From contig CAYOUG010000002.1 in the NCBI GenBank assembly GCA_964407105.1, positions 76,003 to 140,002 of the forward strand: a stretch of 64,000 bases of DNA. Direction: 5' to 3'. The notes below the pieces were generated by a model that did no database searches, was not told where the DNA came from, and saw only the letters and a program-made list of their open reading frames with translations. Positions within the stretch are counted from its first letter, which is position 1, and each line of letters begins with the position of its first letter. Source of the stretch: an uncultured Candidatus Saccharibacteria bacterium (GTDB lineage Bacteria; Patescibacteriota; Minisyncoccia; Phycocordibacterales; CALRHW01). This document shows, in pieces, positions 1 through 64,000 of the stretch. Position numbers and translations under genes: made by a program.

Positions 1-975
1 TTATCTCGTTTGCGTACCGATGAACACAAATCACCGCAAGATGGACGTTTTAGACACAAAAATAATGAAAATAGGTCTTTTGATGTACGTGTGTCTTGTG
101 TTCCAACACAGCACGGTGAAAGTGTAGTGCTGCGTCTTTTGGTAAATACTGCGAGTAATCAAACATTATTGAAACTTGGTTTTTCTAATAAAAATGAAGA
201 ACAAATATGTGGTGAATTAAAAAAACAGTGGGGAATGGTGCTTGTAACCGGACCAACAGGCTCGGGCAAAACCACAACGCTTTATACATTATTAAAAATA
301 CTTAACACTCGAGAAACATCAATTGTAACTATTGAAGATCCTATTGAGTACGCTCTTGATGGTATAAAACAAATTCAAACTCAGCCACGGGTTGGTCTTA
401 CATTTGCTCATGGTTTGCGTTCTGTTTTACGACAAGATCCAGACACAATAATGGTGGGTGAAATTAGAGATACTGAAACCGCACACATTGCGGTTAATAC
501 CGCACTTACCGGACACCTTCTCCTTTCGACACTTCATACAGTAAATGCTTCCACTGCCATTCCACGTTTGATTGATATGGGTGTAGAACCATTTTTGGTG
601 GCATCTACTTTGCGTGTGGTAATAGCGCAAAGACTTGTAAGAAAAATATGTGAAAAATGTAAAAAACCATTTAATTTTTCTGACATCGAAAAAGAGTCTT
701 GCAAAAAAATTTTTGGTTTTTATCCACGTTTGGTTTTTAGAGGTATTGGTTGTGACAATTGTTTGGGAAGTGGATATGTGGGGCGAATAACTGTTGATGA
801 GGTACTTATTGTAGACGAATATATTCGAGAGCTTATCGTGTCGCGAAGTTCTTCTGTATATATTCAAAAAAATGCATTTGATTTGGGTATGGTTTTGATG
901 GCACAAGACGGAATACAAAAAGTGGAAGAGGGAATTACAACAATAGAAGAGGTTTTACGATGCCTTCATGAATAA
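1..975 (+). CDS. pilB: Type IV pilus assembly / T2SS ATPase (PilB/GspE family), 5' partial at window edge
   Basis: Walker A GPTGSGKTT, C-terminal CxxC...CxxC zinc motif, and the frame is open from position 1. Confidence 0.85.
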   Translation, partial: LSRLRTDEHKSPQDGRFRHKNNENRSFDVRVSCVPTQHGESVVLRLLVNTASNQTLLKLGFSNKNEEQICGELKKQWGMVLVTGPTGSGKTTTLYTLLKILNTRETSIVTIEDPIEYALDGIKQIQTQPRVGLTFAHGLRSVLRQDPDTIMVGEIRDTETAHIAVNTALTGHLLLSTLHTVNASTAIPRLIDMGVEPFLVASTLRVVIAQRLVRKICEKCKKPFNFSDIEKESCKKIFGFYPRLVFRGIGCDNCLGSGYVGRITVDEVLIVDEYIRELIVSRSSSVYIQKNAFDLGMVLMAQDGIQKVEEGITTIEEVLRCLHE

Positions 976-2071
976 TTTAGTAACTGACAAATTCAAGAAA
1001 ATATTTGTTTTTTTGCGCACACTTTTTCAAAAACTTTCTATGCGCGAACAAGCTTTTGTTATTTCTAGACTTGCGTTTTTGATTGGAGCAGATATATCGC
1101 TTATAGAAAGTTTGAAAATGCTTAGGGAACAAGCAATACAAAAAAAAGAAAAACGCGCACTTGATTTTTTTATTACAGATGTGTCGCGTGGAATTTTTTT
1201 GTCGTCGAGTATTGAAAAAATTCATCCGCCATGGAATCATTTTTTGATTAGTGTTATTCGTACAGGTGAGATGACGGGAACACTTTATGCGAGTTTACAA
1301 TACGTAGCTCAAGAACTTAAAAAACGTCAAATTCTAGTACAAAAAATTATTGGAGCTCTTCTTTATCCGTTTTGTATTGCTGTGGCCACTGTGGGTGTGA
1401 CAGGTATGATTGTGTTATATATTTTACCTAAAATAACACCTATTTTTTCTAGTCTAGGTGCTGCACTTCCATTTTCAACACGCATGTTACTTTTTGTGTA
1501 TCGATGTGTTTTTGGGTACGGTATATATATTGGATGCTTGGTTTTTCTTTTCATTGTGTTGTTTTTTTATTTGTGGAAAAAAAATATTAAATTTCATAGG
1601 ATTTGTGAGCGCATTTTTTTGCGTGTGCCGATTGTTGGCACAATGATTCAATATTATGAAATTACCCAAACTTTTCACATGTTAAATGTGCTTATAAAAA
1701 ACAGCATGTCTTTAGAAGATTCTCTTTCTTATGTTGCTTTAAGTAGCGTAGCTATTGTTTATTCTGATTTGTATCATGTCTGTGCAAAAAATGTTGCTCA
1801 TGGTATGCGAATGTCGGTTTCGATTCGTGAGTCTAAATTATTTCCACCCATGGTTGCACAAATGCTTTCAGTGGGCGAGTCCTCGGGAAACATCGTTGAA
1901 GTTTCTTTGTATGTTTCTGAATATTATGAACAACAACTTGATGAAATAATTAAAAAACTTTCAAGTATGCTCGAACCAATACTTATGGTTATTCTTGGTG
2001 TCGTTGTGGGTTTTGTGGCGGTTTCTGTTATTAGTCCAATATATGAAATTACACAGAATATCAAAAGATAG
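968..2071 (+). CDS. pilC: Type IV pilus / T2SS platform protein (PilC/GspF family)
   Basis: 367 aa polytopic membrane protein; GspF-like repeats; overlaps pilB by 8 nt. Confidence 0.8.
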   Translation: MNNLVTDKFKKIFVFLRTLFQKLSMREQAFVISRLAFLIGADISLIESLKMLREQAIQKKEKRALDFFITDVSRGIFLSSSIEKIHPPWNHFLISVIRTGEMTGTLYASLQYVAQELKKRQILVQKIIGALLYPFCIAVATVGVTGMIVLYILPKITPIFSSLGAALPFSTRMLLFVYRCVFGYGIYIGCLVFLFIVLFFYLWKKNIKFHRICERIFLRVPIVGTMIQYYEITQTFHMLNVLIKNSMSLEDSLSYVALSSVAIVYSDLYHVCAKNVAHGMRMSVSIRESKLFPPMVAQMLSVGESSGNIVEVSLYVSEYYEQQLDEIIKKLSSMLEPILMVILGVVVGFVAVSVISPIYEITQNIKR

Positions 2072-2489
2072 TTTGTTTTTTAATCAAGGTTTTACTTTAG
2101 TAGAGCTTGTGGTTGTGCTTGGTATTATTACGGTTTTACTTTTTATTACACCAGTTTTTGATATTACTAATTTTGCACACGGAAATGTTTTTGATGAAGC
2201 AGGTTTTTTTTCTAATATTCTTGTGCGTGCCAGAAATATGTCGATGAATACAGACACAGTGTATGGTGTGCGTATAAAAGAAGAGACATATTTACTTATT
2301 TTTTTGAATGATTTTCAAGACGAAATAATAAAAGAAATTTTTCCTCGCGATAAAAATGTAAAAATTTTTGGACCAGAATTTGTTTTGTTTGAAAAAGGGG
2401 GTGGGGTGGGTGAACAAGCAGAAATTATTTTTGTAAATGGTAATGCATCTACCAGCGTTTTTATTAATTATGAAGGTGGTATTGAATAA
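2043..2489 (+). CDS. Prepilin-type N-terminal cleavage/methylation domain protein (pilin/pseudopilin)
   Basis: Short leader then G|FTLVELVVVLGII hydrophobic helix (class III signal); start chosen at in-frame ATG 2043 inside ORF 1995..2489. Confidence 0.6.
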   Translation: MKLHRISKDSLFFNQGFTLVELVVVLGIITVLLFITPVFDITNFAHGNVFDEAGFFSNILVRARNMSMNTDTVYGVRIKEETYLLIFLNDFQDEIIKEIFPRDKNVKIFGPEFVLFEKGGGVGEQAEIIFVNGNASTSVFINYEGGIE

Positions 2490-3906
2490 CAAAAAAGGTT
2501 TTATTTTGTTTGAGGTGGTGATTGCGCTTGCGCTTTCTGTTTTAGCGCTCGCCGTTTCGGCGAGCGCTACTTTTGGGGCGCAAGCGCTTCTTGTTGATAC
2601 TCAAATGTATACGCAGGCCATTTTTCAGGCGCAAGGTTTTTTGCAAAAAGTTGCAATTGATGCTCAAAATAATTTTAATTTTCTTTATTCTTCAACAACC
2701 CAAACCCAAGATAGTTTTCAACAAAATTATGACCAAATACTTGATGTTCTTGATATAACACCGTGTATTAAAAAAGTAGATGTAACAGAGGGGTGGCAAC
2801 AGGCTGGCCGTCTTCAACATGTTAGCTTGCAAACATTTATTACACACCCACTATATGTTTTAGAAACTGGTGAAATGTGTGTTGGTAATGAATTATTGTC
2901 TACAGAATGGGTTTTGTATCAAAAAAATACGTTTAACATAAATACAAATGAACCAACAGATGTTGATGTGGTTGATGACAGTATTTTTTTATCTTACAAC
3001 TCTGCAACATCAACCAATGTTGATATTCGTATTTTTGACAAAGAAAATCCTACAAATTTAATTTCTGAAATAGATATCGGTGAGGGCGTTTTTGCAATAG
3101 ACGTTACCAGAGATTATATTTTTGTAGCTGTAAATAGTACTTCAACTCAGCTTGTAATCATTGATATAAAAAATAGGGATAATCCATTTGTGGTTACTTC
3201 AAAATCTCTTTTTGGAGTTAATCCGCTCGGCTCTTATCCGCAAGCAAGAAGTATTTTCTTTTTTAATGATCGTATTTATATCGGCACAAAAGAAACCGCC
3301 GGACCAGAATTTCATATATTTGATGTGTCCAACCCCACAAATCCTATTGAAATTGGTTTTTTTGAGGTTACGCATAATATCAATGACATAGTTGTTCGTG
3401 ATGATGTTGCATATCTTGCAACATCTGCCGACACAAAAGAGCTTATTGTTTTTGATGTATCCGCACCCCGGGAAATACATGAAATTGGATATTTTAATGC
3501 GGGTTTAAGTACTGTAAATGATCGTGATGCCACAAGTCTTTATTTACTCGGAAACACTATTTATTTGGGTCGAAAAAGAGAAACGCAATTTAATCCAGAA
3601 CTTTATGCCATTGATATTTCGAATTCAACATTACCCACACTGTCTTGGTCTTTTGCAATTGGTTTAATGCAACCACTTTCATATGTGAGCGGTGTTATAA
3701 GGCGGGGGAATTTATTATTTGTTTCTAGTACTGATCCAGAAAACGGTTTTATTGTTTTTGATATTAAAGATACTTCAAATATAAAAAAGATTTCAGAAAA
3801 TAATTTTCAACCCCCAGTGATATCTTTTGATATACAAAAAGATGAAATTTATGCGGTTGATTCTTTTGGTGAAAATATTTTTGTCATTAGTGCAAACTCT
3901 GAATAA
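2470..3906 (+). CDS. Prepilin-like N-terminus fused to LVIVD-repeat beta-propeller domain (candidate pilus-tip adhesin)
   Basis: MKVVLNNKKG|FILFEVVIALAL prepilin motif; C-terminal repeats LVIIDIKNRDNP / HIFDVSNPTNP / LIVFDVSAPREI / FIVFDIKDTSNI resemble LVIVD repeats. Confidence 0.55.
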   Translation: MKVVLNNKKGFILFEVVIALALSVLALAVSASATFGAQALLVDTQMYTQAIFQAQGFLQKVAIDAQNNFNFLYSSTTQTQDSFQQNYDQILDVLDITPCIKKVDVTEGWQQAGRLQHVSLQTFITHPLYVLETGEMCVGNELLSTEWVLYQKNTFNINTNEPTDVDVVDDSIFLSYNSATSTNVDIRIFDKENPTNLISEIDIGEGVFAIDVTRDYIFVAVNSTSTQLVIIDIKNRDNPFVVTSKSLFGVNPLGSYPQARSIFFFNDRIYIGTKETAGPEFHIFDVSNPTNPIEIGFFEVTHNINDIVVRDDVAYLATSADTKELIVFDVSAPREIHEIGYFNAGLSTVNDRDATSLYLLGNTIYLGRKRETQFNPELYAIDISNSTLPTLSWSFAIGLMQPLSYVSGVIRRGNLLFVSSTDPENGFIVFDIKDTSNIKKISENNFQPPVISFDIQKDEIYAVDSFGENIFVISANSE

Positions 3907-3923
3907 TTTAAAGAAATATAAAT

Positions 3924-4394
3924 ATGTCAAAAAATCGTGGTTTTACTTTGTTTGAGGTTTTAGTGTATTTGGCACTTATGTCGATACTTATAAGCGGTGT
4001 TTTTGTTTCTGGATATCAAATGCTTGAGAGTGGTGTTTGGATAAAACAAAAAGCAAATACATATATAAATGAACAGTTTGCGTTTCAAAAAATTGAAAAT
4101 GTGGTACGAGAAGGAAATGTGCTTGAGCCTGTTGTGTTAACAGAAGAAGGATATTCCACAAGCACCGAGCTTGTGGTTGATGTCGGTGAAACAGAGGTGC
4201 GTGTTTATGTTGAGGATGGTCGATTGTGGATTAAGCGTGGAGATGGGGAAGTGCGCGCGCTCACACCGCGCGCGTCGCACAGCACCACATTTTTCTGTGA
4301 GCGCGCGCTAAACACAAACACACCCAAAAATTCTCTCACAATTACTTTAAATTTTGATAACACTAAACTTTTAAATACAATATGGCTTCCATAA
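3924..4394 (+). CDS. Pseudopilin (prepilin-type N-terminal domain protein)
   Basis: MSKNRG|FTLFEVLVYLALMSIL N-terminus. Confidence 0.6.
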   Translation: MSKNRGFTLFEVLVYLALMSILISGVFVSGYQMLESGVWIKQKANTYINEQFAFQKIENVVREGNVLEPVVLTEEGYSTSTELVVDVGETEVRVYVEDGRLWIKRGDGEVRALTPRASHSTTFFCERALNTNTPKNSLTITLNFDNTKLLNTIWLP

Positions 4395-4783
4395 ATACCT
4401 CAAATCATAAATTAAAAAATGGCTACATCGCCATCATTTCTTCCATTATACTTAGTATGTTTTTACTATCTTTGGTGATAAGTCAGTCAATTTATAGTTT
4501 TTCTGCTCGAAATAACACACTAATGCTTGAATATAATGCGATACGCACTGAGCTTGCTTTAGCGTGTGTTCGTGTTGAGCTTGTATACATGACTTATGAC
4601 GAAACATATAATCCCTCCGAGTCAACACACATTGGCACAAACACATGCATAATAGAAAATATAAAATATGAGAACACAAAAGCAATTATTACTTCTTCCG
4701 CTTCATATCAAAAATCAACCACAACCATTGTTGTAACACTAGACCTTCAAACACACACGATCGTTTCTTGGTACCAAATTTAA
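4382..4783 (+). CDS. Hypothetical membrane-anchored protein, possibly PilX-like minor pilin
   Basis: N-terminal hydrophobic segment GYIAIISSIILSMFLLSLVIS; sits in the pilus operon and overlaps the upstream gene by 13 nt. Confidence 0.3.
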   Translation: MASINTSNHKLKNGYIAIISSIILSMFLLSLVISQSIYSFSARNNTLMLEYNAIRTELALACVRVELVYMTYDETYNPSESTHIGTNTCIIENIKYENTKAIITSSASYQKSTTTIVVTLDLQTHTIVSWYQI

Positions 4784-4815
4784 TATAGCCACAAAGTTCT
4801 GATACAATAAAGATC

Positions 4816-6057
4816 ATGCAAAAACAGAAAATTGTGATAGTGGGAGCGGGTTTTGCCGGAATAAATGCATATTTGTCGCTAATAAAACATCTAAAACCAT
4901 CAGAGGCACATATTACACTTATAAATAAAACCAATTATTTTCTATTCACCCCGATGCTTCATGAAGTTGCTACGGGAAGCTTAGGTGAAGATGTGATAGT
5001 AGAATCAGTAAGAAATATTATTTATAAAACAAACACAAGTTTTTTGGTGGCTGAAGTACAAAAAATTGATCTTGAAAAGAAAATTGTTTATACAACAAAT
5101 GGTGAAGAAAACTACGACTATCTTATTTTGGCGCACGGTGCCACCACCAATTTTTACAATATTGCTGGTGCAGAAGAACACTCACTTGTACTTAAAGACT
5201 TAGCAGAAGCTGTTGCTATGCGAAATCATTTTGTTTCTATTTTTGAGCAAGCTTCGGCGATAGAAAGTAAAGAAGCACGCAAAAAAATGCTTTCGTTTGC
5301 GGTGGTGGGTGGTGGCCCTACGGGTGTAGAACTTGTAGCAGAAATGGCCGACCTATTTTTTGAAACATTTAGAAAGTATTACAAAGGTGATATTTGTAAG
5401 GATGATGTTACTCTTTATCTTATCAATAAAGGCGTGGATTTATTACCAATTTTTGATAAATCTTTACGTAAAAAATCTTTACAGGTGCTTCAAAAAAAGG
5501 GTGTAAAAGTTTTTCTCAATAAAAATGTAAAAGAAATTACGACCGATAAAATTATTTTTTCGGATGAAGATTTTATTAATGTGTCTCACATAATATGGAC
5601 CGCGGGTGTAAAGCCAAATGAAATGTTTTTTGAACAACAAGTTGAAAAAGATAAAAACGGAAGAATTATAGTTGATCAATATGGAAGAATGAAAAATAGA
5701 AGTGATATTTTTGTACTTGGTGACAGTGCTTCTTTTGTTGGGGTGGATCAAAAACCACTTGCAATGCTTGCGCAGGTGGCAGTTCAGCAAGGAATTAAAG
5801 CTGGAATAAATATTTCATTAAGTATTCATAAAAAAACACTCTCACCTTTTATTTATCGCTCAAAAGGCACAATGGTATCGCTTGGTCAGTGGCAAGCGGT
5901 GGGGGAAATTTTTGGAATTTTGTTGAAAGGACCACTTGCTTGGTGGGTGTGGCGTACCGTGTATTTATTTAATTTTTCTTCGTGGCCAAAACGTATAAAA
6001 ATCGCTACAGATTGGACCATAAATCTTTTTTCTCCGCGAGATATTACTAAAGCTTAG
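4816..6057 (+). CDS. ndh: Type II NADH:quinone oxidoreductase (NDH-2, FAD-dependent pyridine nucleotide-disulfide oxidoreductase)
   Basis: Two Rossmann GxGxxG motifs (IVIVGAGFAG; FAVVGGGPTGVE) and about 410 aa length. Confidence 0.75.
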   Translation: MQKQKIVIVGAGFAGINAYLSLIKHLKPSEAHITLINKTNYFLFTPMLHEVATGSLGEDVIVESVRNIIYKTNTSFLVAEVQKIDLEKKIVYTTNGEENYDYLILAHGATTNFYNIAGAEEHSLVLKDLAEAVAMRNHFVSIFEQASAIESKEARKKMLSFAVVGGGPTGVELVAEMADLFFETFRKYYKGDICKDDVTLYLINKGVDLLPIFDKSLRKKSLQVLQKKGVKVFLNKNVKEITTDKIIFSDEDFINVSHIIWTAGVKPNEMFFEQQVEKDKNGRIIVDQYGRMKNRSDIFVLGDSASFVGVDQKPLAMLAQVAVQQGIKAGINISLSIHKKTLSPFIYRSKGTMVSLGQWQAVGEIFGILLKGPLAWWVWRTVYLFNFSSWPKRIKIATDWTINLFSPRDITKA

Positions 6058-6097
6058 GTTTTGATATAATCATAAACAATTATAATTTAGAAAAAAT

Positions 6098-6514
6098 ATG
6101 ATGAAAAAATTTTGTAATTCTGATGTGGGAATTTTGTTGTTGAGAATTGTGGTAGGAGTAGTTTTTATAGCTCACGGTTGGAGTAAATTTGCTAATCTTT
6201 CTGCGACCTCAGACTTTTTTGGTAACATACTTGGTTTTCCAATGCCCTCAGTACTTGCGTTTGTTGTGGCGTTTGTAGAGCTTGTGGGTGGTGTTATGGT
6301 GCTTGTGGGGGCATTCACTTGGCTTGCTGGAATGTTGCTCGCACTTATTATGATTGTTGCAATATTTGGTGCAAAAGGCATTAGTCATCTTACCGGACAG
6401 GGAGGATACGAATACGAACTCGTCCTTCTTGGTGCTCTACTTGCTATTGCAAAAATTCCTCCAGGAAAATATTCTGTTATGCATGTGATGAAAAAGGAAA
6501 ATGAGATGGTTTAG
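6098..6514 (+). CDS. DoxX family membrane protein
   Basis: LLLRIVVGVVFIAHGWSKF motif and 4 TM segments. Confidence 0.6.
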   Translation: MMKKFCNSDVGILLLRIVVGVVFIAHGWSKFANLSATSDFFGNILGFPMPSVLAFVVAFVELVGGVMVLVGAFTWLAGMLLALIMIVAIFGAKGISHLTGQGGYEYELVLLGALLAIAKIPPGKYSVMHVMKKENEMV

Positions 6515-6561
6515 GCTCAAACAAAGATTAAAATCACCCAATAAACTCACCATTTAACTCC

Positions 6562-6590
6562 TTGACGTGGCATATTTTATATGCTATAAT
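6562..6590 (+). promoter_or_regulatory. Near-consensus sigma70 promoter (TTGACG-17-TATAAT) driving the GC-rich orphan ORF 6645..7079
   Basis: TTGACG at 6562-6567, 17-nt spacer, TATAAT at 6585-6590; AGGAGA RBS 8 nt before the ATG. Confidence 0.6.
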
Positions 6591-6644
6591 TGACATAGGT
6601 GGTGGGATAAGTATATCTCACAATTTTGGCTCTTTTACAGGAGA

Positions 6645-7079
6645 ATGGTCATGCTTACGGATCAAATAATGATGGTGGTGCTTTTGTCCTTCGTGGTAGG
6701 AGGTGCGGTGTTGGTTTTTGGGTTGTGGATGAAGGTGTCAGTATTGATGGGCGACAAAGGCCGCCCTGTATTTCTCTCGGAGATCTATAAACCGGGAGAT
6801 GGGGTAATTGTCTGCAGAGTGTTCCAGGGTGATTCCGACAATTTCGACACATTCATTCAGTGTCGAAAACCTGATCAAACAGGAAAAATGGGTGCATTCA
6901 GGTTTGTGCGGGCGCACACACTGACTTGTAATGGTGAGCGTATTAGCAAAAACTCACTACCACCCGGAACATACCGGTACATCAAGGAAACCATCACAAC
7001 ACAAAACAGCAACGGCAATCTGCACATTGCAAGGACGACAGAGAGACTCGAGCCGATAATTCTCGATCACTCCGCCTGA
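6645..7079 (+). CDS. Hypothetical protein with N-terminal TM helix; compositionally foreign (about 50% GC)
   Basis: 144 aa ORF using GC-rich codons in an AT-rich genome; has its own promoter, RBS and downstream hairpins; no motif recognised. Confidence 0.4.
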   Translation: MVMLTDQIMMVVLLSFVVGGAVLVFGLWMKVSVLMGDKGRPVFLSEIYKPGDGVIVCRVFQGDSDNFDTFIQCRKPDQTGKMGAFRFVRAHTLTCNGERISKNSLPPGTYRYIKETITTQNSNGNLHIARTTERLEPIILDHSA

Positions 7080-7198
7080 GACCCCCTTGGTCAAAGTTTG
7101 CTCTTAAAACAAGCAAACCAAGACCACCAAACCCCAAAGCTCAAAAGGCAGAGGGGTTTATTCATATAAAAATTACAAAAAATTTATTTTTTTATATC

Positions 7199-7813
7199 TT
7201 ACTGTCTATTTTTCAAAGCGTTTTTTAAGGTTTCGTTATCTGAATATTCAAGCTCAGTACCAGTAGAAAGTCCGCGTCCAAGAAAAGAAATTTTAATATC
7301 GTGTTTTAAAGCAAAAGTTTCAAGAGATTTTTTTATTGAATCGCCAGTATGTTCTCCTTCGGGGTTTGCATTCATTGCAAGAATAATTTCTTTTAATTTT
7401 GTTGCACGTGTTTCTATGAGTTTTAATAATTCGCGCAATCTCACACGTTTTTCTGGTGATGGTTCAAGTATTGGTATGGTACCACCAAGTATAAAATACA
7501 GTCCATTGTATGCACCGGTTTTTTCTATATGTTCAAAATCTACATCACGACTCACTACGGTAAGTAGGGAAGTATCGCGGTTTTTTGCATTACAAATATC
7601 GCAAGAGTGTGAGCCAGATGCGTTTTTTATATAAAAACGAAAACAAGTATCGCAGGTTTGTATTTCCTCATGAATTTTAGTAATAAGCGAAGTGATTTCG
7701 TTTAAATAACTTTTATTACGGGTAAGTAAAAAATACACAAAACGTTTTGCTTGGCGTGGACCTATACCCGGAAATTCTGCAAAAAGCGCGGTAAGTTTTT
7801 GAAGCGTGTTCAT
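7199..7813 (-). CDS. recR: Recombination protein RecR
   Basis: N-terminal HhH (FPGIGPRQAKRFVYFLL), C4 zinc finger (CDTC...CDIC), Toprim domain, about 200 aa. Confidence 0.85.
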   Translation of the reverse strand: MNTLQKLTALFAEFPGIGPRQAKRFVYFLLTRNKSYLNEITSLITKIHEEIQTCDTCFRFYIKNASGSHSCDICNAKNRDTSLLTVVSRDVDFEHIEKTGAYNGLYFILGGTIPILEPSPEKRVRLRELLKLIETRATKLKEIILAMNANPEGEHTGDSIKKSLETFALKHDIKISFLGRGLSTGTELEYSDNETLKNALKNRQ

Positions 7814-7839
7814 AAAGTGTGCGCTATAGATTTAAGATA

Positions 7840-9243
7840 TTAAAAGTTTTTGAATTCTTTTTCGGCTCCACCAAAGCTATTATTTGCTAGACTTTGAAAT
7901 GTTGATTTTTTGTCGTTAAAGAAAAGTTCAACTTTTCCTGTTGGACCATTTCTATGTTTTTCAACGAGGATTTCTGCCACGTTTGTACGTTCGGATTGTT
8001 CTTTGTATTTGTCTTCTCTATGAATAAACATCACAACATCGGCATCTTGTTCTATGGATCCAGAATCACGCAAATCTGAAAGACGAGGTCTACCTCCACG
8101 CTGTTCTACCGCACGAGAAAGCTGAGAGAGTGCGAGAACAGGGACATCAAGCTCGCGTGCCAAATTTTTAAGTGAGCGAGAAATTTCTGTGACCTGCTGT
8201 ACAAGTGAATCAGAAGCACGTGATCCTGTGGGCACCATGAGCTGTAAATAATCTACCACAATCATTCCAAGTCCTTTTTCACGCTTAAGTCGACGTGCAA
8301 CAGAACGCATTTTTAGAATATTGTTGCCTGGTTGGTCGTCTATAAAAATGGGTGCGGTGGCGAGTTTGTCGAGTGATTGGCGAATAGAAGCAAAATCGTC
8401 TTCACTTGTGAGTTTTCCTGTACGTAATTTCCAAGCATCCACACTAGCTTGTGCAGAAAGCATTCTGTCGACGAGCTGTTGAGAGCTCATTTCAAGCGAA
8501 AATATTCCAACTGGAACGTTGTGGTTTATCGCTGCTTGTCTGGCGATATCTAAAGCAAGTGATGTTTTTCCTACTGAAGGTCTGGCGGCTAAAATTATCA
8601 AATCAGATTTTTGAAAACCAGAAAGTAAATTGTCGAGCTCGGGAAAACCACTTGGTACCCCACGCATTTCATCTTTTGAATTATGAAGACGGTCTAGACG
8701 TTCCCACGCTTCTACGAGTGTGTCTTTTAGTTCGATAAATTTGTGTGCGCCAGACACATTTGTGACGTCGTACATTCTTTTTTCTGCTTGATCGAGAATT
8801 TCTTCAAGCTCTTGAGCTTCTTCAAAACCAAGCTGGCAAATAAATTCTGATGCATCGATAAGATTTCGCATCATGCGTTTTTTGTGAACAATATCGGCGT
8901 AATGTTTTATGTTCGCCGATGATGGCACCACATGCACAAGCTCAGTAAGATAGCTGTTGCCACCAGCTTGATCTAGTAAATTTTTTTCTTTAAGACGTGA
9001 AGAAAGTGAAAGTAAATCAATGGGCGTACTTTTTTTAAAAAGTTCGAGCATCGTTTCGTAAATCATGCGGTGTCGTTCAGAATAAAATGCACCAACCTGA
9101 ATAGTATCGATAATTTCGTGTATTGCTTCTGGGCGAAGCATGATAGATCCAAGCAGTGCCATTTCTGCTTCTATGTTTTGTGGAGGAATGCGTAATGCTT
9201 TTTGTGGTGTTCCGTTGTTGCTCATTGATAACAATGTTACCAC
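7840..9243 (-). CDS. dnaB: Replicative DNA helicase DnaB
   Basis: PPQNIEAEMALLGSIM N-terminal signature and RecA-like core with Walker A GKT. Confidence 0.9.
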   Translation of the reverse strand: MVTLLSMSNNGTPQKALRIPPQNIEAEMALLGSIMLRPEAIHEIIDTIQVGAFYSERHRMIYETMLELFKKSTPIDLLSLSSRLKEKNLLDQAGGNSYLTELVHVVPSSANIKHYADIVHKKRMMRNLIDASEFICQLGFEEAQELEEILDQAEKRMYDVTNVSGAHKFIELKDTLVEAWERLDRLHNSKDEMRGVPSGFPELDNLLSGFQKSDLIILAARPSVGKTSLALDIARQAAINHNVPVGIFSLEMSSQQLVDRMLSAQASVDAWKLRTGKLTSEDDFASIRQSLDKLATAPIFIDDQPGNNILKMRSVARRLKREKGLGMIVVDYLQLMVPTGSRASDSLVQQVTEISRSLKNLARELDVPVLALSQLSRAVEQRGGRPRLSDLRDSGSIEQDADVVMFIHREDKYKEQSERTNVAEILVEKHRNGPTGKVELFFNDKKSTFQSLANNSFGGAEKEFKNF

Positions 9244-9303
9244 GCTATTGATGCGAGTTTAAAGTTGCAAACGGTACTAAGCTGTGTTTAAGCTGTGAAT
9301 AGC

Positions 9304-10695
9304 TTAAATTGGATTAATTTCAGGGCCCTTTTCACCATCTTTTATATCAAATCCAGATTTTTGAATGAGATCGCGTAACTCATCTGCTTTTTTCCAATCT
9401 TTTTGTTCACGTGCTTTTTCGCGGTCTGAAGCAAGTTTTTTAATATTTACTGGTATTTCTTTTAAATTTTTCTTTAGGGTTTTTGAAGCGCTCTTTAAAT
9501 TAAGACCCAAGATTTTATCAAATTCGTTGAGCGTTGCGCGTTTGTTTCGATCTGATACATTTTTATCTTTTAGCATTTCCCACATAAGTGCAAGTGCTTG
9601 AGGGGTATCAAGATCATTTTCTATGTGTTGTTTGAATAATCCCAAATATTTTTTATCTACTTTTCCAAGGATTGATAAATTTGAATAAATAAGTGCAAGT
9701 TTTGTGTAAGCGGTGTTTGCTCCCTCAAGCGCATCCCAACTAAAAGTAATCGGTGATCTGTATTGTGCGGTGAGTAACCAATAACGATATGCAAGTGGTG
9801 AAATATTTTTTTCTATAACACTTGCGAGACGTAAAAAATTACCTTCTGATTTTGCCATTTTTCCACCTTCTATATTTACGAATGCGTTATGTAGCCAATA
9901 ATGAGCATATTCTACACCTGTTGCACTTTCAGATTGGGCAATTTCATTGTTGTGATGAACGGGTATGTGATCTATTCCACCAGTGTGAATATCAAATGTT
10001 TCGCCAAGATACTTCATTGACATAGCTGAACACTCTAGGTGCCAACCCGGAAAACCGATACCCCAAGGAGATTTCCATTCTTGCTGTCGTTTTTCGTGTG
10101 GTTGAGAAAATTTCCACAACGCAAAATCGGTCATATGTTTTTTTTCTGAATTTATGGTAACTCGTGCTCCTTCTTGTAAATGAGCAAGATCAATGTTTCC
10201 AAGTTTGCCGTATTGTTTAAATTTTCTTGTGTCAAAATATATACCGTCTGATGTTTTGTAAGTAAATCCTTTTTGTTCAAGTTTTTGTATCAAAGCTATT
10301 TGTTCGGTGATATTTTCTGTGGCCTTTGGAAACACTGTATCTTTTGTATCTATGTTTAAGGCTTCAAGATCTTCAAAAAAAGCTTTTGTATAAAATGTAG
10401 TAATTTCTGACGCGGTTTTGCCTTCTTTTTTTGCGCCCTCTTCTATTTTGTCGCGCCCATCATCAGAATCACCCACAAGATGTCCTACATCGGTAATATT
10501 TATAACTTGAATTACTTTATATTTATTGTATTTAAGTGCTCGTTTTAGGATATCTGCAAAAACGTATGATCGTAAATTGCCGAGATGGGCATAGTTGTAG
10601 ACGGTTGGGCCACAATTGTACATACCCACAGTTTTTCCTTTTTGTGGAGTGAATATTTCTTTTTGTTTACTGAGTGTATTCCAGAATGAAAGCAT
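9304..10695 (-). CDS. cysS: Cysteine--tRNA ligase
   Basis: [16 protein letters not shown] (HIGH region), KMAKSEGN (KMSKS) and zinc ligands. Confidence 0.9.
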
Positions 10696-10722
10696 GATGG
10701 TAAAAATCTATCAAAACAGTGA

Positions 10723-11637
10723 TTATAGCCAACCCTTAAACTTGAAGAATGAAAACATTGCACTACCCGCAACAAAAATAAGACCTATAAGAATCCAAAA
10801 ATCGTTGGGACTTCCTACTATAGGTCTGGATATTGTGTCGATTTGAAACACTGATGTAATGAGTGAAAGGGGAACAGCAATAAATGCAAGAATGGTAAGA
10901 ATTTTTGTAATCTCATTTTGTTTAGCGTTAAGAAGAGAATTGTTGGTCTCGCGAAGTTCGTTTACTGTGTCTATATTACTCTCAAGGGCGTTTTGTATTC
11001 TTCGATATTCGTCGGTGGCCGCGTGTGTATAATATGAGAAATGATCACCAAAAAGTTTTTTGCCGGCAATTTCTAGTGTTGTAAAGATTTCCTGATGCAT
11101 TCTAATAGTTTTTTTGAAATCTAAAAGAATTTTGCCCACATTTGAAAGAGCAAATACCATTTCTTTTTCGCTACCCTTAAAAATTTTTGATTCTATATCT
11201 TTTATCCAATCTTCAATGTATGCGAGTTCATCAAAAACAGAGTGATAAATTTCTTTTAATAAAATATAAAAAAGATATCCAGCCGGATATTCTATATTTT
11301 TTTTATCAAGCAACGAGCTTACTTCAATCTTTTTTGCAAACTTGTGAATGGAGTCTATGGTGTCGTATCGAGCAGTGATTAAAAAATCTTTTCCAATAAT
11401 AAAATCAACTTCTTGATCTGCTTTGTCTGTGTGACTGTGTTTAAATGCAGGGAAATGCAATACAACATAAATAAAATCAGAATGAAACTCTACTCTTGGG
11501 CGAGCGGTGGGTAGTGATAGTTCATTGCCCACTACGGGGTCAATATGAAATTCTTGAATGATTGTATCAATATCTGCCTCGGTTGGGTGATCAAGATCAA
11601 TCCATGTAATGTCTTTATGAGAATATCTATGTATCAT
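10723..11637 (-). CDS. CorA-like divalent cation transporter, non-canonical (GMN motif replaced)
   Basis: About 300 aa with two C-terminal TM helices and a CorA-like terminal FKFKGWL; the expected YGMNF is VFQID here. Confidence 0.45.
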   Translation of the reverse strand: MIHRYSHKDITWIDLDHPTEADIDTIIQEFHIDPVVGNELSLPTARPRVEFHSDFIYVVLHFPAFKHSHTDKADQEVDFIIGKDFLITARYDTIDSIHKFAKKIEVSSLLDKKNIEYPAGYLFYILLKEIYHSVFDELAYIEDWIKDIESKIFKGSEKEMVFALSNVGKILLDFKKTIRMHQEIFTTLEIAGKKLFGDHFSYYTHAATDEYRRIQNALESNIDTVNELRETNNSLLNAKQNEITKILTILAFIAVPLSLITSVFQIDTISRPIVGSPNDFWILIGLIFVAGSAMFSFFKFKGWL

Positions 11638-11711
11638 ATGAAAGGAATTAATCTAATTATAATGCAATACGTGTTTGACCACAAGAAGTCTGTTTGCGAT
11701 AATGATGAACA

Positions 11712-12941
11712 ATGAATGAATATTTTTCGAAGTACCGTATTACGGTTATAGTTTCGTTTCTTATAATATGTACTTCTTTTTTTGGTGGAGTGTATGTGGG
11801 CATACATCAGAAAACCACCGGTACAGCAGCTGACTTACAAAACAAAAATCCAAACACACTTGTAAAAGGAGACTTTTCGCCATTTTGGAGAGCGTGGGAT
11901 ATTCTTACTGAAAAATATGTTGGGTCCGCTTCAAGTTCTAAATCTGTAAATGATCAGGAAAAAATATGGGGCGCAATCGAAGGACTTGCTCGGTCATTTG
12001 GCGATCCATACACAGTATTTTTTCCTCCAGAAGAATCTGAAATGTTTAAAAATGATATTGCAGGAAATTTTCAAGGTGTTGGTATGGAAATCGGTATTCA
12101 AGATGACATTTTAACCGTTATTGCACCATTAAAAGGTACACCTGCTGATAAAGCTGGAATTCGCGCACAAGATAAAATTTTAAAAATCGATGAAGTGTCC
12201 ACTGTAAATTTGAGCTCTGAAGAAGCTGTAAAACTTATTCGTGGAAAAGAGGGAACAAAAGTTAAGTTTCTCATTTTACGAGAAGGCGTTGATCAACCAA
12301 TTGAAATTTTAGTGACTCGTGCCGTGATAGATATTCCAACGATTAAAACACAACTTCGACCAGATGGGGTTTTTGTAATTGAACTTTATAATTTTTCTGC
12401 AATTTCTGCCGATCTTTTTAGATCAGCATTAAGAGAGTTTGTATCTTCTAGGAGCAACAAATTGGTTCTTGATTTACGAGGAAATCCTGGCGGATATTTG
12501 GAAGCAGCGGTAGACATGGCAAGTTGGTTTTTACCGCTCGGTGACGTTGTTGTAAGAGAAGATTTTGGTGGTAAACAAGAAGAAACAATTCATCGAAGTA
12601 AGGGTTTCAGTATTTTTAATGAAAAACTTAAAATGGCTGTGCTTATCGATGCGGGATCAGCATCAGCATCTGAAATTCTTGCGGGGGCACTTTCTGAGCA
12701 TGGTGTGGCCACACTCGTTGGTACACGATCTTATGGAAAGGGTTCGGTGCAAGAACTTGTAAAAATTACTCCAGAAACTTCTCTTAAAGTAACCATTGCT
12801 CGATGGTTGACACCAAACGGTGTTTCTATTTCTGAGGGGGGTCTGAAACCGTCCTTGGAAGTAGAGAGAACACTAGAAGATGTAAAGAAGGGGATTGATC
12901 CACAAATGGCAAAGGCAGTTGAACTATTACTCAAAAAATGA
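11712..12941 (+). CDS. ctpA: Carboxyl-terminal processing protease (S41 family, PDZ domain)
   Basis: PDZ region (GIRAQDKILKIDE), then GNPGGYL and SASASEILAGAL S41 catalytic motifs. Confidence 0.8.
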   Translation: MNEYFSKYRITVIVSFLIICTSFFGGVYVGIHQKTTGTAADLQNKNPNTLVKGDFSPFWRAWDILTEKYVGSASSSKSVNDQEKIWGAIEGLARSFGDPYTVFFPPEESEMFKNDIAGNFQGVGMEIGIQDDILTVIAPLKGTPADKAGIRAQDKILKIDEVSTVNLSSEEAVKLIRGKEGTKVKFLILREGVDQPIEILVTRAVIDIPTIKTQLRPDGVFVIELYNFSAISADLFRSALREFVSSRSNKLVLDLRGNPGGYLEAAVDMASWFLPLGDVVVREDFGGKQEETIHRSKGFSIFNEKLKMAVLIDAGSASASEILAGALSEHGVATLVGTRSYGKGSVQELVKITPETSLKVTIARWLTPNGVSISEGGLKPSLEVERTLEDVKKGIDPQMAKAVELLLKK

Positions 12942-12976
12942 TAGAACTCTAGAATCATTTAATTATAAAAAACAGC

Positions 12977-13423
12977 ATGAAAGTTATTTTACTAAAAAAT
13001 GTGCCAAAGGTTGGTCAGAAATATGATGTGAAAAATGTTGCGGATGGTTATGCGCTTAATTTCCTTATTCCTCAAAAGCTCGCTGAGGTGGCCACCTCAA
13101 GTGCTGTAAAAAAAATTGAAGTTTTAAAATCAGCTGATCAAACACAAAAAAAGGTACAGGAAGATTTGTTATTGAAAAATCTTGAAAGTGTAAATTTGGC
13201 AAAAATTGAACTTACAGAAAAAGCCAATGATAAAGGGCATCTTTTCTCTGGTATTCATAAAGAACAACTTATTGCGGCACTAAAAGATCAAGCACACCTT
13301 GATTTAAGTGCTGATTTTATTGATCTTTCAAAACCAATAAAGGAGGTGGGAGAGCACAAGGTTGTTGTGAAAGTGGGGGATAAAAAAGCCGAGTTTTCTT
13401 TGACGATAAAAGCAACTCAATAG
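12977..13423 (+). CDS. rplI: 50S ribosomal protein L9
   Basis: MKVILLKNVPKVGQKYDVKNVADGYALNFLIPQKLA. Confidence 0.85.
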   Translation: MKVILLKNVPKVGQKYDVKNVADGYALNFLIPQKLAEVATSSAVKKIEVLKSADQTQKKVQEDLLLKNLESVNLAKIELTEKANDKGHLFSGIHKEQLIAALKDQAHLDLSADFIDLSKPIKEVGEHKVVVKVGDKKAEFSLTIKATQ

Positions 13424-13441
13424 TAGATATTTTTTAAAAAG

Positions 13442-13481
13442 AAAAGCCCTTGGGGTGCGCGATGCACCTTGAGGGCTTTTT
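13442..13481. terminator. Rho-independent terminator after rplI (bidirectional hairpin)
   Basis: AAAAGCCCT...AGGGCTTTT stem flanked by A and T runs. Confidence 0.6.
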
Positions 13482-13506
13482 CAAGCTTGAATTTGTTTCG
13501 TCTTGT

Positions 13507-13656
13507 TTAGTGGTTTGCCGCCACCTCGGCAACCTTTCCGTTTGTTGTTCGCGGTGACTTATCCAACACAAACATCACAATCATGATGACCGCGAAAATT
13601 CCAACGATTATTAGCAAAGGTTCAAGCCTGTCTAGATCTTTGGTGTTTGTCGACAT
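13507..13656 (-). CDS. Small hypothetical membrane protein (about 50 aa)
   Basis: MSTNTKDLDRLEPLLIIVGIFAVIMIVMFVL single TM; start placed at internal ATG of ORF 13507..13782; GC-elevated. Confidence 0.25.
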   Translation of the reverse strand: MSTNTKDLDRLEPLLIIVGIFAVIMIVMFVLDKSPRTTNGKVAEVAANH

Positions 13657-13822
13657 GCACATTCCTTTCTTTGTGTGTGATTGCGGCTTGGGTCGATGTT
13701 TGTACGTGCGGGATGTTTCTAAAATACACAATACAACACAAAACAAAAAAAAGCAATAAAGATAATATAAAACGAAACACAAAAAACTTTTCGAATGGGT
13801 GAGTTGAGCGCTCCAGTAAACA

Positions 13823-14095
13823 TTAAACCACGTGAACTATTTTTTTTATTTTGATTGAGTTATCAAAATGAATTTTTCGAGTTTTTGCAAATTTTACGAC
13901 GCCTTCCTTAAGAGCAAAAAGTGTTTGGTCTTTACCCATACCAACATTTTTACCAGGAATAACATCAGTGCCACGTTGACGCACTAAAATAGAACCAGCT
14001 TTAGCAACTGCTCCTGAAGTTATTTTAATACCGAGATATTTTGGATTGGAATCTCTACCGTTTTTGGTCGATCCTCCAGCTTTTTTGGTTGCCAT
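13823..14095 (-). CDS. rpmA: 50S ribosomal protein L27
   Basis: [25 protein letters not shown]-terminus. Confidence 0.9.
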
Positions 14096-14135
14096 ACTTT
14101 ATAATCTATACTTTATCTGCTAAAATTACAGTTAC

Positions 14136-14567
14136 ATGAGTATAAAAGATAATCTCCTAAAAATCAAGTCTTTTGTGGATATTGTGTACAATATTAAAAA
14201 ACGCCATATTTCAAGGTTATTTTTAGCCTTTTTCATCATTCTTGTAGCGATTTCTTGTTTTGGTTTGGGTAGGCTTTCAGCTCTTCGTAATGCTCGAACG
14301 CCGATTACTTTAGGCATTATTAATGAATTATCAGCCGCCGATATTAAAAACACGCCCAGTAATGTTTCGGTTACCACCACGTCTATAAACAATGAGGGGA
14401 TAGTGGTGGCTTCTAAGCAAGGGAAAATATATCATTTTCCGTGGTGTTCTGGCGCAAAACGAATTTCGGCAGAAAATAAAATTACATTTTCTTCGCGAAC
14501 CGAAGCAGAAAAAGCGGGATATGCGCCGGCTAAAAATTGCAAAGGACTCATCGTAGACTCTAAATAA
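14136..14567 (+). CDS. Membrane-anchored hypothetical protein with C-terminal Cys motif (YHFPWC...GYAPAKNC)
   Basis: N-terminal TM; C-terminal YHxPxC...F.S...A...GY.PxKxC pattern reminiscent of a small metal-binding domain seen in Gram-positive lipoproteins and nucleases. Confidence 0.4.
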   Translation: MSIKDNLLKIKSFVDIVYNIKKRHISRLFLAFFIILVAISCFGLGRLSALRNARTPITLGIINELSAADIKNTPSNVSVTTTSINNEGIVVASKQGKIYHFPWCSGAKRISAENKITFSSRTEAEKAGYAPAKNCKGLIVDSK

Positions 14568-14569
14568 TT

Positions 14570-14830
14570 ATGAGACGAAAAATAGAAAACACATTAATTT
14601 ATGGTTGCGGCGGATTCGTTATTGGAATCGGTGTCCTTGGTTTATTCTTACCCATAATTCAGGGAATTGTGCTTATTGCGCTTGGTCTTTATATAATCTC
14701 CCTTCGTTCAGAACGCGCCAAGCGTCTTCTTGATCGTATTTTAAATAAGTTTCCTTTTATTCATACTGTTGTCACAAAATTTTCCACTTATTCAAAAAGT
14801 TTTGTTCACAAAATGGGTATGTTTTTCTAG
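14570..14830 (+). CDS. Small inner-membrane protein (YbaN/DUF454-like)
   Basis: Two TM helices; GLFLPIIQGIVLIALGLYIISLRSERAKR. Confidence 0.3.
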   Translation: MRRKIENTLIYGCGGFVIGIGVLGLFLPIIQGIVLIALGLYIISLRSERAKRLLDRILNKFPFIHTVVTKFSTYSKSFVHKMGMFF

Positions 14831-14919
14831 GTGTCGATTGGATATTTTTGATAAAATTTTAATACTTGACGTATTAAGTGTTTTTGTTACAATAAAGTTA
14901 TATTTTTAAAAAACAACTA

Positions 14920-16224
14920 ATGGTTGATGTTAATTTTAATACAGGAAAAATAAATTTTAAGAAAAAATTTCAGCAATATCTTATTTCTTTGAGACTTGGT
15001 TTTTTCTTGGCACTTCGTCAGGTGAGCAGAAGTAGTAAGTGGACAACGATTCTTATTATTTTTGTAATGACCCTTACGTTTTTAAATCTTGTGGTGGTGA
15101 GTGGTATTTTGGTGGGTCTTATTGAAGGTTCGGTTCAGGCAGTAAAAAGTCGCTATTTAAGTGATGTGATTGTTTCTACACTAAAAGAAAAAACATATAT
15201 TGAAAACAGTCCATATGTGATCAATGTTGCAAAAAATTTACCATGGACAAAAGCAGTATCTGCTCGATATCTTGAGGGTGGAAAAATAGAGGCCAATTAT
15301 AAAAATCGTGTAAAAAAAACAGATTTAATTGATAGTGTGAGTACTATTATCGCCGGCATTAATCCAGATGATGAAAATGCAGTAACTGGAATAAAAGATC
15401 TTGTAATTGAGGGTTCATATCTTACTTCAACAGATTATGATCAGGTACTTTTGGGTCACAATCTTCTTCGAAAATATTTACCTATTGAATCACCAGGGTT
15501 TACAACACTTCAAGACGTTGAGGTGGGTGATAAAGTAAGACTTGTGATAAACGGTAACACGCGAGAGGTTTATGTGAAAGGTATTTTAAAGAGTAAGGTT
15601 GACGAAGTGAGTCGTCGAGTATTTATGACTGATACACAACTCCGAGGTCTTATTGGTCGTTCCGATTACAATGTCGATGAAATTTCTATTTTACTTAAAC
15701 CTGGTTCTGATCCAGTGGTCGCTCGTGACGCTATGCTTGCAAGTGGGGTGGGGAAATATTCGAAAGTACAAACATTTGAAGAGGGTTTGCCTAAATTTTT
15801 AATTGATATTAAAAATACGTTTGCTATTTTAGGAAATGCCGTGAGTTCTATTGGTCTTGTGGTGGCGTCGATTACAATTTTTATTGTTATTTTTATAAAC
15901 GCAATTACTCGTCGGAAATTTATTGGTATTTTAAAGGGAATTGGTATTCATTCAACCGCAATTGAATTTGCATACGTACTTCAGTCACTTTTTTATGCAT
16001 TTATGGGTACATTGCTTGGCGCTATTATACTTTTTGTATTCCTTAAACCATATATTGCAACACACCCCATAGACTTTCCATTTAGTGACGGTATTTTGGT
16101 GGCAACAATTTCTGGTACATTAATTCGTGCCGGAATACTTTTTGTGGCAACACTTATTGCCGGATACATTCCTGCAAAAATTGTGGTTAAACAAAATACA
16201 CTCGATGCGATTTTGGGGCGCTAA
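14920..16224 (+). CDS. ABC transporter permease, FtsX/MacB-like
   Basis: N-terminal TM, large periplasmic domain, 3 C-terminal TMs; adjacent to the ATPase and MFP genes. Confidence 0.75.
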   Translation: MVDVNFNTGKINFKKKFQQYLISLRLGFFLALRQVSRSSKWTTILIIFVMTLTFLNLVVVSGILVGLIEGSVQAVKSRYLSDVIVSTLKEKTYIENSPYVINVAKNLPWTKAVSARYLEGGKIEANYKNRVKKTDLIDSVSTIIAGINPDDENAVTGIKDLVIEGSYLTSTDYDQVLLGHNLLRKYLPIESPGFTTLQDVEVGDKVRLVINGNTREVYVKGILKSKVDEVSRRVFMTDTQLRGLIGRSDYNVDEISILLKPGSDPVVARDAMLASGVGKYSKVQTFEEGLPKFLIDIKNTFAILGNAVSSIGLVVASITIFIVIFINAITRRKFIGILKGIGIHSTAIEFAYVLQSLFYAFMGTLLGAIILFVFLKPYIATHPIDFPFSDGILVATISGTLIRAGILFVATLIAGYIPAKIVVKQNTLDAILGR

Positions 16225-16242
16225 AACATACATAAAACATTT

Positions 16243-16929
16243 ATGATTACCGTAGAAAAACTTGTAAAATCTTTCCATAGTGGTGATTCCGAGCTCGTGG
16301 TATTAAAGGGTATGAGTTTTAGTGTTCCTGAGGGGCAATTTTTATCAGTCACAGGAAGATCTGGTTCTGGAAAAAGCACATTGCTTTATCAGCTTGGTTT
16401 ACTCGATCAGCCGAACTCTGGAAAAATTACAATAGATGGTGTTTCTGTGGAAACACTAGACAATCGCGAAAGAACACAATTTCGTCTTGAGAGACTTGGA
16501 TATGTGTTTCAAGATTACGCACTTTTACCAGAACTTTCTTCACTTGAAAATGTGATGTTGCCACTTCTTATGATGGGTGAATCAAAATGGCAGGCTCGCC
16601 AAAAAGCTACGTCTGCTTTAGAAAAAGTGGGGCTTGGTGATAAACTACCCAATTTGCCGAGTCAGCTTTCTGGGGGTCAGCAACAACGTGTAAGTATTGC
16701 TAGAGCCATTGGTCACAGTCCAAAAATTATTTTTGCTGATGAACCTACAGCAAACCTAGATAGTGAAACGGCAAAAGTGGTCATTAATACTTTTCAAGAA
16801 TTACACAAAGAAGGACAAACCATAATAATGGTGACTCATGAAGAAGAGTATTCTCGGCGTACAGATAGGGTGATTATGCTTTCAGACGGACAAATTATTT
16901 CAGACGTTATGCAAAACAAAAAAAGTTAA
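16243..16929 (+). CDS. ABC transporter ATP-binding protein (MacB/LolD-like)
   Basis: Walker A GRSGSGKST, signature LSGGQQQRVSIARA, Walker B IIFADEPT. Confidence 0.9.
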   Translation: MITVEKLVKSFHSGDSELVVLKGMSFSVPEGQFLSVTGRSGSGKSTLLYQLGLLDQPNSGKITIDGVSVETLDNRERTQFRLERLGYVFQDYALLPELSSLENVMLPLLMMGESKWQARQKATSALEKVGLGDKLPNLPSQLSGGQQQRVSIARAIGHSPKIIFADEPTANLDSETAKVVINTFQELHKEGQTIIMVTHEEEYSRRTDRVIMLSDGQIISDVMQNKKS

Positions 16930-16938
16930 AAAACACAT

Positions 16939-18438
16939 ATGAATACAAAAAATACAAAAAGAAAATATATAATAGGTGGTGTAATTTTAATTATTATTGC
17001 TATTACGTCTTTTTTCGTTTTTAGAAAAAGTGATAGTGGAATTACGCCTGTGATTGTAGGAAAAACAGATATTGTTCAAACGGTACTTGCCTCAGGAAAT
17101 ACAAAAGCAATAAACACGGTAGATCTTGGTTTTGAAACAAGCGGTAAGGTACTTCAAGCGTATGTAAAAGTGGGTGACAGGGTAACCACTGGTCAAACTC
17201 TTATAGAGCTCGATAGTAGCGAACTCCAGGCAAATTTACTTAAGGCACAGGCTGATCTTGCTGAAGAATTAGCGGTAAAAGAGACCGATAGTATTGCTGT
17301 CAACGATGCAATACAAAATGCAAAAGTTGAAATTTTTGATGCTTATACAAAAGCAGATAATGTTGTACGCGAGACATTGGATCAATTTTTTGAAAATCCA
17401 GGAGGTAATATAGATACAAATTTTAAACCATATGTACAAGATGGTAGCACTAGTTATTTTTTCACAGTCCCATTTAATGTTAAAACTGATATTAATATAA
17501 AAAGAAAAGAAATCGAACAGAAACGATTAATATGGCAAAACCACTTAAATAATTTAACAAAAAATAATACAGAAGAATTACTTAGTGAGTCAGAAATAAA
17601 CCTCCAATACATTGGTGATTTTGTGGACCAAGTTTCTGAAATTATATTTGCATTAATGCCGACACAAAGTGCTTATGCGACGGTGGTTTCTGGTTATAAA
17701 TCAGATGTTTCTTCTGCTCGTACAATAATTAACACATCTTTATCAAATTTAAATTCTGCGCGTGAAAAAATAAATACCACAAAAGCTGGTGAGGTTTCAA
17801 ATTTTCCAACTGGTGCTATTTCGGCTCAACAAGCACGAAAACTTCAATTTGAAGCGCAAATAAAAAATATTCAATCGCAAATTGCAAAAAGACGTATCGT
17901 AGCTTCTTTTGATGGTATGGTAACAAAGCAAGATGTAGAAAAAGGTGAAATCGTAAGCGCTGGTCAAACCATTCTTTCTATTATTTCAGACAACAAACTT
18001 GAAATAGAATCAAATATTTCTGAAGTAAATATTAGTAAAATTGCTATCGGAAATAGTGTGGAAATTACATTTGATGCATTTCAGGGGGAAAAATTTACTG
18101 GGACAGTATCTTATATTGATCCGGGTGAAACACTTATGGATGGTGTTGTAAATTATAAAATAAAAGTAGCACTTTCAAATATAGATTCCAAAATAAAAAG
18201 TGGATTGACTGTAAATCTAAATATAGAAACATCAAAGAAATCTGGTGTTGTGTCTGTGCCACTTTATGCTGTAAAAACGAGATCGGACGGAAGTTATGTT
18301 CAAAAAATAATCGGTGACACCACAAAAGAAGTTCCGGTTGTTACTGGAATTGTTGGTCAAGATGGTATGGTTGAAATAGTTTCAGGTCTTGATGTGGGTG
18401 ATGTGGTTGGAGTTGGAGAAACAACTTCTGGAAATTAA
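16939..18438 (+). CDS. HlyD-family periplasmic adaptor / membrane fusion protein (MacA-like)
   Basis: N-terminal TM, long coiled-coil, C-terminal beta-barrel region; operon context with ABC pump. Confidence 0.7.
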   Translation: MNTKNTKRKYIIGGVILIIIAITSFFVFRKSDSGITPVIVGKTDIVQTVLASGNTKAINTVDLGFETSGKVLQAYVKVGDRVTTGQTLIELDSSELQANLLKAQADLAEELAVKETDSIAVNDAIQNAKVEIFDAYTKADNVVRETLDQFFENPGGNIDTNFKPYVQDGSTSYFFTVPFNVKTDINIKRKEIEQKRLIWQNHLNNLTKNNTEELLSESEINLQYIGDFVDQVSEIIFALMPTQSAYATVVSGYKSDVSSARTIINTSLSNLNSAREKINTTKAGEVSNFPTGAISAQQARKLQFEAQIKNIQSQIAKRRIVASFDGMVTKQDVEKGEIVSAGQTILSIISDNKLEIESNISEVNISKIAIGNSVEITFDAFQGEKFTGTVSYIDPGETLMDGVVNYKIKVALSNIDSKIKSGLTVNLNIETSKKSGVVSVPLYAVKTRSDGSYVQKIIGDTTKEVPVVTGIVGQDGMVEIVSGLDVGDVVGVGETTSGN

Positions 18439-18452
18439 TTTATAACATCAAA

Positions 18453-18923
18453 ATGTTTAAATCAGATTTTGAGAATCATCCGATACTTAAAATTCATAAA
18501 TTTATATTTCTTGTGGAAAAAAGTGTTGAATATGAACTTCAAAAAGAACTTGGTTTGGGTTTTTCTCAGTTCATGATTTTGGTAATGGTTGGAAAACATC
18601 CGGGTATTTCGCAAAGGAAACTTTCACTTTTGCGAGATGTTACTCAGGCGGCTATTAGTCGTCATATTGAGGTTATGAAAAAGAAAGGATATATTTCTCA
18701 AAAACAGAATGAAAATAATCGGCGTGAACACATACTTCATCTTACTTTAAAGGGTGAACAATATGCCAACAAGGCTTTTGTGTTAGCAGAAAAAAAGATT
18801 CGTGTTATATTTGAGACCGTCAATATTAAAGAAGAAAAATATTTAGGAAAAATTTTCGATCAATTATTGCAATGTTTTAAATCTGAAATGCCAGAATATC
18901 TTTTATGTGAAAAAAATAAATAA
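18453..18923 (+). CDS. MarR family transcriptional regulator
   Basis: Winged HTH: GISQRKLSLLRDVTQAAISRHIEVMKKKGYI. Confidence 0.6.
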   Translation: MFKSDFENHPILKIHKFIFLVEKSVEYELQKELGLGFSQFMILVMVGKHPGISQRKLSLLRDVTQAAISRHIEVMKKKGYISQKQNENNRREHILHLTLKGEQYANKAFVLAEKKIRVIFETVNIKEEKYLGKIFDQLLQCFKSEMPEYLLCEKNK

Positions 18924-19863
18924 GAATTTACCTATGGATACAAAACCTCAATTTGAAATACTTTTGTTTTATAAATATGTAGAAATTGCTGATCCAAAAA
19001 AGTTTATGTATGAGCAACGCGCTCTCTGTGAACGTTTTCATCTTACTGGACGAATGATTATTGCAGAAGAGGGGATCAACGCTACACTTGAAGGTACAAA
19101 AAATAATACTGACGCATATTGTAAGGCGCTATTTTCTGACCCAAGGTTTTCTGATGTTCATATGAAAAGAAGTACTGGTACTGGTGACGCATTTCCACGT
19201 TTATCTATAAAGGTACGTAAAGATATTGTAAGCAATGCTCTCACCGCACAAGTAGATCCTCGCACCACCACAGGTAAGCGTCTTTCTCCCGACGAACTCC
19301 ATAAGTGGATGAAAGAAAAACGTGATTCTTTTTATATTGTTGATATGCGAAACGACTACGAGCATAAATCAGGACATTTTGATGGTTCTATTTTACCCCC
19401 GCTTAAAAATTTTAGGGATCTTTCTGATGTAACAAAAAACGATCTCTCTCATTTAAAAGATAAGACGGTTGTGACGGTGTGTACTGGTGGTGTGAGATGT
19501 GAAAAAGCTTCTGGATATCTTGTAAAAGAGGGTTTTAATGATGTATATCAGCTTGATGGGGGAATAGTAAGCTATATGGAAAAATATCCTAGTGATGGTT
19601 TTAAAGGCTCACTTTATGTTTTTGATAAAAGAAAAGTGATGCATTTTGATGATCCCGCAACCCACGAGGTGGTGGGGCGGTGTGATTTGTGCGGTCTACC
19701 ATCAGAAAACTATGAGAATTGTTCACTTGATACATGCCACCACCACTTTATTTGTTGTTTAGATTGTAAAAAAGCCCAAAACGACGACCATTTTTGCTCG
19801 GTTGAATGCATGGAAGGGAAGAGTTTGTTAAAAAAAGATAAGATTTTTGCTAGCCAGCAGTAA
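18907..19863 (+). CDS. trhO: Rhodanese-domain protein, UPF0176/YceA family (tRNA U34 hydroxylase TrhO-like)
   Basis: N-terminal region ILLFYKYVEI, central rhodanese domain with CTGGVRCEKA active-site loop, C-terminal Cys cluster. Confidence 0.7.
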   Translation: MKKINKNLPMDTKPQFEILLFYKYVEIADPKKFMYEQRALCERFHLTGRMIIAEEGINATLEGTKNNTDAYCKALFSDPRFSDVHMKRSTGTGDAFPRLSIKVRKDIVSNALTAQVDPRTTTGKRLSPDELHKWMKEKRDSFYIVDMRNDYEHKSGHFDGSILPPLKNFRDLSDVTKNDLSHLKDKTVVTVCTGGVRCEKASGYLVKEGFNDVYQLDGGIVSYMEKYPSDGFKGSLYVFDKRKVMHFDDPATHEVVGRCDLCGLPSENYENCSLDTCHHHFICCLDCKKAQNDDHFCSVECMEGKSLLKKDKIFASQQ

Positions 19864-19937
19864 ATAAAAATATCAAAAAACGGCTTAAATTAAGGGTTTT
19901 TTGGTATTATTTATACCACAGAAAATCATTTTTGTCA

Positions 19938-19966
19938 TTGACAAGGGTCTTTGAATATGCTATTAT
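19938..19966 (+). promoter_or_regulatory. Consensus sigma70 promoter TTGACA-17-TATTAT
   Basis: TTGACA at 19938-19943, 17-nt spacer, TATTAT at 19961-19966; small hairpin plus U-run follows. Confidence 0.5.
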
Positions 19967-20048
19967 ATATACATCTCAGTTAGTAGCTGAGTTTTTTATT
20001 TAGATAAGCCCAGGTTAAATCTGGATACAGTCTAAATAAACAAATATT

Positions 20049-20528
20049 ATGTTAAATATAACTGCAATTGGTTTGTACATGATACTTTCTTCTGCTATTG
20101 GTGGTTCACCAGTGGTGGCTCAGGTTTCTGAAATACCAAAGGCAGAACCTCAGCTTATTGAAAAGACCAAAGAAGAAATCGAACAACCCCTAACCACTGA
20201 AGCTTATGTTCGAAATTATTTCTCGGATCTTCCAATTATGATTGAAATTTCTCGTTGTGAATCTGCTTTTCGTCAAAACGATGAAAAAGGAAACATTCTT
20301 CGTGGAATTAAAAATAATTTGGATGTTGGTGCTTTTCAGATTAACGAACATTATCATTCAAAAACAGCAAAAAAGATGGGTGTAAATCTACACACTGTCG
20401 AAGGTAATGCGCAATACGCTCGTTATCTTTACGAAAAAGAAGGTGCTCGTCCTTGGTTGTCGTCATCTAAATGTTGGTCACGATCAAATGAATTAGCAAA
20501 AGAAAATCCTTCTAAAATATACGAATAA
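20049..20528 (+). CDS. Secreted lysozyme-like / lytic transglycosylase (SLT) domain protein
   Basis: Signal peptide, then EISRCESAFRQ...DVGAFQIN resembling the SLT catalytic E-S ... GLMQI motif. Confidence 0.45.
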   Translation: MLNITAIGLYMILSSAIGGSPVVAQVSEIPKAEPQLIEKTKEEIEQPLTTEAYVRNYFSDLPIMIEISRCESAFRQNDEKGNILRGIKNNLDVGAFQINEHYHSKTAKKMGVNLHTVEGNAQYARYLYEKEGARPWLSSSKCWSRSNELAKENPSKIYE

Positions 20529-20533
20529 AACAA

Positions 20534-20560
20534 AAAACCCGCACAATATGCGGGTTTTTT
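20534..20560 (+). terminator. Rho-independent terminator
   Basis: AAAAAACCCGCacaatatGCGGGTTTTTTG. Confidence 0.75.
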
Positions 20561-20681
20561 GTTTTTGGGGTTTTTCTGGGTTGTTTATTAGATTATTTAA
20601 TTAAATAAAAAAAGAAAAACTCACAGAACCTTTTTTGGTCGATGTGAGTTTTCATTCGTTTTTTTGGGTTTTTCAGTAGAA

Positions 20682-20810
20682 TCACATCCCTTCATCCTCT
20701 TCTTTGGGAGTATCATTTAGGTGAATGTAAGACAACAAAATTCCAGCAATTCCAAACAGCACGAATGCTACGAGAGCAATTGCTATCACCATTTTTACTA
20801 TAAAGGCCAT
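20682..20810 (-). CDS. Possible 42-aa single-TM micro-protein
   Basis: MAFIVKMVIAIALVAFVLFGIAGILLSYIHLNDTPKEEDEGM; below ORF-table cutoff and unsupported otherwise. Confidence 0.2.
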   Translation of the reverse strand: MAFIVKMVIAIALVAFVLFGIAGILLSYIHLNDTPKEEDEGM

Positions 20811-20883
20811 ATTTCCATGTCCTTTCTTTGGTCAGACTAGATTATAAGTTATTTTCAATATATTTCAAAGTCTGTATGTTTTT

Positions 20884-21324
20884 GTGATATTATCAATTAA
20901 CATTTTTATGTTTGGAAAAATATTTAAAATAGTTAGAAAAAAAAGATTAAGACGACGCCGCCATATCGGAAGAAGGGGATACCTACAACACAAAGAGCAA
21001 GCGAGAACGCTTGTAAAAGAACGACTTGCACACTTTAATACATTTTATAAGTTTGATTTTAAAAAAGTATTTATTAAAAATCAAAAAAGTGTTTGGGGTA
21101 GTTGTTCAACGCGAAAAAATTTGAACTTTAATTATAAAATAATATTTTTATCTCCGCAGGTTGCCGATTATTTAATTGTGCATGAATTGTGTCATTTAAA
21201 AGAAATGAATCATCGTGCGGTCTTTTGGTCGCTTGTTGAAAAGACGGTTCCAAACTACAAGAAACTTCGTAAGGAATTGCGGGCTATCAATAGTGTGAAT
21301 ATCAATAATGTAAAGATAATATAA
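20884..21324 (+). CDS. YgjP/DUF45-family metal-dependent hydrolase (SprT-like HExxH)
   Basis: HELCHLKEMNHRAVFW zinc-binding motif typical of YgjP; true start may be the downstream ATG (MFGKIF). Confidence 0.65.
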   Translation: MILSINIFMFGKIFKIVRKKRLRRRRHIGRRGYLQHKEQARTLVKERLAHFNTFYKFDFKKVFIKNQKSVWGSCSTRKNLNFNYKIIFLSPQVADYLIVHELCHLKEMNHRAVFWSLVEKTVPNYKKLRKELRAINSVNINNVKII

Positions 21325-21422
21325 AGACGATAGACATAAGAGACAAGTCGCACAATTTCCATATCACGATGTAATTATAACGACGCAAATAAAATGTGTA
21401 TAAAAAAGTAAACCCCCATCCG

Positions 21423-21456
21423 GTCTGTGCCGAATGGGGTTTTTTGTAAGAGTTTG
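21423..21456. terminator. Bidirectional intrinsic terminator
   Basis: CCCCCATCCGG..CCGAATGGGG stem followed by TTTTTT; sits between convergent genes. Confidence 0.6.
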
Positions 21457-21473
21457 CCAGGCTCTCTTGCTTG

Positions 21474-21764
21474 CTAGAGAACATCTTCTTCCGTGGGGTT
21501 GTTGGTGCGAGAGCAGAGGTAAATGATCAAAAGGGGCGGTCCCAAAATCACTGCTCTGATGAATCCGGCAAAGCCCCTTACTTCGCGCTGTTCAAATGCC
21601 TCATCCGCAAAGAGCAACCCCACAAGCAACCAGATCGATCCCACGATCAACACGATATTGAAACCAGTAACTGGCCACAAGACCCACAGGTCTGTCGCTA
21701 GCAGAGCAGTTGCAATGAATACAACGCTTGCCCAGATGTTGTTGTTAAGAATATTTGTAGGCAC
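21474..21764 (-). CDS. Hypothetical 3-TM membrane protein, compositionally foreign (GC-rich), GTG start
   Basis: GC-rich ORF; AAGGAG 6 nt upstream of GTG; TTGACA -35-like box upstream; terminator downstream. Confidence 0.35.
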   Translation of the reverse strand: MPTNILNNNIWASVVFIATALLATDLWVLWPVTGFNIVLIVGSIWLLVGLLFADEAFEQREVRGFAGFIRAVILGPPLLIIYLCSRTNNPTEEDVL

Positions 21765-22554
21765 CCAACTCTCCTTGGAAAAAAGAAATACGTTAATAAG
21801 CCCAAGAACGCTATTAGCTTATATTGCTGTAATATAGACCATCTGTCAATGGGGTAGTAAGAGAGCCTTTATATAAGGATACGTCGCACAATATATCTTT
21901 TACGACACGTAAGTACGGGGCGGTTGGCAGCTTTAATTCAAACCACTTCCCCGGCGGTTAATTTTTGTTTTTTATAGATAGCTATAAATATGTAAATATA
22001 TTGTTTTTATTTATTATCTATCCCCGCGCCGTGGTTTACAGTTAAAAATTATTTTTTTATTTAACTATTATTAATAAAATTTTAATAAAACCCCCAAATT
22101 GATCATTTGTTTGGTTTTTATTGCAAAAAGCTGATTTTGTGTTTTTTCTATCAAAACCCATAAAAACGACCTCTTAAAATGCCCAAGGAGATGCTTAAAT
22201 ATTTTTAGATGATATCTCTATCATATATTTTTGTACCACTTTCTTTTTATTATTGTTTCTATATCTTTTTTATAATTAAAAACAGAAAAATCTAAAAACC
22301 ATAAGTATTTCTATAAAAATTAAATTTTCTGTAGCGCCACATCTTTTTGTTTTTTTGATTTACTAATTTTTTATAACGAAGATATTTAATGATATTTAGT
22401 GGTTGAATCAATATTAAAATTATTTTAATAAAAAATATAGATACAAAAAATAGACATAATACTTAACGTGCTAAGTATTATAATGATTAAAAATTCTACC
22501 ATCCACACACTTAATGCGGGGGCTTCTTAAAAAATAGGTTATACCCACTGTTTT

Positions 22555-23565
22555 TTATTGAGAATGAGAATAAATTTCTTTTGCTTGTTCCCAGAACTCT
22601 CCGTGCCCCCTGTCTTTCATCCAATACCACCACTCTATCCCCCACAAATATTGAGTATCAAATCCGGTTTGTTTTGCAAATTCAATAATTTCATTAAATT
22701 TTGATATATCCATACGACTGATTTGTATATCAAGTGGTGTTTCTGCTATTGGTTTTAAAAGCCACGGCTCTAAGGAAAGCTCACTAATTATTGCTGGTTT
22801 GTTGGATGTTAAAAGTTTAATAATATTATGTTTGATTCTAAAGAAAGCTGGTGTGATGGGATATCTCATTGCGCCAAAAGTATTGTTCCAAACATAAAGA
22901 TAAATACTTGTACCAAAAATATCAGATCTTTTATAAGCTTGATACCACAGACTCAACTCTCCACTATCAGTAAGTAAAATTGGTGTATCAAGATCAAGTG
23001 TGTGCACGAGTTTGATTTCCTTGTCAAAAAAATCTGTGTCAAAAAAATCTTTGCAATGATAGCGAGCGTAAAATCCTAAAAAGGCTTCATTTTCTACTTG
23101 CCAATACAATAAGTTTGGATAATCCCTATATCTTTTGACGACAGTTTCTATATATTCAAGTAGTGCTTGTTGTTTTTTTTCTACATCCAAATCATATACC
23201 CACTCTGGTTCGTGACATTCTGGCCAACCAGGTAAACGCCTACCAACAGTAAGAATTACTGATGCATTTCGTTTGAGAGCTTCGTCCATTTGAAAATCAA
23301 GTGCAGAAAAATCATATTCGTTATTTTTTGGTTCAATACCAGACCAATGCGCTGACAATCTAAATTTTTTGATTTTTAGTTCGTCTAGCGCTGATAAATA
23401 CACCTTTTTCCAATCTAGAGACAGCTCATCAGAATGAAGTTTGCTAAAAGAGACACCGTATGTAAACGCGCTGGGTGTTTTTTCAAGGGAAAGTATGAAA
23501 AGTATTGAAAAAATAATAATACATATCAACAAAAGTATAATTAGAATTTTTTTAAAACGATGCAT
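22555..23565 (-). CDS. Signal-anchored TIM-barrel glycoside hydrolase (GH5/GH42-like)
   Basis: N-terminal TM; WQVENEAF candidate catalytic NEP-type acid/base motif; aromatic-rich barrel. Confidence 0.45.
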   Translation of the reverse strand: MHRFKKILIILLLICIIIFSILFILSLEKTPSAFTYGVSFSKLHSDELSLDWKKVYLSALDELKIKKFRLSAHWSGIEPKNNEYDFSALDFQMDEALKRNASVILTVGRRLPGWPECHEPEWVYDLDVEKKQQALLEYIETVVKRYRDYPNLLYWQVENEAFLGFYARYHCKDFFDTDFFDKEIKLVHTLDLDTPILLTDSGELSLWYQAYKRSDIFGTSIYLYVWNNTFGAMRYPITPAFFRIKHNIIKLLTSNKPAIISELSLEPWLLKPIAETPLDIQISRMDISKFNEIIEFAKQTGFDTQYLWGIEWWYWMKDRGHGEFWEQAKEIYSHSQ

Positions 23566-23590
23566 GATTTTTGTGGGATGTTATTTTGTT

Positions 23591-24493
23591 TTATGTGAAC
23601 AACACAATAAAACCAATAATAATAAGTGATGTGGCAGCAAGTTTGTGTAATATTTCACGTTTATGTCTTTTTTCAGATAAATATTCTCGCATTCTTTTTG
23701 GGAAAACAAGTGCAAAAATAAACAAAAACACATATTGTAAACTAGAAAGTGCATTTACGATTGATACATGATCTCCGAGTTTTGTGGCTATTAACACAAA
23801 CAAGAATGCTAAGCCAGCGAGAATTTTGCTATTAAGAATTAAAAATTTTCCCTTTGATGGGCCATGTTTTACATTGTGTACAATAGCATCCCAGTTGCCG
23901 GGCCACAAAAGTAATCCGAGTGCTCCTACCACATTTGCGATACGTGACCAAAAGAAACCGTTTGCAAATGAATCATCGTATAAAAATATAGCTTTAATAA
24001 GTACTATTGAAAGTCCAAAACCAACTCCAGAAAATAATAAATAAGCAAAAGATTTAAAAGAAAATTCGAAATGTGAAATTAAAATCATACCCATAACAAG
24101 AAACGCAAAACCGATAAAAAAATCTTTTGGCAACGCATCACCAAGTATAATAAAGCTAAATGTAAAAGTAGAAATCGCTGATACCGCTCCCACAACAGGA
24201 GTTACTTCTGATGGAGCTGAATCAGTTAGCGCTTCATATAGGCAAAGTATGGCGATAAGATAACTAAGTGCAGAAGAAAGTGAAAGCCAGATGATAGTAA
24301 ATGATGGTATTTTGATTGATCCAAACGGTAACATCACAAGTACCACTCCAGAAAGCAAACTAATATAAAAACTATATACTACAGGTTTTGTTCTCGAAGA
24401 AGATTTGTTGGTGACAATGTATTTATCAAAAAGTACAACAACAGCGCTCAATAATTGAGCAATTATGACAAATACCAACCATAGGTGTTCCAT
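23591..24493 (-). CDS. Polytopic membrane protein (DMT/EamA-like transporter candidate)
   Basis: About 10 predicted TM helices in 300 aa; lies between two glycosidase genes. Confidence 0.35.
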   Translation of the reverse strand: MEHLWLVFVIIAQLLSAVVVLFDKYIVTNKSSSRTKPVVYSFYISLLSGVVLVMLPFGSIKIPSFTIIWLSLSSALSYLIAILCLYEALTDSAPSEVTPVVGAVSAISTFTFSFIILGDALPKDFFIGFAFLVMGMILISHFEFSFKSFAYLLFSGVGFGLSIVLIKAIFLYDDSFANGFFWSRIANVVGALGLLLWPGNWDAIVHNVKHGPSKGKFLILNSKILAGLAFLFVLIATKLGDHVSIVNALSSLQYVFLFIFALVFPKRMREYLSEKRHKREILHKLAATSLIIIGFIVLFT

Positions 24494-24506
24494 ACCTGTA
24501 ATTAAA

Positions 24507-25655
24507 TCATATTTTTAATGCGTTGGCATCGCATATCTTTTTATATTCTAATGCAGATGGACGTACTGTGCGTGTTTGTGTTGCATAATTTATTTCTACC
24601 AAACCAAATCGTTTTTCAAAACCAAACGCCCACTCATAATTGTCGAGCAAAGACCAATAAAGATATCCACGGATGTCTACCCCACTTTCTAGTGCACGAT
24701 GCACAGCGTTAATGTGATCTTTTATAAAATCAGCTCGTTTATTATCAGAAACATCAGCGATGCCGTTTTCTACTACAATAACCGGTTTGTTATAGCGTTT
24801 AAGTTCAAGAAGAGTTTTATATAATCCATCGGGATATATATCCCAGCCCATGTCTGTTTTTTCATAAAATGCTTTATCGCCGAATTTTTTATGAAAATAA
24901 TAATTGAGGCCAATAAAATCCTGGTGGTCTTTTATGCCGTTTAAAAAACGACGATTCCAAAACCAATTCATAAACATAGCAGCTATTTGGTTGAAAGGAT
25001 TCCAGTTTGCATGAAAAAAGATATTGTTTTTTGCAACACCAATTTGCGCTTGGGGTTGAATTTTTTTCATTACCCCATAGGCTAAATTGTGTGCGTTTAT
25101 TAGATTACGAATTACACGTAAAAATAAAAAAATATTTTTTTTAAATGGTGGCCAGTTTCCTCTCATATATCCATTTGAAGAAAAAACAATGGGTTCGTTT
25201 AAAGTAAGCCACAATCCAGATTTATTTCCAAGCTTGTCCATTACATAACCACAATACCGCGCAAATATTTCAGGTGATTCTTTGTTTTCAAAACCACCCT
25301 TTTGCGACAACCACACCGGTAATGTGAAATGCCACATATTTACAATTGGACGAATATTTCTGCGATGTAATGCATCTAAAACTCTTTTATAGTGTTCAAT
25401 TTCTTTTTCATTAAATTCTCCCTCTTTTGGTTCTATACGTGCCCATTCAATAGAAATTTTATGAGTGTTTTGTCCGAGAAGTTGAATAATATCAAAATCT
25501 TTTTCATATAAATTATAATGATCACAAGCTTGTCCACACGCAGGTACTTTTCTTTCTCGCGCGCTTTGTGCCCAATCTGTATTTTCTATTCCACCCTCTA
25601 CTTGATATGACGCTGTAGCTGCACCCCAGAAAAATCCCTTAGGAAATGTTTTCAT
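24507..25655 (-). CDS. Glycoside hydrolase family 1 (beta-glucosidase/beta-galactosidase-like), short form
   Basis: FPKGFFWGAATASYQVEGG N-terminal GH1 signature, TLNEP acid/base, VVENG nucleophile. Confidence 0.85.
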   Translation of the reverse strand: MKTFPKGFFWGAATASYQVEGGIENTDWAQSARERKVPACGQACDHYNLYEKDFDIIQLLGQNTHKISIEWARIEPKEGEFNEKEIEHYKRVLDALHRRNIRPIVNMWHFTLPVWLSQKGGFENKESPEIFARYCGYVMDKLGNKSGLWLTLNEPIVFSSNGYMRGNWPPFKKNIFLFLRVIRNLINAHNLAYGVMKKIQPQAQIGVAKNNIFFHANWNPFNQIAAMFMNWFWNRRFLNGIKDHQDFIGLNYYFHKKFGDKAFYEKTDMGWDIYPDGLYKTLLELKRYNKPVIVVENGIADVSDNKRADFIKDHINAVHRALESGVDIRGYLYWSLLDNYEWAFGFEKRFGLVEINYATQTRTVRPSALEYKKICDANALKI

Positions 25656-26557
25656 TAGTTTTCAAGACAGATATTAAAAAGTTTCACTTGATTATTATAC
25701 TGTGAAATTATTGCTTTTGTCTCGGTTATTTTTGTATTTACTTTTTTTACCAAATCATTATATTCAGCTACTTTTGTATTGTATTCTGATGGATTTTTAT
25801 CAGCGATATTTAGTTCGGCGTACAAAGTATCGGTTTTTGTTTTCAAAGCCTCAACATCTTTTTGGTGTAATTCAATGCTGGTTTTTAAACTCGTGCTCGG
25901 CTCTGTACAATCCGAAAGCGGTCGTCCAAAAATTTGCACAGCGATCCATATTTCATCTCCGTCATATAAACTTTTTTTAGCAGCGATACCAATTTCTCTG
26001 TATTTTTTACTTAAAATATTTTCTCTGTGGCCTGGGCTATTCATCCACGCTTGTACAAGTGCTGCATCGTCAGCAAAATTACCCAAAGCGATATTTTCTC
26101 CTATAGCAATATATTCATAACCAACATCAAGTGCATCATCTGAAGCACTTTCACCTGTAGGAGATACGTGTTCAAAATATTGTTTTTTAAACATATCGTT
26201 TACTCGCAAAAGAGCAATTTCATCTAGTTTTGCATTTCTTAAAAGTGGTGGATTTTCTGAGTTTTCTTCGCGGGCGGTGTTTGTGTTAAGCCAAATACCA
26301 TCTTCGGTAAGTATTGCATTTGAAGCTTTTTTATCCCCCCAAAGTGGGCCAGGACTTGAAATTTCTTTTGTAATTTGCAAGATTTTTTCACGAACAACAG
26401 ACTCGGCGTTTTTTAACGTTGTTTCAAGTGAACCTGAAAATAAGCCAAAATTAATATAAAAATATCCCAGTGCAAAAAAAACAATAATTCCACCAATCAC
26501 ATACCATGTTTTTTTAGATATTTGCTTCACAAACATCATTTTATCACAAAAAAACAA
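25655..26557 (-). CDS. CAP/SCP/PR-1-like (YkwD-type) secreted protein with membrane anchor and coiled-coil tail
   Basis: AWMNSPGHRENILSKKYREIGIA CAP motif. Confidence 0.65.
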   Translation of the reverse strand: MFFCDKMMFVKQISKKTWYVIGGIIVFFALGYFYINFGLFSGSLETTLKNAESVVREKILQITKEISSPGPLWGDKKASNAILTEDGIWLNTNTAREENSENPPLLRNAKLDEIALLRVNDMFKKQYFEHVSPTGESASDDALDVGYEYIAIGENIALGNFADDAALVQAWMNSPGHRENILSKKYREIGIAAKKSLYDGDEIWIAVQIFGRPLSDCTEPSTSLKTSIELHQKDVEALKTKTDTLYAELNIADKNPSEYNTKVAEYNDLVKKVNTKITETKAIISQYNNQVKLFNICLEN

Positions 26558-26981
26558 AAAACATTTTTGTTTTTTGGCTAATTTACTAGTCCAGTAATCC
26601 TTCCCACCAGCTAAAAGTGAAATGAAGTACGATATATAGTGGACCGTAAATCGGCAAAAGTAAGAAAAATAAAATAATTTTAAACGCCTTCATGGCGGTA
26701 TACTATATCTTATTTATAAGATTATGAAAAGAGTCCCGAGATGCTCTTCCATAATGTTGTCACAATTTCTTTTATATATGCTAGAGCCTTCTGAAAACGT
26801 GCAGATTGAAGCCACGCAAGAACATCTACTTTGAAAACAAATTTGAGAAGCACAAGTGCAATAATAATAACTGCGATCTCCATAATAATCCCTCTTTTGT
26901 AATTTTGTTTTTGTATTGTCATGATGTGTATTGTATATAGTATAATACATATACTTTTTCGCGCATCTTATTCATCAACAC

Positions 26982-28091
26982 ATGAAAGAAGATATAAAAA
27001 ACAAAAAAATAACAGAAGTTGAAATACGAGAAGTTTTCGATTCTACTTCATTTGATTCTTTTTTACCCTTTCCCTCTACTCCTTTTACGCAAGCCTTTTT
27101 TTATGGAGAATGGCAAAAACAAAGCGGAAGAAATGTTTGGAGATTTTTTGTAATAGATGGTGGCGTGTGTATTGGCATTTTTCAGATTATTTCTTTTGGA
27201 CTACCGTTTGGAAAATGTTGTATGTATATTCCATATGGACCAGTGTTTACAAAAACACCATCAGAAAATGTTCTTTTAGAACTTAAATATTTTTTAAAAA
27301 AGTTCGGAAAAAAACACGGAGCGATTTTTGTGAGAACGGATTTTTCTTTTGCGTCGATGTTTGAAAAAAGTGAAGGCGACGTCCCACTCAATAATCAACA
27401 AAATATTTTTAAAGAGAAGACAAATATGTTGGGTGACATTTTTGTTACACCATCTCACGCAACATATCATGCATCTTTTTTACAGCCACGCCTTGAGTGG
27501 TATATAGATCTTGCTCAGGATGAAGAAAAAATTTTGCAAGCAATGCACAAAAATACTCGCTACAGTATTCGTGTAGCAGAAAAAAATATTGTAAATGTAG
27601 AAATTGTTACAAAAAACTTAAACGCATATTTTGATGTTTTTTATGAAGTTTTATCTGAAACGGCAAAACGTGATCATTTTCATCTTCATTCGAAAAAATA
27701 TTACCAAGCCATTTTTGATCAGTGTGGAAAAGGTGATAATGCTGTGCTCGTGCTCGGTTCATTTCAAGGAAAAATACTTGCTGTAAATTTAATTATTTTG
27801 TATGGAGATACGGCGATGTTTATTTTTGGTGGTACGCGAGATGTAAATCGTGAAGTAATGCCAGCGTATGCGGTGCAGTGGAAAACAATAAAATTTTTAC
27901 GTGAACAAAATTATAAATGGTATAACCTCGGTGGCGTTAGTGATGATGCTGATAAAAATGTTTCGTGGAAAGGACTAACTGCGTTTAAAAAACGTTTTGG
28001 TGGCATACTCGTACGACACTCTGATTTTTATGATGTGGTGGTAAATCCCGTTTGGTATTTTCTATATAGTTTATATAAAAGAGTAAAATAA
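26982..28091 (+). CDS. FemAB-family peptidoglycan aminoacyl-transferase (FemX-like)
   Basis: About 370 aa, tandem GNAT-like halves, C-terminal WYNLGGVS...GLTAFKKRFGG. Confidence 0.7.
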   Translation: MKEDIKNKKITEVEIREVFDSTSFDSFLPFPSTPFTQAFFYGEWQKQSGRNVWRFFVIDGGVCIGIFQIISFGLPFGKCCMYIPYGPVFTKTPSENVLLELKYFLKKFGKKHGAIFVRTDFSFASMFEKSEGDVPLNNQQNIFKEKTNMLGDIFVTPSHATYHASFLQPRLEWYIDLAQDEEKILQAMHKNTRYSIRVAEKNIVNVEIVTKNLNAYFDVFYEVLSETAKRDHFHLHSKKYYQAIFDQCGKGDNAVLVLGSFQGKILAVNLIILYGDTAMFIFGGTRDVNREVMPAYAVQWKTIKFLREQNYKWYNLGGVSDDADKNVSWKGLTAFKKRFGGILVRHSDFYDVVVNPVWYFLYSLYKRVK

Positions 28092-28096
28092 AAAAA

Positions 28097-29383
28097 TTAA
28101 AAATACGGGAAAGGATCTAAGTAAGCATTTTGGCTAGCAATAGGAATTCTCATGTTTTTGCAGTTTACGCTGTTTACCAAAGGTTGAACACTTACACCCT
28201 GACTAGCAAATAGACTAAGGTGCAAATGTGGACCAGTAGAATAGCCTGTAGAGCCGCTATAAGCGACAATATCCCCCGTTTTGACCTTATCCCCAGCTTT
28301 GGCCGTTACAAGGCTTAAATGGCCATATACGCTCGCTAAACCGTTGTAATGGCGGATAAATACCCATTTACCATATGAGTAGCAACCACTCTTTAAATCG
28401 GTGTTTCCAGTCTCTTCTACTACCCCAGAAAGCACCGCTCTCACAGGGGTGCCTTTTGTTACGCCAAAATCAATCCCATTGTGCCCCTTTCCGTTGTATG
28501 CGCCTGTTTTTGAAAAGCTGGTATCACCAAAATATTGCGTTATTATTACCTTATCAACCGGCCAAGAAAGCAATCCTTTTAAAGCTTTTGGAATACTGTT
28601 TGGATCTATTGCAATTTTAATTTGTGATTCAATATCAAAAATTTCTTTTTGAAAAGCATCATAAAGTGCTTTTTTTTCTGCTATCATTTTTTTGTAAGTT
28701 GCTTCTTCGTTTTTTGTAGTGATGAGAAGCATTGCTTTGTCTTGCTTGTTGATATCAACAATTTTCTTTTTATCAACAAGTTGATTTTTTAAATCCTCAA
28801 GATCTGCCTTAAGTGATTTACTTTTTTCTTGTTTTGTTTCAAGTTCTGTTTTGTAATCATGCAAAGTATTTGCTTGTTCTTGAATGCTTGTTTGAAATTT
28901 TTGCATCATTTCTATGTTGTCCCAAAGTGCAGATAAACTGGTTTTAGAAAGAATAATTTCAATAAGCGAATTATTTTCTGCTGAGTTTATTTCTCGAAGT
29001 GTCTGTGCAACCGTACGCATATTTCGATCAATTTTTTGTTCTTTTGCGTCTATTTCGAGTCCGATTTCTTGAATATTTAAATCAGTTTTACTAATTTTGT
29101 TTTCGGTTACTTTTACTTCGGTGCTAAGTTTTTTTGCGGAAGTATCTAATATTTGAATTGTGTTTTGAAGTGTTTTACTTTGATTGTTTACAACCTGAAC
29201 TTTTTTATCAAGAATTTCTATTTCTTTATTTAGTGCGTCAATCTGACTTGCTTTTTCAGCAATATTTTTTTGGAGTTCTTCTATTGTTGCAGCGTGTGCT
29301 TGTGGTGTAAAAAAAGATACGCTTTGTAAAACGAGCGTGATTACACAAAAAGAAGTAAAAATATATGTAACACTTTTTCTCAT
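28097..29383 (-). CDS. M23 family peptidoglycan metalloendopeptidase with N-terminal coiled-coil (EnvC/LytM-like)
   Basis: HNGIDF and HLHLS zinc-ligand motifs of the LytM domain; long coiled-coil N-terminus; signal anchor. Confidence 0.8.
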   Translation of the reverse strand: MRKSVTYIFTSFCVITLVLQSVSFFTPQAHAATIEELQKNIAEKASQIDALNKEIEILDKKVQVVNNQSKTLQNTIQILDTSAKKLSTEVKVTENKISKTDLNIQEIGLEIDAKEQKIDRNMRTVAQTLREINSAENNSLIEIILSKTSLSALWDNIEMMQKFQTSIQEQANTLHDYKTELETKQEKSKSLKADLEDLKNQLVDKKKIVDINKQDKAMLLITTKNEEATYKKMIAEKKALYDAFQKEIFDIESQIKIAIDPNSIPKALKGLLSWPVDKVIITQYFGDTSFSKTGAYNGKGHNGIDFGVTKGTPVRAVLSGVVEETGNTDLKSGCYSYGKWVFIRHYNGLASVYGHLSLVTAKAGDKVKTGDIVAYSGSTGYSTGPHLHLSLFASQGVSVQPLVNSVNCKNMRIPIASQNAYLDPFPYF

Positions 29384-29385
29384 TA

Positions 29386-30855
29386 TTATGATTGAAGTAA
29401 TGAAATTGCCATGCGAAGTCGTGAAATGGTCTCTGTTTTTCCAAGTATTGAGGCGACAACAAAAGGGTCAGGAGACTTTTCTTTACCAGTAAGCGCAAAA
29501 CGAATTGGCCACAATACTGATCCCCTTCCCTTTTCTGTTGCGTAATCCCACAATGTGGCTTTTATTTTTTCTGAAGAATCCCAGTCTGATTCTGGTATTA
29601 TTTCTAGTTTTTTTATTGTTTCATTTAAATGTTTTGTTGTTGTGTCAAAACCTATATCATCTTTCCAAACCAGAAATTCTTTTTTGTAAGTTGGTGTAAC
29701 AAAAAAATATAACAACTCGCCCTCTTTTAACATAGTGTTTAAATCACTCCATTTTTGAACATGTTCAAGAACGATTGGGCTGATTTGTTTTATGAGTTTG
29801 TTTGTTACAACAAGCTTACTATCATAAGACGTAATCACATTACCAATCATTTCATGAAGTTTTTCTGGTGGCAGACGTTTTATCCACTCGTGGTTTAGCC
29901 AAAGAAGTTTTGTTTCATTAAATGCACCACCAGCTTTTTGAATTTTATTTAAATCAAATGCTTCAATAAGCTCATCATGGTCAAATATTTCTTGTTCGGT
30001 GCCAGGATTCCAGCCTATGAGCGCAAGAAAATTACGCATAGCTTCAGGCAAATATCCTTCGGTGCGATATTCTAAAATATCTTTTGCCCCGTCGCGTTTT
30101 CCGAGTTTTTTTGTGCGATCGTCTTTGAGAATTGGCGGAAGAGTTGCAAATATCGGTCGTTCTATTCCAAGCGCATCATAAAGACTTAAAAAACGCGGCG
30201 TACTCGAAATAAATTCATCGGCGCGCATGATATGTGTTACACCCATCAAATAATCATCAATAATATGAGCAAAATTATATGTTGGATATCCGTCGCTTTT
30301 AATAAGAACAAAATCATCAAGTGCTTCTTCGCCAGCTTCGAGATCGCCGCGCACAGCGTCATTCCATTTATAGCGTTTTATTTCTGGCACCTTGAGACGA
30401 AGTGGTTTTGTGCCGTCCCATTTTTCAAAAATTTCTGGTCTGTGGTTGCGATATAAAAATGGTCGTTTCTCTGCTTCTGCTTGTTTGCGAAAAACTTCAA
30501 GCTCAGCTTGAGTATATGGATCAGGATAAGCTAAACCCTTTTCAATAAGTTTTTGTGCGTATTCTTTGTATGTTTCAAGACGCTCTGATTGAATACAAGA
30601 GCCAAAAGGTGTTTCGGTGTCCGGACCATAATCCCAGTTTATTCCGAGCCATTTTAAGGATTCTTCAATGTGTGCAATAGAACCTTCTACCTCTCTCTCT
30701 TTGTCTGTGTCTTCGATACGTAAAATAAATGTGCCGTTATTTTTTCGCGCCCAAAGATATGCAAAAAGAGCCGTGCGTACTCCACCAATATGCAAAAAAC
30801 CAGTTGGTGATGGTGCAAATCTTGTGACTACTTTTTGTGATTTTGTTTCTGACAT
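29386..30855 (-). CDS. gltX: Glutamate--tRNA ligase
   Basis: RFAPSPTGFLHIGGVRTALF HIGH region and KLGKRDG (KMSKS-like). Confidence 0.9.
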   Translation of the reverse strand: MSETKSQKVVTRFAPSPTGFLHIGGVRTALFAYLWARKNNGTFILRIEDTDKEREVEGSIAHIEESLKWLGINWDYGPDTETPFGSCIQSERLETYKEYAQKLIEKGLAYPDPYTQAELEVFRKQAEAEKRPFLYRNHRPEIFEKWDGTKPLRLKVPEIKRYKWNDAVRGDLEAGEEALDDFVLIKSDGYPTYNFAHIIDDYLMGVTHIMRADEFISSTPRFLSLYDALGIERPIFATLPPILKDDRTKKLGKRDGAKDILEYRTEGYLPEAMRNFLALIGWNPGTEQEIFDHDELIEAFDLNKIQKAGGAFNETKLLWLNHEWIKRLPPEKLHEMIGNVITSYDSKLVVTNKLIKQISPIVLEHVQKWSDLNTMLKEGELLYFFVTPTYKKEFLVWKDDIGFDTTTKHLNETIKKLEIIPESDWDSSEKIKATLWDYATEKGRGSVLWPIRFALTGKEKSPDPFVVASILGKTETISRLRMAISLLQS

Positions 30856-30868
30856 CGTGTGTACTGTA

Positions 30869-31996
30869 TTATTGTTCGTGACTTAAGGCAATAGCTAAAA
30901 TTTCTTTTGCGATGAGTCTTGCGGAATCTGTTTTTACAAAAGATTTTGTGGCAAGACGCATTTTTTCTTTCTGATCTTCGTGATCGATAATGCGCTCTAT
31001 TTCTGACACAAGAATGTTTGAAGAAAGATTTTCTTCTTCGATAACGAGTCCTGCGCCACTACGTGCATATGCAAAAGCATTTTTGCGTTGGTGGTCGCCG
31101 TTTGAGTCGGTGATGGGTATTAAAATACTTGGTGTGCCCCACGATGCAATTTCAAAAATTACCGAGCCAGCGCGTGATACAACAAGTGAAGCGGTGCCTG
31201 CGGCCATGCGTAATGCAAGTGTATCTAGATAATCAAATGGCTTGTAGCGATCTTTGTGATGACTGTTTATGAGCATTGCGCTTGTACGACCAAGAACTTC
31301 TTTAAAATTTCTTTTCCCTGTTTGGTGAATAATTTGATATTTTTCTACAAGTCTAGGTAAAGCATCAGTAATTGCTTCGTTTATAATTTGCGAACCTAGA
31401 GAACCTCCGAGTATAAGAATAACCGGAACATCACGTTCTAGTTTGAAAAATTCATACGAACCTTCTTTTAATGGTGTGGCGATTTCTTTTCTAATCGGAT
31501 TGCCTGTAAGTATTATTTTTTCTTTTTTGAAATATTGTGATGCTTCTGGATATGAAAGTGCTATGCGTTGTGCAAATTTTCCAGCCCACATATTTACTTT
31601 ACCCGGTACAGTGTCTGATTCGTGTATAACAACAGGAATGCGCAATAGACGTGCCGCAAAAAGTGCTGGGAAACTTGCATAGCCTCCCTTTCCAAAAACA
31701 ACATCTGGGTATATTGAATATATTTGCCACATTGATTTTAAAATACCAATACCAGTTTTAAACAGGTCAAAAAAATTCATTATAGAAAAATATCGTCGAA
31801 TTTTACCGGCATAATTTTTTCGATATTCTATGTTGTTATCAAAAAGTATGCCTGCGTTGTATGGATTTGGTGAAATGTAATAAAGATTTGGTTGAATAAG
31901 TCTGTTTTCTTTGCTTAACGCGTTGATTTCTTCTGCAACAGAAATAATCGGATAAAAATGTCCACCAGATCCTCCTCCCGTAAATAATATTTTCAT
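30869..31996 (-). CDS. murG: Undecaprenyldiphospho-muramoylpentapeptide beta-N-acetylglucosaminyltransferase MurG
   Basis: MKILFTGGGSGGHFYPII N-terminus; GT28 C-terminal domain; adjacent to ftsW. Confidence 0.85.
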   Translation of the reverse strand: MKILFTGGGSGGHFYPIISVAEEINALSKENRLIQPNLYYISPNPYNAGILFDNNIEYRKNYAGKIRRYFSIMNFFDLFKTGIGILKSMWQIYSIYPDVVFGKGGYASFPALFAARLLRIPVVIHESDTVPGKVNMWAGKFAQRIALSYPEASQYFKKEKIILTGNPIRKEIATPLKEGSYEFFKLERDVPVILILGGSLGSQIINEAITDALPRLVEKYQIIHQTGKRNFKEVLGRTSAMLINSHHKDRYKPFDYLDTLALRMAAGTASLVVSRAGSVIFEIASWGTPSILIPITDSNGDHQRKNAFAYARSGAGLVIEEENLSSNILVSEIERIIDHEDQKEKMRLATKSFVKTDSARLIAKEILAIALSHEQ

Positions 31997-32014
31997 ATCT
32001 AATTTTGATTTTAT

Positions 32015-33121
32015 TTATTCAGAATCCATTTTTTGATATTTTGAAATATTTAAAAGTATTCCTACTTCTGCAAGAGTCACAAGCAAAGCGGTGCCACCAT
32101 GACTTACGAAGGGTAATGGAATTCCGGAAAGCGGAAAAACATTTAACATCGAAGCGATATTTATGAGTGCTTGCGACAAAATTAGTATAACAATTCCCAC
32201 AGCCATCAGTCCACCAAACATATCTGTTGATCGACCAGCAATTTTAAATCCCCTAAAAGCAAAAAATAAGAACATTCCAACAATAAATACGCCACCAATC
32301 ATGCCAAATTCTTCTGCGGCCACAGCAAAAATAGAATCCCCAATAGGTTCTGGAAGAAAATTAAACTTTTGAATACTTTTTCCAAACCCCCTACCAGTAA
32401 CTCCGCCCGAACCTATCGCAATAAGTGATTGTTGAATTTGATAACTTGAACCAAGTGAATCTTGGTTTGGGTTTATAAAAGTAGTTAACCTTTCCACAAG
32501 ATATGGTCGTGTCATGGCAATAGAAGCAAGACCGATACCTGCTATGAGTATTGTAAGTAAAATGTAACGCCATTTTCCACCACCCACCGAAAACATTGCA
32601 AGGCCAGCTAAAAAAATAACAAAAAAAGTATCGGTATCGGGCTGACTCAATAATAATCCACCCACAATCGCAACGGTTATAACAAAAGGTAAAAAACCAT
32701 ATGAAAAAGTTTTAATTCCTTGTTTTATATTTGTTACCCAAGCCGCCCAATATATAATAAAACCAATTTTTAAAAATTCTGAAGGTTGAAAAGAAAATGA
32801 ACCCAAAATAATCCATCTTTTTGCGCCACCATGCTCAAAACCTATTTGTGGTACAAAAACAAGCGCGGTAAGTATAAGTGAACCGACAAATAAAACTAAT
32901 GCATTTTTTTTCCAAAACTGATAATTTATTTTTGACGTAATTAAAAAAAAGATAGTACCCAAAAAAAGTCCGTAAAACGTTTGATTAAATGCAACATTTG
33001 AAAAACGTGACCCTTCGCGAGCAAGTAAGCCGAGTGATGCCGAACTAAAAATAACAAAACCACCAATAGCCAAAATAAAAATAGAAATAAGTAATGGCTT
33101 GTCTACGTGAAGTTTTTTCAT
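32015..33121 (-). CDS. ftsW: SEDS-family peptidoglycan glycosyltransferase FtsW/RodA
   Basis: 10 TM; FQPSEFLKIGFII motif; start trimmed to internal ATG (MKKLHVDKPLL). Confidence 0.8.
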   Translation of the reverse strand: MKKLHVDKPLLISIFILAIGGFVIFSSASLGLLAREGSRFSNVAFNQTFYGLFLGTIFFLITSKINYQFWKKNALVLFVGSLILTALVFVPQIGFEHGGAKRWIILGSFSFQPSEFLKIGFIIYWAAWVTNIKQGIKTFSYGFLPFVITVAIVGGLLLSQPDTDTFFVIFLAGLAMFSVGGGKWRYILLTILIAGIGLASIAMTRPYLVERLTTFINPNQDSLGSSYQIQQSLIAIGSGGVTGRGFGKSIQKFNFLPEPIGDSIFAVAAEEFGMIGGVFIVGMFLFFAFRGFKIAGRSTDMFGGLMAVGIVILILSQALINIASMLNVFPLSGIPLPFVSHGGTALLVTLAEVGILLNISKYQKMDSE

Positions 33122-33161
33122 GGTGCTAAAAAATGTGTTTATACAATTATGACATATTTTT

Positions 33162-33185
33162 TTATATGAAGAAGGGCGCGCCACG
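33162..33185. repeat. Perfect GC-only hairpin/palindrome GGGCGCGCCAC-GT-GTGGCGCGCCC
   Basis: 11-bp perfect stem of pure G/C in an AT-rich genome; lies between the GC-rich orphan gene (stop 33229) and the ftsW start. Confidence 0.6.
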
Positions 33186-33228
33186 TGTGGCGCGCCCAAG
33201 TTTTGCTGTTGGGGTTTTGATTCAGGTG

Positions 33229-33750
33229 TTAGGCGGCCACTTTTTCAGGCGGCGAAACCAACACCTGACACACAATGGTTGTTCCAGAAATAGCGACGCT
33301 ATGAATGTCTCGACATTCGTGGTCACAACCATACTCTTTTAGAAGGTCGCCAATGTGCGCGTTGCACAAACCCGACAACCAAAGAGTTTCATCGCAAACG
33401 ACATCGCTGTCGGTCGAGCAATGGGTTTCCCACGCCCAGTGACCGATATACATCAGTCGTTTGATGAGATCTGCTACTGCTTCGGTCACTTCGTAGTGAC
33501 AATCACACACCTCAAATTTGATCTTTGGGTATGCTTTGGCGATCCGTTCTTCTCGTCTGGTGCGGTAAATGATCGCTGCGTCTTCGTCGCTGTCCTCGAG
33601 TTTCTTGATTCGAGCAATTTCTAGACGCCGAATTTCTTCGGCGATGTTCTCTGTGCGTGCCCAAAGATCACCCGTTTTCCCAGCTACCCGTGCAAGGGTG
33701 GCCAGAGACATACTTTCCGTTGCCCCCTCAAACACAACCATTTCAGTCAT
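33229..33750 (-). CDS. Hypothetical Cys/His-rich protein, compositionally foreign (about 50% GC)
   Basis: 173 aa; CDCHYE...HWAWETHC...CDE...CNAH...CDHEC cluster; own TTGACT-17-TAGAAT promoter and inverted repeat in leader. Confidence 0.4.
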   Translation of the reverse strand: MTEMVVFEGATESMSLATLARVAGKTGDLWARTENIAEEIRRLEIARIKKLEDSDEDAAIIYRTRREERIAKAYPKIKFEVCDCHYEVTEAVADLIKRLMYIGHWAWETHCSTDSDVVCDETLWLSGLCNAHIGDLLKEYGCDHECRDIHSVAISGTTIVCQVLVSPPEKVAA

Positions 33751-33841
33751 GATCCACCCCTATATTCTAATGGTGCGAAATGACGTTCTGAATTAGAACA
33801 GTCTGAAAAATATTCTAGTATAAAAAAGAGACCAAGTCAAT

Positions 33842-34918
33842 TTATCCAACAAGCCCCAAAATGACACCAAGAATAGCGAAAATTACGCCAATAATCCAAA
33901 ATCGCATTGTTACTTTGTAAGCTGGCCAACCTATCGCTTCAAAATGATGATGAATGGGTGCCACAAGAAAAACTTTTTTACCATTGCGAAATTTTTTAGA
34001 AAGAAGTTGAATACTACTTGAAAGCGATGTGAGAATAAGAGGTGCCGCGATGATTGGAAGTACCAAAATACCGTATCCACCACCCAGTGTGTCAGTCATA
34101 AATGCCACCACGGTGAGTGTGACGGTGAGCCCCATACTTCCAGTTTCAGACATGTAATAGCGAGCTGGTGGAATATTAAACCACAAAAAAGCAAGAATAG
34201 AACCAACCACAAGAGCACAAAAAGCAGCGAGATTTATTTGTTGTTGGTAAAATGCGATACCTCCATACGCTCCAAAAATAATAGCCATAATGCCTCCAGC
34301 AAGTCCGTCTATTCCGTCGATAACTCCACCAGAATAAATTGCCATCATAACAACCATAAAAAATGGAATAAACAACCAGCCAAGTTCTATGGCGCCCAGG
34401 TTACCGGGTAATCCAATTGAAGACACATCAAGTTTGAAATAAAACCACAAACTACACATAAAACCAATTAAAGCTACTACAACAAGACGTTTTTTTAGAG
34501 AAAGACCGCCAGCAATATGATCGCGACTTCCTTTTATTTCCATAAAATCATCTAACAAACCCACAAGTGAACCGGTAATAAGTGTAAAAAGTGGAATCCA
34601 TGTTTGATTCCTACTCAAAAAATCAATTTTGCTTGTAAGGTCGGTTGGCATAATGCGCGCGATAAACCAAATACCGACAATTGTGACAAAAGCACTAAAC
34701 CAAATAACAATTCCCCCCATTTTTGGTGTGCCCACCTCTTTGTGTTTGTGGAGTTCGTTGAAAATCGGTGTTTCTCTGCCGTCTGGACCTATTTTTCCGG
34801 CTTTCTTTTTCCACATTTTGTGTTTATAAAGAAAATTTGTGAGAAGCGGTGTAAATGCAATACCAATTACGAAAGCTATCACAGACGGAAGAAATACTTT
34901 TACAATGTCGATAATCAT
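33842..34918 (-). CDS. mraY: Phospho-N-acetylmuramoyl-pentapeptide transferase MraY
   Basis: DGIDGLAGG motif, 10 TM. Confidence 0.85.
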   Translation of the reverse strand: MIIDIVKVFLPSVIAFVIGIAFTPLLTNFLYKHKMWKKKAGKIGPDGRETPIFNELHKHKEVGTPKMGGIVIWFSAFVTIVGIWFIARIMPTDLTSKIDFLSRNQTWIPLFTLITGSLVGLLDDFMEIKGSRDHIAGGLSLKKRLVVVALIGFMCSLWFYFKLDVSSIGLPGNLGAIELGWLFIPFFMVVMMAIYSGGVIDGIDGLAGGIMAIIFGAYGGIAFYQQQINLAAFCALVVGSILAFLWFNIPPARYYMSETGSMGLTVTLTVVAFMTDTLGGGYGILVLPIIAAPLILTSLSSSIQLLSKKFRNGKKVFLVAPIHHHFEAIGWPAYKVTMRFWIIGVIFAILGVILGLVG

Positions 34919-34919
34919 A

Positions 34920-35867
34920 TTATTGTTGATCTAAATATACCCTACTTGCATTAATAAGTGTCTCTACATCAGCAAAACGTCCTTCGGGGGTTGATCCTAA
35001 CACAGAAATTATAATTGGTCTTCCGAGTTGTGGGTCAAAAGTGATTACGAGATTGCCACCAGCAAGAGAGGTGTAGCCTGTTTTTGAGGCAATTATACCC
35101 GGTATTTTATCTACGGAATTGTTTGTGTTTTCTGCAACGTGAACAATGTTGCTGTCTGAAGTAATTTCTTTTCGACTATATCTTGTGCTGTCCATAAGGT
35201 CTGGATAATTTCGCAAAGCATATTCAAACAAAAGTGCCATTTCGTGCGCAGTACCGTATGCGCCACCAAGCGTTTCGTTTGTGTCGAGTCCGTCTTCATT
35301 TGTAAAATAAGTTTTTTTAAGACCAATTTTTTGAGCCTTTTCGTTCATTAAATTTATAAATTCTCTTCTACCCATTTCTATATCTTTTGTGCCGTTGTGC
35401 ATTGAGCCTATTACAGACGCTATAGCCCTTGAACCATCATTTGAAGAAGTTGTGAGACTAAAATCAACAAGATCTTTTAAATTCCACTGTTCATTTACAA
35501 AAAGTCCGGAGTCTCCCTCTTCTTCTAAAAATTCTTTTTGAATTGCAATAGACGTGTAAGATGGTTCAAGTTCTACTGCGGTCACGGCCATCATTACTTT
35601 GGTGAGTGAAGCTAGTGGCAAAACCATATCGTCTTTTTGTCCAAATAACATTTTTTGTTCTTTTACGTCCCACACAAAAGCGGCAGTAGCACTTAATTTT
35701 ATATCTAAAAATGGGTCAACGTATTTTTTTGTTGCTATTGAATGTTTTATTGTATCTGTTTTTATATTTCGCATTGAACCGAAATATAGAATAAAAAGTA
35801 TCAGTATCAATATAAGTGATATTATTGGCACTATGATTTTTTGAAATGTATTAGTTTGCTCCATCAC
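34920..35867 (-). CDS. dacA: Serine-type D-Ala-D-Ala carboxypeptidase (S11, PBP5/DacA-like)
   Basis: SxxK (ASLTK), SxN (SSND), KTG (KTGYT) motifs; signal anchor. Confidence 0.75.
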   Translation of the reverse strand: MMEQTNTFQKIIVPIISLILILILFILYFGSMRNIKTDTIKHSIATKKYVDPFLDIKLSATAAFVWDVKEQKMLFGQKDDMVLPLASLTKVMMAVTAVELEPSYTSIAIQKEFLEEEGDSGLFVNEQWNLKDLVDFSLTTSSNDGSRAIASVIGSMHNGTKDIEMGRREFINLMNEKAQKIGLKKTYFTNEDGLDTNETLGGAYGTAHEMALLFEYALRNYPDLMDSTRYSRKEITSDSNIVHVAENTNNSVDKIPGIIASKTGYTSLAGGNLVITFDPQLGRPIIISVLGSTPEGRFADVETLINASRVYLDQQ

Positions 35868-36426
35868 TTTTTGTTTCAGTATCTTTGGTTTCGATTTTGG
35901 TTTCCTCTAATTTTTTTTGCATATCAAAATATTCTGGCATTTCTGATACATTTTGTATGCCCAAGTATGATAATAACTCAAATGTCGGTTTGTAGCTAAA
36001 ACTTCGATCACCCTCTTTGCTGTCTGTTTTTTCTATTAATCCACGAATAAGAAGATTGCGAATTATAAAACTTGAATTTACTCCACGAATATGGTCAATT
36101 TCTCGTCGGGAAATGGGGCCTTTATATACAACGAGTGTGAGTACCTCAAGTCCAGCTTTTCCAAGATCTGAAATGAGTTCTTCTTTTGTGATCGTGGCAA
36201 TAATTTCACTCGCTTCTGGTGCGGTCGCAAGCATTATGTCATCATCATTTTGCATCAAACGAATACCGCGATTTTTTAAAGATTCATTTAAAATCAAAAC
36301 GGCGTCGTCTACTTCTTTTTTTGTTACACTCAAAAGTGTTGCGAGCTTTTCTGTGGATATTGGCTCGTTTTTAAAAAACAATACAGATTCTATTTGTTGT
36401 TCAAGTGACATGTTTTTATGATCCAT
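35851..36426 (-). CDS. scpB: Segregation and condensation protein B
   Basis: Tandem winged-helix; LEQQIESVLFFKNEPIS; downstream of scpA. Confidence 0.8.
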   Translation of the reverse strand: MDHKNMSLEQQIESVLFFKNEPISTEKLATLLSVTKKEVDDAVLILNESLKNRGIRLMQNDDDIMLATAPEASEIIATITKEELISDLGKAGLEVLTLVVYKGPISRREIDHIRGVNSSFIIRNLLIRGLIEKTDSKEGDRSFSYKPTFELLSYLGIQNVSEMPEYFDMQKKLEETKIETKDTETKSDGAN

Positions 36427-37189
36427 ACGAAGGAAGGGATATCTCGCTTGTTTCTAGGTGAATATCGCCTTTTCCGCTTTCTTGATGAGCACTAATAATA
36501 CCCTGTTTTACCAATTCAAGCATTGCTAAAAACCCGACAATCACGTGTACTCTATCTTCTCTTGAAATTGCTTTTTTCCCTCCAGAAAAATCTGAAAAAC
36601 TCATTTTAAGTCCAGCTTTTATTCTGGTTGTAAGGCGTTCGATCATTTCTTCCATACTTATTACTTTTTGAACAATCGCTTTCGGTACATTTTCAATTTT
36701 TGGAAGATTGTTCAAAACTTCTCGCAGTGCAGAAAGTAAATTTGGGAGTGTGATATGTTTTTCTGGCGAAAAAACAGGATTTATATATTTTGGTGGATTT
36801 TTTGCAAACATCATATTTTTTCCAAAACGTGATTTTAAATGAACACCCAATTCTTTTATACGTTTATATTCTTTTAATCTATCTTCAAGATCATCTATAC
36901 TCTGTTCTTCTTCTTCAGTAAGATTTATTCCGGGCAAAAGAGATTTCGATTTTATCAAAAGCAGTGTTGATGCTACTAAAATAAAGTGTGCTCTGTTGCC
37001 AAGAGAAATTTCTGTAGAGTTTTGTATAAAAGCAATATAATCATCTGTCACTTTTGAAAGTGAGATGTCGTTTATAAAAAGCTTTCTTTTTTCGATTAGA
37101 CCAAGAAGCAGATCAAGCGGGCCCTCAAATACTTCCGTTTTTACATTCCACATGGTAATAACAATATGGTATTTAGAAAGGCAATTCAA
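36416..37189 (-). CDS. scpA: Segregation and condensation protein A
   Basis: FEGPLDLLLGLIEKRKLFINDISL N-terminal kleisin motif. Confidence 0.8.
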   Translation of the reverse strand: MNCLSKYHIVITMWNVKTEVFEGPLDLLLGLIEKRKLFINDISLSKVTDDYIAFIQNSTEISLGNRAHFILVASTLLLIKSKSLLPGINLTEEEEQSIDDLEDRLKEYKRIKELGVHLKSRFGKNMMFAKNPPKYINPVFSPEKHITLPNLLSALREVLNNLPKIENVPKAIVQKVISMEEMIERLTTRIKAGLKMSFSDFSGGKKAISREDRVHVIVGFLAMLELVKQGIISAHQESGKGDIHLETSEISLPSYGS

Positions 37190-38519
37190 GATAAAAATCT
37201 GAACCCTTATTTTCTACAGAAGAAAAGTTTACGCTACCATCGTGGGCTTTCATGATCATTTTTACAAGATACAAACCAATACCAGTCCCCTCTGTATTTT
37301 TTGCATTTTTGGCTCTGTAAAAATTACTAAATAAATGACTTTGTTCTGTTTTTGGTACGCCGATTCCACTATCTACAACATGTATTGTGTATTTATGTGA
37401 AGATATTTGGGTGTGTATTTTTACTGTGCCACCAGAGTGAGAATATTTAACTGCATTACTTATAAGATTATCAAGTGCAAGATATATACGATCTTTGTCT
37501 ATATAAAGTTGACGTTCTGCAGAGGTTGATAAATCAACAACAATCGAGATGTTTTTTTTGTCTGCTTCTGGTTTGTTATCTTCCGCAACTTTTTTAATCA
37601 GTGTCGAGATTTGAGTGTATTCTTTTGTGATGAATATTTTTCCGTCACGTTCTATGCGAGACATATCAAGAAAATCTCGCATCAACGCTAACATTTTTTT
37701 GTTAAGCTCTTTAATTTTTTGTATCAAAGATCTTTGTTCTACTGAAAGGGTTGTATTTGAATTCATAAGTTCGTCTGTTGCCCAACCAATACCAGAGAGT
37801 GGTGTTCGAAGTTGGTGGGAAGCAAAATACACAAATTGTTTTATCAGTTCATTGTATCGGGTGAGTCTTTCAATAAACATTGCGGTGCGCAGTCTGTTTA
37901 TGAAAAAAATAACGAGAAGAATAATTGAGAATAGAATAATAACGATTGGTATTATTTCTGCAGACCACACCTCTCTTTTCCACTCTTGTGAATTTATATC
38001 AATACCTATCACTGCGATTGTTGCTCCGGTTTTAAAATCATAAATCGGTGCTGTGGCACTTACCCAATTTCCCCACGAGTCTGTATAGGGCCCCTCTATA
38101 AATGGGGTTTTATTAAAAAACACAGCGATTTGTTCTGGGGTTGCGTCTGTGTAAACATCTCCAGGTGCAGAATAATCCTCTGACCCTTCGGGTTCTGAAT
38201 CAACGTAAAAAAACATTTGGTTATTTTCATAACCCATAAGATACACAAAGCGAGCTGCTGGATCAGCTTTTTTTATTTCCCGCATTTTTTCTTTGAGCTC
38301 TTTGTACGATGGATTATTTAAATCCTCTGGTGTTCCGTGTAAATTTAAAATAGTTTGTGAATCAAGTGAACGCGAAACCATTTCTGTTTTTACAGAAAAA
38401 GCTTTTCGTAGGCGAGCGTCTTCAAATTTACCTACATAAAAAGCACTCAATATACCCACAAGAATTAGCGCGCCAAGAAGAGTAATAAAAATACCTATAT
38501 ATGTTTTGGTGTTACGCAT
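37173..38519 (-). CDS. Sensor histidine kinase with extracytoplasmic sensor domain
   Basis: Two TM segments flank a periplasmic domain; H-box FASHQLRTPL; N, G1 and G2 boxes (GTGIGLYLVK). Confidence 0.8.
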   Translation of the reverse strand: MRNTKTYIGIFITLLGALILVGILSAFYVGKFEDARLRKAFSVKTEMVSRSLDSQTILNLHGTPEDLNNPSYKELKEKMREIKKADPAARFVYLMGYENNQMFFYVDSEPEGSEDYSAPGDVYTDATPEQIAVFFNKTPFIEGPYTDSWGNWVSATAPIYDFKTGATIAVIGIDINSQEWKREVWSAEIIPIVIILFSIILLVIFFINRLRTAMFIERLTRYNELIKQFVYFASHQLRTPLSGIGWATDELMNSNTTLSVEQRSLIQKIKELNKKMLALMRDFLDMSRIERDGKIFITKEYTQISTLIKKVAEDNKPEADKKNISIVVDLSTSAERQLYIDKDRIYLALDNLISNAVKYSHSGGTVKIHTQISSHKYTIHVVDSGIGVPKTEQSHLFSNFYRAKNAKNTEGTGIGLYLVKMIMKAHDGSVNFSSVENKGSDFYLELPF

Positions 38520-38552
38520 TTCCTTACATTCTATCTTTTTTAATAAGGGAAT

Positions 38553-39149
38553 TCAAATGACTTTATGTTGTTTTTTCCTCTTAATAAAAAATGTCATTAT
38601 CGTATTTGTACAAATCATCGATACAGAATGAATTGTGGTGGCGATGTTGTATGACTGTAAAGAAAAAAGTGTGAGTATGTGGCGCGCGACATTCATTTCA
38701 TACAAAAGCGGTTGTTCTGTTTTTGGTTGCGACCACGTTTTTCGTAGGGTGGGTATAAAAGCTACGATGTCTATGAGTACCACGATGACGACAGATATTG
38801 TGGGATCTTTTGTAAGCGCCCAAGGGATGAGCCCGAGAAGTGCTATTGCGAGGAAATAGTGGTCTATGGTGCGTATCTGGGCGCGTATATGCTCAGATTT
38901 TCCCATAAAAAGATATTTAAGCGAAAAAAGAAAAATAATAATGGTAAACGCTTCGGCTACGCCGGTGGGCAGTGCGCCTATCCCCGCCCCCTTTGCAAGT
39001 CCACCAAAAAAAGTGGTCATGGAAACGATAGACCATATAAACCACGTGTATGGATGCGGATGCACGACCCCTTTCGCTACGTCTTTGAGATACGAGATGT
39101 TGCCGACAAATGCTAGGACCGCAGCGATGATGGCGAGGAGTTCTTTCAT
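38553..39149 (-). CDS. Hypothetical polytopic membrane protein (GC-elevated 5' half)
   Basis: About 6 TM in 198 aa; no motif recognised. Confidence 0.35.
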   Translation of the reverse strand: MKELLAIIAAVLAFVGNISYLKDVAKGVVHPHPYTWFIWSIVSMTTFFGGLAKGAGIGALPTGVAEAFTIIIFLFSLKYLFMGKSEHIRAQIRTIDHYFLAIALLGLIPWALTKDPTISVVIVVLIDIVAFIPTLRKTWSQPKTEQPLLYEMNVARHILTLFSLQSYNIATTIHSVSMICTNTIMTFFIKRKKQHKVI

Positions 39150-39170
39150 AAAGCAATGATAGCAAATTTA

Positions 39171-39725
39171 TTAATTATCAACCTTTCGTTCTATTTTGAA
39201 TGGTAACGAGTTTACAAGTTTTTCGCCGTTTGAGCTGTAGATCCAACTAAATAGTTTGATATCCGGATTATTCTTCCTGAATTTTTCTACAGTTTCGATA
39301 ATCAGTTCTTTGGCGATTCCTTTTCTACGGAATTCGGGAATTGTAAATGACATGCAAAGATATAACGCCCCATATGTTTGTGCAGGAATCGTCTGTTCAA
39401 ACATCTCTCGTTCAGTGATTTCTTTTCTTATAAATTTTTCCTTAAGCTCTAGGGTGGTTGGAATACTTATCATCCAAGAAACGGGGTTATTATTGTTATC
39501 GAGCGCGGTGTTAAAACAATATGGAGAAAGTTGTCTCATTTTCTCTCGCGATGTTTCTGATACTGGTATTTGTTCAGGATCTATTGCTGTACCAAAAAAC
39601 TGCTCAGTAATAGTTGCAATCTTTTCAATCGCAGGCATTTCAAATGTAGAATGTAGACCGAGTGATTTGAGTTGGTTCATAGAATGAATAGTAGCAAAAT
39701 TAAAACCCCCTCTCATCCCCCTCAT
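39171..39725 (-). CDS. GNAT family N-acetyltransferase
   Basis: Motif A-like RRKGIAKELI; about 180 aa. Confidence 0.55.
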   Translation of the reverse strand: MRGMRGGFNFATIHSMNQLKSLGLHSTFEMPAIEKIATITEQFFGTAIDPEQIPVSETSREKMRQLSPYCFNTALDNNNNPVSWMISIPTTLELKEKFIRKEITEREMFEQTIPAQTYGALYLCMSFTIPEFRRKGIAKELIIETVEKFRKNNPDIKLFSWIYSSNGEKLVNSLPFKIERKVDN

Positions 39726-40341
39726 TCATAATCACAAACTCAATACCATTTTCAGCAAGCACCTTTTCAGGCACTTTGTGATAGCTTCCAATACGATCTT
39801 TTTGAAGCATTCCATCGTGCACCGAAAATGCTTTCTTTGGTTTTACCGCAAGCGCATATCGCACAGCGTCGGCAATTTTGCACCACGGCCCCGCCACAGG
39901 AAGCGCGAGAATGTCCACCGGCTTTTCTGGATTATGAAAAGAATCGCCGGGATAGAAAAGTTTGTTGTCTATAAAATATCCAGTATTTTGCACCTGACCA
40001 ATCTCCTCAAAAATTTCTTCGTGTTTTCCATCAAATGCTTCTATCGTCACGCCTTGTATTTCTGTCTGCGCTCTACCCTCCAGTATTTCATACGGCACAC
40101 CTATTTCATCAAGCTTTTTGCCTACGCCCGTGTTGGTGATCACGCGCGCCTGAGGATTGTGTTTGAGCACTTCTGTAAGAGAGTCGGTATGGAGATGGTC
40201 GGCGTGTTCGTGGGTAATGAGCACAATGTCTATGCCTGTGAGTGTGTTTTGTGCAACAGAAAAATTCCCCGGATCAGTGAGAATGGTGAAGTTGTTTGTT
40301 TTGATGAGGAGGCAGCAGTGGCCGAGTTTTTTGAGGGTCAT
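39700..40341 (-). CDS. MBL-fold metallo-hydrolase
   Basis: LITHEHADH (HxHxDH) motif. Confidence 0.75.
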   Translation of the reverse strand: MTLKKLGHCCLLIKTNNFTILTDPGNFSVAQNTLTGIDIVLITHEHADHLHTDSLTEVLKHNPQARVITNTGVGKKLDEIGVPYEILEGRAQTEIQGVTIEAFDGKHEEIFEEIGQVQNTGYFIDNKLFYPGDSFHNPEKPVDILALPVAGPWCKIADAVRYALAVKPKKAFSVHDGMLQKDRIGSYHKVPEKVLAENGIEFVIMNEGDERGF

Positions 40342-40350
40342 GGGTATTTT

Positions 40351-41277
40351 TTATTGTATCTCAAGTTTCGGATATTTAGCATGCAAATTCTCGAGGTGTT
40401 GTTCGTGAGAGATGTCCGCAGTCTGGCACACATAGGAAAGTTTGCCGAGTATTATGTGAAGTGTGTTTTCGGATAATTTTACCTCGGTATATTTCTGAAT
40501 ACATATAACAACGTCTTTTGAATGAACGACGTTTTCTATAGGATCTGTTTTGAACTCGCAAGAATCGGTAAACACAACAATACTTTGGTAGACATTCTCG
40601 GGTATAGACGGCATGAGCAACTTAAGCGACACGATATGAGACCAGTTCTGCTTGATAGGATTATGAAATTGGAATTTATTTTTTCCACCGGGTCTCGCTT
40701 TATATAATGACTGGGTCCAATGTTCCTGATCCTTACCCCCGAATATCCATCCATTGTAATCCTTACTCTCAATCACAAATATACCAAACCTTGATACGAC
40801 CAAGTGATCTATCTGAGATGATCCGTTATGGTCCGAAGGAATTGTTAGATTATTGAAAATGAAATAGTCCTTATAGTTCAAACCTTCAGCAAGAATATGA
40901 GCAATCTCTTGCTCTCCATCAGTGAGTCCGTCCATGTAACACTTACAGCCATGTTTCTCGCTATTAATTTTTGCAATCTGGTCCTTGGTGGCGTATGCAG
41001 GAATATATAAATTATCTAACTTATCATTTTTTGGTTGACTCGTAAGTTTTCTAATAAGCCATATGATACCACCAAGTATCAATCCTAAAATTAATATTTT
41101 CTCCAAAACGGGGATCAAATTAGTAATAGCAAATGATACTGTGGATATTAATAAAACCAAAACAAAGACAACCCCAATTATAAAAATACCTTCAAATGAC
41201 CCAAAGGGCTCCTTATATTTTTTATAACGACGATGTCGATAATAGTATGGTTTTATGTAGTTACGATAATACCCCAT
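40351..41277 (-). CDS. NERD (nuclease-related domain) protein with N-terminal TM anchor
   Basis: GEQEIAHILAEGL...QIDHLVVSRFGIFVIESKDYNGWIFG matches the NERD pattern. Confidence 0.55.
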   Translation of the reverse strand: MGYYRNYIKPYYYRHRRYKKYKEPFGSFEGIFIIGVVFVLVLLISTVSFAITNLIPVLEKILILGLILGGIIWLIRKLTSQPKNDKLDNLYIPAYATKDQIAKINSEKHGCKCYMDGLTDGEQEIAHILAEGLNYKDYFIFNNLTIPSDHNGSSQIDHLVVSRFGIFVIESKDYNGWIFGGKDQEHWTQSLYKARPGGKNKFQFHNPIKQNWSHIVSLKLLMPSIPENVYQSIVVFTDSCEFKTDPIENVVHSKDVVICIQKYTEVKLSENTLHIILGKLSYVCQTADISHEQHLENLHAKYPKLEIQ

Positions 41278-41288
41278 TTAATTTTATT

Positions 41289-42689
41289 CTACTTCCCCTC
41301 TCCAACAATCTTTAGCCCCAACTCCTTCAGCTGCGCCACCGCTACCTCCGCCGGAGACTGCATCATCGGATCTCTACCCTCACCCGTTTTAGCAAAAGCA
41401 ATCACCTCGCGAATGTTCGGCTCGTTTTGGAGAAGCATTACAAGACGATCAAAGCCGAAAGCAAGGCCGCCGTGTGGTGGTGTACCTGAAGCAAATGCCT
41501 CAAGCATGTGGCCAAAGTTTTTTTCAATGCGCTCAGGTTCGTACCCCATAATTTCGAACACCGCACGAAGCATTGCAGGAGTGTGATTGCGAATTCCTCC
41601 ACCACCTATTTCAAATCCGTTGAGCACCATGTCGTATTGAGCAGCTACAATTCCTTCAATGTTTTTCTTGCCGAGCAGATCTGGCACAAACTCTGGCTTT
41701 GGTGCAGAAAACGGATTGTGTGTAAATGTCCACGCGCCTTCGTCTGTCTTTTCAAAAAATGGAAAATCTACAACCCAACAAAATGCGAGTTCGTTTGGAT
41801 CGTCTTTGTTCACGCGCAAGTCGGGCTTGTCGTTGCCATATTTTTCCATCGCTTCCTTGTATGAAAGTCGAGGAAATGGCGTCTGCAAAATCTTTTTTTC
41901 AGGATAGAGCGTGCGCACGAGCTCGGTAATCATCTTTTCATTCATTGCCATCACGTCTTCTTGCACGACAAAACTCATTTCAATATCTATCTGTGTAAAC
42001 TCAGGCTGTCGGTCGCCTCGTGTGTCTTCGTCACGAAAACATCGAGCGATTTGGAAATATCGTTCAAAACCAGCCGCCATGAGAAGCTGCTTGTATTGCT
42101 GTGGAGATTGTGGGAGTGCGTAAAATTTTCCTTGATCGAGGCGAGACGGCACGATGTAGTCGCGAGAACCTTCGGGTGTGGACTTTGTAAGGTTTGGTGT
42201 TTCTACTTCTGTAAAACCTTCGCGTGTGTAAAATTCGCGCACAAACTGAATTGCGCGATGACGATTGCGAATGTTTGCCTGCATTCTCGGGCGACGAAGA
42301 TCAAGGTAGCGATATTTGAGGCGAGTTTCTTCGTTGATATCGCGGCCGTCTGTGCCGACATCAAAAGCTGGTGTCTGTGCTTCGTTTAAAACGGCGATTT
42401 TTAGAATTTCAATTTCAAGCTCGCCATTAAGCTCGCCTGCTTTCACCATTTTTTCTGGACGCGGATTTACTTTTCCTGTTACTTCAATCACCCACTCGGT
42501 GCGTACAGTGTTGGCTGCCGCATGCGCTTCTGTGTGGTTTGGTAAAGCCACCATTTGCACTTTTCCAGAGCGGTCGCGCAAGTCGATGAAAATGAGTTTG
42601 CCGTGATCGCGACGAATATCCACCCAGCCTTTGATGAGGACTTCCGCACCGATGTGATTTTTAAGCTCGCCGATTAAAATTCTTTCCAT
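41289..42689 (-). CDS. aspS: Aspartate--tRNA ligase (short form)
   Basis: OB-fold N-terminus; class II motifs; bacterial-type signature QIARCFRDEDTRGDRQPEFTQID; motif 3 GGLAFGFDRL; GC-elevated. Confidence 0.85.
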   Translation of the reverse strand: MERILIGELKNHIGAEVLIKGWVDIRRDHGKLIFIDLRDRSGKVQMVALPNHTEAHAAANTVRTEWVIEVTGKVNPRPEKMVKAGELNGELEIEILKIAVLNEAQTPAFDVGTDGRDINEETRLKYRYLDLRRPRMQANIRNRHRAIQFVREFYTREGFTEVETPNLTKSTPEGSRDYIVPSRLDQGKFYALPQSPQQYKQLLMAAGFERYFQIARCFRDEDTRGDRQPEFTQIDIEMSFVVQEDVMAMNEKMITELVRTLYPEKKILQTPFPRLSYKEAMEKYGNDKPDLRVNKDDPNELAFCWVVDFPFFEKTDEGAWTFTHNPFSAPKPEFVPDLLGKKNIEGIVAAQYDMVLNGFEIGGGGIRNHTPAMLRAVFEIMGYEPERIEKNFGHMLEAFASGTPPHGGLAFGFDRLVMLLQNEPNIREVIAFAKTGEGRDPMMQSPAEVAVAQLKELGLKIVGEGK

Positions 42690-42777
42690 GTTGTTGCGAT
42701 ATGGTTATTGCGTCTTTTGATTAAATATATGGTGAATAATAGCAGAAAAAAGTTCGAAACAGAATATCTTTTGTTGG

Positions 42778-42806
42778 TTGACATTTGGTGTAAGGGGTGT
42801 TATTGT
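42778..42806 (+). promoter_or_regulatory. Sigma70-like promoter TTGACA-17-TATTGT for GC-rich orphan 42869..43138
   Basis: TTGACA at 42778-42783; AAGGAG RBS 6 nt before the ATG at 42869. Confidence 0.45.
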
Positions 42807-42868
42807 ATTTTCAGATCGTGAGATGTTCTTGCGATAACCTCTGTGAGGTGCTACCTATTTTGGTGGCC

Positions 42869-43138
42869 AAGTATAAGGAGTCAGTGATGATCATCAAGTG
42901 TGATAAAATTCCTGGTGACCGGTTTTTACGTCTGGTGGAATTCATTTTAGGAGCGGAGAACTTGGTTGATGAAAAGAACCAGGTTGTCAGCTTCAAAGGA
43001 GACATCAAGACTGATGAAGGGTGGTTCGCTGTCACTCTTGAAGTGAGAGACTGGTGGACTACAGAGAAATGGAGAAAGTATCGTGGGGTTTCGGAAAAGC
43101 TCCTTGTTAGGGTTTATCAAATCCTGAATCCATCCTGA
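42869..43138 (+). CDS. Hypothetical small protein (90 aa), compositionally foreign
   Basis: Start set at ATG with perfect AAGGAG RBS inside ORF 42797..43138; GC-rich; intrinsic terminator follows. Confidence 0.35.
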   Translation, partial: KYKESVMIIKCDKIPGDRFLRLVEFILGAENLVDEKNQVVSFKGDIKTDEGWFAVTLEVRDWWTTEKWRKYRGVSEKLLVRVYQILNPS

Positions 43139-43153
43139 ATCCAACTCTTGCAC

Positions 43154-43203
43154 CCCCCGCAAACAACAAAGACTTCGCGTCCGAGTTGTTGCGGGGTTTT
43201 TGT
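43154..43203 (+). terminator. Rho-independent terminator
   Basis: CCCCGCAAACAAC...GTTGTTGCGGGGTTTTTG. Confidence 0.7.
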
Positions 43204-43230
43204 TTGGAAAAATTTATAAAATTACAAAAG

Positions 43231-43277
43231 AAAAAGCCTCACCCAGAAGCGGTGACGCTTTTCTGGGTGGGGCTGTG
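43231..43277 (-). terminator. Rho-independent terminator for gene 43298..43798
   Basis: 14-bp stem AGCCTCACCCAGAA/TTCTGGGTGGGGCT (one G-U) followed by U-run on the minus strand. Confidence 0.7.
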
Positions 43278-43297
43278 ATCAGCTCATGAGCTGAGGG

Positions 43298-43798
43298 TTA
43301 CGTTGCTGCATCGATGAAGGGCTGCCAGCGCTCTGTGAGGCCGGGGAAGATTTCGGCCATTCCTCCCATGAGCGCTGGAAGAGCATCGTGGATCGTTTTC
43401 ACGTCTTTCATGCGACACGCCTCCCTTCGCACCCTGCTGTCGTCGTATGAAGTGTAGATTCGTCCCGCCCCCACTCGTTCTTCAAAAGATGTACTGTAAT
43501 TCGCATCTTCTGGGGACGTAACGCAATTCACTGTCACATTCGAACCATTTTTACCGAAGGTTACCGACCATATGCACCTAGTGGAAGGAAAGATTCTTTG
43601 GAATCGCGGCCTTGCTTCCAATGCATAGTACTCCACAAAAACACGCGCACCCTCACACACCGGATTGAGACTTGGAGAGGTACCAACAAGTCCAATAAGT
43701 GTGTACACAATGTGATCAATCTCCTGCCTCATACGGTCGATATTTTTCGAACCACGGACCAGCTGATCGACGATGTTTTCGCTCATTCTATCCTCCAT
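43298..43798 (-). CDS. Hypothetical protein (166 aa), compositionally foreign; promoter carries TACTGTACAGTA palindrome
   Basis: GC-rich ORF; upstream TTGACT-16-CATAAT with 12-bp palindrome at 43852-43863 overlapping the TSS. Confidence 0.4.
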   Translation of the reverse strand: MEDRMSENIVDQLVRGSKNIDRMRQEIDHIVYTLIGLVGTSPSLNPVCEGARVFVEYYALEARPRFQRIFPSTRCIWSVTFGKNGSNVTVNCVTSPEDANYSTSFEERVGAGRIYTSYDDSRVRREACRMKDVKTIHDALPALMGGMAEIFPGLTERWQPFIDAAT

Positions 43799-43896
43799 CT
43801 CTGGAAGGCCCTCTCGGGCGTTGCGAATGGGTATCTCTACCCGTTTAGAACTACTGTACAGTATTATGTAGTATTTTATTTAAAAGTCAATAGATA

Positions 43897-44910
43897 TTAG
43901 GATATGTTGAGCCCTACCTTCTCGCGCACCCCTTTCATCTTCACCTCTGCATGTTCATACATTTTCTCTCCGCCTTTTTTTAATATGTCTATCACACGCT
44001 TTGGATCTTTTGCAATTTCTTCACGACGAGTGCGAAGTGGAGCTACAAACGCAGAAATATTTTTCGTCAATATTTCTTTTGATTCTTTGTATCCAAGACC
44101 ACCTTTTTCATATCGCGCTCGGATGTCAGCGAGCTCGGCACCTTCATCAGCACCAGTCACACCGTTTACATTGCCGGCAAAAAGTTTGTGTAGTGCAAAG
44201 ACGTTACACGTGTCAGGATCTTTTGCCTCATCTACTCCCTTTGAGTCTGTAGGAATCTTCATTACACCTTTTTGAATTTCTTCGTCTGACGCAAAAAGGC
44301 CGATGGTGTTGCCATAGCTTTTACTCATCTTGCGACCGTCCGTGCCAGGGACAGTCATGACTTCTTTTAGAATGAGTGGCTCAGGAAGTGTAAACGTCTC
44401 GCCAAATATTCTGTTGAATTTTTCTGCTGTGTCGCGTGCGATTTCCAAATGCTGCTTTTGATCGGCGCCCACAGGCACGATATGTGCACCCGGAAGCAAA
44501 ATATCTGCCGCCATGAGAAGTGGGTAATCAAAAACGCCGACGTTTATTTCATGATTCTTCGCCTCCGCGTCTTTAAATGAATGCGCGCGCATGAGGTATG
44601 GCATCGTTGTGATGCAATTAAAAATCCACGTGAGCTCTGCGACTTGTGGCACGTCCGACTGCTTGTAGAGTGTTACTTTTTCTGGATCAAGACCAATGGC
44701 GAGGTAGTCTATGGCAAGGTCGAGTGTGTCGCGACTCAAGTCTGCAGGATTTTCTACTGACGTAAGAGCGTGAAGGTTTGCGATAAATAAATGGCTGTCG
44801 TATGTGTTTTGATTGTCCACAAACTGCTTCATCGCGCCAAAATAGTTGCCAATGTGTGGCCGGCCTGTTGGCTTTACACCAGACACAAGAATCTTTTTTT
44901 GCTTGTTCAT
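43897..44910 (-). CDS. trpS: Tryptophan--tRNA ligase
   Basis: KPTGRPHIGNYFGA (HIGH) and KMSKSYGN; start trimmed to MNKQKK ATG at 44910 (338 aa). Confidence 0.85.
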   Translation of the reverse strand: MNKQKKILVSGVKPTGRPHIGNYFGAMKQFVDNQNTYDSHLFIANLHALTSVENPADLSRDTLDLAIDYLAIGLDPEKVTLYKQSDVPQVAELTWIFNCITTMPYLMRAHSFKDAEAKNHEINVGVFDYPLLMAADILLPGAHIVPVGADQKQHLEIARDTAEKFNRIFGETFTLPEPLILKEVMTVPGTDGRKMSKSYGNTIGLFASDEEIQKGVMKIPTDSKGVDEAKDPDTCNVFALHKLFAGNVNGVTGADEGAELADIRARYEKGGLGYKESKEILTKNISAFVAPLRTRREEIAKDPKRVIDILKKGGEKMYEHAEVKMKGVREKVGLNIS

Positions 44911-45040
44911 TATGAATAAAATAATAGCAGAATGTGAGGGGTTTTGAAAGTAGAATACACGTATTTTATTTAAAAAAGAAAGGCTTCGAGTACATCGCGA
45001 AGCCTTAGGTGAGATCGGGAGAGATGTTTGTTCAGAAAGA

Positions 45041-45520
45041 TCACTCCAGCGAATCAGTCTTGAGTTTCTCAACCATCAACTGGAGTGAGATATCAAAGGT
45101 GACCTCGTAGAGAATCTCACAGAACAAAAGGTGGAGTTCATCGTCGCAGAACGACCAAAACTCACTGAATTCACGCTCCTTCCACTCCTGGACCACGGAG
45201 TCGATTTGGCCAGCCGCATGCCAGCCCCTCATAAGCAAACCCGTAGCAACTCGAGCCAGGGCGCCGACATGAATTGGACGCTCCTCATACAGAAAGGCGG
45301 CTAATGTCCAGCCGTTGCTGTACCACACCATTTCCTTGATGCGGTTGATCATTGTTTTTCTGTAGCGGTGAACGAGCCACTCAAAGGCAAGTTCACCGCG
45401 ACAATTTTGAGAAATTTGATCTGTGAGTTCACCAAGAATGTGTGGGTCATTCCGAAGAATGTGCTCCATAACTTCATGCGCTAGTGAATTTCGCCTCTCT
45501 AGAGAAATACGGTGTACCAT
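45041..45520 (-). CDS. Hypothetical protein (159 aa), compositionally foreign; promoter carries GTACTGCGCAGTAC palindrome
   Basis: GC-rich; upstream TTGACA(45589-45594 rc)-18-TATAAA, 14-bp palindrome 45549-45562, AAGGAG RBS 5 nt before ATG. Confidence 0.4.
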   Translation of the reverse strand: MVHRISLERRNSLAHEVMEHILRNDPHILGELTDQISQNCRGELAFEWLVHRYRKTMINRIKEMVWYSNGWTLAAFLYEERPIHVGALARVATGLLMRGWHAAGQIDSVVQEWKEREFSEFWSFCDDELHLLFCEILYEVTFDISLQLMVEKLKTDSLE

Positions 45521-45782
45521 AGAGTCTCCTTGGGGTGTGTCTGTTTATGTACTGCGCAGTACATTTTATATCACAAAAAACTATATTGTGTCAATATTAT
45601 TGTACATATAATAAAAGCTCAGACGAAAAGCTTTTTAGAAATTGACTCTATTTGGATTGGTTTGTTATACTGTATTCACAGTGCCGAAAGGCTTCGAGAA
45701 ACCCCGCCATATGGTGGGGTTTCGATTTTATAAGAAGGATTTTAATTTTTCCTTATAAAGAAAGTCTAAAATTTTGTTAAGG

Positions 45783-46577
45783 TTATAAATCTATTAAACT
45801 TTTCACTGCTCGCTCATGTCGCACCGCGTGACTTTCACCATATACCACAAATAAATTTTTTCCTTCATTCCAGAACTTTTCTATTTGTTTAAGAATGTGT
45901 GCGTCACGAAAAACATCGTCTTCGTATCGCGACAGTTCATTTATTCTACTTGTTGTTTTTGTGGGGTTTATAACACTGACAAAAAAATTTGCATCGTTTT
46001 CATTAAAATCTTTATCAAACCACTGTTTTTGAAGTGTAATCATGTGTTCTATAGAGAAATCAAAATCAGACCAACCGCTATTTTCTTTATCGCGAGCAAG
46101 TGAGCGTTTAAGATATTCTCTAAATGTATATTTTTTAGTGATATGTCGATTCCATTGATACGCCATTCGAGCAAATTCGTAATAAATAATTTCTTCTTTT
46201 GTAAACTTTTTAAGTAATTCTTCAAAACGATATTTTTCTGGAGGTTCTGGAGAAAAAGTTTCAATTCCCTCTTTGTTTGCATGGTAAGTAATAAAATTTG
46301 CTTCTGCGCCACACTCAAGCGCTTCAAGCTCAGAGTTATACACCTTACGTTTTCCACCCTCAACAAACACAACACAGTTTTGTTTCTTTGTTTTTTCTAA
46401 AAACTCAGCCCAAAATGTGCGCAAGATTGAATATTGTGGATCGTTTGGATCACACGAGTGGTTGGCACCAAAATAATACAAAAATTGATCACCTTTTTGA
46501 ATTGAATATGTGTATGGAACCGGATGACGATCAAGTTTGTTGTATTCGTCAAAGCCCATAAGGTGTTTTTCGATCAT
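45783..46577 (-). CDS. Hypothetical protein, possibly TraB/GumN/PrgY-family
   Basis: N-terminal YYFGANHS and C-terminal VVYGESHAV resemble the paired GxxH motifs of the TraB/GumN family; weak. Confidence 0.3.
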   Translation of the reverse strand: MIEKHLMGFDEYNKLDRHPVPYTYSIQKGDQFLYYFGANHSCDPNDPQYSILRTFWAEFLEKTKKQNCVVFVEGGKRKVYNSELEALECGAEANFITYHANKEGIETFSPEPPEKYRFEELLKKFTKEEIIYYEFARMAYQWNRHITKKYTFREYLKRSLARDKENSGWSDFDFSIEHMITLQKQWFDKDFNENDANFFVSVINPTKTTSRINELSRYEDDVFRDAHILKQIEKFWNEGKNLFVVYGESHAVRHERAVKSLIDL

Positions 46578-46592
46578 ATTTCTTTGATTAAC

Positions 46593-47681
46593 TTAAACCC
46601 CCTCACCCTTCAACTGCTCAATTAATTTTCTTGCTTCTTTAGAAAGTTTTTTAGGTAGATCGATATGCACGCGAATGAGTAGATCGCCACGGCTGGATTT
46701 TCCTGTAGGTACGCCCTTACCTTTTACGCGAAGTACTTCGCCGTGAGCCACGTTTTCTGGTGTCTTTACGGTAATGTCGCCGTCGAGCGTATGAATAGTG
46801 TGACTTGCACCAAGGAGTGCATCGGTGAGTTTTACATTTAAATCCATCACAAGACTACTGCCGTCTTTGCGAAATGTTGTGTGTCGTTTTACGTGGATTT
46901 TTATATACAAATCACCAGCGGTGCCGTCCACAATCGCTTCGCCAGCGCCCGTCATGCGAATCATTTCTCCATCATCAATACCAGACGGAATCTGTACTTC
47001 AATTTCGTTTTGTTTTTTAAGTACACCTTCGCCACGACATTCTTTACACGTATCTTTTGGGGTTTTACCTTTTCCGTGACATGTCTCACACGATCGTTCG
47101 GTGGCGATTGATCCGAGGATCGTGCGTTTTACATCACGAATACTTCCTTTGCCGTTACATGTTTTGCATGTTAGATATTCTGTGTTCGGTTCGCCACCTT
47201 GGCCTTTGCATCGGCTACACACAGATGTTTTGTTTAGTAAAATTTTTCGAGTGACACCGAAAACAGATTCTTGAAACGAAAGCTCGATGTCGATAGAAAT
47301 ATCTCGGCCACGTTTTGTTTGTTGTCGTCGCCCGCCACCAAAAATGTCACCGAAAATGTCTCCGAGATCAAAACCATCGAAGCCCTGACCACCCTGAGTA
47401 AATTGTGAGAAATCGAAACCGCCGAAGCCCCCTTGGCCTCCAAAGCCACCCGCGCCACCGCCGCCAGCTCCACTGAAGGTACGGCCATACGCATCGTACT
47501 CAGAGCGTTTTTGCTCGTTTGAGAGCACGCTGTATGCTTCGTTTACCTCTTTAAACTTCGCTTCGTTACCTCCTTTTTTGTCTGGATGATATTCATGCGC
47601 GAGTTTACGAAACGCTTTTTTTATTTCGTCTTGTGATGCGTCTTTTTTTACGCCCAGTGTTTCGTAATAATCTTTTGACAT
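46593..47681 (-). CDS. dnaJ: Chaperone DnaJ
   Basis: J domain with HPD (YHPDKK), G/F-rich linker, four CxxCxGxG zinc-finger repeats. Confidence 0.9.
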
Positions 47682-47813
47682 TGTTAAAGTTTTATAAGAA
47701 AAATTTTTTAAAATATATCTTTCTCCGGGTACGGATTTTTTGAAGCTTAAAAAATCCTGAAGCTCTCGCGCCGTCGCGCTCGAGACCCCCTCCGAAAGAC
47801 ATATTTGAAAAAA

Positions 47814-49727
47814 TTATGACTGATCATCCTTCTTTTCTTCAAAAGGCACGTCTGTGGGTTCTGTTTTTGCTCCTGTTCCGTTTGCACCAGCATTTGCTTC
47901 ACCCGCTCCAGCACCACTTGCTTGAGCGTTTTGTTGCATGTGTTGTCCAATTTTCTGAAGCTCGTTTGAAAGAAGACTTGTGGCTGAAGTGATAGCTTCT
48001 TTTTCGTTTCCATCTTTTGCTTTTTTGACCGCTTCAATAGCACCAGCGACAGAATTTTTGATATCTTCAGTAATTTTTCCTTCAGCATCTTTGAGTGCTT
48101 TTTCTCCAGTATATACGAGTTGCTCTGCAATATTTTTTGCCTCGATGAGTTCTTTTTTCTTTGCGTCTTCTGCGCTGTGCATTTCTGCATCTTTTTGCAT
48201 ACGCTCAATATCTGCTTTTGAAAGACCGGAGCTTGCCTCGATGCGAATAGATTGTTCTTTTCCGCTTGATTTATCTTTTGCTTTTACATTTAGAATTCCG
48301 TTGGCATCGATATCGAAAGTTACTTCTATCTGAGGCATACCACGTGGTGCCGGTGGAATTCCGTCTAGAATAAATTTACCAAGACTTTTATTATCTGATG
48401 CCATTGGTCGTTCACCTTGCACAATGTGAATTTCTACTGATGTCTGATTGTCTGCTGCGGTAGAATACACCTGAGATTTTGAAGCAGGAATAGTAGTATT
48501 TTTTGAGATGAGCATGTGAGCCACTCCTCCCATCGTTTCAATACCAAGTGAAAGCGGAATCACATCGAGAAGCAAAATATCTTTTACATCTCCTGTGATA
48601 ATACCCCCTTGAATAGCCGCGCCAAGCGCCACCACTTCATCAGGGTTGATAGATTTATTTGGTTCTTTTCCAAAAAATTCTTTTACAGCCTGTTCTATTT
48701 TTGGCATGCGGGTTTGTCCTCCAACCAAAATCACTTCGTCGATATCTGCAATTTTAAACGGAGATGCTTCCATCGCTCGTTTGGTAATCATCATCGCGCG
48801 TTCAATAAATTCACTTGTGAGTTCTTCGAGTTTTGCTCGATTCATTTTCATTACAAAATGTTTTGGACCACTTGCATCAGAAGTAATAAATGGAATATTA
48901 ATTTCAGTTTCCATCGCAGTAGAAAGTTCGTGCTTTGCTTTTTCCGCCGCTTCATCTAGACGCTGAAGTGCAAAAGAATCTTTTGTGAGATCAATTCCCT
49001 GTTCTTTTTTAAATTCATCAGCAAGGAAATGAATAATTTTTTGATCGATATCTTTTCCTCCCAAATGACTATCGCCGTCGGTTGATTTTACTTCTACAAC
49101 ATCACCACCAACCTCCAATACTGAGATATCAAAAGTACCACCACCGAAATCAAAGACAACAATTTTTTCATCTTTCTTTTTGTTGAAACCGTATGCTAGC
49201 GCTGCCGCTGTTGGTTCATTGATTATGCGCTTCACATCAAGACCTGCTATTTGACCCGCGTCTTTTGTTGCTTGGCGTTGTGCGTCGTTGAAATATGCAG
49301 GCACAGTAATTACCGCTTCGGTGATTTTTTCACCAAGCTTTGCTTCTGCGTCGGCTTTTAGTTTTTGTAAAATCATTGCAGAAATTTCTTCTGGTCGGTA
49401 GTCTTTTTCACCCATTTTTACAAGCACACCACCAGTGTTTGAACTAGAAATATCGTATGGAACAGTTGACTTGTCTTTTTGTACTGCAGGATCATTAAAA
49501 ATATGACCAATAAAACGTTTTATGCCAAAAACAGTATTTTTTGGATTTGTTACCGCCTGACGTTTTGCAAGTAAACCCACAGTGCGCTCGCCATTTTTAG
49601 ATACAGCAATAATAGACGGAGTGGTGCGTGCACCCTCAGCATTTTCAAGAATTTTCGGACCACCAGCTTCCATTACTGCTATTGCAGAATTTGTTGTACC
49701 CAAATCAATTCCTATTACTTTTGCCAT
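47814..49727 (-). CDS. dnaK: Chaperone DnaK (Hsp70)
   Basis: [10 protein letters not shown] and DLGGGTFD signatures, 637 aa. Confidence 0.95.
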
Positions 49728-49773
49728 ATTGTTTGTGTGTTTAAAATATTAAAGCGTCTAATGTTTTTTGTTT

Positions 49774-50373
49774 TTATTTTTCTATGTATTTTCCTACTTT
49801 TACTTTTGCTGATCTTATCGGTTTATCATTAAGACTATATCCTTTTTGTAAAACGTCCAGTACTTTGTGATCATCTAGTTTTTCTGTTGTTTCTATAGTG
49901 TCTACTGCTTCGTGGTGCGCGGGATCAAAGGGTTTACCTATTGGGTTAAATTGCACAAGTCCGTTTTGAGAAAATATTGATAGAAGTTGTGAATAAATAT
50001 ATTCTACTCCCAAACGCCACTCTTTCGGTGCTTTCTCCCAAGCTTCTTTATTGGCCGTTGCCATATCAAAGCTGTCGAGTACAGGAATGAGATCGCTGAT
50101 AAGTCTTTCGTTTGAGAATTTTATAAAATTGTTGGCGGTTTCTTCGTCACGTTTTCTTGTGTTGATGAAATCCGCTTTTGCTCTTTGCCAACCATCAAGA
50201 TATTCTTGTTTTTCTGATTCGAGTTGTTTAATTTTTGATTTTAATTTTACGATAATATCTTGTGGATCTTTTTGTTCATATTCGGCATCATTTTCAAGAA
50301 CAATGTCGTCTTGTTCTTCAATTTCCTCTTCTTTTTTTAGATTTTCTTCTTCCATAGTAAAAATACTATACAC
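49774..50373 (-). CDS. grpE: Nucleotide exchange factor GrpE
   Basis: Acidic/coiled-coil N-terminus; C-terminal PFDPAHHEAV; operon with dnaK and dnaJ. Confidence 0.85.
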   Translation of the reverse strand: MYSIFTMEEENLKKEEEIEEQDDIVLENDAEYEQKDPQDIIVKLKSKIKQLESEKQEYLDGWQRAKADFINTRKRDEETANNFIKFSNERLISDLIPVLDSFDMATANKEAWEKAPKEWRLGVEYIYSQLLSIFSQNGLVQFNPIGKPFDPAHHEAVDTIETTEKLDDHKVLDVLQKGYSLNDKPIRSAKVKVGKYIEK

Positions 50374-50416
50374 GATTTATTATGTGAGAGTAAAGTTTTT
50401 TAGTTTTCAAAAAATA

Positions 50417-50824
50417 CTATCTCTTTGACCACTGAGGAGCCTTTCGAGCTTTTTTGAGACCGAATTTGCGACGTTCTTTTGCGCGAGCATCTCGTTTGAG
50501 TAGACCAGAAGCTTTGAGTTTCTTTCGGAGTTCTGCATCATAAGCCACGAGTGCTCGAGCTATACCGTGTCGAAGTGCTTGGGCTTGAGAGCTTATTCCA
50601 CCGCCTTTTATAACCGCTGTTACTTTAAATTTTGTTTCGATTTTTGATGTTTCAAAAGGAGTTCTTCCTATAACCTGAAGTGCAAGTGTTGGAAAATATA
50701 CTGCGTATTCTTTTCCGTTTATAACCATACTTGATTTACCTGCTTCTGTAATACGAACTCTAGCGACGGATGTTTTTCTTCGGCCAATAGTTTCTATATA
50801 TTTTTTGTTTTCTTCTGTATTCAT
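50417..50824 (-). CDS. rpsI: 30S ribosomal protein S9
   Basis: C-terminal KKARKAPQWSKR. Confidence 0.9.
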   Translation of the reverse strand: MNTEENKKYIETIGRRKTSVARVRITEAGKSSMVINGKEYAVYFPTLALQVIGRTPFETSKIETKFKVTAVIKGGGISSQAQALRHGIARALVAYDAELRKKLKASGLLKRDARAKERRKFGLKKARKAPQWSKR

Positions 50825-50829
50825 AAGTG

Positions 50830-51183
50830 TTAGTCGGTGACGATTAGGTTTTTGATCATTTTTGAACGAAGTTTGTTGGTAGGAAGCATGCCATATACTG
50901 TGTCTGCAAAAAGTTTAGCATATCCCTTTTTTGCCAAAAACTGTTCAACTGATTTTGATTTTATACCACCTGGATATCCAGAGTATGTGACAAGTATTGT
51001 GTCACGAGTTTTTTTTGGATCAAGTTTTATTTTTGAAGCATTTACGATTGTAACGGTTACAGAAGGCACGATATTTCTTGCAAAGGCCGTTGAATTTTTA
51101 CCTATGAGAAATTTAGCTGCTTCACTTGCAACCCGTCCGAGCTTTTTATCTTGTGCGTCTATTGTGTATTTCATATTATACAA
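50830..51183 (-). CDS. rplM: 50S ribosomal protein L13 (short)
   Basis: LGRVASEAAKFL...GYPGGIK...MLP.NKL pattern; upstream of rpsI. Confidence 0.8.
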   Translation of the reverse strand: MYNMKYTIDAQDKKLGRVASEAAKFLIGKNSTAFARNIVPSVTVTIVNASKIKLDPKKTRDTILVTYSGYPGGIKSKSVEQFLAKKGYAKLFADTVYGMLPTNKLRSKMIKNLIVTD

Positions 51184-51523
51184 ATTCTATCATTGCCATT
51201 GCAGCGCGGTCGCTTGCACGGTTGCCAAGTTTAATAATGCGTGTGTAACCACCTTTTCGATCTTTGTATTTTGGACCGAGTATTTTAACAAGTTTTTCTG
51301 CACCATCTTTTCCCACACGAGCCAAAAGTAAACGTCTAGATGCCACTGTAGCTGTTTTTCCTCGAGTGATCAACTTTTCTACGATTGGTCGAAGTGCTTT
51401 AGCTTTTACTTCTGTGGTAGTAATTTTTTCACTAAGAATAAGTGAACGAGCAAGAGACGCTACAAGAGCGTTTCTCTGTCCTGTTTTTCTTCCAAATTTT
51501 TTGTTTGATTTACCGTGCCGCAT
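51176..51523 (-). CDS. rplQ: 50S ribosomal protein L17
   Basis: MRHGKSNKKFGRKTGQRNAL N-terminus. Confidence 0.85.
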   Translation of the reverse strand: MRHGKSNKKFGRKTGQRNALVASLARSLILSEKITTTEVKAKALRPIVEKLITRGKTATVASRRLLLARVGKDGAEKLVKILGPKYKDRKGGYTRIIKLGNRASDRAAMAMIEFV

Positions 51524-51529
51524 GATATT

Positions 51530-52489
51530 TTATTTTAATGTTATGCCAGATTCAGCTAACATTTTTTTTATTTCAATTACACCTTTTGTGCCGAGACCTT
51601 CAATGTCTGTAATGTCTTTTTCTTTTTTGCGTACAAGACCACCGAGTGTGCGAATATTTGCACTAGTAAGAGCATTCATTGTTCGAGCTGAAAGATTTAG
51701 AGATTCGATACGAGTTTTTAAAAATTCAGGATCAAGTTCTCTTTTTTCACCACCCTCTGAAGAAGAGCTATCTTTTTTGGTTTCAGGCATTTCTTCTTCT
51801 TTAAATCCAATGATCGCCTTTAGCTGATTGATCATTATTTCGATAGCTTTTTCAAGCGCTTCGTGTGGAGTCATGGTGCCGTCTGTTTCAATACCAATTC
51901 TTAGGCGATTGAAATCTGTTCGATCACCAATACGCATATTTTCTACTTCGTAGTTTACACGTCGGATTGGACTAAATACTGCATCAAGAGCAATCATTCC
52001 AATATCTACACGATTTTTCTGTAGTACATCTTTTGAAACGTATCCAAGACCTTTTTCTACTGTAATTTCCATTGAAAATTCAGTATTTTTGTCTGTGATG
52101 TGTGCAATAACGAGTTCTGGATTTAAAATAGATACCTGACCACTTGCTTTTATGTCTCCAGCAGTTATTTCTTGAACGCCCTTAATTTTGAGTGAAAGAG
52201 TTTGTGTTTCGTCGCTATGCATTGCAATACGGACCTTTTTTAGGTTGAGAAGTATGGTAATCACATCTTCTTGTACACCATCAAGTACAGAAAATTCATG
52301 ACTTACGCCGTCTATTTTTACAGAAGTGATAGCTGCTCCGGCAAGAGAAGAAAGAATGATGCGTCGAAGAGAATTACCAAGGGTGTGACCATATCCAGGG
52401 TAAAGACCGTCAATCTCGTAGACGGCTTTAAAATTATCTTCTGAAATAATCTTTGGTTTTGAAGGTAACACGATGCTGTGATGGACCAT
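51530..52489 (-). CDS. rpoA: DNA-directed RNA polymerase subunit alpha
   Basis: N-terminal dimerisation domain (GYGHTLGNSLRRILLSS) and C-terminal alpha-CTD HhH. Confidence 0.9.
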   Translation of the reverse strand: MVHHSIVLPSKPKIISEDNFKAVYEIDGLYPGYGHTLGNSLRRIILSSLAGAAITSVKIDGVSHEFSVLDGVQEDVITILLNLKKVRIAMHSDETQTLSLKIKGVQEITAGDIKASGQVSILNPELVIAHITDKNTEFSMEITVEKGLGYVSKDVLQKNRVDIGMIALDAVFSPIRRVNYEVENMRIGDRTDFNRLRIGIETDGTMTPHEALEKAIEIMINQLKAIIGFKEEEMPETKKDSSSSEGGEKRELDPEFLKTRIESLNLSARTMNALTSANIRTLGGLVRKKEKDITDIEGLGTKGVIEIKKMLAESGITLK

Positions 52490-52612
52490 AATCGTTGTAT
52501 TAATTAATTTTTAAATTATACATTACTTTTAAAATATTGCAATAATGACGGTGTGAAGACACAAAAATACACAGGTTTGAACCGCGTGTACGCATAAATC
52601 TTCAGTATTCGG

Positions 52613-53233
52613 TTAACGGCTATAAAACTCAATAACTGAATTTAAATCAAACAATAACTCTCCCTGATCAACTTTCGGTAATCCCTGAATTTCAATTTGT
52701 TTATTGGGTGCATCGACTTTTATCCATGATGGAGCTGTTTTTGTTTGTAATCTTTCTTCAAGACCCTGAAACAATGCTTTTTTCAAGCTTCCGTCTCGCA
52801 CGGTAATGACATCACCTATTGATACTTTGAAAGAAGGAATGTTTACGATTTTGTTATTAACTTTAATATGGTTGTGAGAAACCATTTGTCGAGCGAGAAG
52901 TCTTGCGTGAGCAAAACCTCCGCGAAGTACGGCGTTGTCGAGGCGTGTTTCTAAAAGTTCAAAAAGAGTACCGATATTGTTTGTTCCTTTTGCTGAGAGT
53001 GCTTTTTTTACGTAATTTGAAAATTGTTTTTCTGAAAGAAGATATGTAAAACGAGCCTTTTGTTTCTCGTTCATCTGAATACTAAAATCTGTTTTTTGTT
53101 TTGGTCCCCCGCGTCCTTTTGTGGTTGTTTTGGATTTTTTTGTTTGAGAAAGCACGTACTTCTGTGTTTGAGTTTTCTCAAATACAGGAGCTCCAAGTCT
53201 TCGTGCTATTTTGTATCGTGGTCCGATGATCAT
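52613..53233 (-). CDS. rpsD: 30S ribosomal protein S4
   Basis: PRYKIARRLG N-terminus, S4 RNA-binding domain. Confidence 0.9.
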   Translation of the reverse strand: MIIGPRYKIARRLGAPVFEKTQTQKYVLSQTKKSKTTTKGRGGPKQKTDFSIQMNEKQKARFTYLLSEKQFSNYVKKALSAKGTNNIGTLFELLETRLDNAVLRGGFAHARLLARQMVSHNHIKVNNKIVNIPSFKVSIGDVITVRDGSLKKALFQGLEERLQTKTAPSWIKVDAPNKQIEIQGLPKVDQGELLFDLNSVIEFYSR

Positions 53234-53259
53234 ACCTTTTTGTGTTATCCGTATTAAAA

Positions 53260-53694
53260 TTATACTCGACGTGGCTTAGGTGGCTTTGGTCCATTGTGTG
53301 GTACCGGAGTCACGTCCTTGATTGATAAAATATTTACTCCTTTCGAAATAAAACCTCGGATAGAAGATTCTCGGCCAGAACCCACTCCCCTCACTACCAC
53401 AGAAACATCTTTCATACCTATATTTTGAGCTTTTGTGGCAAGAAGTTCACCCACTTTTGCTGCTGCAAACGGAGTTCCCTTTTTTGCACCACTAAAACCA
53501 AGAGAACCACTAGAAGACCAACCCAAAGTATTACCTTTAGTGTCTGTGAGAACTACTTTTGTGTTGTTGTATGTAGATTGAACATACAAAATACCAGTAT
53601 CAACTCTCTTTTTTGAAGAAGATACTACAGGAGCTTTTTCTGCTCCCTCTGTTGTTCCTGTTTCTCCTTTTTTTACGATGCGTTTCTTTCCCAT
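53260..53694 (-). CDS. rpsK: 30S ribosomal protein S11
   Basis: GILYVQSTYNNTKVVLTD...GSLGFSGAKKGTPFAA. Confidence 0.9.
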   Translation of the reverse strand: MGKKRIVKKGETGTTEGAEKAPVVSSSKKRVDTGILYVQSTYNNTKVVLTDTKGNTLGWSSSGSLGFSGAKKGTPFAAAKVGELLATKAQNIGMKDVSVVVRGVGSGRESSIRGFISKGVNILSIKDVTPVPHNGPKPPKPRRV

Positions 53695-53706
53695 GGTTAT
53701 AAATTA

Positions 53707-54087
53707 TTACTTCTTTTCAACGGCTCGTTTTCCGCTTCCCATTGTCTTTCGCACATTTCCTCTTCGTGTTCGAGAATTTGTTTTTGTACGTTGACCTCGT
53801 GATGGTAAACCACGTGCGTGTCGCATACCTCGATATGCTTTTATGTCTTTTAAACGCTTAATATTTCCAGCCACCTCACGCTTTAAATCTCCTTCAATTT
53901 TAAATTTTTCTACAATAGATCGAATTTTGTTTTCGTCTTCTACTGAAAGATCTTTTGGTTTTTTACCGTGATCAATACCTGCCTCAGTGAGGATTTTTTT
54001 TGCAAGAGGACGACCAATACCATAAAGGGTGGTAAGACCGATCTCGAGACGTTTAACTTCTGGAATTGTGATACCTAGGATTCGCAT
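53707..54087 (-). CDS. rpsM: 30S ribosomal protein S13
   Basis: MRILGITIPEVKRLEIGLTTLYGIG. Confidence 0.9.
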   Translation of the reverse strand: MRILGITIPEVKRLEIGLTTLYGIGRPLAKKILTEAGIDHGKKPKDLSVEDENKIRSIVEKFKIEGDLKREVAGNIKRLKDIKAYRGMRHARGLPSRGQRTKTNSRTRRGNVRKTMGSGKRAVEKK

Positions 54088-54098
54088 AATATATTTAA

Positions 54099-54215
54099 TT
54101 AACCTTGTCGTTGTTTATGGCGAGGATTACTTTTGCAAATTACATAAACATAGCCTTTTCGTCTGACTACTTCGCATTTTGCACAGATTTTTTTAACGGA
54201 TGCTCGTACTCGCAT
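54099..54215 (-). CDS. rpmJ: 50S ribosomal protein L36
   Basis: 38-aa [41 protein letters not shown] not in ORF table; found by eye between rpsM and infA. Confidence 0.8.
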
Positions 54216-54228
54216 GTTTTATCTAAAA

Positions 54229-54447
54229 TTATAAACGTTTTACTATCCTACCTTTACCACCGTATTGGTCAAGCTCTACAATGACTTTGTCGCCGATTAA
54301 TACACGAATTCGATGAAGTCTCATCTTGCCGGCAAGGTAAGTAAGTAAGTCCTCTTCTTGCCCTTCAATTTTGACTTTAAAGAACGTATTTGGCAAAGCT
54401 TCTGTGACAATACCGGTAATTTGGTTCTTTTCGTTGTTTTTCTCCAT
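54229..54447 (-). CDS. infA: Translation initiation factor IF-1
   Basis: S1-like OB fold; GKMRLHRIRVLIGDKVIVEL...GRIVKRL. Confidence 0.9.
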   Translation of the reverse strand: MEKNNEKNQITGIVTEALPNTFFKVKIEGQEEDLLTYLAGKMRLHRIRVLIGDKVIVELDQYGGKGRIVKRL

Positions 54448-54503
54448 TACAATATAAGCAATGCGAAGTATACTAACAAAATAAGTAGTATTTCGTCAAT
54501 ACC

Positions 54504-55904
54504 CTAGCTTGCGGTGTTAATATCAACCTGTATTTTCCCAGTGTCTTTTGGAAACGATCTTTTCCAAAAAGGACGCAATATTACCTTCGCTTTTTCCACT
54601 TCTGGGTGTGTGGAAAGAATACTACCAAGGTTTTTTTGCGGCTTACCTGATAGGTCTTTTTTAATTTTTTCTTTATCGATAACCCACACAAACAAAGCAT
54701 TTCCTTTCACACTTATATTCACATCATTGGTCTGGGTGTTTGAAAGTGTGCTTGCTGCGGGAAAACTAACATCAAGATTTTCTATGTTTGAAATATATAC
54801 TTCGTCAGGTTTTGCTTGGGTAAGAGTTTCTGTAGACAAAACGGAGCTTAGAATATTTTTATTTAAAATAAGAGCTGTGACAGTACCCCTTTCATTTACT
54901 TTTACAGAAGTATTTGTACTTTCTGTTTGTGGCATATTTTCAAAAGCAAAAGACATTGTGCCGGGATACATAATAAACGCTTCGGGTATTTGAGAAGAAA
55001 TTTCTTTCGAAAGTGTTTCTTTTAATTCATTTTCGAGTTCACCTTGTGTTTTTGTGAGAGTCTCAGGTGTTACTTTTTTTACAGTTCCAGAAAATCCTCC
55101 CTGCATTGGACTTTCTGAGCGAGCGTATATGGTTTTAAAGCGAGGATCATCTTTAAAACCTGGAATTGTAAAATCTGTAAGTCCAATATTATAACCTTCA
55201 CCAACCTTGTCTGCATATACGGTTACGGTGATACTTCCCGGCACTATATCGGTGCCCTTTTTTGTATATCCGGGAATGGTTATTGTATCATTTATGCGAT
55301 AAATAAGACCACTCGTTGTTTCGAAACGAGTATTTGCGATAAGTTTTTGACTCGAAGCGCTGTTTTTATTGTAAACCACTATTTTTCCAGATGCTTTTTT
55401 CTCTACTTTTTCTTCGCCCTGTGTGTCTACTTTTTTACCAGACTCTTTTGAAAGAGTAATGATTTCGTATCCAAGCTCAGTGTCGGTTGGTATTTTTTTT
55501 GCAACAAGTATTTTATCTAAATTCACCGTTTCTTTTTTTGGCGTAATGTTTATTTGTGCGCTTACAAATAAAAATGAAATTGAAAACAATAAAACAATTA
55601 CAGCCACAACACCCAAAAGCCATTTTTTGGTTTTTGAATTTCGTTTTTTGGGTGTTGGTGTTTGGAGTATTGCAGACGTGTCTGTTGGTGGAATATTTTG
55701 GTATGTTTTTTCGACTGTCTCTTGTTCTGTGGATGATGAAACACGCTCGACATGAGAATTGTTGATTGGTGGTATGTTTGGTGTGTTTGTAACCTGATCT
55801 CTGTAAGTGGTTGTGATTGTGTTTCGGCGACGAGATGGCACTGGTATATTTCTAATGGATTTATTTTCTGGAGGTAAAACGTCTTGTACAATTTTTTTTG
55901 GCAT
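54504..55904 (-). CDS. Hypothetical single-pass membrane protein with large extracytoplasmic domain
   Basis: Polar low-complexity N-terminus, one TM (LLGVVAVIVLLFSISFLFV), 330-aa C-terminal domain; occupies the position usually held by map/adk. Confidence 0.4.
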   Translation of the reverse strand: MPKKIVQDVLPPENKSIRNIPVPSRRRNTITTTYRDQVTNTPNIPPINNSHVERVSSSTEQETVEKTYQNIPPTDTSAILQTPTPKKRNSKTKKWLLGVVAVIVLLFSISFLFVSAQINITPKKETVNLDKILVAKKIPTDTELGYEIITLSKESGKKVDTQGEEKVEKKASGKIVVYNKNSASSQKLIANTRFETTSGLIYRINDTITIPGYTKKGTDIVPGSITVTVYADKVGEGYNIGLTDFTIPGFKDDPRFKTIYARSESPMQGGFSGTVKKVTPETLTKTQGELENELKETLSKEISSQIPEAFIMYPGTMSFAFENMPQTESTNTSVKVNERGTVTALILNKNILSSVLSTETLTQAKPDEVYISNIENLDVSFPAASTLSNTQTNDVNISVKGNALFVWVIDKEKIKKDLSGKPQKNLGSILSTHPEVEKAKVILRPFWKRSFPKDTGKIQVDINTAS

Positions 55905-55962
55905 AATAATTGTTATCTACAACTTTCTATTGTATATAATACTAACACACTTGTAAAACTGT

Positions 55963-57195
55963 CTATTCACTTTTTTCTGAATATAGTCGTGCACAAAAAA
56001 TACTTTCAAGAGCGATAAAAGGATCTTGTGGTATTTGTGGAGCGTAAGATACAAAATGAGATAATTTTTCTGCATCAAGCAAAACAATCGAAGTGTTTTT
56101 AAAACTCAGACTATTTTCTTCATTAATAGTCATGTGTTCTTGAATTGCTTGTATAAAAATTGGCGCAACCTCTTCGTCTACCGTTAAAAATATTTTAGAA
56201 AGTATTCCACCCTTTGCAATATCTGCGACGGAATGAAAAAAATAACTTCCCCACTCTTGCATTGCTTTTTTACAGACAGCCTCTATTTTTTCAGCAGACT
56301 CCGGTGCAACATGACCGCTTGCCTGCATATTGAGCATTGATAAAGCTATTTCTCCAGAAACATTAAATGTTTCAGAAATTTTTTGTATAAAATAATTGCG
56401 TCCAATTGGAAAAGAAGCGCTCTCCATAAGTACGTGGTTTTCGATTGAAGACACGTCGGTTACTTCTGCTGAAACATCGGCAAAGATGAACGTTGATTCG
56501 TTTGAGAAAATATCTCTCACTACACTGTGTCCCACAAGAGAAAAAGAATAAAAACTTAAATTGTTTGAATGAAAATATACACCAACAATGCGTTCGATTG
56601 CGTGTATCATGTTTTTTGAAGCAAGACTAATGAACATTGCAATTTCTACGTGCCGTGCTTTTTTTTGATATGGATTTGCTGTGGTGTAACCATTGAGTTT
56701 TGTTTGTATTACTCGTCTTTCTACACAGTCGAGATCATTTTTTGAATCTGATGTGCTGAGCGAAGTATTTTTTTCAGACAATTCTTGTTTGAAAATACCC
56801 TCTTCTTTTTCAAGGAGTGAATCGATAAAATTTTTTGTAATTGAAATTGGTTGTTCGTTTTCTATCGTAAGTACTTTTGTTTTTGAAATGTACCAAGGTG
56901 AAGATAGTATACAAAAAGTATGACCTATCTTTTGTATTGGTAAATTTAATGCTTTTATATATTCTGGACCTTCTTTTGCTACAGCAGAAATTACTTCCTC
57001 AAGCATATTTAATACCAACGAAGAAAGTTTTTGAGAATCTGTATTAATCCCTATTGTAAGCGGAAGACGTTTTGAATATATAATTTGTGAAGGGTTTCCA
57101 GCGCTATGGTATACGAGTCCTGCCGCGACACTTCCATTGCCAACATCAAGTATTAGATGAATATCTTTTTCATTTTTTTCTTTAAAGAAACTCAT
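55963..57195 (-). CDS. Hypothetical actin-like ATPase-fold (ASKHA) protein, FtsA/PilM/Ppx-like
   Basis: N-terminal phosphate-1-like ILDVGNGSVAAGLV; about 410 aa. Confidence 0.35.
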   Translation of the reverse strand: MSFFKEKNEKDIHLILDVGNGSVAAGLVYHSAGNPSQIIYSKRLPLTIGINTDSQKLSSLVLNMLEEVISAVAKEGPEYIKALNLPIQKIGHTFCILSSPWYISKTKVLTIENEQPISITKNFIDSLLEKEEGIFKQELSEKNTSLSTSDSKNDLDCVERRVIQTKLNGYTTANPYQKKARHVEIAMFISLASKNMIHAIERIVGVYFHSNNLSFYSFSLVGHSVVRDIFSNESTFIFADVSAEVTDVSSIENHVLMESASFPIGRNYFIQKISETFNVSGEIALSMLNMQASGHVAPESAEKIEAVCKKAMQEWGSYFFHSVADIAKGGILSKIFLTVDEEVAPIFIQAIQEHMTINEENSLSFKNTSIVLLDAEKLSHFVSYAPQIPQDPFIALESIFCARLYSEKSE

Positions 57196-57207
57196 GAGTA
57201 TTTAATA

Positions 57208-59058
57208 TTATATCTCAAGCACCGCTTTTATTCTACGTACTCCAGCTGACACCGCTTCTTCTTTTAAAATTTTAAATTTTCCAATTTCTTCTGTGTTTTT
57301 AACATGGGGACCACCACAAAATTCTTTTGAGTATGCGTTTTCAAGAGTGTCGCCAATAAAATATATACTTACCTCATCACCGTATTTTTCTCCAAATAAA
57401 TGTCGTGCACCAGTTTTTTCAGCTTCACTTTTTGGAAGTATTATTTGTTGTACGGGAAGTTTTTCTGCAATTTTTTCATTCACAATATTTTCTACTTGAT
57501 GTTTTTCTTCTTCAGTCATTTTTTGTGAATGAGTAAAATCAAAACGAAGTCTTTCAGAAGTAATGTTTGATCCTTTTTGCTCTACGTGTGAGCCGAGCAC
57601 ATCATGAAGAGCTTGGTGAAGAAGGTGTGTTGCTGTGTGGTATTTTATAATCACGGGATCATTTGTATCAGCAAGACCGCCTTTAAATTTTTGTTCAGCT
57701 CCAACACGAGAAAGTGTTTGGTGTTCCTCTAGCATGCGATTAAAAGCAGACATATCGACATCTTTTCCGTTTGCTTTTGCAACCTCTACAATTAATTCAA
57801 TCGGCATGCCGTGTGAAGCATATAAATTAAAAACGGTTGTGGGTGGTAGTGTTTTTGAAATAACGGTTCCATTGATTTGCAAAGTTGCAATTTCTTCTTC
57901 GATATATTTTAGTCCATCCGTAAGAGTTTTTTTAAATTTTTCAATTTCTTCATTAATAATTTTTTTTATGAATTCTTTTTTTGTGCCGATCTCTGGATAA
58001 GAATTTTTATATGTAGAAACAATGGAAGATACAATTTTTGCAATATCTTCTAAAGAAATTTGTTTTTTCTCTGTATAAAACACCGACCGTCTCAAAAGTC
58101 GCCGTAAAATATATCCTCGGCCGGTGTTTGAGGGTATTACTCCATCTGTAATCAAAAAAACTGCCGTGCGCGTATGATCTGCAATAATTCGAGTAGAAAT
58201 CTCATCTTTTGCTATAGTACGAGTAATTTTTATGAGTTCGGTAAATAAATCTGTTTCAAAAATACTTTGTACGCCCTCAATTACCGCTGTTAGTCTTTCA
58301 AGTCCAGCGCCGGTGTCTACGTTTTTATTTGGAAGCTGGCCCACAATGATGCCGTCTTTTTTTAGATATTCCATAAACACGTTGTTCCAAATTTCAACAA
58401 CATGTTGATCGAGATCTGCTTGTATATATTTCTCTTGGGTCATACCACCAGTAAGTGTGCCAGTAAGATCATAAAACATTTCGGTATCTGGACCACAAGG
58501 GCCGTTGTCGCCAGCACTCCACCAGTTGGATTTTGCTGACATAAAATATATACGTTCACCAGAAATGCCATTTTTCTCAAAAATTTCTTTCCATATTTTA
58601 TAAGATTCTTCGTCACGGGGCGCATTTTCATCACCCTCAAATACGGTGATATAAAGTCGGTGCGGATCAAGTCCGAGCCCCTCTTTTTTTGATGTAAGAA
58701 ATTCATAACTCCAATTGATGGATTCTTTTTTCCAATAATCTCCAAGCGACCAGTTTCCAAGCATTTCAAAAAATGTAGCGTGAGTGTTGTCGCCGATAGA
58801 ATCAATGTCTACTGTGCGTACACATTTTTGTACGCTCGCAAGACGAGTTCCAGCTGGATGAGTTTCTCCTAAAAGATACGGCACAAGAGGTTGCATTCCA
58901 GCGGTATTGAAAAGAGTTGAGTCGGTTACGCTTTTTTGATCAGGAGTCACAAGAGATGCTGATGGTAAAATGGCGTGCTGTCGTTTCTCAAAAAAAGCTA
59001 TAAATCGCGAGCGAATGTCGTGGGATTGCATTGTTTGCATATACAAGATATTACACAA
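57208..59058 (-). CDS. alaS: Alanine--tRNA ligase, short form (catalytic plus editing domains, no C-terminal domain)
   Basis: FNTAGMQPLVPYLLG class II core; HxxxH (HTATHLLHQALHDVLGSHV) and CGGPHV editing motifs; 616 aa. Confidence 0.85.
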   Translation of the reverse strand: MCNILYMQTMQSHDIRSRFIAFFEKRQHAILPSASLVTPDQKSVTDSTLFNTAGMQPLVPYLLGETHPAGTRLASVQKCVRTVDIDSIGDNTHATFFEMLGNWSLGDYWKKESINWSYEFLTSKKEGLGLDPHRLYITVFEGDENAPRDEESYKIWKEIFEKNGISGERIYFMSAKSNWWSAGDNGPCGPDTEMFYDLTGTLTGGMTQEKYIQADLDQHVVEIWNNVFMEYLKKDGIIVGQLPNKNVDTGAGLERLTAVIEGVQSIFETDLFTELIKITRTIAKDEISTRIIADHTRTAVFLITDGVIPSNTGRGYILRRLLRRSVFYTEKKQISLEDIAKIVSSIVSTYKNSYPEIGTKKEFIKKIINEEIEKFKKTLTDGLKYIEEEIATLQINGTVISKTLPPTTVFNLYASHGMPIELIVEVAKANGKDVDMSAFNRMLEEHQTLSRVGAEQKFKGGLADTNDPVIIKYHTATHLLHQALHDVLGSHVEQKGSNITSERLRFDFTHSQKMTEEEKHQVENIVNEKIAEKLPVQQIILPKSEAEKTGARHLFGEKYGDEVSIYFIGDTLENAYSKEFCGGPHVKNTEEIGKFKILKEEAVSAGVRRIKAVLEI

Positions 59059-59662
59059 ATTGTTTCAACACCGCAAAATCAGTTTTAAGCTCATCTTTTG
59101 TTTTTGCGTTATATACAGCCACCGCCGGATGATAAAGTGGAATAATTTCTACAGTACCGTATGAGGTTTGCGCGGTAAATTGTTTGCCGTGCATTTTTGA
59201 AATCAACCCAAGCTCGTTTTCTAAACCCATTTTTTTCATAATATACACCATAGAATATCTGCCAAGTGTGGCGATTACTTTTGGTTGGATAATATCTATT
59301 TGTCGATCTAAAAACGAACCATAAATTTCTATTTCTTTCGGTAAAGGATCTCTGTTGAACGGTGGGCGATCTTTTATGATATTTGTAATATAAACATTTT
59401 CTCGAGCAATTTTCGCTGATTCAAGAAGCTCATTTAAAATTTTTCCTGACGCACCCACAAACGGCCTGCCAGTAGCGGCTTCATTTTTTCCTGGAGCTTC
59501 GCCAATAAACATAATGTGTGAAAAATGACTTCCCTCGCCTATTACTGGAAATACTTTATTTTTTATACGATCTGCATAAAGTGGGGATGATTTTAGATTC
59601 ATGACCTCGTCACGAATTTTTTTAAGTTTATTTTTTCGATCTTCAATCTCAGTTTTTTTCAT
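59051..59662 (-). CDS. Uracil-DNA glycosylase, family 4
   Basis: GEAPGKNE motif A, then HPAV region; overlaps alaS start by 8 nt. Confidence 0.8.
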   Translation of the reverse strand: MKKTEIEDRKNKLKKIRDEVMNLKSSPLYADRIKNKVFPVIGEGSHFSHIMFIGEAPGKNEAATGRPFVGASGKILNELLESAKIARENVYITNIIKDRPPFNRDPLPKEIEIYGSFLDRQIDIIQPKVIATLGRYSMVYIMKKMGLENELGLISKMHGKQFTAQTSYGTVEIIPLYHPAVAVYNAKTKDELKTDFAVLKQFV

Positions 59663-59679
59663 TGATTTTTAATCAAAAC

Positions 59680-60504
59680 CTAAAATAAAGTAGAGTCAGT
59701 ATTTTTTTTATCTGAATCTTTTGTAGATTTTTTTACAGAAGTTTTTTTTGTCGATTGTGTCTCGTTAATCACCGCGTCAGTATATGCACAATAATCACAA
59801 TGTGCACCAGCTTTTGGTATTCGATCATCAAGTAAACATTTTTTAAGAGTTTCTAATGTTTTTTCAATCCACGTATCTGAACCCTTGTATGGAATAATAC
59901 TTACTTCGAATTCGAGTTTACCATCAAATGATTGTCGATCTCGTTTACCGTTTGCGTAGACGAAATATCCGGTATCAGAAACAGTAAATCCTTTCTGACG
60001 CAACAACCACTGATACACCTCCATTTGTCGTTTGTATCCATCTTGCCATTCAGCATCTAAATTAACCTCACTTTCTTTACTTGTGGCTTTATAATCAACC
60101 ACAATGAGTTCATCTTTTTTATTTATCCAAACATCATCTACCGCTCCAGTTATAAGCAAATTGCTTGATTTGTGTATCGTTTGCACACCGACAAAATTTT
60201 CTCGCCACGTGTCCATTTCTTTGTGGGCAAAAGGAATTGCGTCTATTTTGTAAGTGTCCATTAAGGGATGTGGTGTTTTTTGGGCGCGATGTATATCAAA
60301 TTCTTTTTTAAGCAAATGATCAACAGCACTATTTAAATTAAATGGAAAACCCGGGGGACGACCCACACCAAGTCGTCTATCAAGATAAAAACATCGAGGA
60401 CATTCTACAAAAAGATCGATTTTTGATCTACTGATACGAAACGGCTCTGTACTTGATGGATTAAATAAACCTCGCGTTTTTTTTGCAAAATAATATTCGG
60501 ACAT
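59680..60504 (-). CDS. PD-(D/E)XK nuclease with Cas4-like 4-Cys signature (RecB-family exonuclease)
   Basis: N-terminal CPRCFY; central D...VDYKAT (D/ExK); C-terminal CDYCAY. Confidence 0.55.
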   Translation of the reverse strand: MSEYYFAKKTRGLFNPSSTEPFRISRSKIDLFVECPRCFYLDRRLGVGRPPGFPFNLNSAVDHLLKKEFDIHRAQKTPHPLMDTYKIDAIPFAHKEMDTWRENFVGVQTIHKSSNLLITGAVDDVWINKKDELIVVDYKATSKESEVNLDAEWQDGYKRQMEVYQWLLRQKGFTVSDTGYFVYANGKRDRQSFDGKLEFEVSIIPYKGSDTWIEKTLETLKKCLLDDRIPKAGAHCDYCAYTDAVINETQSTKKTSVKKSTKDSDKKNTDSTLF

Positions 60505-60514
60505 TTTTTATTTT

Positions 60515-61333
60515 TTAAAGTGTGCCAATTTCTTCAAACACATCTGCAATTTCTTTTTCCTGAAAACCAAGAGTAGAGAGTACTTCTTTGTGATCTTGAA
60601 GTTGTTTACAGAGAACAATATTTTGTTCTACAAGCATTTTTGTTTGTGTTGGGCTAATAGATTTTAGACAAGTTATAGGATGTAAGCCCGCATCTTCTAT
60701 AAGATCTTGCAAGTTTCCTTTACTTGGAAAATTCCACCCAACCATGTGTATGTGATTACACATACCATACTCTATTGCTGTGCTGGTAAACTTTGTATTT
60801 GTTACAAGCCATCCCTCGTCGAGTTTACGTAGTTTGCCGTATAAAAATTCAATATCACTTAAATCATCAAAACGTGCTTTTACATAAAGTGCCACCTTTA
60901 AATCAGAGCGAAGCCCTAGTTCATTGTGAAATTTCACCTCACTCATAATCAATTTTTTTTCATTGTATGCCACCACGTCCACTTCGTGTTCGACACATTT
61001 ACCTTGCACTATTTGTCCCGTTATAGCTGTATATCCTTTACTTTTAAAAATTTCAGCGACAAATTTTTCAAAAGGAAAACCGGTTGGACCGAGATCCATA
61101 ATTGCTCGTCTCAATGAATATCGACGCGCTACGGGTTTTTCAAATTTATGAAGAAGGAAAAAGGCATGTGAGTAAATAAGTGCAGTGCTCATTCCCTCTT
61201 CGAGCTCATCTTCTATGTGTTGAACAATTAAGTCAGTTGTCTTTGACGATGCCCCCGAACGTCTAAGTGAATGCTCAAGTTTACTCCTATCAAATTCTTC
61301 CTGTTGTCCACTCGCTTTAGTAATAATTGGCAT
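60515..61333 (-). CDS. Hypothetical ATP-cone-like N-terminal domain fused to restriction-endonuclease-like (Mrr-cat-like) domain
   Basis: N-terminus IITKASGQQEEFDRSKLEHSLRRSG resembles ATP-cone; middle EVDVVAY...LIMSEVKF resembles REase-fold core. Confidence 0.35.
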   Translation of the reverse strand: MPIITKASGQQEEFDRSKLEHSLRRSGASSKTTDLIVQHIEDELEEGMSTALIYSHAFFLLHKFEKPVARRYSLRRAIMDLGPTGFPFEKFVAEIFKSKGYTAITGQIVQGKCVEHEVDVVAYNEKKLIMSEVKFHNELGLRSDLKVALYVKARFDDLSDIEFLYGKLRKLDEGWLVTNTKFTSTAIEYGMCNHIHMVGWNFPSKGNLQDLIEDAGLHPITCLKSISPTQTKMLVEQNIVLCKQLQDHKEVLSTLGFQEKEIADVFEEIGTL

Positions 61334-61342
61334 GTGTGACGG

Positions 61343-62359
61343 TTATTTATCTAAGTATAATGCGCGATTAATCTTATGTTTTTCAAAATCAATCGCATAA
61401 TACATTGTACCGCTTTTGCTTGAAAGAAAATATAGATAATCTGTTTCTGTGGGGGTTACGGCGGCTTCTATAGAATCAAGTCCGGGGTTTGATATTGGTG
61501 TTGGTGGTAATCCTGAATATTTATAAGTGTTATACGGTGAATCTACCTCTAAATCATCGAGTGTGAGTTCAAATGTATTTTTTCCGTTAACATATTGAAA
61601 TGTTACGTCTACCTGTAACGGCATACCTATCAAAATACGTTTCCAAAGAATGCCGGAAATAATGCGACGTGTTTCTGTGGTGCGCGCCTCTTCCTCAATA
61701 ATAGAAGCGATTGTAAGAATATCTTTTAGTGGTTTTTTAAAATTGATTATTTTTTCACTAAGAGACTTTGTTTTTTGTTCAAAGTTTTTTTCCATCATTG
61801 TAAGTACATCTTTTGAAGTAGCATATGGAAAAACAAAATATGTATCTGGAAACATATAACCTTCTTTTGCTGATTTTAGAAAATCTTCTCTTTTAAAATT
61901 TGGCAGTTTTGCTGAAAAAATATCTGAGATTTCAAAAACATTTGATCCTTCTGGAATGGTTATTTTTAAAGGAATGATTTGGCCATCACCCGCCGTAAGA
62001 CGACGCATAACTCGATAAACACTCTCTGGTTTTGTAAAAATATATTCCCCCGCTTGTATACCTTTTTCTTGACCAAACAAGAGAATGAGCATTTTAAATA
62101 TATCGGGCGAGTTGATAATATGATTTTTATACAAAGAATCTGCAACATAAGACATCGTGGCACCTTCGGGCACAGTATATTGCACTTGGTAAGGAGTGTT
62201 TTTTGGTGTTTGTATAAATATCGTATAAGAAATTGCTGAAATAATTACGATTACTCCAAATATTGAAGCTGAAGTTTTTAGATGGTTTTTTACAAACAAA
62301 AAGAGTTGGTCTTGCAACCCCCTTTGTTTTTTTTCTGGTTTTAGTGTGGTATCAGACAT
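61343..62359 (-). CDS. mltG: Endolytic murein transglycosylase MltG (YceG-like)
   Basis: N-terminal TM; C-terminal YNTYKYSGLPPTPISNPGLDSIEAA...YLYF. Confidence 0.8.
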   Translation of the reverse strand: MSDTTLKPEKKQRGLQDQLFLFVKNHLKTSASIFGVIVIISAISYTIFIQTPKNTPYQVQYTVPEGATMSYVADSLYKNHIINSPDIFKMLILLFGQEKGIQAGEYIFTKPESVYRVMRRLTAGDGQIIPLKITIPEGSNVFEISDIFSAKLPNFKREDFLKSAKEGYMFPDTYFVFPYATSKDVLTMMEKNFEQKTKSLSEKIINFKKPLKDILTIASIIEEEARTTETRRIISGILWKRILIGMPLQVDVTFQYVNGKNTFELTLDDLEVDSPYNTYKYSGLPPTPISNPGLDSIEAAVTPTETDYLYFLSSKSGTMYYAIDFEKHKINRALYLDK

Positions 62360-62383
62360 AAATAGATTTTCGGTATAAAAATA

Positions 62384-63640
62384 TTAAATAGGAAGATTTG
62401 GTGGTGGTTCTGCCTTTTTTGACATACTTTTTTGTATGGTTGGTGTTGTCGCAACGCTTCCTGGAAAATGAAAAATCGTTGCAAGCTCTTCCGTATTTAA
62501 AATGAATGGTTTTTGTTTGAAGTGTTTATATGGTGGTTGAAAAAAAGATCGACGTTTATAAGCATCAAGCATTTTTTTCTCTATTGCATTTCGACGATAA
62601 CGCCGAAAATCTTGCCATGGATAATTGAAATCTGTAAACTTACCAAGTTTAAAACCATTTAGATTTTGTGAACCATATTGTCTAACACTACCAATAAGAC
62701 CAACAATATTTACTGGATTAAAGGCTTCGGGTGTAGAAATATAAAACCCTCGCATTGCAACCTCAAAAGGAAGTTTCGTAAGTTCACGTTCAAGAGCGGT
62801 GATAAGATCTTGTTCGCCTTTTGTGGGTATACGATATGATGATTTACTTTCTGATTCCCCACCATCTGTTTTTAATTTATCTATAAGCTCTTTTATTTTC
62901 TTTTTTCCAGGATCTTCCCAGTTTGGTTTTTTAAATAAACGACCGTCTGTAAGATCTTCTTTTTTGTGAGCCTGAATTAATATTTGAATCCAAGCCTGTT
63001 CTCCTTTTTTTATCGAACCCAAATATTCTAATACTGAGGTTATTGGATCAATTTTAAATTCTTCTTTAGGGTCTTTATCAAGGCCATAGTCTACGTATGT
63101 TTTTATAGGATATACATCATCCTTAGATAGTTTAAAATATGTTGCCCAAAAAGGAGGTGCTCCTCCTGGCTTTAGTTTTCCTGAATGATAAACATTTTTT
63201 GTGTAATCTTCTGCCTCATGTATTTCAACTCCAGGATATTGTGCGTAAATTTGTGTTTCAACAAGTTTGCGAAGTTTTGGTCTTGTCCACACATAAAAAT
63301 GTACGTTGCCATCTATAGATACAAGTTCGAAAGAAAACCATGGTCGTGATTTTCCAGAAATATACATATCAACATAATTATTGTTACCACTTAAATAAAG
63401 TGACGTGAAAACAAGCTCCATAGCAAGAGGAGACTTTAAAATTTCTCTGGGAAGTTTAATTTCTAGAAGTACAGAACCTTCTTTTTCAATAAAACGCATA
63501 CGAACATATCGCATCCATATATCAAGAGCGATTGATGCAAGAAGGATCGGCATCCACAGTGGAAGCAATTTATATATAATTCCCAAAACTTCAAAAAGCA
63601 AATCCATGTGTTTTATTTTACCATAAACAAAAAACCCCAT
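62384..63640 (-). CDS. Hypothetical membrane-anchored protein
   Basis: N-terminal TM (LLPLWMPILLASIALDIW); 418 aa; no motif recognised. Confidence 0.35.
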   Translation of the reverse strand: MGFFVYGKIKHMDLLFEVLGIIYKLLPLWMPILLASIALDIWMRYVRMRFIEKEGSVLLEIKLPREILKSPLAMELVFTSLYLSGNNNYVDMYISGKSRPWFSFELVSIDGNVHFYVWTRPKLRKLVETQIYAQYPGVEIHEAEDYTKNVYHSGKLKPGGAPPFWATYFKLSKDDVYPIKTYVDYGLDKDPKEEFKIDPITSVLEYLGSIKKGEQAWIQILIQAHKKEDLTDGRLFKKPNWEDPGKKKIKELIDKLKTDGGESESKSSYRIPTKGEQDLITALERELTKLPFEVAMRGFYISTPEAFNPVNIVGLIGSVRQYGSQNLNGFKLGKFTDFNYPWQDFRRYRRNAIEKKMLDAYKRRSFFQPPYKHFKQKPFILNTEELATIFHFPGSVATTPTIQKSMSKKAEPPPNLPI

Positions 63641-63658
63641 CTACGGGGTTTTTTGTTT
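63629..63658. terminator. Bidirectional intrinsic terminator
   Basis: AAAAACCCCATCTACGGGGTTTTTTG between convergent/tandem minus-strand genes. Confidence 0.6.
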
Positions 63659-63660
63659 GT

Positions 63661-64000
63661 TTATGCAACCGTGTATTTGTTGTCTTTACTTTTCTTGAAA
63701 AATTTAGGATTTTGGAGATTTACAAGAATAGTGTTTTCTTTTACATATCGCTCTTTCAGAACCCTTTGGATGATTTCTTCTTTTGTTAAAGGTCCTTCTT
63801 TTTCTATAATTTTTCGAATAACATCTTTTACAACACCACTTATATAACCCCACTCAGCTAGAGCATACAGACCACGGCCCACAAGTACAAAACGTGGATC
63901 TTTTATGAGTTCATTGTGTGTCGTTGCAACGTGCGCTTTCTTTTTAAAGATTTTTTCAATTGAGCTCGCAACTTCGCGGAAATGAATTGGAGATCCGTGT
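63661..64000 (-). CDS. Hypothetical protein, 3' end only (5' part beyond window); C-terminal winged-helix-like domain
   Basis: Frame stays open to the window edge; ...VLVGRGLYALAEWGYISGVVKDVIRKIIEKEGPLTKEEII. Confidence 0.3.
   Translation of the reverse strand, partial: HGSPIHFREVASSIEKIFKKKAHVATTHNELIKDPRFVLVGRGLYALAEWGYISGVVKDVIRKIIEKEGPLTKEEIIQRVLKERYVKENTILVNLQNPKFFKKSKDNKYTVA

Follow-up and report, generated by a model that had tools for sequence, protein, structure and literature searches.

The gene at positions 2,470 to 3,906 (forward strand) of the 64-kb window, by which we mean the whole stretch of DNA analysed, very probably encodes a modular minor type IV pilin of the adjoining pilus machinery. 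In this 478-aa protein, hereafter the LVIVD pilin, a pilin module is joined to a seven-bladed propeller of LVIVD repeats, as indicated by HMM searches, a homologue alignment, an AF2 model, and Foldseek comparisons. Overall, we read it as a minor pilin that belongs to the tip or priming complex and probably displays its propeller as a binding module. Taken separately, display at the tip and a role in binding are narrowly favoured, by analogy with known systems, and it is on the same grounds that we infer the terms "tip adhesin" and "host attachment" that the first-pass annotation had offered. The family comprises at least 129 clusters at 50% identity, and its gene is a fixed part of a compact operon conserved across Paceibacteria (Parcubacteria). 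This group ranks with the most abundant bacteria that have not been cultivated, and hosts and modes of attachment are obscure for almost all its members.

Three starts have been placed in the same reading frame. From its first ATG, the open reading frame spans positions 2,437 to 3,906 (+) and encodes 489 aa, and the public gene call begins at 2,443 (487 aa). A later in-frame ATG at 2,470 gives the 478-aa protein with a 10-residue leader, MKVVLNNKKG, and the Met at this position is the start kept in 98% of a 49-sequence homologue alignment. The first-pass annotation combined a length of 489 aa with a start at 2,470; the reading frame is real, but the two figures belong to two different starts. 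All the peptides it quoted were found, at residues 8–22, 228–239, 282–292, 325–336, 378–389, and 427–438. Counted from 2,470, the forward-strand gene encodes the leader (2,470–2,499), the alpha1 helix (2,500–2,682), the pilin beta-sheet (2,692–2,844), a Cys-containing linker (2,845–2,919), and the seven-bladed LVIVD propeller (2,920–3,891).

Several lines of evidence support a class III (prepilin) signal at the N-terminus, rather than a generic signal or anchor. The sequence MKVVLNNKKG/FILFE (the slash separates positions -1 and +1) has the Gly-1, Phe+1, and Glu+5 of a prepilin-type N-terminus, and across 49 homologues Gly-1 (G10) was kept in 94% and Glu+5 (E15) in 98%. A profile built from residues 1–150 aligned with type IV pilins of solved structure over the leader and alpha1 (E 0.0024). 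The prepilin signal reported in the first-pass annotation was thus upheld by the visible motif, its conservation, and the profile matches, yet the Pfam N_methyl model (PF07963) scored 17.8 bits, under its cut-off of 21.2. TIGR02532 was not reported for the protein in the NCBIfam search, and N_methyl was detected at E<=0.01 in only 9 of the 49 homologues.

The predicted structure of this region resembles that of pilins. In the AF2 model of the full-length protein, a helix of ~60 residues (11–71) is followed by a four-stranded sheet (75–125), a predicted pilin "lollipop" fold, and the module modelled alone reached a pLDDT of 87.7. Conservation in the family is 92% or higher at each of C99, C137, W109, and W147, with the two cysteines spanning the end of the pilin module. 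The best pilin match of the isolated module in Foldseek was EpsI/GspI (2ret_A; prob 1.0, TM 0.63 on target, with a weak E of 0.08), and no match of the module reached E<=1e-3. This structural match agrees with a weak HMM match to NCBIfam XpsI (GspI; NF047828) at E 1.7e-4 and 21.7 bits (cut-off 150), and the two weak matches together weakly suggest a GspI/EpsI likeness.

It is very unlikely that the N-terminal helix is instead an uncleaved anchor, with the protein a bitopic surface propeller that is co-transcribed with pilus genes and never polymerised. The sub-threshold N_methyl score would suit such an anchor, as would the lack of any PilD seen in the window and the precedent of TM7x PilX1 and PilX2, which are predicted to be without PilD signals (PMC12206443). 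A plain anchor, however, needs neither Gly-1 nor Glu+5, which are 94%–98% conserved here, and the pilin sheet packs against a predicted helix of 60 residues. The gene also holds a fixed place between canonical pilins in ~30 genomes. Together with the profile matches to solved pilins, these observations speak against the ordinary signal peptide or TM anchor that the first-pass annotation had named as the alternative.

The remainder of the protein is a predicted propeller with more blades than initially counted. Pfam LVIVD (PF08309) matched it in three stretches at 46.8 bits (E 1.8e-12; cut-off 20.2) and also matched 45 of the 49 homologues. The AF2 model of the whole protein (pLDDT 91.9, pTM 0.87) has seven four-stranded blades (7x4 strands) at residues 151–474, forming a propeller of ~330 residues. 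The last (D) strand of every blade is an LVIVD-like motif, at residues 186–190, 228–232, 281–285, 325–329, 378–382, 427–431, and 469–474. Where the first-pass annotation had claimed at least five LVIVD-like blades, the LVIVD signal was borne out and the number was not, since there are seven; those beyond its five have the D strands IRIFD (186–190) and IFVIS (469–474). A propeller is thus found by HMM, above threshold, and by structure prediction, and Foldseek agrees: the full model had 247 matches at E<=1e-3 against the PDB, and the best 50 of the 247 were beta-propellers or propeller-containing chains.

Searches for a closer relative of the propeller returned generic matches. The Foldseek matches listed were propellers at 10%–15% identity, with no specific relative and no PilY1 in the top 50 for the full model, and the full protein, searched by sequence against the PDB, had chance matches only (cytochrome P450, E ~0.5). 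The choice-of-anchor B model TIGR04312 scored 25.5 bits, under its cut-off of 100. RCC1 was absent among the Pfam matches, and no match to the PilY1/PilC family, whose Pfam model we take to be PF05567, appeared even at E<=1. More distant homologues were T9SS-sorted or Beta_propel/LVIVD proteins of 600–800 aa. We consider it extremely unlikely that the pilus delivers the propeller as a catalytic module, for example as a lyase or hydrolase that would attack a polymer of the host envelope. Virginiamycin B lyase propellers were among the Foldseek matches listed (TM 0.70–0.76 on target), and blade 3 holds conserved Glu and His residues, but the lyase matches reflect a generic fold at 10%–13% identity, among hundreds of non-enzymatic propellers, and neither Pfam nor NCBIfam detected an enzyme family.

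The LVIVD pilin is the second of four pilin-like genes that directly follow an assembly ATPase and a platform gene, all on the forward strand. The window start truncates the GspE/PilB-type ATPase gene, of which the 3' part remains at positions 10 to 975 (Pfam T2SSE, 349.6 bits). A full-length copy in a related locus (L001) encodes 400 aa and scored 499 bits with NCBIfam GspE (positions 101–484), under the cut-off of 630, 461.7 with PilB, and only 177 with PilT. The PilC/GspF-type platform protein (968 to 2,071; 367 aa) matched Pfam T2SSF in two stretches at 124.7 bits and NCBIfam GspF at 215 bits, under cut-off. Consecutive genes in the operon overlap by 8, 29, 20, and 13 nt, with a single gap of 17 nt. 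We did not adopt the view that the operon encodes a Com pilus (ComG), as ComGA scored 256 bits against 499 for GspE and ComGB 106 against 215 for GspF.

The flanking pilins are canonical. Pilin 1 (2,043 to 2,489; 148 aa; NQG/FTLVELVVVLGIITVLL) matched N_methyl at 24.0 bits (cut-off 21.2) and TIGR02532 at 23.7 (cut-off 16.3), with weak ComGD and GspH matches; its family profile matched solved type IV pilin N-termini at E 5e-6. It occupies the first minor-pilin position and is GspH/FimU-like by position only. Pilin 3 (3,924 to 4,394; 156 aa; NRG/FTLFEVLVYLAL), in the third minor-pilin position, matched N_methyl at 33.7 bits and TIGR02532 at 20.0 (cut-off 16.3), and its family profile matched PDB pilin N-termini at E 2.5e-4. 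The fourth pilin-like protein (4,382 to 4,783; 133 aa; KNG/YIAIISSIILSMFLL) has Gly-1 and a hydrophobic helix and is without Glu+5. Across 21 related loci, its N-terminus reads G/[FY][IV]AL[IV]S and never has Glu+5, with G14, C62, and C89 invariant. It had no Pfam match and no PDB match by sequence, and its profile matched nothing relevant. A missing Glu+5 is a trait of GspK/PilX/ComGG-type subunits. Typing of the neighbours as GspH, GspJ, or GspK by PDB profile search was set aside, as the matches of pilins 1 and 3 were confined to the N-terminal helix that pilins share, so the labels H-I-J-K follow from gene order and the missing Glu+5.

The arrangement is conserved. pilB and pilC lie directly upstream of the LVIVD pilin in 30 of 33 GTDB loci, the pilin order and the fourth protein without Glu+5 hold in the 27 loci examined, and the operon order recurs in ~30 related Paceibacteria genomes. 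The first-pass annotation had described a pilB-pilC-pilin operon and proposed comparing it with related genomes; the T2SSE ATPase, T2SSF platform, and flanking N_methyl pilins were all found, and in ~30 genomes the gene sits behind pilB-pilC among pilins. In the loci read, there was no retraction ATPase within the operon and no secretin gene among the Pfam-annotated genes. Paceibacteria are thought to be without an outer membrane.

In most related loci, a separate pilin of 150 aa, whose N-terminus is typical of major pilins, is encoded a short way downstream; among the loci read, no major pilin adjoined the operon in the window's clade. This bears on whether the LVIVD pilin lies along the filament body, possibly as an abundant subunit, so that the pilus is decorated with propellers and not tipped with one. 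A body location for modular pilins was left possible by Raynaud et al. (PMC8179133), and it would be consistent with the Glu+5, retained here as in body subunits, and with the clade's lack of an adjoining major pilin. Yet a propeller of ~36 kDa on every subunit would be hard to pack, the pTM of 0.87 suggests a rigid rather than a flexible link, and most related loci supply a major-pilin-type protein of their own, making this location highly improbable.

Other parts of the machinery were sought across the window. The search of the 64 kb revealed no prepilin peptidase (PilD), major pilin, PilT, or PilM/N/O, so processing and assembly of the LVIVD pilin are assumed. A six-frame motif scan of the window returned only the three operon pilins, and Pfam searches of ten membrane or unknown ORFs found no PilD, major pilin, or PilM/N/O; one window ORF had a non-significant PilM match. 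Promoter and terminator scans gave counts equal to those of shuffled sequence, and no tRNA or Rfam elements were present in the window.

Conservation within the family was unexpectedly highest in blades 3 and 4. The most conserved stretch in the alignment (residues 228–336; positions 3,151 to 3,477, +) covers most of these two blades, which had mean majority-residue fractions of 0.65 (blade 3) and 0.62 (blade 4), compared with 0.37–0.52 for the pilin module and the other blades. It contains the near-invariant motif GT.ETAGPEFHIFDVS at residues 275–287, together with AYLATS. T273, T276, G278, E280, F281, H282, and A317 are invariant or near-invariant (G278, E280, and A317 strictly so), although the homologues are only 27%–48% identical. 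This pattern is unlike what would be expected of a fast-evolving, host-specific adhesive surface, and it fits better with a site that binds a metal or a conserved ligand, or that contacts partner subunits.

The same residues would suit a reading in which the LVIVD pilin is a tip or priming subunit but its propeller is not a host adhesin, which we consider rather unlikely. The propeller might then bind a ligand common to the family, such as extracellular DNA for uptake, as with ComZ or the Com-pilus tip, or a cell-wall polymer. Alternatively, as a regulatory or metal-binding module, it might control priming in the manner of the PilY1 calcium site. The operon is Com-like in its compactness, with a 400-aa ATPase without N-terminal domains, a platform, and short pilins; the neighbours of the LVIVD pilin weakly match ComGD, ComGE, and ComGF, and the operon is without a retraction ATPase. 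ComGA and ComGB nevertheless score far under GspE/PilB and GspF, Pfam found no known nucleic-acid-binding signature in the propeller, and conserved positions of an LVIVD propeller may be structural only.

We therefore return to the LVIVD pilin as a minor pilin that displays a binding module, for which the following steps may be proposed. Prepilin peptidase would cleave the protein after Gly10, and it would join the other three minor pilins in an assembly-priming complex that ends at the distal tip. In other systems, that position is held by the GspI-GspJ-GspK and PilV-W-X(-PilY1) complexes. The fourth protein, without Glu+5, would form the cap; the LVIVD pilin keeps its Glu+5 and so is unlikely to be the first subunit, at the very top. 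Its propeller would be exposed at or near the pilus tip and could contact the host-cell surface or another external ligand. In this role, it would functionally replace PilY1 and parallel both S. sanguinis PilB and Saccharibacteria PilX2. A stronger version is doubtful: that the LVIVD pilin is a Paceibacteria-wide PilY1 replacement, with a propeller welded to the GspI/PilV-position pilin and a functional pocket formed by the conserved blade 3–4 motifs. Such a pocket might recognise DNA or one ligand common to all hosts of the class; alternatively, it might control priming and retraction like the PilY1 calcium site. If this were true, an entire class of ultra-small bacteria would have this one family as its conserved organ of contact, and LVIVD propellers would have their first assigned function.

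The LVIVD pilin offers a concrete handle on attachment, as a conserved, easily recognised, and predicted surface-exposed module on the Paceibacteria pilus machinery. The propeller, produced recombinantly, could serve as bait for hosts or ligands, and the conserved blade 3–4 patch is a target for mutagenesis. The current view is unchanged, as a known modular pilin strategy and the precedents of PilX2 and PilY1 are extended to another lineage.

Several known systems share features with the LVIVD pilin. LVIVD-repeat surface proteins (Adindla et al. 2004) are extracytoplasmic, occur in bacteria and archaea, and have no demonstrated function (PMC2447325, PMC10210494). These and choice-of-anchor B proteins have the same repeat, but they carry Sec signals, T9SS, or other anchors and not a prepilin N-terminus. 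In gene order, the operon resembles GspI-GspJ-GspK (EpsI/J/K) and PilV-PilW-PilX, with four consecutive minor-pilin genes after the machinery and the last without Glu+5. GspK itself is without Glu+5. Compared with these tip complexes, the bulky extra domain of the LVIVD pilin is C-terminal and on the second (I-position) subunit, whereas that of GspK is an inserted alpha-domain.

The PilY1/PilC proteins of T4aP (Pseudomonas, Neisseria, Myxococcus) place a propeller at the tip with four core minor pilins and act in adhesion and priming (PMC8179133, PMC12206443). Their propeller is a PilY1/PilC-specific domain, IPR008707 (PMC8179133). PilY1 is a non-pilin that docks non-covalently on minor pilins, whereas the propeller of the LVIVD pilin is covalently fused to a pilin. 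The LVIVD pilin is outside the PilY1/PilC family and would be a functional analogue only.

Modular pilins are a recognised class (Raynaud et al. 2021), with S. sanguinis PilB (pilin plus vWA) and PilC (pilin plus lectin) as prototypes; the vWA module of PilB is a proven adhesin, and tip exposure of modular pilins has been argued (PMC8179133). The LVIVD pilin falls within their definition, with a pilin module (1–125) and a propeller (151–474) that is not T4P-specific. Dataset S1 of that study holds ~30 proteins with N_methyl plus LVIVD architectures (IPR012902-IPR013211, the latter being the database entry for the LVIVD repeat), with 1–13 LVIVD repeats and including an 860-aa Falkowbacteria protein (PMC8179133). 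As most family members escape the N_methyl signature (the 9 of 49 above), this catalogue, like others built on domain signatures, undercounts such modular pilins. Like the catalogued modular pilins, the LVIVD pilin is a minor pilin encoded with its machinery, with an architecture already tabulated in 2021; it is a solid but unsurprising example and not new in kind. The LVIVD cases were merely counted there, as a "motif of unknown function," without analysis (PMC8179133), and the LVIVD pilin differs in having a full seven-bladed propeller, a possibly GspI-like pilin module, and a fixed place in a Paceibacteria operon.

A further precedent is PilX2 of Nanosynbacter lyticus TM7x (Saccharibacteria), a minor pilin with a C-terminal seven-bladed beta-propeller (PMC12206443). 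Its deletion lowered binding from 10.6% to 4.6% of hosts, roughly by half, and its authors suggested that it serves the T4P-2 filament as adhesin (PMC12206443). With PilX2 described and N_methyl plus LVIVD proteins catalogued (PMC8179133), the first-pass annotation overstated the case in calling propeller pilins unusual. Both PilX2 and the LVIVD pilin are Patescibacteria minor pilins bearing a seven-bladed propeller. By its description, PilX2 is set apart by RCC1 repeats and the predicted lack of a PilD signal (PMC12206443), whereas the LVIVD pilin has LVIVD repeats, no RCC1, and a canonical G/F...E5. Our best reading is that the LVIVD pilin would work like PilY1, S. sanguinis PilB, and PilX2 while belonging to none of their families.

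Our analysis establishes that the gene at 2470-3906 (+) encodes a prepilin-type N-terminal module of predicted pilin fold fused to a modelled seven-bladed LVIVD propeller, and that pilB-pilC is followed by a set of four minor-pilin genes in which this LVIVD pilin is a constant presence. The gene has three in-frame ATGs (2437, 2443 and 2470). The ORF listing begins at the first (2437..3906 (+), 489 aa), the public gene call at the second (487 aa), and the third gives 478 aa, so the first-pass annotation, which placed 489 aa at 2470, described a real ORF but took its length and its coordinate from different starts. Every peptide that it quoted was found in the protein. Homology supports 2470 as the probable start: the Met there aligns with the conserved start (98%) in an alignment of 49 full-length homologues, and residues are numbered from it here. 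This start leaves a 10-residue leader, MKVVLNNKKG, and a 20-nt overlap with the upstream pilin gene. No ribosome-binding site clear enough to tell the starts apart was found upstream of the candidates.

The proposed prepilin signal was upheld by conservation, by profile matches to solved pilins and by the modelled fold, although the Pfam N_methyl motif scored under its cut-off (17.8 versus 21.2 bits). Gly-1 (G10) and Glu+5 (E15) are 94% and 98% conserved in the alignment. Among solved structures, a profile of residues 1-150 matched Geobacter PilA-N best (E 0.0024), followed by major pilins, and the matches to type IV pilins ran from the leader through alpha1. An AlphaFold2 model built on the 49-sequence alignment (mean pLDDT 91.9, pTM 0.87) has a disordered leader (residues 1-9), a long single helix (residues 11-71), an antiparallel four-stranded sheet (residues 75-125) and a short linker. 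Modelled by itself, the pilin module retained the pilin "lollipop" fold (pLDDT 87.7). The protein has only two cysteines, C99 in the pilin sheet and C137 in the linker immediately ahead of the propeller; these and two tryptophans, W109 and W147, each show at least 92% conservation. By analogy with the D-region disulfide of pilins, C99 and C137 are presumably bonded to each other. Foldseek with the isolated module returned nothing at E<=1e-3, and the best pilin match was EpsI (GspI) of the Vibrio type II secretion system (2ret_A; prob 1.0, target TM 0.63, E 0.08). The NCBIfam XpsI/GspI model also matched the LVIVD pilin weakly (E 1.7e-4; 21.7 bits, cut-off 150). These structural and HMM leads are independent and concordant, and faintly suggest a GspI-like module. 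Most family members are listed as hypothetical proteins. Pfam N_methyl reached E<=0.01 in only nine of the 49, despite their G|F..E pattern, so architecture-based catalogues of modular pilins miss most of the family.

The LVIVD propeller was likewise borne out, with seven blades in place of the "at least five" first counted. PF08309 (LVIVD) matched at 46.8 bits (E 1.8e-12; gathering score 20.2), and an LVIVD match was present in 45 of 49 homologues. In the model, residues 151-474 form a propeller of 27 strands, and each of the seven blades ends in an LVIVD-like strand (in order, IRIFD, LVIID, FHIFD, LIVFD, LYAID, FIVFD and IFVIS). The full model had 247 Foldseek matches in the PDB at E<=1e-3; the best 50 were all beta-propellers or propeller-containing chains at 10-15% identity, and those listed include Tako8, G-beta, WD40 proteins, BamB and virginiamycin B lyase. 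As modelled, the fold is generic, without a specific solved relative among the matches listed, and a PDB sequence search found no relative. Pfam searches rejected an RCC1 propeller and membership of the PilY1 family (no match at E<=1), and the TIGR04312 model rejected a choice-of-anchor B identity (25.5 bits against a cut-off of 100).

Conservation was highest in blades 3-4, where the majority-residue fraction in the alignment was 0.62-0.65, compared with 0.37-0.52 in the other blades and the pilin module. The most conserved stretch, 3151-3477 (+), encodes residues 228-336, most of these two blades. It includes a near-invariant AYLATS, and the near-invariant motif GT.ETAGPEFHIFDVS lies in blade 3; G278, E280, A317 and G367 are invariant. 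This pattern is unexpected of a variable adhesin surface and fits poorly with a simple host-specific adhesin. Possible causes are a ligand shared by every member, a site for metal binding or regulation, contact with partner subunits, or plain structural constraint.

The first-pass annotation had placed the gene in a pilB-pilC-pilin operon, and the assembly ATPase, the platform protein and flanking pilins are all present. The window begins within the GspE/PilB-type ATPase gene, leaving its 3' part at 10-975 (+); a full copy of 400 aa at a related locus (L001, 2669-3871) scored 499 bits for GspE, 462 for PilB, 256 for ComGA and 177 for PilT. It matches GspE model positions 101-484, and since GspE/PilB alignments start at about position 100-190, the enzyme is without the N-terminal domains that canonical PilB/GspE have; its length of about 400-405 aa is conserved among relatives. 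The PilC/GspF platform gene follows directly, and then pilin 1 (2043-2489 (+), G|FTLVE), the LVIVD pilin, pilin 3 (3924-4394 (+), G|FTLFE) and a fourth protein of 133 aa (4382-4783 (+), G|YIAII) without Glu+5. Genes in the operon overlap by 8, 29, 20 and 13 nt, with a single 17-nt gap. pilB and pilC lie directly upstream of the LVIVD pilin in 30 of 33 GTDB species genomes carrying the family; two of the others are truncated contigs and one is without pilB/pilC. The order of the four pilin-like genes was constant across 27 loci inspected, with pilin 1 missing from a few, and in none of the 27 does the fourth protein, with its N-terminus G|[FY][IV]AL[IV]S, have Glu at +5. Across 21 loci, this fourth protein (e.g., L005 9979-10362 and L035 9949-10329) keeps that pattern, with Gly-1, a hydrophobic helix and invariant G14, A59, C62 and C89; it had no Pfam or PDB sequence match. 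Absence of Glu+5 is a hallmark of GspK/PilX/ComGG-type capping subunits. Profile searches to subtype the neighbouring pilins matched the shared pilin N-terminus only, or nothing. The GspH-I-J-K and FimU-PilV-PilW-PilX minor-pilin sets prime assembly and end at the filament tip, and the four consecutive minor pilins here, the last without Glu+5, mirror them.

Most of the more distant loci carry a fifth gene after the operon, for a pilin of about 150 aa (L004 10463-10912, L005 10441-10905, L035 10410-10880) whose highly conserved N-terminus, KGFTLIEILVVIGIIAILA..INP, is of typical major-pilin type. The window and its closest relatives lack this gene and have an NDH-2 gene (4816-6057) instead; with no fifth pilin after 4783, this genome must encode its major pilin elsewhere. 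A six-frame scan of the 64-kb window gave no prepilin motif beyond the operon pilins, and PilD, PilT, PilM/N/O and a major pilin were not identified within it. Two adjacent ORFs without a Pfam family, 55963-57195 (-) (410 aa; only a non-significant PDB match, M. xanthus PilM, E 0.16) and 54504-55904 (-) (466 aa; one predicted TM helix), may encode divergent pilus alignment proteins or cell-division proteins. Promoter and terminator scans of the window gave counts equal to shuffles, and no RNA genes were found in it. G+C is 0.41-0.46 at 40001-48000, a region of housekeeping-looking ORFs (e.g., a tRNA-synthetase-like 466-aa ORF, 41289-42689), versus 0.31-0.40 elsewhere.

The 92 relatives recovered by a word-indexed search include about 50 full-length proteins (450-550 aa), and the nearest are 48% identical to the window protein. 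All source names given for full-length relatives were Patescibacteria, Parcubacteria, Paceibacterota or the label "PulG pseudopilin". GTDB matches include Adler-, Kaiser-, Vogel-, Zambryski-, Giovannoni- and Colwellbacteria and Minisyncoccia, and several third-party assemblies with the family are labelled "uncultured Ca. Saccharibacteria" as deposited. An exhaustive profile search listed the best 150 representatives, all at E<=1e-121; 129 were single-stretch, full-length matches, which puts the family at 129 or more clusters at the 50% identity level. The other 21 were giant multi-propeller proteins, some starting with a prepilin motif. Two of these, P0093 (1998 aa, NKG|FLLVELLVAMGIF) and P0191 (1295 aa, ESG|FSMVEIILALAIF), combine a canonical prepilin start with 8-9 LVIVD-like strands across several matched stretches, and so are multi-propeller modular pilins.

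The reading of this protein as a pilus-tip adhesin is supported as a hypothesis. Prepilin peptidase would cleave after Gly10, and the LVIVD pilin would enter a priming complex with the Glu+5-less fourth protein as the putative cap. We infer a tip location and a role in adhesion, with the propeller presented as a binding module on the pilus tip or close to it, functionally in place of a separate PilY1. The LVIVD pilin is of value chiefly because it offers a conserved and well-defined candidate for the module by which Paceibacteria pili make contact.

Full-text literature searches found no paper analysing the LVIVD-pilin family or its fixed operon place in Paceibacteria. The protein is nonetheless of a recognised kind, since pilin-LVIVD architectures are catalogued and a propeller pilin has been described. 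Raynaud et al. based the definition of modular pilins on S. sanguinis PilB (pilin plus vWA), a proven adhesin, and drew up a catalogue of 1,219 proteins with 264 architectures (PMC8179133). IPR012902-IPR013211 combinations account for at least 30 proteins in their Dataset S1 (8+8+7+4+1+1+1), and they mention a Falkowbacteria pilin of 860 aa that has a "motif of unknown function" (IPR013211) in 12 copies (PMC8179133); this motif is the LVIVD repeat (PMC10210494). In the saccharibacterium TM7x, the minor pilin PilX2 bears a seven-bladed RCC1 propeller, its deletion reduced the proportion of hosts bound from 10.6% to 4.6%, and the authors likened PilX2 to PilY1 (PMC12206443). Both propellers are seven-bladed, but that of PilX2 is built of RCC1 repeats, whereas that of the window protein is an LVIVD propeller.

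Follow-up and report, generated by a model that had tools for sequence, protein, structure and literature searches.

The window, by which we mean the whole 64 kb stretch of DNA analysed here, belongs to a Paceibacteria (Parcubacteria) genome in which Shine-Dalgarno (SD) sequences are not used and GC is about 36%; the window itself has a GC content of 36.7%. Small GC-rich units, here called cassettes (Table 1), are dispersed among genes of the cell-division cluster, tRNA synthetases and ribosomal proteins, their neighbours being mraY, ftsW, murG, trpS, aspS, dnaJ, recR, dnaB, rplI and rpmA. Six of them, c1 to c6, had been proposed in the original prediction as ORFs of foreign composition, and computation of the GC and GC3 profiles, which are not uniform, showed all six to be real. 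Their GC ranges from 44 to 50% and their GC3 from 0.49 to 0.58, at least 10 sd over the GC3 of the 35 native genes used as reference (0.244 ± 0.025 sd, maximum 0.304), and GC1 exceeds GC2 in each. GC-rich regions of the window nevertheless extend beyond these six, and a seventh unit with a 49-aa ORF had been overlooked. Some start codons also had to be revised. The c4 ORF, which was also called independently as a gene, was said to start at 42869, where the codon is AAG, the true start being the ATG at 42887; the c1 and c5 ORFs had been recognised correctly but not their starts, which lie probably at 6651 and at 43786, respectively. In total, 6–7 gain events fall within 40 kb of core chromosome, and the density of such ORFs (6–7 per 64 kb, versus about 3–4 per 480 kb in 27 AT-rich related loci) is far above that of related loci.

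Table 1. Cassettes, their ORFs and the surrounding GC-rich block, in window positions; promoters, SD sites and terminators are predicted.
Feature	Position	Strand	Promoter	SD	Terminator region	ORF or content
c1 unit	6562..7165	+	TTGACG-17-TATAAT, 6562-6590	AGGAG	two hairpins, 7088-7126 and 7129-7159, weak U tract	142 aa
c1 ORF	6651-7079	+				GC 0.478, GC3 0.54
seventh mini-cassette	13445..13656	-		AAGGA	13445-13495	13507-13656, 49 aa, GC3 0.54
c2 unit	21414..21849	-	-35 TTGACA, 21849-21844; poor -10	AAGGAG, 21776-21771	21439-21414	96 aa, GTG start at 21764
c2 ORF	21474-21764	-				GC 0.491, GC3 0.58
c3 unit	33174..33840	-	TTGACT-17-TAGAAT, 33840-33812	GGGGTGG	33197-33174, 10-bp G+C stem, weak U tract	173 aa
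c3 ORF	33229-33750	-				GC 0.500, GC3 0.51
GC-rich block	41222..45565	.				continuous; aspS, c4, c5, trpS, c6; may be one recombination import
c4 unit	42778..43205	+	TTGACA-17-TATTGT, 42778-42806	AAGGAG, 42875-42880	stem 43155-43196, then UUUUUGUUU	83 aa
c4 ORF	42887-43138	+				GC 0.437, GC3 0.49
c5 unit	43225..43890	-	TTGACT-16-CATAAT, 43890-43863	GGAGG	stem 43274-43235, then UUUUUCUUUU	162 aa
c5 ORF	43298-43786	-				GC 0.503, GC3 0.53
c6 unit	44975..45594	-	TTGACA-18-(TG)TATAAA, 45594-45565	AAGGAG, 45531-45526	45006-44980, then UUUCUUUUUU	159 aa
c6 ORF	45041-45520	-				GC 0.490, GC3 0.56

The ribosome-binding sites set the cassettes apart most clearly. An SD-like motif precedes all seven ORFs, including that of 49 aa, but only 3 of 50 native starts (Fisher p 4.5e-7), and in an unbiased scan of both strands the sole true gene starts at which AGGAG or GGAGG preceded the start codon were those of c1, c2, c4, c5 and c6. 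In related Paceibacteria, 12 of 164 homology-anchored core starts (78 related loci, 29–64% GC) carry such a motif, which is the chance level. The presence of an SD is thus a second mark of foreignness, independent of composition. The strong SDs of the cassettes had been noticed originally, but the strongest evidence, that neither this genome nor its relatives use them, had been missed. The anti-SD motif is reportedly missing from the 16S rRNA in about half of Parcubacteria (PMC9297842). As in lineages with little or no SD use (Bacteroidetes, and the subgroup of Parcubacteria without anti-SD; PMC9297842), native starts here are A/U-rich upstream and free of SD. Unlike those lineages as described, this one has a minority of strong-SD genes that coincides exactly with the compositionally foreign ones, and such a minority inside an SD-less genome is a new aspect.

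All six larger cassettes have a TTGAC-type -35 box, and a good -10 box is missing only in c2 (3/6 match). The c6 promoter, with its upstream TG, was read directly, and those of c1 (11/12 match), c3, c4 and c5 were found by scanning. The total count of promoter-like sites carries no evidential weight, because it exceeded the shuffled expectation in only one of three 20-kb segments (58 sites versus 45.1 ± 4.6). Sites scoring at least 10/12 number only 27 in 60 kb; of these, four are located 74–108 nt upstream of four of the six cassette starts, a placement with an estimated binomial p of ~5e-7. Moreover, the downstream regions of all six form hairpins that fold better than shuffles (z -2.4 to -5.2). 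The original description of each unit as having a near-consensus promoter, an SD and a clean terminator therefore holds for the most part, the exceptions being the weak -10 of c2 and the weak U tracts of c1 and c3. Its corollary, that native genes lack such signals, is right for the SD but wrong for promoters and terminators, native counterparts just as canonical being found at three operon starts (11675, 14866 and 19938) and in a terminator (20527-20565). No convincing promoter was found for the 49-aa ORF, whose terminator is bidirectional and common to rplI. These signals support the view that each of c1 to c6 is a putative autonomous promoter-SD-ORF-terminator unit. As the c3 and c5 -35 boxes begin 1 and 6 nt past the stop codons of mraY and trpS, respectively, the inserts appear to be minimal transcription units. 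Beyond generic -35 and extended -10 elements, no motif is shared among promoter, UTR or terminator regions, and no sequence similarity exists among c1 to c6. The six proteins are thus mutually unlike, as had been stated, and their supposed family is one of common architecture only, not of sequence.

The cassettes occupy junctions that are tight in relatives. The mraY-ftsW gap is at most 100 nt in 47 of 65 relatives and the trpS-aspS gap in 11 of 27; L001, the closest relative, has gaps of 2–22 nt at dnaJ|trpS, trpS|aspS and aspS|histidine-kinase (2 nt for dnaJ|trpS), and the rplI-rpmA gap, which is the site of the 49-aa ORF, measures 18 nt in L091. None of the cassettes had a homolog in 80 related loci, the sequence covered for c1 to c5 amounting to 1.4 Mb, so that these are not core genes of the relatives and the presence/absence insertions suspected from the sequence were confirmed. 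When junctions that vary in relatives were examined for similar GC-rich cassettes, most of the genes in them proved native in composition, and the functions of several could be recognised. In a search for flanking repeats, only the exact 13-nt direct repeat that brackets c6 (44978-44990 and 45686-45698) was unlikely by chance; weaker repeats flank c2 (28 nt at 71%) and c4 (14 nt at 86%). A classical genomic island or integrative element was also considered and rejected, with no tRNA, no recombinase and a significant flanking repeat in c6 only.

The convergent c4 and c5 share with c6, aspS and trpS a single GC-rich block of 4.4 kb, which makes the proposal of individually mobilised genes doubtful for these three. 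They might instead have entered as one ~4.4-kb homologous-recombination import, together with donor aspS and trpS, from a GC-richer, syntenic relative, a tentative possibility that concerns only the route of entry and not the foreign origin. The continuity of the block would agree with it, as would the GC3 of aspS (0.46) and trpS (0.43), 7–8 sd over native, and the fact that aspS is closest to L049 (71%) and less so to L002 (62%), even though for mraY, ftsW, murG and the gene at 34920 the closer one is L002. However, aspS and trpS lack the SD that c4 to c6 have, trpS similarity ranks as for vertical descent (L001, 75%), and the two strains compared below differ by 3.25% in trpS versus 0.2% in c6.

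Judged from their sequences, two or three of the products would be small membrane proteins (c1, which combines an N-terminal transmembrane helix with a ~100-aa domain; c2, with about 3 transmembrane helices; and the 49-aa ORF, with a single one) and four would be small soluble proteins. Among the latter, c3 is Cys-rich (8 Cys), a single-sequence AlphaFold model of c5 was too poor for use (pLDDT 38), and c6 gave an all-helical model (pLDDT 86.5) of six helices whose structural matches were uninformative. None of the six matched a curated family, in agreement with the first reading. Against 5.8 billion proteins c3 found only its own cluster, metagenome scans yielded no close relatives of c5 and c1, and a donor sequence turned up for none of the cassettes. 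The exception to orphan status, which had been claimed for all six, is c6, a member of a small family of ~160 aa, whose distant relatives in CPR-like contigs number about a dozen. As its nearest relatives are only ~30% identical, no recent transfer partner has been sampled. Members elsewhere in CPR-like contigs are likewise stand-alone units, in which a TTGAC promoter lies at -75 to -90 and both an SD and a terminator are present, and they keep a GC3 of 0.46–0.60 regardless of that of the host (0.22 to about 0.6). PADLOC defence models gave only sub-threshold noise for c6 (JetB, E 0.003, 14.7 bits). A ClbS/DUF1706 four-helix self-protection protein was also tried for c6 and rejected, since a significant profile or fold match was not obtained.

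The architecture recalls phage morons of the HK97 gene 15 type (PMC3594210), which are likewise single genes with their own promoter and terminator (predicted from sequence in our case) and deviant GC, lying as extra DNA between genes adjacent in relatives. Two c6 homologs moreover lie near mobile-element-type genes, one (L088) close to ParB-methyltransferase, M78 peptidase with HTH, and ART-PolyVal, and the other (L095) close to Mu Gam. Still, morons, or what is left of a decayed prophage or another mobile element, are a highly improbable explanation. What surrounds the cassettes is the core chromosome of a cell rather than phage or prophage DNA, and no phage, integrase or transposase gene lies near any of them; c3, c5, c6 and three c6 homologs have no IMG/VR relative; none of the six proteins had a tblastn hit in 50,697 phage records or 72,556 plasmids; and neither a PHROG match nor, for c6, a viral structural match was obtained. 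Unlike morons, they are also GC-richer than their host and have a ribosome-binding signal unused by the host genome itself. The label of phage-type is not supported. Integron cassettes, another candidate that we rejected, are similarly small, mostly single-ORF, mutually unrelated, deviant in composition and equipped with a 3' hairpin, and the short direct repeat of c6 forms part of its hairpin. In contrast to them, the units described here are dispersed and not in an array, have no attI/attC consensus (their 3' hairpins share none), lie in a window without integrase and have their own promoters, integron cassettes being normally promoterless.

An independent assembly from another sample (DRR274965) contains the same cassette junctions, with the c1 3' end in L084 and c3 in L081, which rules out chimeras. 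Between the two strains, 4 of 1187 nt differ in the cassette ORFs, against 104 of 4110 nt in core genes (p 7e-8). For this one strain pair, the ORFs are thus ~8-fold less diverged than flanking core genes, with synonymous divergence ~10-fold lower, and every 480-nt window outside the cassettes has more than 3 differences. Outside the ORFs, the units (promoter to ATG, stop to terminator) differ at 12 of 472 nt, about the core level and above that of the ORFs, which is awkward if whole units arrived recently. Some of the non-coding differences are hairpin-loop flips and run-length indels. Other strain pairs, those of c6 homologs, were identical in sequence.

This confinement of low divergence to the ORFs is what a native CPR accessory class might display, in which GC-rich coding sequence and SD leader would not be donor relics but would be held by selection, for example on translation mode or level or on mRNA stability. 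The steady GC3 of the c6 family despite its low identity points the same way, as do GC-rich ORFans with AAGGAGG or AGGAGGT among the AT-rich, SD-less genes of contig L086, and ORFs of c6 and c3 that fold more stably than shuffles (z -4.0 and -2.9). Nonetheless, c1, c4 and c5 show no such excess of RNA structure, c1 to c5 are missing from all relatives examined, ORFs of this kind are rare in AT-rich related loci, the divergence test comes from a single strain pair, and no mechanism is known that selects GC-rich codons in an AT-rich host, so we regard this alternative as unlikely. Less likely still, the GC-rich codons and strong SDs may be actively maintained in a distinct CPR accessory class, neither accidental imports nor relics, possibly read by non-bulk translation, either through specialised initiation or in an SD-using partner cell after transfer. 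This would jointly explain the GC3 near 0.5 in the c6 family and the ~10-fold synonymous suppression restricted to ORFs. The folding of c6 and c3, and the fact that GC-rich islands in AT-rich genomes often are structured RNAs, could also suggest non-coding RNAs, or else assembly or binning artefacts, in place of protein genes. Such readings are extremely improbable: ORFs of 83–173 codons with SDs and with GC1 above GC2 fill the islands exactly, from SD to terminator, the window holds no Rfam family at gathering thresholds and no tRNA, c6 belongs to a conserved protein family and was modelled with confidence, and the junctions recur in the independent sample. Structured non-coding RNA is thus largely refuted.

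Since base composition and ribosome-binding sites are both unlike those of native genes, the cassettes are most likely recent horizontal acquisitions. We put at roughly 65% the probability that they are accessory genes of moron-like build from SD-using donors of ~50% GC. As in horizontally acquired ORFans, composition and signals are atypical and distribution is patchy, with absence from close relatives; the cassettes are not a new kind of genetic element. Each would have arrived as, or turned into, a minimal self-contained expression module, in which sigma-70-type -35 and (extended) -10 boxes are followed by a 5' UTR of 40–75 nt with the SD, then by a small ORF and finally by an intrinsic terminator. 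As in a phage moron, its own promoter would make transcription independent of the surrounding operon and its terminator would insulate downstream genes; the cassettes are probably expressed. The donors would rely on SD-led translation at about 50% GC, and c6 at least belongs to a gene pool so far seen only in contigs that are CPR-like by gene content. Entry would have involved DNA uptake followed by recombination, with no recombinase present, the aspS-c4-c5-trpS-c6 block possibly by homologous recombination anchored in conserved flanking genes and the other cassettes by microhomology-mediated insertion. Individually transferred genes of Patescibacteria have been found to come mostly from other Patescibacteria (PMC12455944). 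The clade that the literature thus makes the likeliest donor is hard to reconcile with the SD signal, because the related Paceibacteria examined also lack SDs. Our case resembles the transferred genes and small islets described in that study, where streamlined CPR genomes likewise acquire genes mostly within the group and often without mobile-element hallmarks. It differs in that the study described neither promoter-SD-ORF-terminator modules nor an SD contrast, and in the clustering of 6–7 events within 40 kb, at a density far above that of related loci.

CPR bacteria have tiny streamlined genomes with few recognisable mobile elements, and their gene gain is poorly understood. The window offers 6–7 clean gains with exact boundaries inside the conserved core, and its two independent signals, composition and SD, provide a simple means of detecting foreign genes in SD-less lineages. 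It also constitutes a natural test of whether ribosomes that apparently do not use the SD can translate SD-led mRNAs. Finally, it supplies small proteins, one new family among them, which may mediate strain-specific interactions.

The window is part of a 141,748-bp NCBI contig and has a GC content of 36.7%. It carries type IV pilus genes, recR, dnaB, several tRNA synthetase genes, an mraY-ftsW-murG cell-division cluster, dnaK/dnaJ and ribosomal protein genes; no Rfam families or tRNAs were found in it. The best relatives of its MraY come from Parcubacteria/Paceibacteria metagenome-assembled genomes, with identities of at most 76%. Six small ORFs (c1-c6) had a GC content of 0.44-0.50 and a GC3 of 0.49-0.58, compared to a GC3 of 0.244 ± 0.025 (maximum 0.304, n=35) in native genes, confirming the foreign composition proposed for them in the original prediction. 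The cumulative GC skew reaches its maximum at 21300-22560, where gene orientation switches from + to -, as expected for a replication terminus. The spacer adjoining c2 is only 22% GC, and c2 itself is surrounded by an imperfect direct repeat with the core GTCGCACAAT.

Cassettes and associated features (positions within the window)
Feature	Position	Strand	Details
c1	6651-7079	+	predicted N-terminal transmembrane helix
Seventh unit	13445-13656	-	49-aa ORF 13507-13656, one transmembrane helix, GC3 0.54, AAGGA site
c2	21474-21764	-	about three predicted transmembrane helices
Repeat around c2	21342-21369, 21878-21905		28 nt
Spacer adjoining c2	21840-22550		700 bp
c3	33229-33750	-	predicted soluble, 8 Cys
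Inverted loop bases, c3 terminator	33185-33186
Four-gene islet	38553-41277
GC-rich block	41222-45565
c4	42887-43138	+
Tandem duplication, c4 stop	43121-43142		11 nt, perfect
c5	43298-43786	-
c6	45041-45520	-
Repeat bracketing c6	44978-44990, 45686-45698	+	13 nt, exact
AT-rich ORFan	45783-46577

An SD-like motif at -20 to -4 was absent from 47 of 50 native ORFs starting with ATG, and neither AGGAG nor GGAGG was detected at any of about 50 native starts, whereas all six cassettes had such a motif (AAGGAG in three of them, and AGGAG, GGAGG and GGGGTGG in the others). Genes whose starts are certain by homology (rpsM, rpsK, rpsD, rpoA, rplQ, rpsI, dnaK, dnaJ, mraY, murG, gltX, cysS and recR) showed plain A/T-rich leaders, as did the GC-elevated aspS and metallo-beta-lactamase genes. 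When both strands of the whole window were scanned for AGGAG or GGAGG followed at 4-10 nt by a start codon opening an ORF of 45 codons or more, c1, c2, c4, c5 and c6 gave the only matches at true gene starts, the others being internal to native genes or in spurious ORFs. Across 78 related loci (29-64% GC), the motif preceded 12 of 164 homology-anchored core starts, which is chance level; judging from these loci, the absence of SD sites is a clade-wide trait. This fits a published finding that about half of Parcubacteria have no anti-SD motif in their 16S rRNA (PMC9297842). Translation initiation in the window's genome appears to proceed without SD pairing, and some native mRNAs may be leaderless, a candidate being that of the promoter at 11675-11703, whose end is only 8 nt from the downstream ATG at 11712. 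On this evidence, SD use is a second mark of foreignness for the cassettes.

The consensus scan revealed promoters with 10-11 of 12 matches for c1, c3, c4 and c5, TTGACA-18-TATAAA with TG upstream for c6, and only a good -35 box for c2. Sites with at least 10 of 12 matches numbered only 27 in 60 kb, and four of these precede cassette starts (four of the six) by 74-108 nt. The total number of promoter-like sites was given no weight, because it was not above shuffled expectation in two of three 20-kb segments, the third being above it (58 vs 45.1 ± 4.6). The 3' regions of all six cassettes form hairpins better than shuffled sequences (z -2.4 to -5.2). A U-rich tail comes after each hairpin, though only a weak one in c1 and c3. 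As equally canonical signals occur at native operon starts (11675, 14866 and 19938) and at a native terminator (20527-20565), the claim that native genes mostly lack such signals held for SD sites but not for promoters and terminators. A start of c4 at 42869 was also discarded, since there is no start codon at that position and the ATG at 42887 is preceded by AAGGAG and fits an independent 83-aa gene call. The stop codon of c4 is spanned by two tandem copies of ATCCTGAATCC, the second of which supplies the stop.

The gene order trpS-aspS-...-mraY-ftsW-murG is kept in 80 related loci centred on mraY, where tblastn and phmmer detected no homologs of c1-c5. The mraY-ftsW gap was at most 100 nt in 47 of 65 relatives and the trpS-aspS gap in 11 of 27, and in the closest relative (L001) dnaJ, trpS, aspS and a histidine kinase gene are consecutive, separated by only 2-22 nt. 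Within the window, the corresponding junctions are filled by c3 (mraY|ftsW), c4 and c5 (trpS|aspS), c6 plus an AT-rich ORFan (dnaJ|trpS) and a four-gene islet (aspS|histidine kinase). The cassettes are presence/absence insertions with respect to relatives, the pattern that the original prediction proposed to look for. In c3 and c5 the -35 box starts only 1 nt and 6 nt, respectively, past the preceding gene's stop codon, which makes the inserts minimal transcription units. A seventh unit, previously overlooked, separates rplI from rpmA and has a bidirectional terminator in common with rplI; in the relative L091, the gap between these two genes is 18 nt. Plausible GC-rich small ORFs were rare in 27 AT-rich related loci, amounting to around 3-4 in a total of 480 kb versus 6-7 in these 64 kb. 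The cassette junctions are also variable in some other lineages, with contents mostly of native composition; mraY-ftsW and trpS-aspS are recurrent insertion points across Paceibacteria (L002, L020, L026, L027, L036, L043, L050, L079 and other loci), harboring GalU-like, Obg, helicase and ABC-type proteins or small ORFans that differ by lineage and are usually native in composition. The islet, of mixed composition, encodes a NERD-domain protein, a metallo-beta-lactamase-fold hydrolase, a weak GNAT-like protein and a membrane protein, and its flanking genes are adjacent in L001; the AT-rich ORFan is likewise absent from relatives.

Cassettes c4-c6 share an uninterrupted GC-rich block with aspS (GC3 0.46) and trpS (0.43). 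These two genes, the metallo-beta-lactamase-fold hydrolase (0.47), the membrane protein at 38553 (0.46) and dnaJ (0.37) have raised GC3 and no SD site (38553-42689, 43897-45072 and 46593-47681). The aspS gene is closest to more distant Paceibacteria (71% to locus L049) and less similar to L002 (62%), which is closer in four other genes, a pattern discordant with those of mraY, ftsW and murG. Along with the raised GC3, this suggests an allele replacement from a GC-richer Paceibacterium. Because the block is continuous and its aspS is nearest to distant Paceibacteria, it is possible that c4, c5 and c6 entered with it in a single recombination import; however, aspS and trpS lack SD sites, and the two strains differ far more in trpS than in c6.

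None of the cassette proteins matched Pfam, PHROGs, NCBIfam or PADLOC, and the cassettes are unrelated to each other at both protein and DNA level, in agreement with what had been proposed. For c3, no relatives beyond its own cluster were found among 5.8 billion proteins. For c1, c2, c4 and c5, orphan status was assigned from curated libraries, local loci and tblastn searches of phages and plasmids, plus close-relative scans of metagenome contigs (c1, c5) and viral contigs (c5). Homologs of c6 were found at unrelated positions in contigs that are CPR-like by gene content, one host being a Paceibacterium that shares the gene order of the window. Their GC3 (0.46-0.60) is independent of that of the host (0.49 vs 0.22 in contig L085, 0.47 vs ~0.31 in L091), and most of them again stand alone, with a terminator, an SD site and a TTGAC promoter (at -75 to -90) of their own. 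A contig from another sample (L086:1021-5417) shows the same pattern as the window, with GC-rich ORFans, including a c6 homolog, that carry AAGGAGG or AGGAGGT amid AT-rich SD-less genes. In contig L087 (~48% GC), SD sites precede all neighboring genes and the composition of the c6 homolog is native, making the contig a possible donor-type setting.

Contigs of a second strain, found in an unrelated sample (DRR274965), align collinearly with the window (97.9% identity) and have c1, c3, c6 and the start of c5 at identical sites, which excludes an assembly chimera. Between the strains, 4 of 1187 nt differ in the cassette ORFs (2 synonymous), as against 104 of 4110 nt (83 synonymous) in the flanking core genes, with 3.25% divergence in trpS, 2.88% in mraY, 2.28% in recR and 1.85% in dnaB. 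All 480-nt windows outside the cassettes contain at least 4 differences (mean 11.4), versus 1 in c6 and 3 in c3. It follows that the cassettes are either younger than the surrounding alleles or constrained at synonymous sites. In the non-coding parts of the units, 12 of 472 nt differ, some of these being special events such as an inverted hairpin loop and a run-length indel at 7086; the differences set in again 5-12 nt ahead of the ATG and 7 nt past a stop codon. The main rival explanation, a special gene class whose composition and SD sites are maintained by selection, accounts better for this suppression of synonymous change in ORFs with normally changing flanks, and also for the host-independent GC3 of the c6 family, but it offers no mechanism and rests on one strain pair, the other pairs, for c6 homologs, being identical in sequence. 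The inverted loop lies in the perfect palindrome of the c3 terminator, where two central bases change from GT to AC, by its form the signature of a hairpin template-switch event. Differences in trpS are clustered (43931-44323), with 28 in 390 nt, six of them within 10 nt (44065-44074), and then 5 in 590 nt, which looks like a within-species recombination mosaic.

No integrase, transposase or phage genes were detected near any cassette, tblastn of all six proteins gave no match in phage and plasmid collections, and IMG/VR contained no relatives of c3, c5, c6 or three c6 homologs. Two c6 homologs do lie near genes typical of mobile elements. The c6 unit is bracketed by a direct repeat (GAAAGGCTTCGAG), of which the downstream copy is the 3' arm of the c6 terminator and the other abuts the terminator of the upstream gene; its chance probability is roughly estimated at 0.7% for that region, the second strain has a substitution in one of the copies (44989), and the repeat may be an insertion footprint. 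The earlier comparison with phage morons stands for the way in which the cassettes are predicted to work (PMC3594210), but not for their location. The best-supported reading is that the cassettes are small accessory genes, recently and horizontally acquired as predicted autonomous promoter-SD-ORF-terminator modules. The donors would be SD-using organisms of ~50% GC, and entry would probably have occurred through DNA uptake and recombination. Horizontal acquisition of this kind fits published findings that single genes are frequently transferred in Patescibacteria (PMC12455944).

Follow-up and report, generated by a model that had tools for sequence, protein, structure and literature searches.

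Two foreign cassettes flank trpS

Do two perfect palindromes that share a half-site, each lying at the predicted promoter of a foreign gene, mark operators of one repressor? The question is raised by a locus within a 64-kb window (the whole stretch of DNA analysed) of a Parcubacteria-type genome, in which two GC-rich cassettes, here called A and B, flank the trpS gene, one on each side. Each cassette is a self-contained unit made up of a promoter, a leader, a single GC-rich ORF and a terminator (Table 1), with an overall GC content of 0.49-0.50. The GC3 values of genes A and B stand against approximately 0.24 in native genes, which bears out the foreign origin assigned to both genes in an earlier note on this DNA. 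That the cassettes are no artefact of assembly is shown by an independent Logan assembly, 100% identical over 6.4 kb, and by a second sample with 97.9% identity; the source samples are SRR12487045 and DRR274965.

Table 1. Coordinates of the features of cassettes A and B and of the possible third site
Feature	Position	Strand	Description
Terminator, cassette A	43235..43274	-	intrinsic terminator
Gene A	43298..43786	-	162-aa orphan; GC3 0.53
Gene A 5' leader	43787..43856	-	three hairpins, GGGUAgagaUACCC, GCCCgagaGGGC, CCUUCCagagAUGGAGG
Site A	43852..43863	.	perfect 12-bp palindrome TACTGT/ACAGTA; overlaps last base of promoter A -10
Promoter A (predicted)	43863..43890	-	TTGACT (43885-43890), 16-nt spacer, CATAAT (43863-43868); consensus 10/12
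Terminator, cassette B	44970..45006	-	intrinsic terminator; AAGGCTTCG...CGAAGCCTT then T-run
Gene B	45041..45520	-	159 aa, all-helical, acidic; GC3 0.56
Site B	45547..45564	.	perfect 18-bp palindrome ATGTACTGC/GCAGTACAT; abuts promoter B -10
Promoter B (predicted)	45565..45594	-	TTGACA (45589-45594), 18-nt spacer ending TGa (extended -10), TATAAA (45565-45570)
Possible third site (imperfect)	45668..45683	+	TACTGTattcACAGTg; TACTG/CAGT arms 6 nt apart, not 2

Gene A, previously drawn from 43298 to 43798, most likely begins at its second ATG, which has a GGAGGA ribosome-binding site and is also the start given in the public collection. Its description as an orphan was upheld, neither a family match nor any relative being detectable; a lone match to a viral contig was discarded as spurious, the frame concerned being antisense to real phage genes. 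The same description does not strictly apply to gene B. Its distant full-length relatives (26-34% identity), about 12 in an exhaustive phmmer search, form a small family in Patescibacteria-like contigs and gave no Pfam match, either from individual members or from their consensus. Searches of Pfam, NCBIfam, PHROGs and PADLOC with genes A and B returned marginal matches only (such as a 43-aa JetB-like stretch, E=0.003), and single-sequence AlphaFold2 models of the products of genes B and A (pLDDT 43 and 38, respectively) were too poor for a fold search. The two proteins are mutually unrelated, so the DNA that their genes have in common is not a by-product of gene duplication.

The junctions that the cassettes occupy (dnaJ-trpS and trpS-aspS) are tight in some relatives, and in the closest relatives they hold unrelated GC-rich cassettes. 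No k-mer common to all cassettes and no homology among cassette proteins was found. Phage morons are autonomous units of promoter, ORF and terminator, atypical in composition, that are found inserted between conserved genes. Like them, cassettes A and B have their own strong promoter, an intrinsic terminator and a composition unlike that of the host, and lie between genes that are adjacent in some relatives. Unlike them, they belong to a cellular genome, where their neighbours are the housekeeping genes dnaJ, trpS and aspS, and not to a prophage; the cassette proteins have no PHROG, phage or viral-contig homologs, and no phage genes lie nearby. Integron attC sites and IS200/IS605-type end hairpins were considered and rejected, since the dyads lie inside the cassettes, whose left and right structures bear no relation to each other, and since there is no recombinase.

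The promoters of both cassettes carry the same dyad

Promoters A and B are predicted to be of the near-consensus sigma-70 type, with a consensus match of at least 10/12. Five of the approximately nine strongest promoters in the window head GC-rich foreign ORFs, making regulation of such genes plausible. The pattern TACTGNNCAGTA (TACTG-NN-CAGTA) has two exact matches in the window, TACTGTACAGTA (43852-43863) and TACTGCGCAGTA (45550-45561), compared with 0.02 expected, and none of 100 shuffles reached two. The first match is site A itself; the second is the core enclosed by site B, and no other palindrome in the window reaches 18 bp. Written as TACTG-TA-CAGTA and TACTG-CG-CAGTA, the two 12-mers have the half-site and the 2-nt spacing in common and are separated by 1.7 kb. 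No non-A/T palindrome other than TACTG with a 2-nt spacer is common to intergenic regions of the window.

That perfect palindromes with one half-site occur at both promoters, as first reported, is thus borne out; their exact placement needed some correction. Site A, said to abut the -10 hexamer directly, is in place but takes in the last base of that hexamer. Site B was thought to start two nucleotides after its -10, but the full 18-bp palindrome begins immediately after it. The two dyads were also said to be in the same place relative to the -35 and -10 boxes. They are near it, but the distance from TTGAC to TACTG is 22 nt in A and 28 nt in B, so that with this 6-nt register shift "same place" holds only approximately. 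Both dyads cover the -10/+1 region of their predicted promoters, within the -35/-10/+1 overlap generically expected of operators that occlude RNA polymerase, and the predicted transcription starts fall within the palindromes. The leader of gene A is highly structured (-22.7 kcal/mol, z=-3.1) and the last of its three hairpins, CCUUCCagagAUGGAGG, pairs with the GGAGGA Shine-Dalgarno sequence. Palindrome A, as RNA, contributes only about 0.6 kcal/mol. The weakness of this contribution, along with the position of the starts inside the palindromes, favours a role at the DNA rather than at the RNA level. Rfam gave no RNA family at the gathering threshold.

How often such a coincidence would arise by chance was assessed with a look-elsewhere criterion, namely any palindrome with 5-nt arms, at least two G/C and an equal spacer (0-6) in at least two of the 62 intergenic segments. 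Fifty of 2000 shuffles contained one (p ~0.025), a far weaker result than the naive expectation of 0.02 implies. This value is calculated before counting the placement of both sites on the -10/+1 of strong promoters, which makes chance less likely. As a rough estimate, the probability of two promoter dyads sharing a 5-nt arm and a spacer would be of the order of 0.004-0.025 for the window. Palindromes whose arms reach 6 nt or more are carried by approximately 17% of the strong promoters in the genomes compared and are not a general trait of foreign cassettes (5 of 27 foreign-type versus 4 of 24 native-type promoters).

In the DNA searched, the motif occurs only at the two cassettes

Enrichment of the motif, which the earlier note had proposed to examine genome-wide, was assessed in the window and in roughly 1.7 Mb of further DNA. 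There the motif was found nowhere beyond sites A and B: it was absent from 80 trpS loci of related genomes, 17 gene B homolog loci and 120 unrelated metagenome loci. One-mismatch versions numbered 17, against 26.6 expected, and none was at a promoter. A metagenome scan with a conserved hairpin 18-mer retrieved generic terminators from unrelated organisms. A literature search for the exact palindrome sequences yielded incidental primer and sequence matches only. Restriction-site avoidance was also considered and set aside, GTAC being just mildly under-represented (144 observed, 215 expected). In the strain with 97.9% identity, L002, an A>G change at 45551 alters the core of site B (TACTG>TGCTG) while site A is intact; this is one of only seven intergenic substitutions in 488 nt between that strain and the window.

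When the spacing was relaxed (TACTG-N0-8-CAGT), enrichment was seen in the window, with 8 strand-matches versus 2.2 expected and no shuffle out of 100 giving as many. One of the relaxed sequences, the possible third site, overlaps the -10 (TATACT, 45666-45671) of a divergent plus-strand promoter (45642-45671). Its spacer differs from that of sites A and B, a change that a rigid dimer should not tolerate. The small regulon originally envisaged is built on two sites and an imperfect, differently spaced one.

A candidate operator for a single dimeric repressor

The reading that we tentatively favour, at somewhat less than even confidence, is that sites A and B, whose 5-2-5 geometry is that of SlyA and ZitR sites, are operators of one homodimeric repressor. 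A single DNA-binding protein would recognise TACTG half-sites 2 bp apart at both places; once bound, it would sit over the -10 and the transcription start, blocking RNA polymerase, and the two foreign genes would be silenced and released together. With two sites, the evidence for a common repressor site is circumstantial. The dimeric-repressor geometry is supported by the position of the dyads on the -10/+1 of two strong promoters, and is weakened by the register offset and by the lack of a regulator nearby. Contrary to what might have been hoped from the earlier note, no HTH, XRE or LexA-like gene adjoins the cassettes. The window contains a single regulator, a MarR gene 25 kb away (18453-18923) that closes an ABC-transporter operon, and the promoter of this operon (~14893) does not carry the motif; a near-motif, TACTGggaCAGTA, at 18096 is inside coding sequence and is not associated with a promoter.

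Palindromes of 5-2-5 form are documented for wHTH dimers, and dimers of the SlyA/ZitR type can repress from the core promoter (PMC5797941, PMC2156107, PMC6372160). The MarR-family operators of SlyA (TTAGCAAGCTAA) and ZitR/AdcR (TTAACYRGTTAA) are 12 bp long and perfectly or nearly perfectly palindromic, with 5-nt arms and a 2-nt centre, the same geometry as in sites A and B, and placement on the core promoter is common to them and to the two putative operators. Their half-sites differ from TACTG (TTAGC-AA-GCTAA for SlyA, TTAAC-YR-GTTAA for ZitR). Unlike in MarR-family systems, no cognate MarR gene in the window adjoins the sites or carries the motif, and the genes downstream are foreign orphans rather than the regulator's own operon.

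Competing explanations

The two dyads might instead be independent, with the identical TACTG arms and spacer coincidental and site B a local version of a dyad proper to the gene B family, an unlikely account to which we still attach some weight. Six of eight promoters of this family, against 24 of 164 controls (p=4e-4), have a perfect inverted repeat (arms of 6 nt or more) between the -10 and +36; its position is conserved while its sequence is different in each case, and the TACTG-N2-CAGTA motif is absent from all eight. Gene B homologs also repeat the promoter B layout (TTGACA-N14-TGa-TATxxT). A MAFFT alignment of the family leaders was noisy. The presence of different dyads at the same place in relatives of gene B means that site B could be a family trait rather than a sign of co-regulation with gene A. 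Independence is also in keeping with the frequency of palindromes at strong promoters, the modest look-elsewhere value, the confinement of the motif, in the DNA searched, to sites A and B and the mutation of site B in a close strain. What it leaves to coincidence is the sharing of arm and spacer (estimated above), the perfection of two dyads 1.7 kb apart, each heading a foreign cassette, and the related third site on the adjacent divergent promoter. Distinctly unlikely, in our judgement, is that the front ends of the cassettes (promoter and leader) go back to a single mobile module or donor, in which case the dyad would be a relic or have a role other than repression, for example as a binding site in mobilisation or replication. 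The failure to find a k-mer in all cassettes argues against such descent, and promoters A and B cannot be aligned beyond the -35 and the dyad. No terminal repeats, target duplications, integrase or transposase occur nearby, comparison of the window with loci L048 and L005 puts the dyad 27-38 nt within the cassette and not at the junction, and two perfect palindromes would be unlikely to last without selection. Common descent could nevertheless account for the similar architecture and GC content of the cassettes, for a weak likeness beyond the dyad (CAGTA-(2-4 nt)-TAAAC at both), for leader strings shared by pairs of other cassettes (such as AGACTGTTC, +7 after the -10, in win_33229 and L048_b), and for the unrelated GC-rich cassettes present at the same junctions in the closest relatives. 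Quite improbable is the proposal that the product of gene B is itself the regulator, representing a new autorepressor family with co-evolving operators and here also controlling gene A and the divergent small transcript (45678-45731). Such a family would explain why its dyads are fixed in position and variable in sequence, and there are no other regulators nearby; the N-terminus of one member, P0004, weakly resembles the NikA ribbon-helix-helix (residues 4-36, a marginal E=0.035), and Arg4 is invariant in the xRLxLxER N-terminus. However, none of 13 family members has a significant DNA-binding domain, the protein is acidic, and conservation falls on aromatic or acidic residues (AFEF, Y..GW, DEE, EIxYEL), unlike in a typical repressor. 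The sole match of the family profile in PDB, itself marginal, is to the self-protection enzyme ClbS of the ClbS/DUF1706-like group (6anr_A, E=0.048, over the YAFEFF...Y..GW block); the L097 homolog is co-transcribed with a PadR-like wHTH protein, a more obvious regulator there; and three family dyads are at +10 to +16, within the transcript.

The palindromes might also work as RNA, forming 5'-terminal stem-loops that stabilise the mRNA or tune translation. In homologs L094 and L096, clear hairpins with 6-bp stems are found at +15/+16 (-42 and -44 from the ATG); their TGARAC loop is conserved and their stems show compensatory changes. Site B, which begins equally far from the ATG (-44), shares with them a CACA-rich tract after the stem, and as RNA would form a 7-bp hairpin (leader, -6 kcal/mol). 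Like stabiliser stem-loops, dyads A and B are at the very start of the leader. Unlike them, they overlap the -10 and the predicted start, so that transcripts would lack their left arms. In L094 and L096 the promoter is 13 nt farther from the ATG than promoter B, whose predicted start, some 7 nt downstream of the -10, therefore falls inside the left arm of site B, and the leader without this arm folds at -0.2 kcal/mol. Palindrome A amounts to a 4-bp hairpin overlapping the -10, too weak as RNA, and the dyads of L084, L219 and L097 also overlap the -10. An RNA role is thus considered very unlikely. The possibility that sites A and B are SOS boxes under a LexA-type repressor is remoter by far. 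The E. coli SOS box consensus is TACTG(TA)5CAGTA, and the arms of sites A and B, which likewise lie over a promoter, match its outer pentamers. Spacing effectively refutes this reading, confirming the earlier view that the sites are no canonical LexA box. The core of an E. coli-type box is CTGT-N8-ACAG and LexA proteins need rigid spacers (PMC8565304), whereas site A reads CTGT-N0-ACAG, site B has CTG-CGCG-CAG with no CTGT arm, and the third site has CTGT-N4-ACAG. With the 8-bp AT spacer missing, the distance between half-site centres is about 4-7 bp rather than 12, at variance with the rigid dimer geometry (PMC8565304). The genes downstream are orphans and not repair or other SOS genes; the window contains no lexA or S24 peptidase gene; its recR, dnaB, ung and PD-(D/E)XK genes all lack the motif; and the Patescibacteria LexA motif is, according to citing papers, of a direct-repeat type.

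Implications

On present evidence, a palindromic operator on the core promoter, in two instances, is an ordinary type of element. If real, the operator for a single dimeric repressor would add to the small number of concrete cis-regulatory elements proposed in the Patescibacteria, which are largely uncultured and poor in regulators, and would show how reduced genomes hold horizontally acquired, strongly promoted genes under common control. A more sweeping scheme can be imagined, which we consider improbable, in which Parcubacteria-type genomes draw on a pool of mobile, moron-like GC-rich orphan cassettes that insert repeatedly at certain junctions of housekeeping genes, each kept in check by a promoter-proximal dyad; here one regulator, which could be the gene B family protein, would control two unrelated cassettes, and possibly the small-RNA promoter next to them, through TACTG-N2-CAGTA. 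In that event, the family would be one of previously unrecognised autorepressors with which the operators co-evolve. The broader pattern may outweigh the motif: in related genomes, the same junctions of housekeeping genes repeatedly harbour unrelated GC-rich orphan cassettes, which, together with the position-conserved, sequence-variable dyads of the gene B family, offer a tractable handle on the domestication of foreign genes in these symbionts.

A palindrome at the promoters flanking trpS

Genes A and B, on either side of trpS, each carry a TACTG-N2-CAGTA palindrome at their promoter (sites A and B; see table). The claim of the earlier note that one palindrome marks both promoters was confirmed and could be refined: exact TACTGNNCAGTA matches in the window are limited to these two sites (0.02 expected), and both lie on the -10/+1 region of a strong promoter. 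Their position relative to the promoter boxes, described as the same, is only approximately so, TTGAC and TACTG lying 22 nt apart at promoter A and 28 nt at promoter B. Site B had been placed two nt after the -10; its full palindrome abuts that element instead, and no other palindrome in the window reaches 18 bp. The number of near-motifs is consistent with chance.

Positions and sequences of the features discussed (window coordinates unless a related locus is named)
Feature	Sequence	Position	Strand	Remarks
Gene A		43298-43786	minus	162 aa; start at second ATG, preceded by GGAGGA ribosome-binding site
Gene B		45041-45520	minus	159 aa
Promoter A	TTGACT-16-CATAAT	43863-43890	minus
Promoter B	TTGACA-18-TATAAA	45565-45594	minus	TGn extension
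Site A	TACTGTACAGTA	43852-43863		perfect palindrome; one-base overlap with -10 of promoter A
Site B, core	TACTGCGCAGTA	45550-45561
Site B, full	ATGTACTGCGCAGTACAT	45547-45564		perfect 18-bp palindrome
Third site	TACTGTattcACAGTg	45668-45683		imperfect; overlaps -10 of divergent plus-strand promoter, 110 nt from site B
Near-motif	TACTGggaCAGTA	18096-18108		3-nt spacer; intragenic, no promoter
Near-motif	aACTGctCAGTA	39598-39609	plus	one mismatch; in coding sequence, no promoter context
GC-rich orphan cassettes		6645-7079; 33229-33750; 42887-43138	plus; minus; plus	GC3 0.49-0.54
Variable regions		42700-45780; L048 5440-5965, 6972-7767; L004 5145-5929; L005 1128-1736
Conserved hairpin	AAACAAAAACCCCGCAA(A)CAAC...GTTGTTGCGGGG	43148-43200; L048 7010-7060; L005 1166-1215; L004 5236-5290		~50 nt
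L084 dyad	ATTACTAaacaaTAGTAAT	over -10		gene B family
L219 dyad	ATTTCTTccAAGAAAT	over -10		gene B family
L092 dyad	GTTAAAcTTTAAC	+10		gene B family
L094 dyad	GCCAGTtgagacACTGGC	+16		gene B family
L096 dyad	GCTGATtgaaacATCAGC	+15		gene B family

Several results speak against a wider regulon. Neither 80 trpS loci from related genomes, nor 17 gene B homolog loci, nor 120 unrelated metagenome loci contained the motif, and one-mismatch versions numbered 17 against 26.6 expected in 0.78 Mb of Patescibacteria DNA, none of them at a promoter. Nor was an HTH or LexA-like gene linked to the sites, the sole DNA-binding gene of the window being a MarR gene (18453-18923) whose operon promoter is without the motif. 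In a 97.9%-identical strain assembly (L002), site A is unchanged and the core of site B carries an A>G substitution at 45551, one of 7 intergenic substitutions in 488 nt.

Genes A and B as foreign cassettes

With a GC3 of 0.53 and 0.56, respectively, against ~0.24 for native genes (window GC, 36.7%), genes A and B bear out the foreign origin ascribed to them. Each has its own terminator and a leader of ~40-77 nt. Their sequence is not an assembly artefact, because independent assemblies agree (one identical over 6.4 kb, another 97.9% identical over 2.1 kb). Neither protein has a convincing match in Pfam, NCBIfam, PHROGs or PADLOC, or a phage or viral homolog, and in a word-indexed search of 5.8 billion clusters both matched only themselves. 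The label of orphan holds for gene A on that search; gene B proved to have a remote family (see below).

The closest TrpS relatives (77-78% identity), together with gene content, place the window among Parcubacteria/Paceibacterota (Patescibacteria) MAGs. Gene order in relatives is rpoA...rpsI-grpE-dnaK-dnaJ-trpS-aspS, with a tight dnaJ-trpS junction in L003 and a tight trpS-aspS junction in L003, L006 and L008. In the window these junctions are occupied by gene A, by gene B together with a 264-aa gene of native appearance, and by a further, third GC-rich orphan (42887-43138); there the three closest relatives (L048, L004, L005) hold other, unrelated GC-rich ORFs (GC3 0.55-0.74), each with a TTGACx-N17-TAnnAT promoter. 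Both are recurrent hot-spots for insertion. In all four genomes the variable region is marked by a hairpin (CCCCGCAACAAC...GTTGTTGCGGGG), which adjoins the variable cassettes and in L004 sits at a different junction. It is of no use as a probe for relatives, its first 18 nt being a generic terminator string found in many organisms.

The three further window cassettes (at 6645, 33229 and 42887) belong to no Pfam family; their promoters are near consensus, their terminators strong and their leaders 55-81 nt long. With genes A and B they make five window cassettes, which own five of the ~nine strongest window promoters, and cassette proteins, A and B included, show no mutual relatedness. Window cassettes resemble phage morons in architecture but differ in their setting, between housekeeping genes. 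Cassette 33229 has a dyad of its own, GTTCTaattcAGAAC, 12 nt past its -10, and the rpsI-grpE cassette of L048 one with 8-bp arms, TGTGACTGgtgttCAGTCACA, 5 nt past the -10. Two unrelated cassettes, win_33229 (33812 region, minus) and L048_b (~7640, minus), have the 9-mer AGACTGTTC exactly 7 nt past the -10, where gene A has AGTAGTTCTAA; these may represent a common 5' end of cassette transcripts.

The gene A leader (43787-43856, minus) folds into three hairpins with two GAGA tetraloops (z = -3.1), in the third of which CCUUCC pairs with the GGAGG Shine-Dalgarno, suggesting translational control apart from the palindrome. A perfect 16-bp palindrome, TCAGCTCATGAGCTGA, lies at 43279-43294, 4 nt past the gene A stop and upstream of the cassette terminator. 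Differences from L002 (43764-45899) are spread very unequally. In trpS, 34 substitutions occur over 1014 nt, most of them at third codon positions and concentrated in the 3' half; gene B differs at one position in 480 nt. The pattern suggests that trpS has recombined or that the gene B cassette is of recent common origin.

Divergent from gene B is a strong extended -10 promoter (45642-45671, plus; TTGACT-18-TATACT with TGn), followed ~25 nt downstream by a terminator with an 11-bp stem (45698-45723). The interval 45642-45731 (plus) predicts a ~55-nt small RNA (fold -25.4 kcal/mol, z = -5), unaltered in L002, for which Rfam gave a single sub-threshold match (rnk_pseudo, E=6e-4). Since its GAAAGGCTTCGAG (45686-45698) is identical to 44978-44990 in the gene B terminator, the RNA could base-pair with gene B mRNA at its 3' end. 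An exact 13-mer, TTCTGCTATTATT (minus), probably an extended -10, recurs in the aspS and trpS promoter regions (42735-42747 and 44920-44932) and in the L048 trpS promoter (~5983-5995). GC3 is raised in aspS and trpS (0.43-0.46 versus 0.24 in other native genes). Within a GC-elevated stretch (38.5-42.7 kb), 40351-41277 (minus) encodes a 308-aa membrane protein; its NERD-like region is a weak match to the N-terminal parts of PglW and MAD6, which are defence kinases (E=2e-7 to 2e-4).

Promoter dyads in the gene B family

Exhaustive phmmer searching gave gene B a small family, made up of full-length relatives at 26-34% identity. All are GC-richer units in AT-rich contigs, with their own terminator and a TTGACA-N14-TGa-TATxxT promoter, and all are single genes except for two-gene units in L084 and L097. 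In L084-L091 (3240-5474 in L084) the homolog follows, with a 4-nt overlap, a 93-aa DUF2103-like gene beside an ART-PolyVal toxin-domain gene; in L097 (2163-2997) it follows a gene for a 115-aa membrane-anchored PadR-like wHTH protein. The only PDB match of the family profile, the self-protection protein ClbS (E=0.048, no Pfam confirmation), hints at an immunity-type role.

Perfect inverted repeats (arms of at least 6 nt, between -10 and +36) occur at 6 of 8 independent family promoters, as compared to 24 of 164 promoter-like control sites (Fisher p=4e-4), and differ in sequence in every case. Site B is therefore one case of a family trait whose position is conserved and whose sequence varies. 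The variable dyads can be read as operators specific to a lineage, which possibly co-evolve with a regulator encoded by the cassette or the host; those lying downstream can also be read as RNA stem-loops. Among all strong promoters, palindromes are found at 5 of 27 foreign and 4 of 24 native genes, with no excess at the foreign ones.

Possible roles of the shared palindrome

We tentatively regard sites A and B as a shared candidate operator, at which a putative dimeric repressor would hold both sites and occlude RNA polymerase. That the dyads are independent and share their half-site by chance is unlikely. Apart from A/T palindromes, intergenic segments of the window have only TACTG with a 2-nt spacer in common; 50 of 2000 shuffles yielded some shared palindrome (look-elsewhere p ~0.025), a value that takes no account of both copies falling on the -10/+1 of strong promoters. 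Once that placement is counted, coincidence becomes, by our uncomputed estimate, considerably less likely. The relaxed pattern TACTG-N0-8-CAGT is enriched (8 strand-matches, the third site included, versus 2.2 expected; 0/100 shuffles). An inherited front-end module is somewhat less likely than independent dyads. It is improbable that the gene B protein is an autoregulator; an RHH model gave a weak match to one family member (E=0.035), with no Pfam confirmation.

We give little credence to the dyads acting as RNA stem-loops, the reading that the downstream family dyads call to mind. A DNA-level role is favoured for the window dyads because, with starts taken ~7 nt past the -10, neither left arm would be transcribed and folding is weak (-0.2 kcal/mol for the gene B leader minus its left arm; ~0.6 kcal/mol added by palindrome A). 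The TACTG/CAGTA arms are identical to the two outer pentamers in the SOS consensus of E. coli. LexA sites are nevertheless very improbable and were rejected, since the CTGT-N0-ACAG spacing does not fit LexA binding, which has a rigid spacer (PMC8565304); the view that this is no canonical SOS box was borne out. The candidate operator shares exactly the 5-2-5 geometry of the MarR-family operators of SlyA (TTAGCAAGCTAA) and ZitR/AdcR (TTAACYRGTTAA) (PMC5797941, PMC2156107, PMC6372160) and so could, by analogy, work like them; membership of that class would call for a cognate regulator.

If real, the shared operator would be a new example of a familiar type of element, with two or three sites only. 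Two by-products are more interesting than the motif: the hot-spots at which GC-rich cassettes recur, and the promoter dyads across the gene B family.
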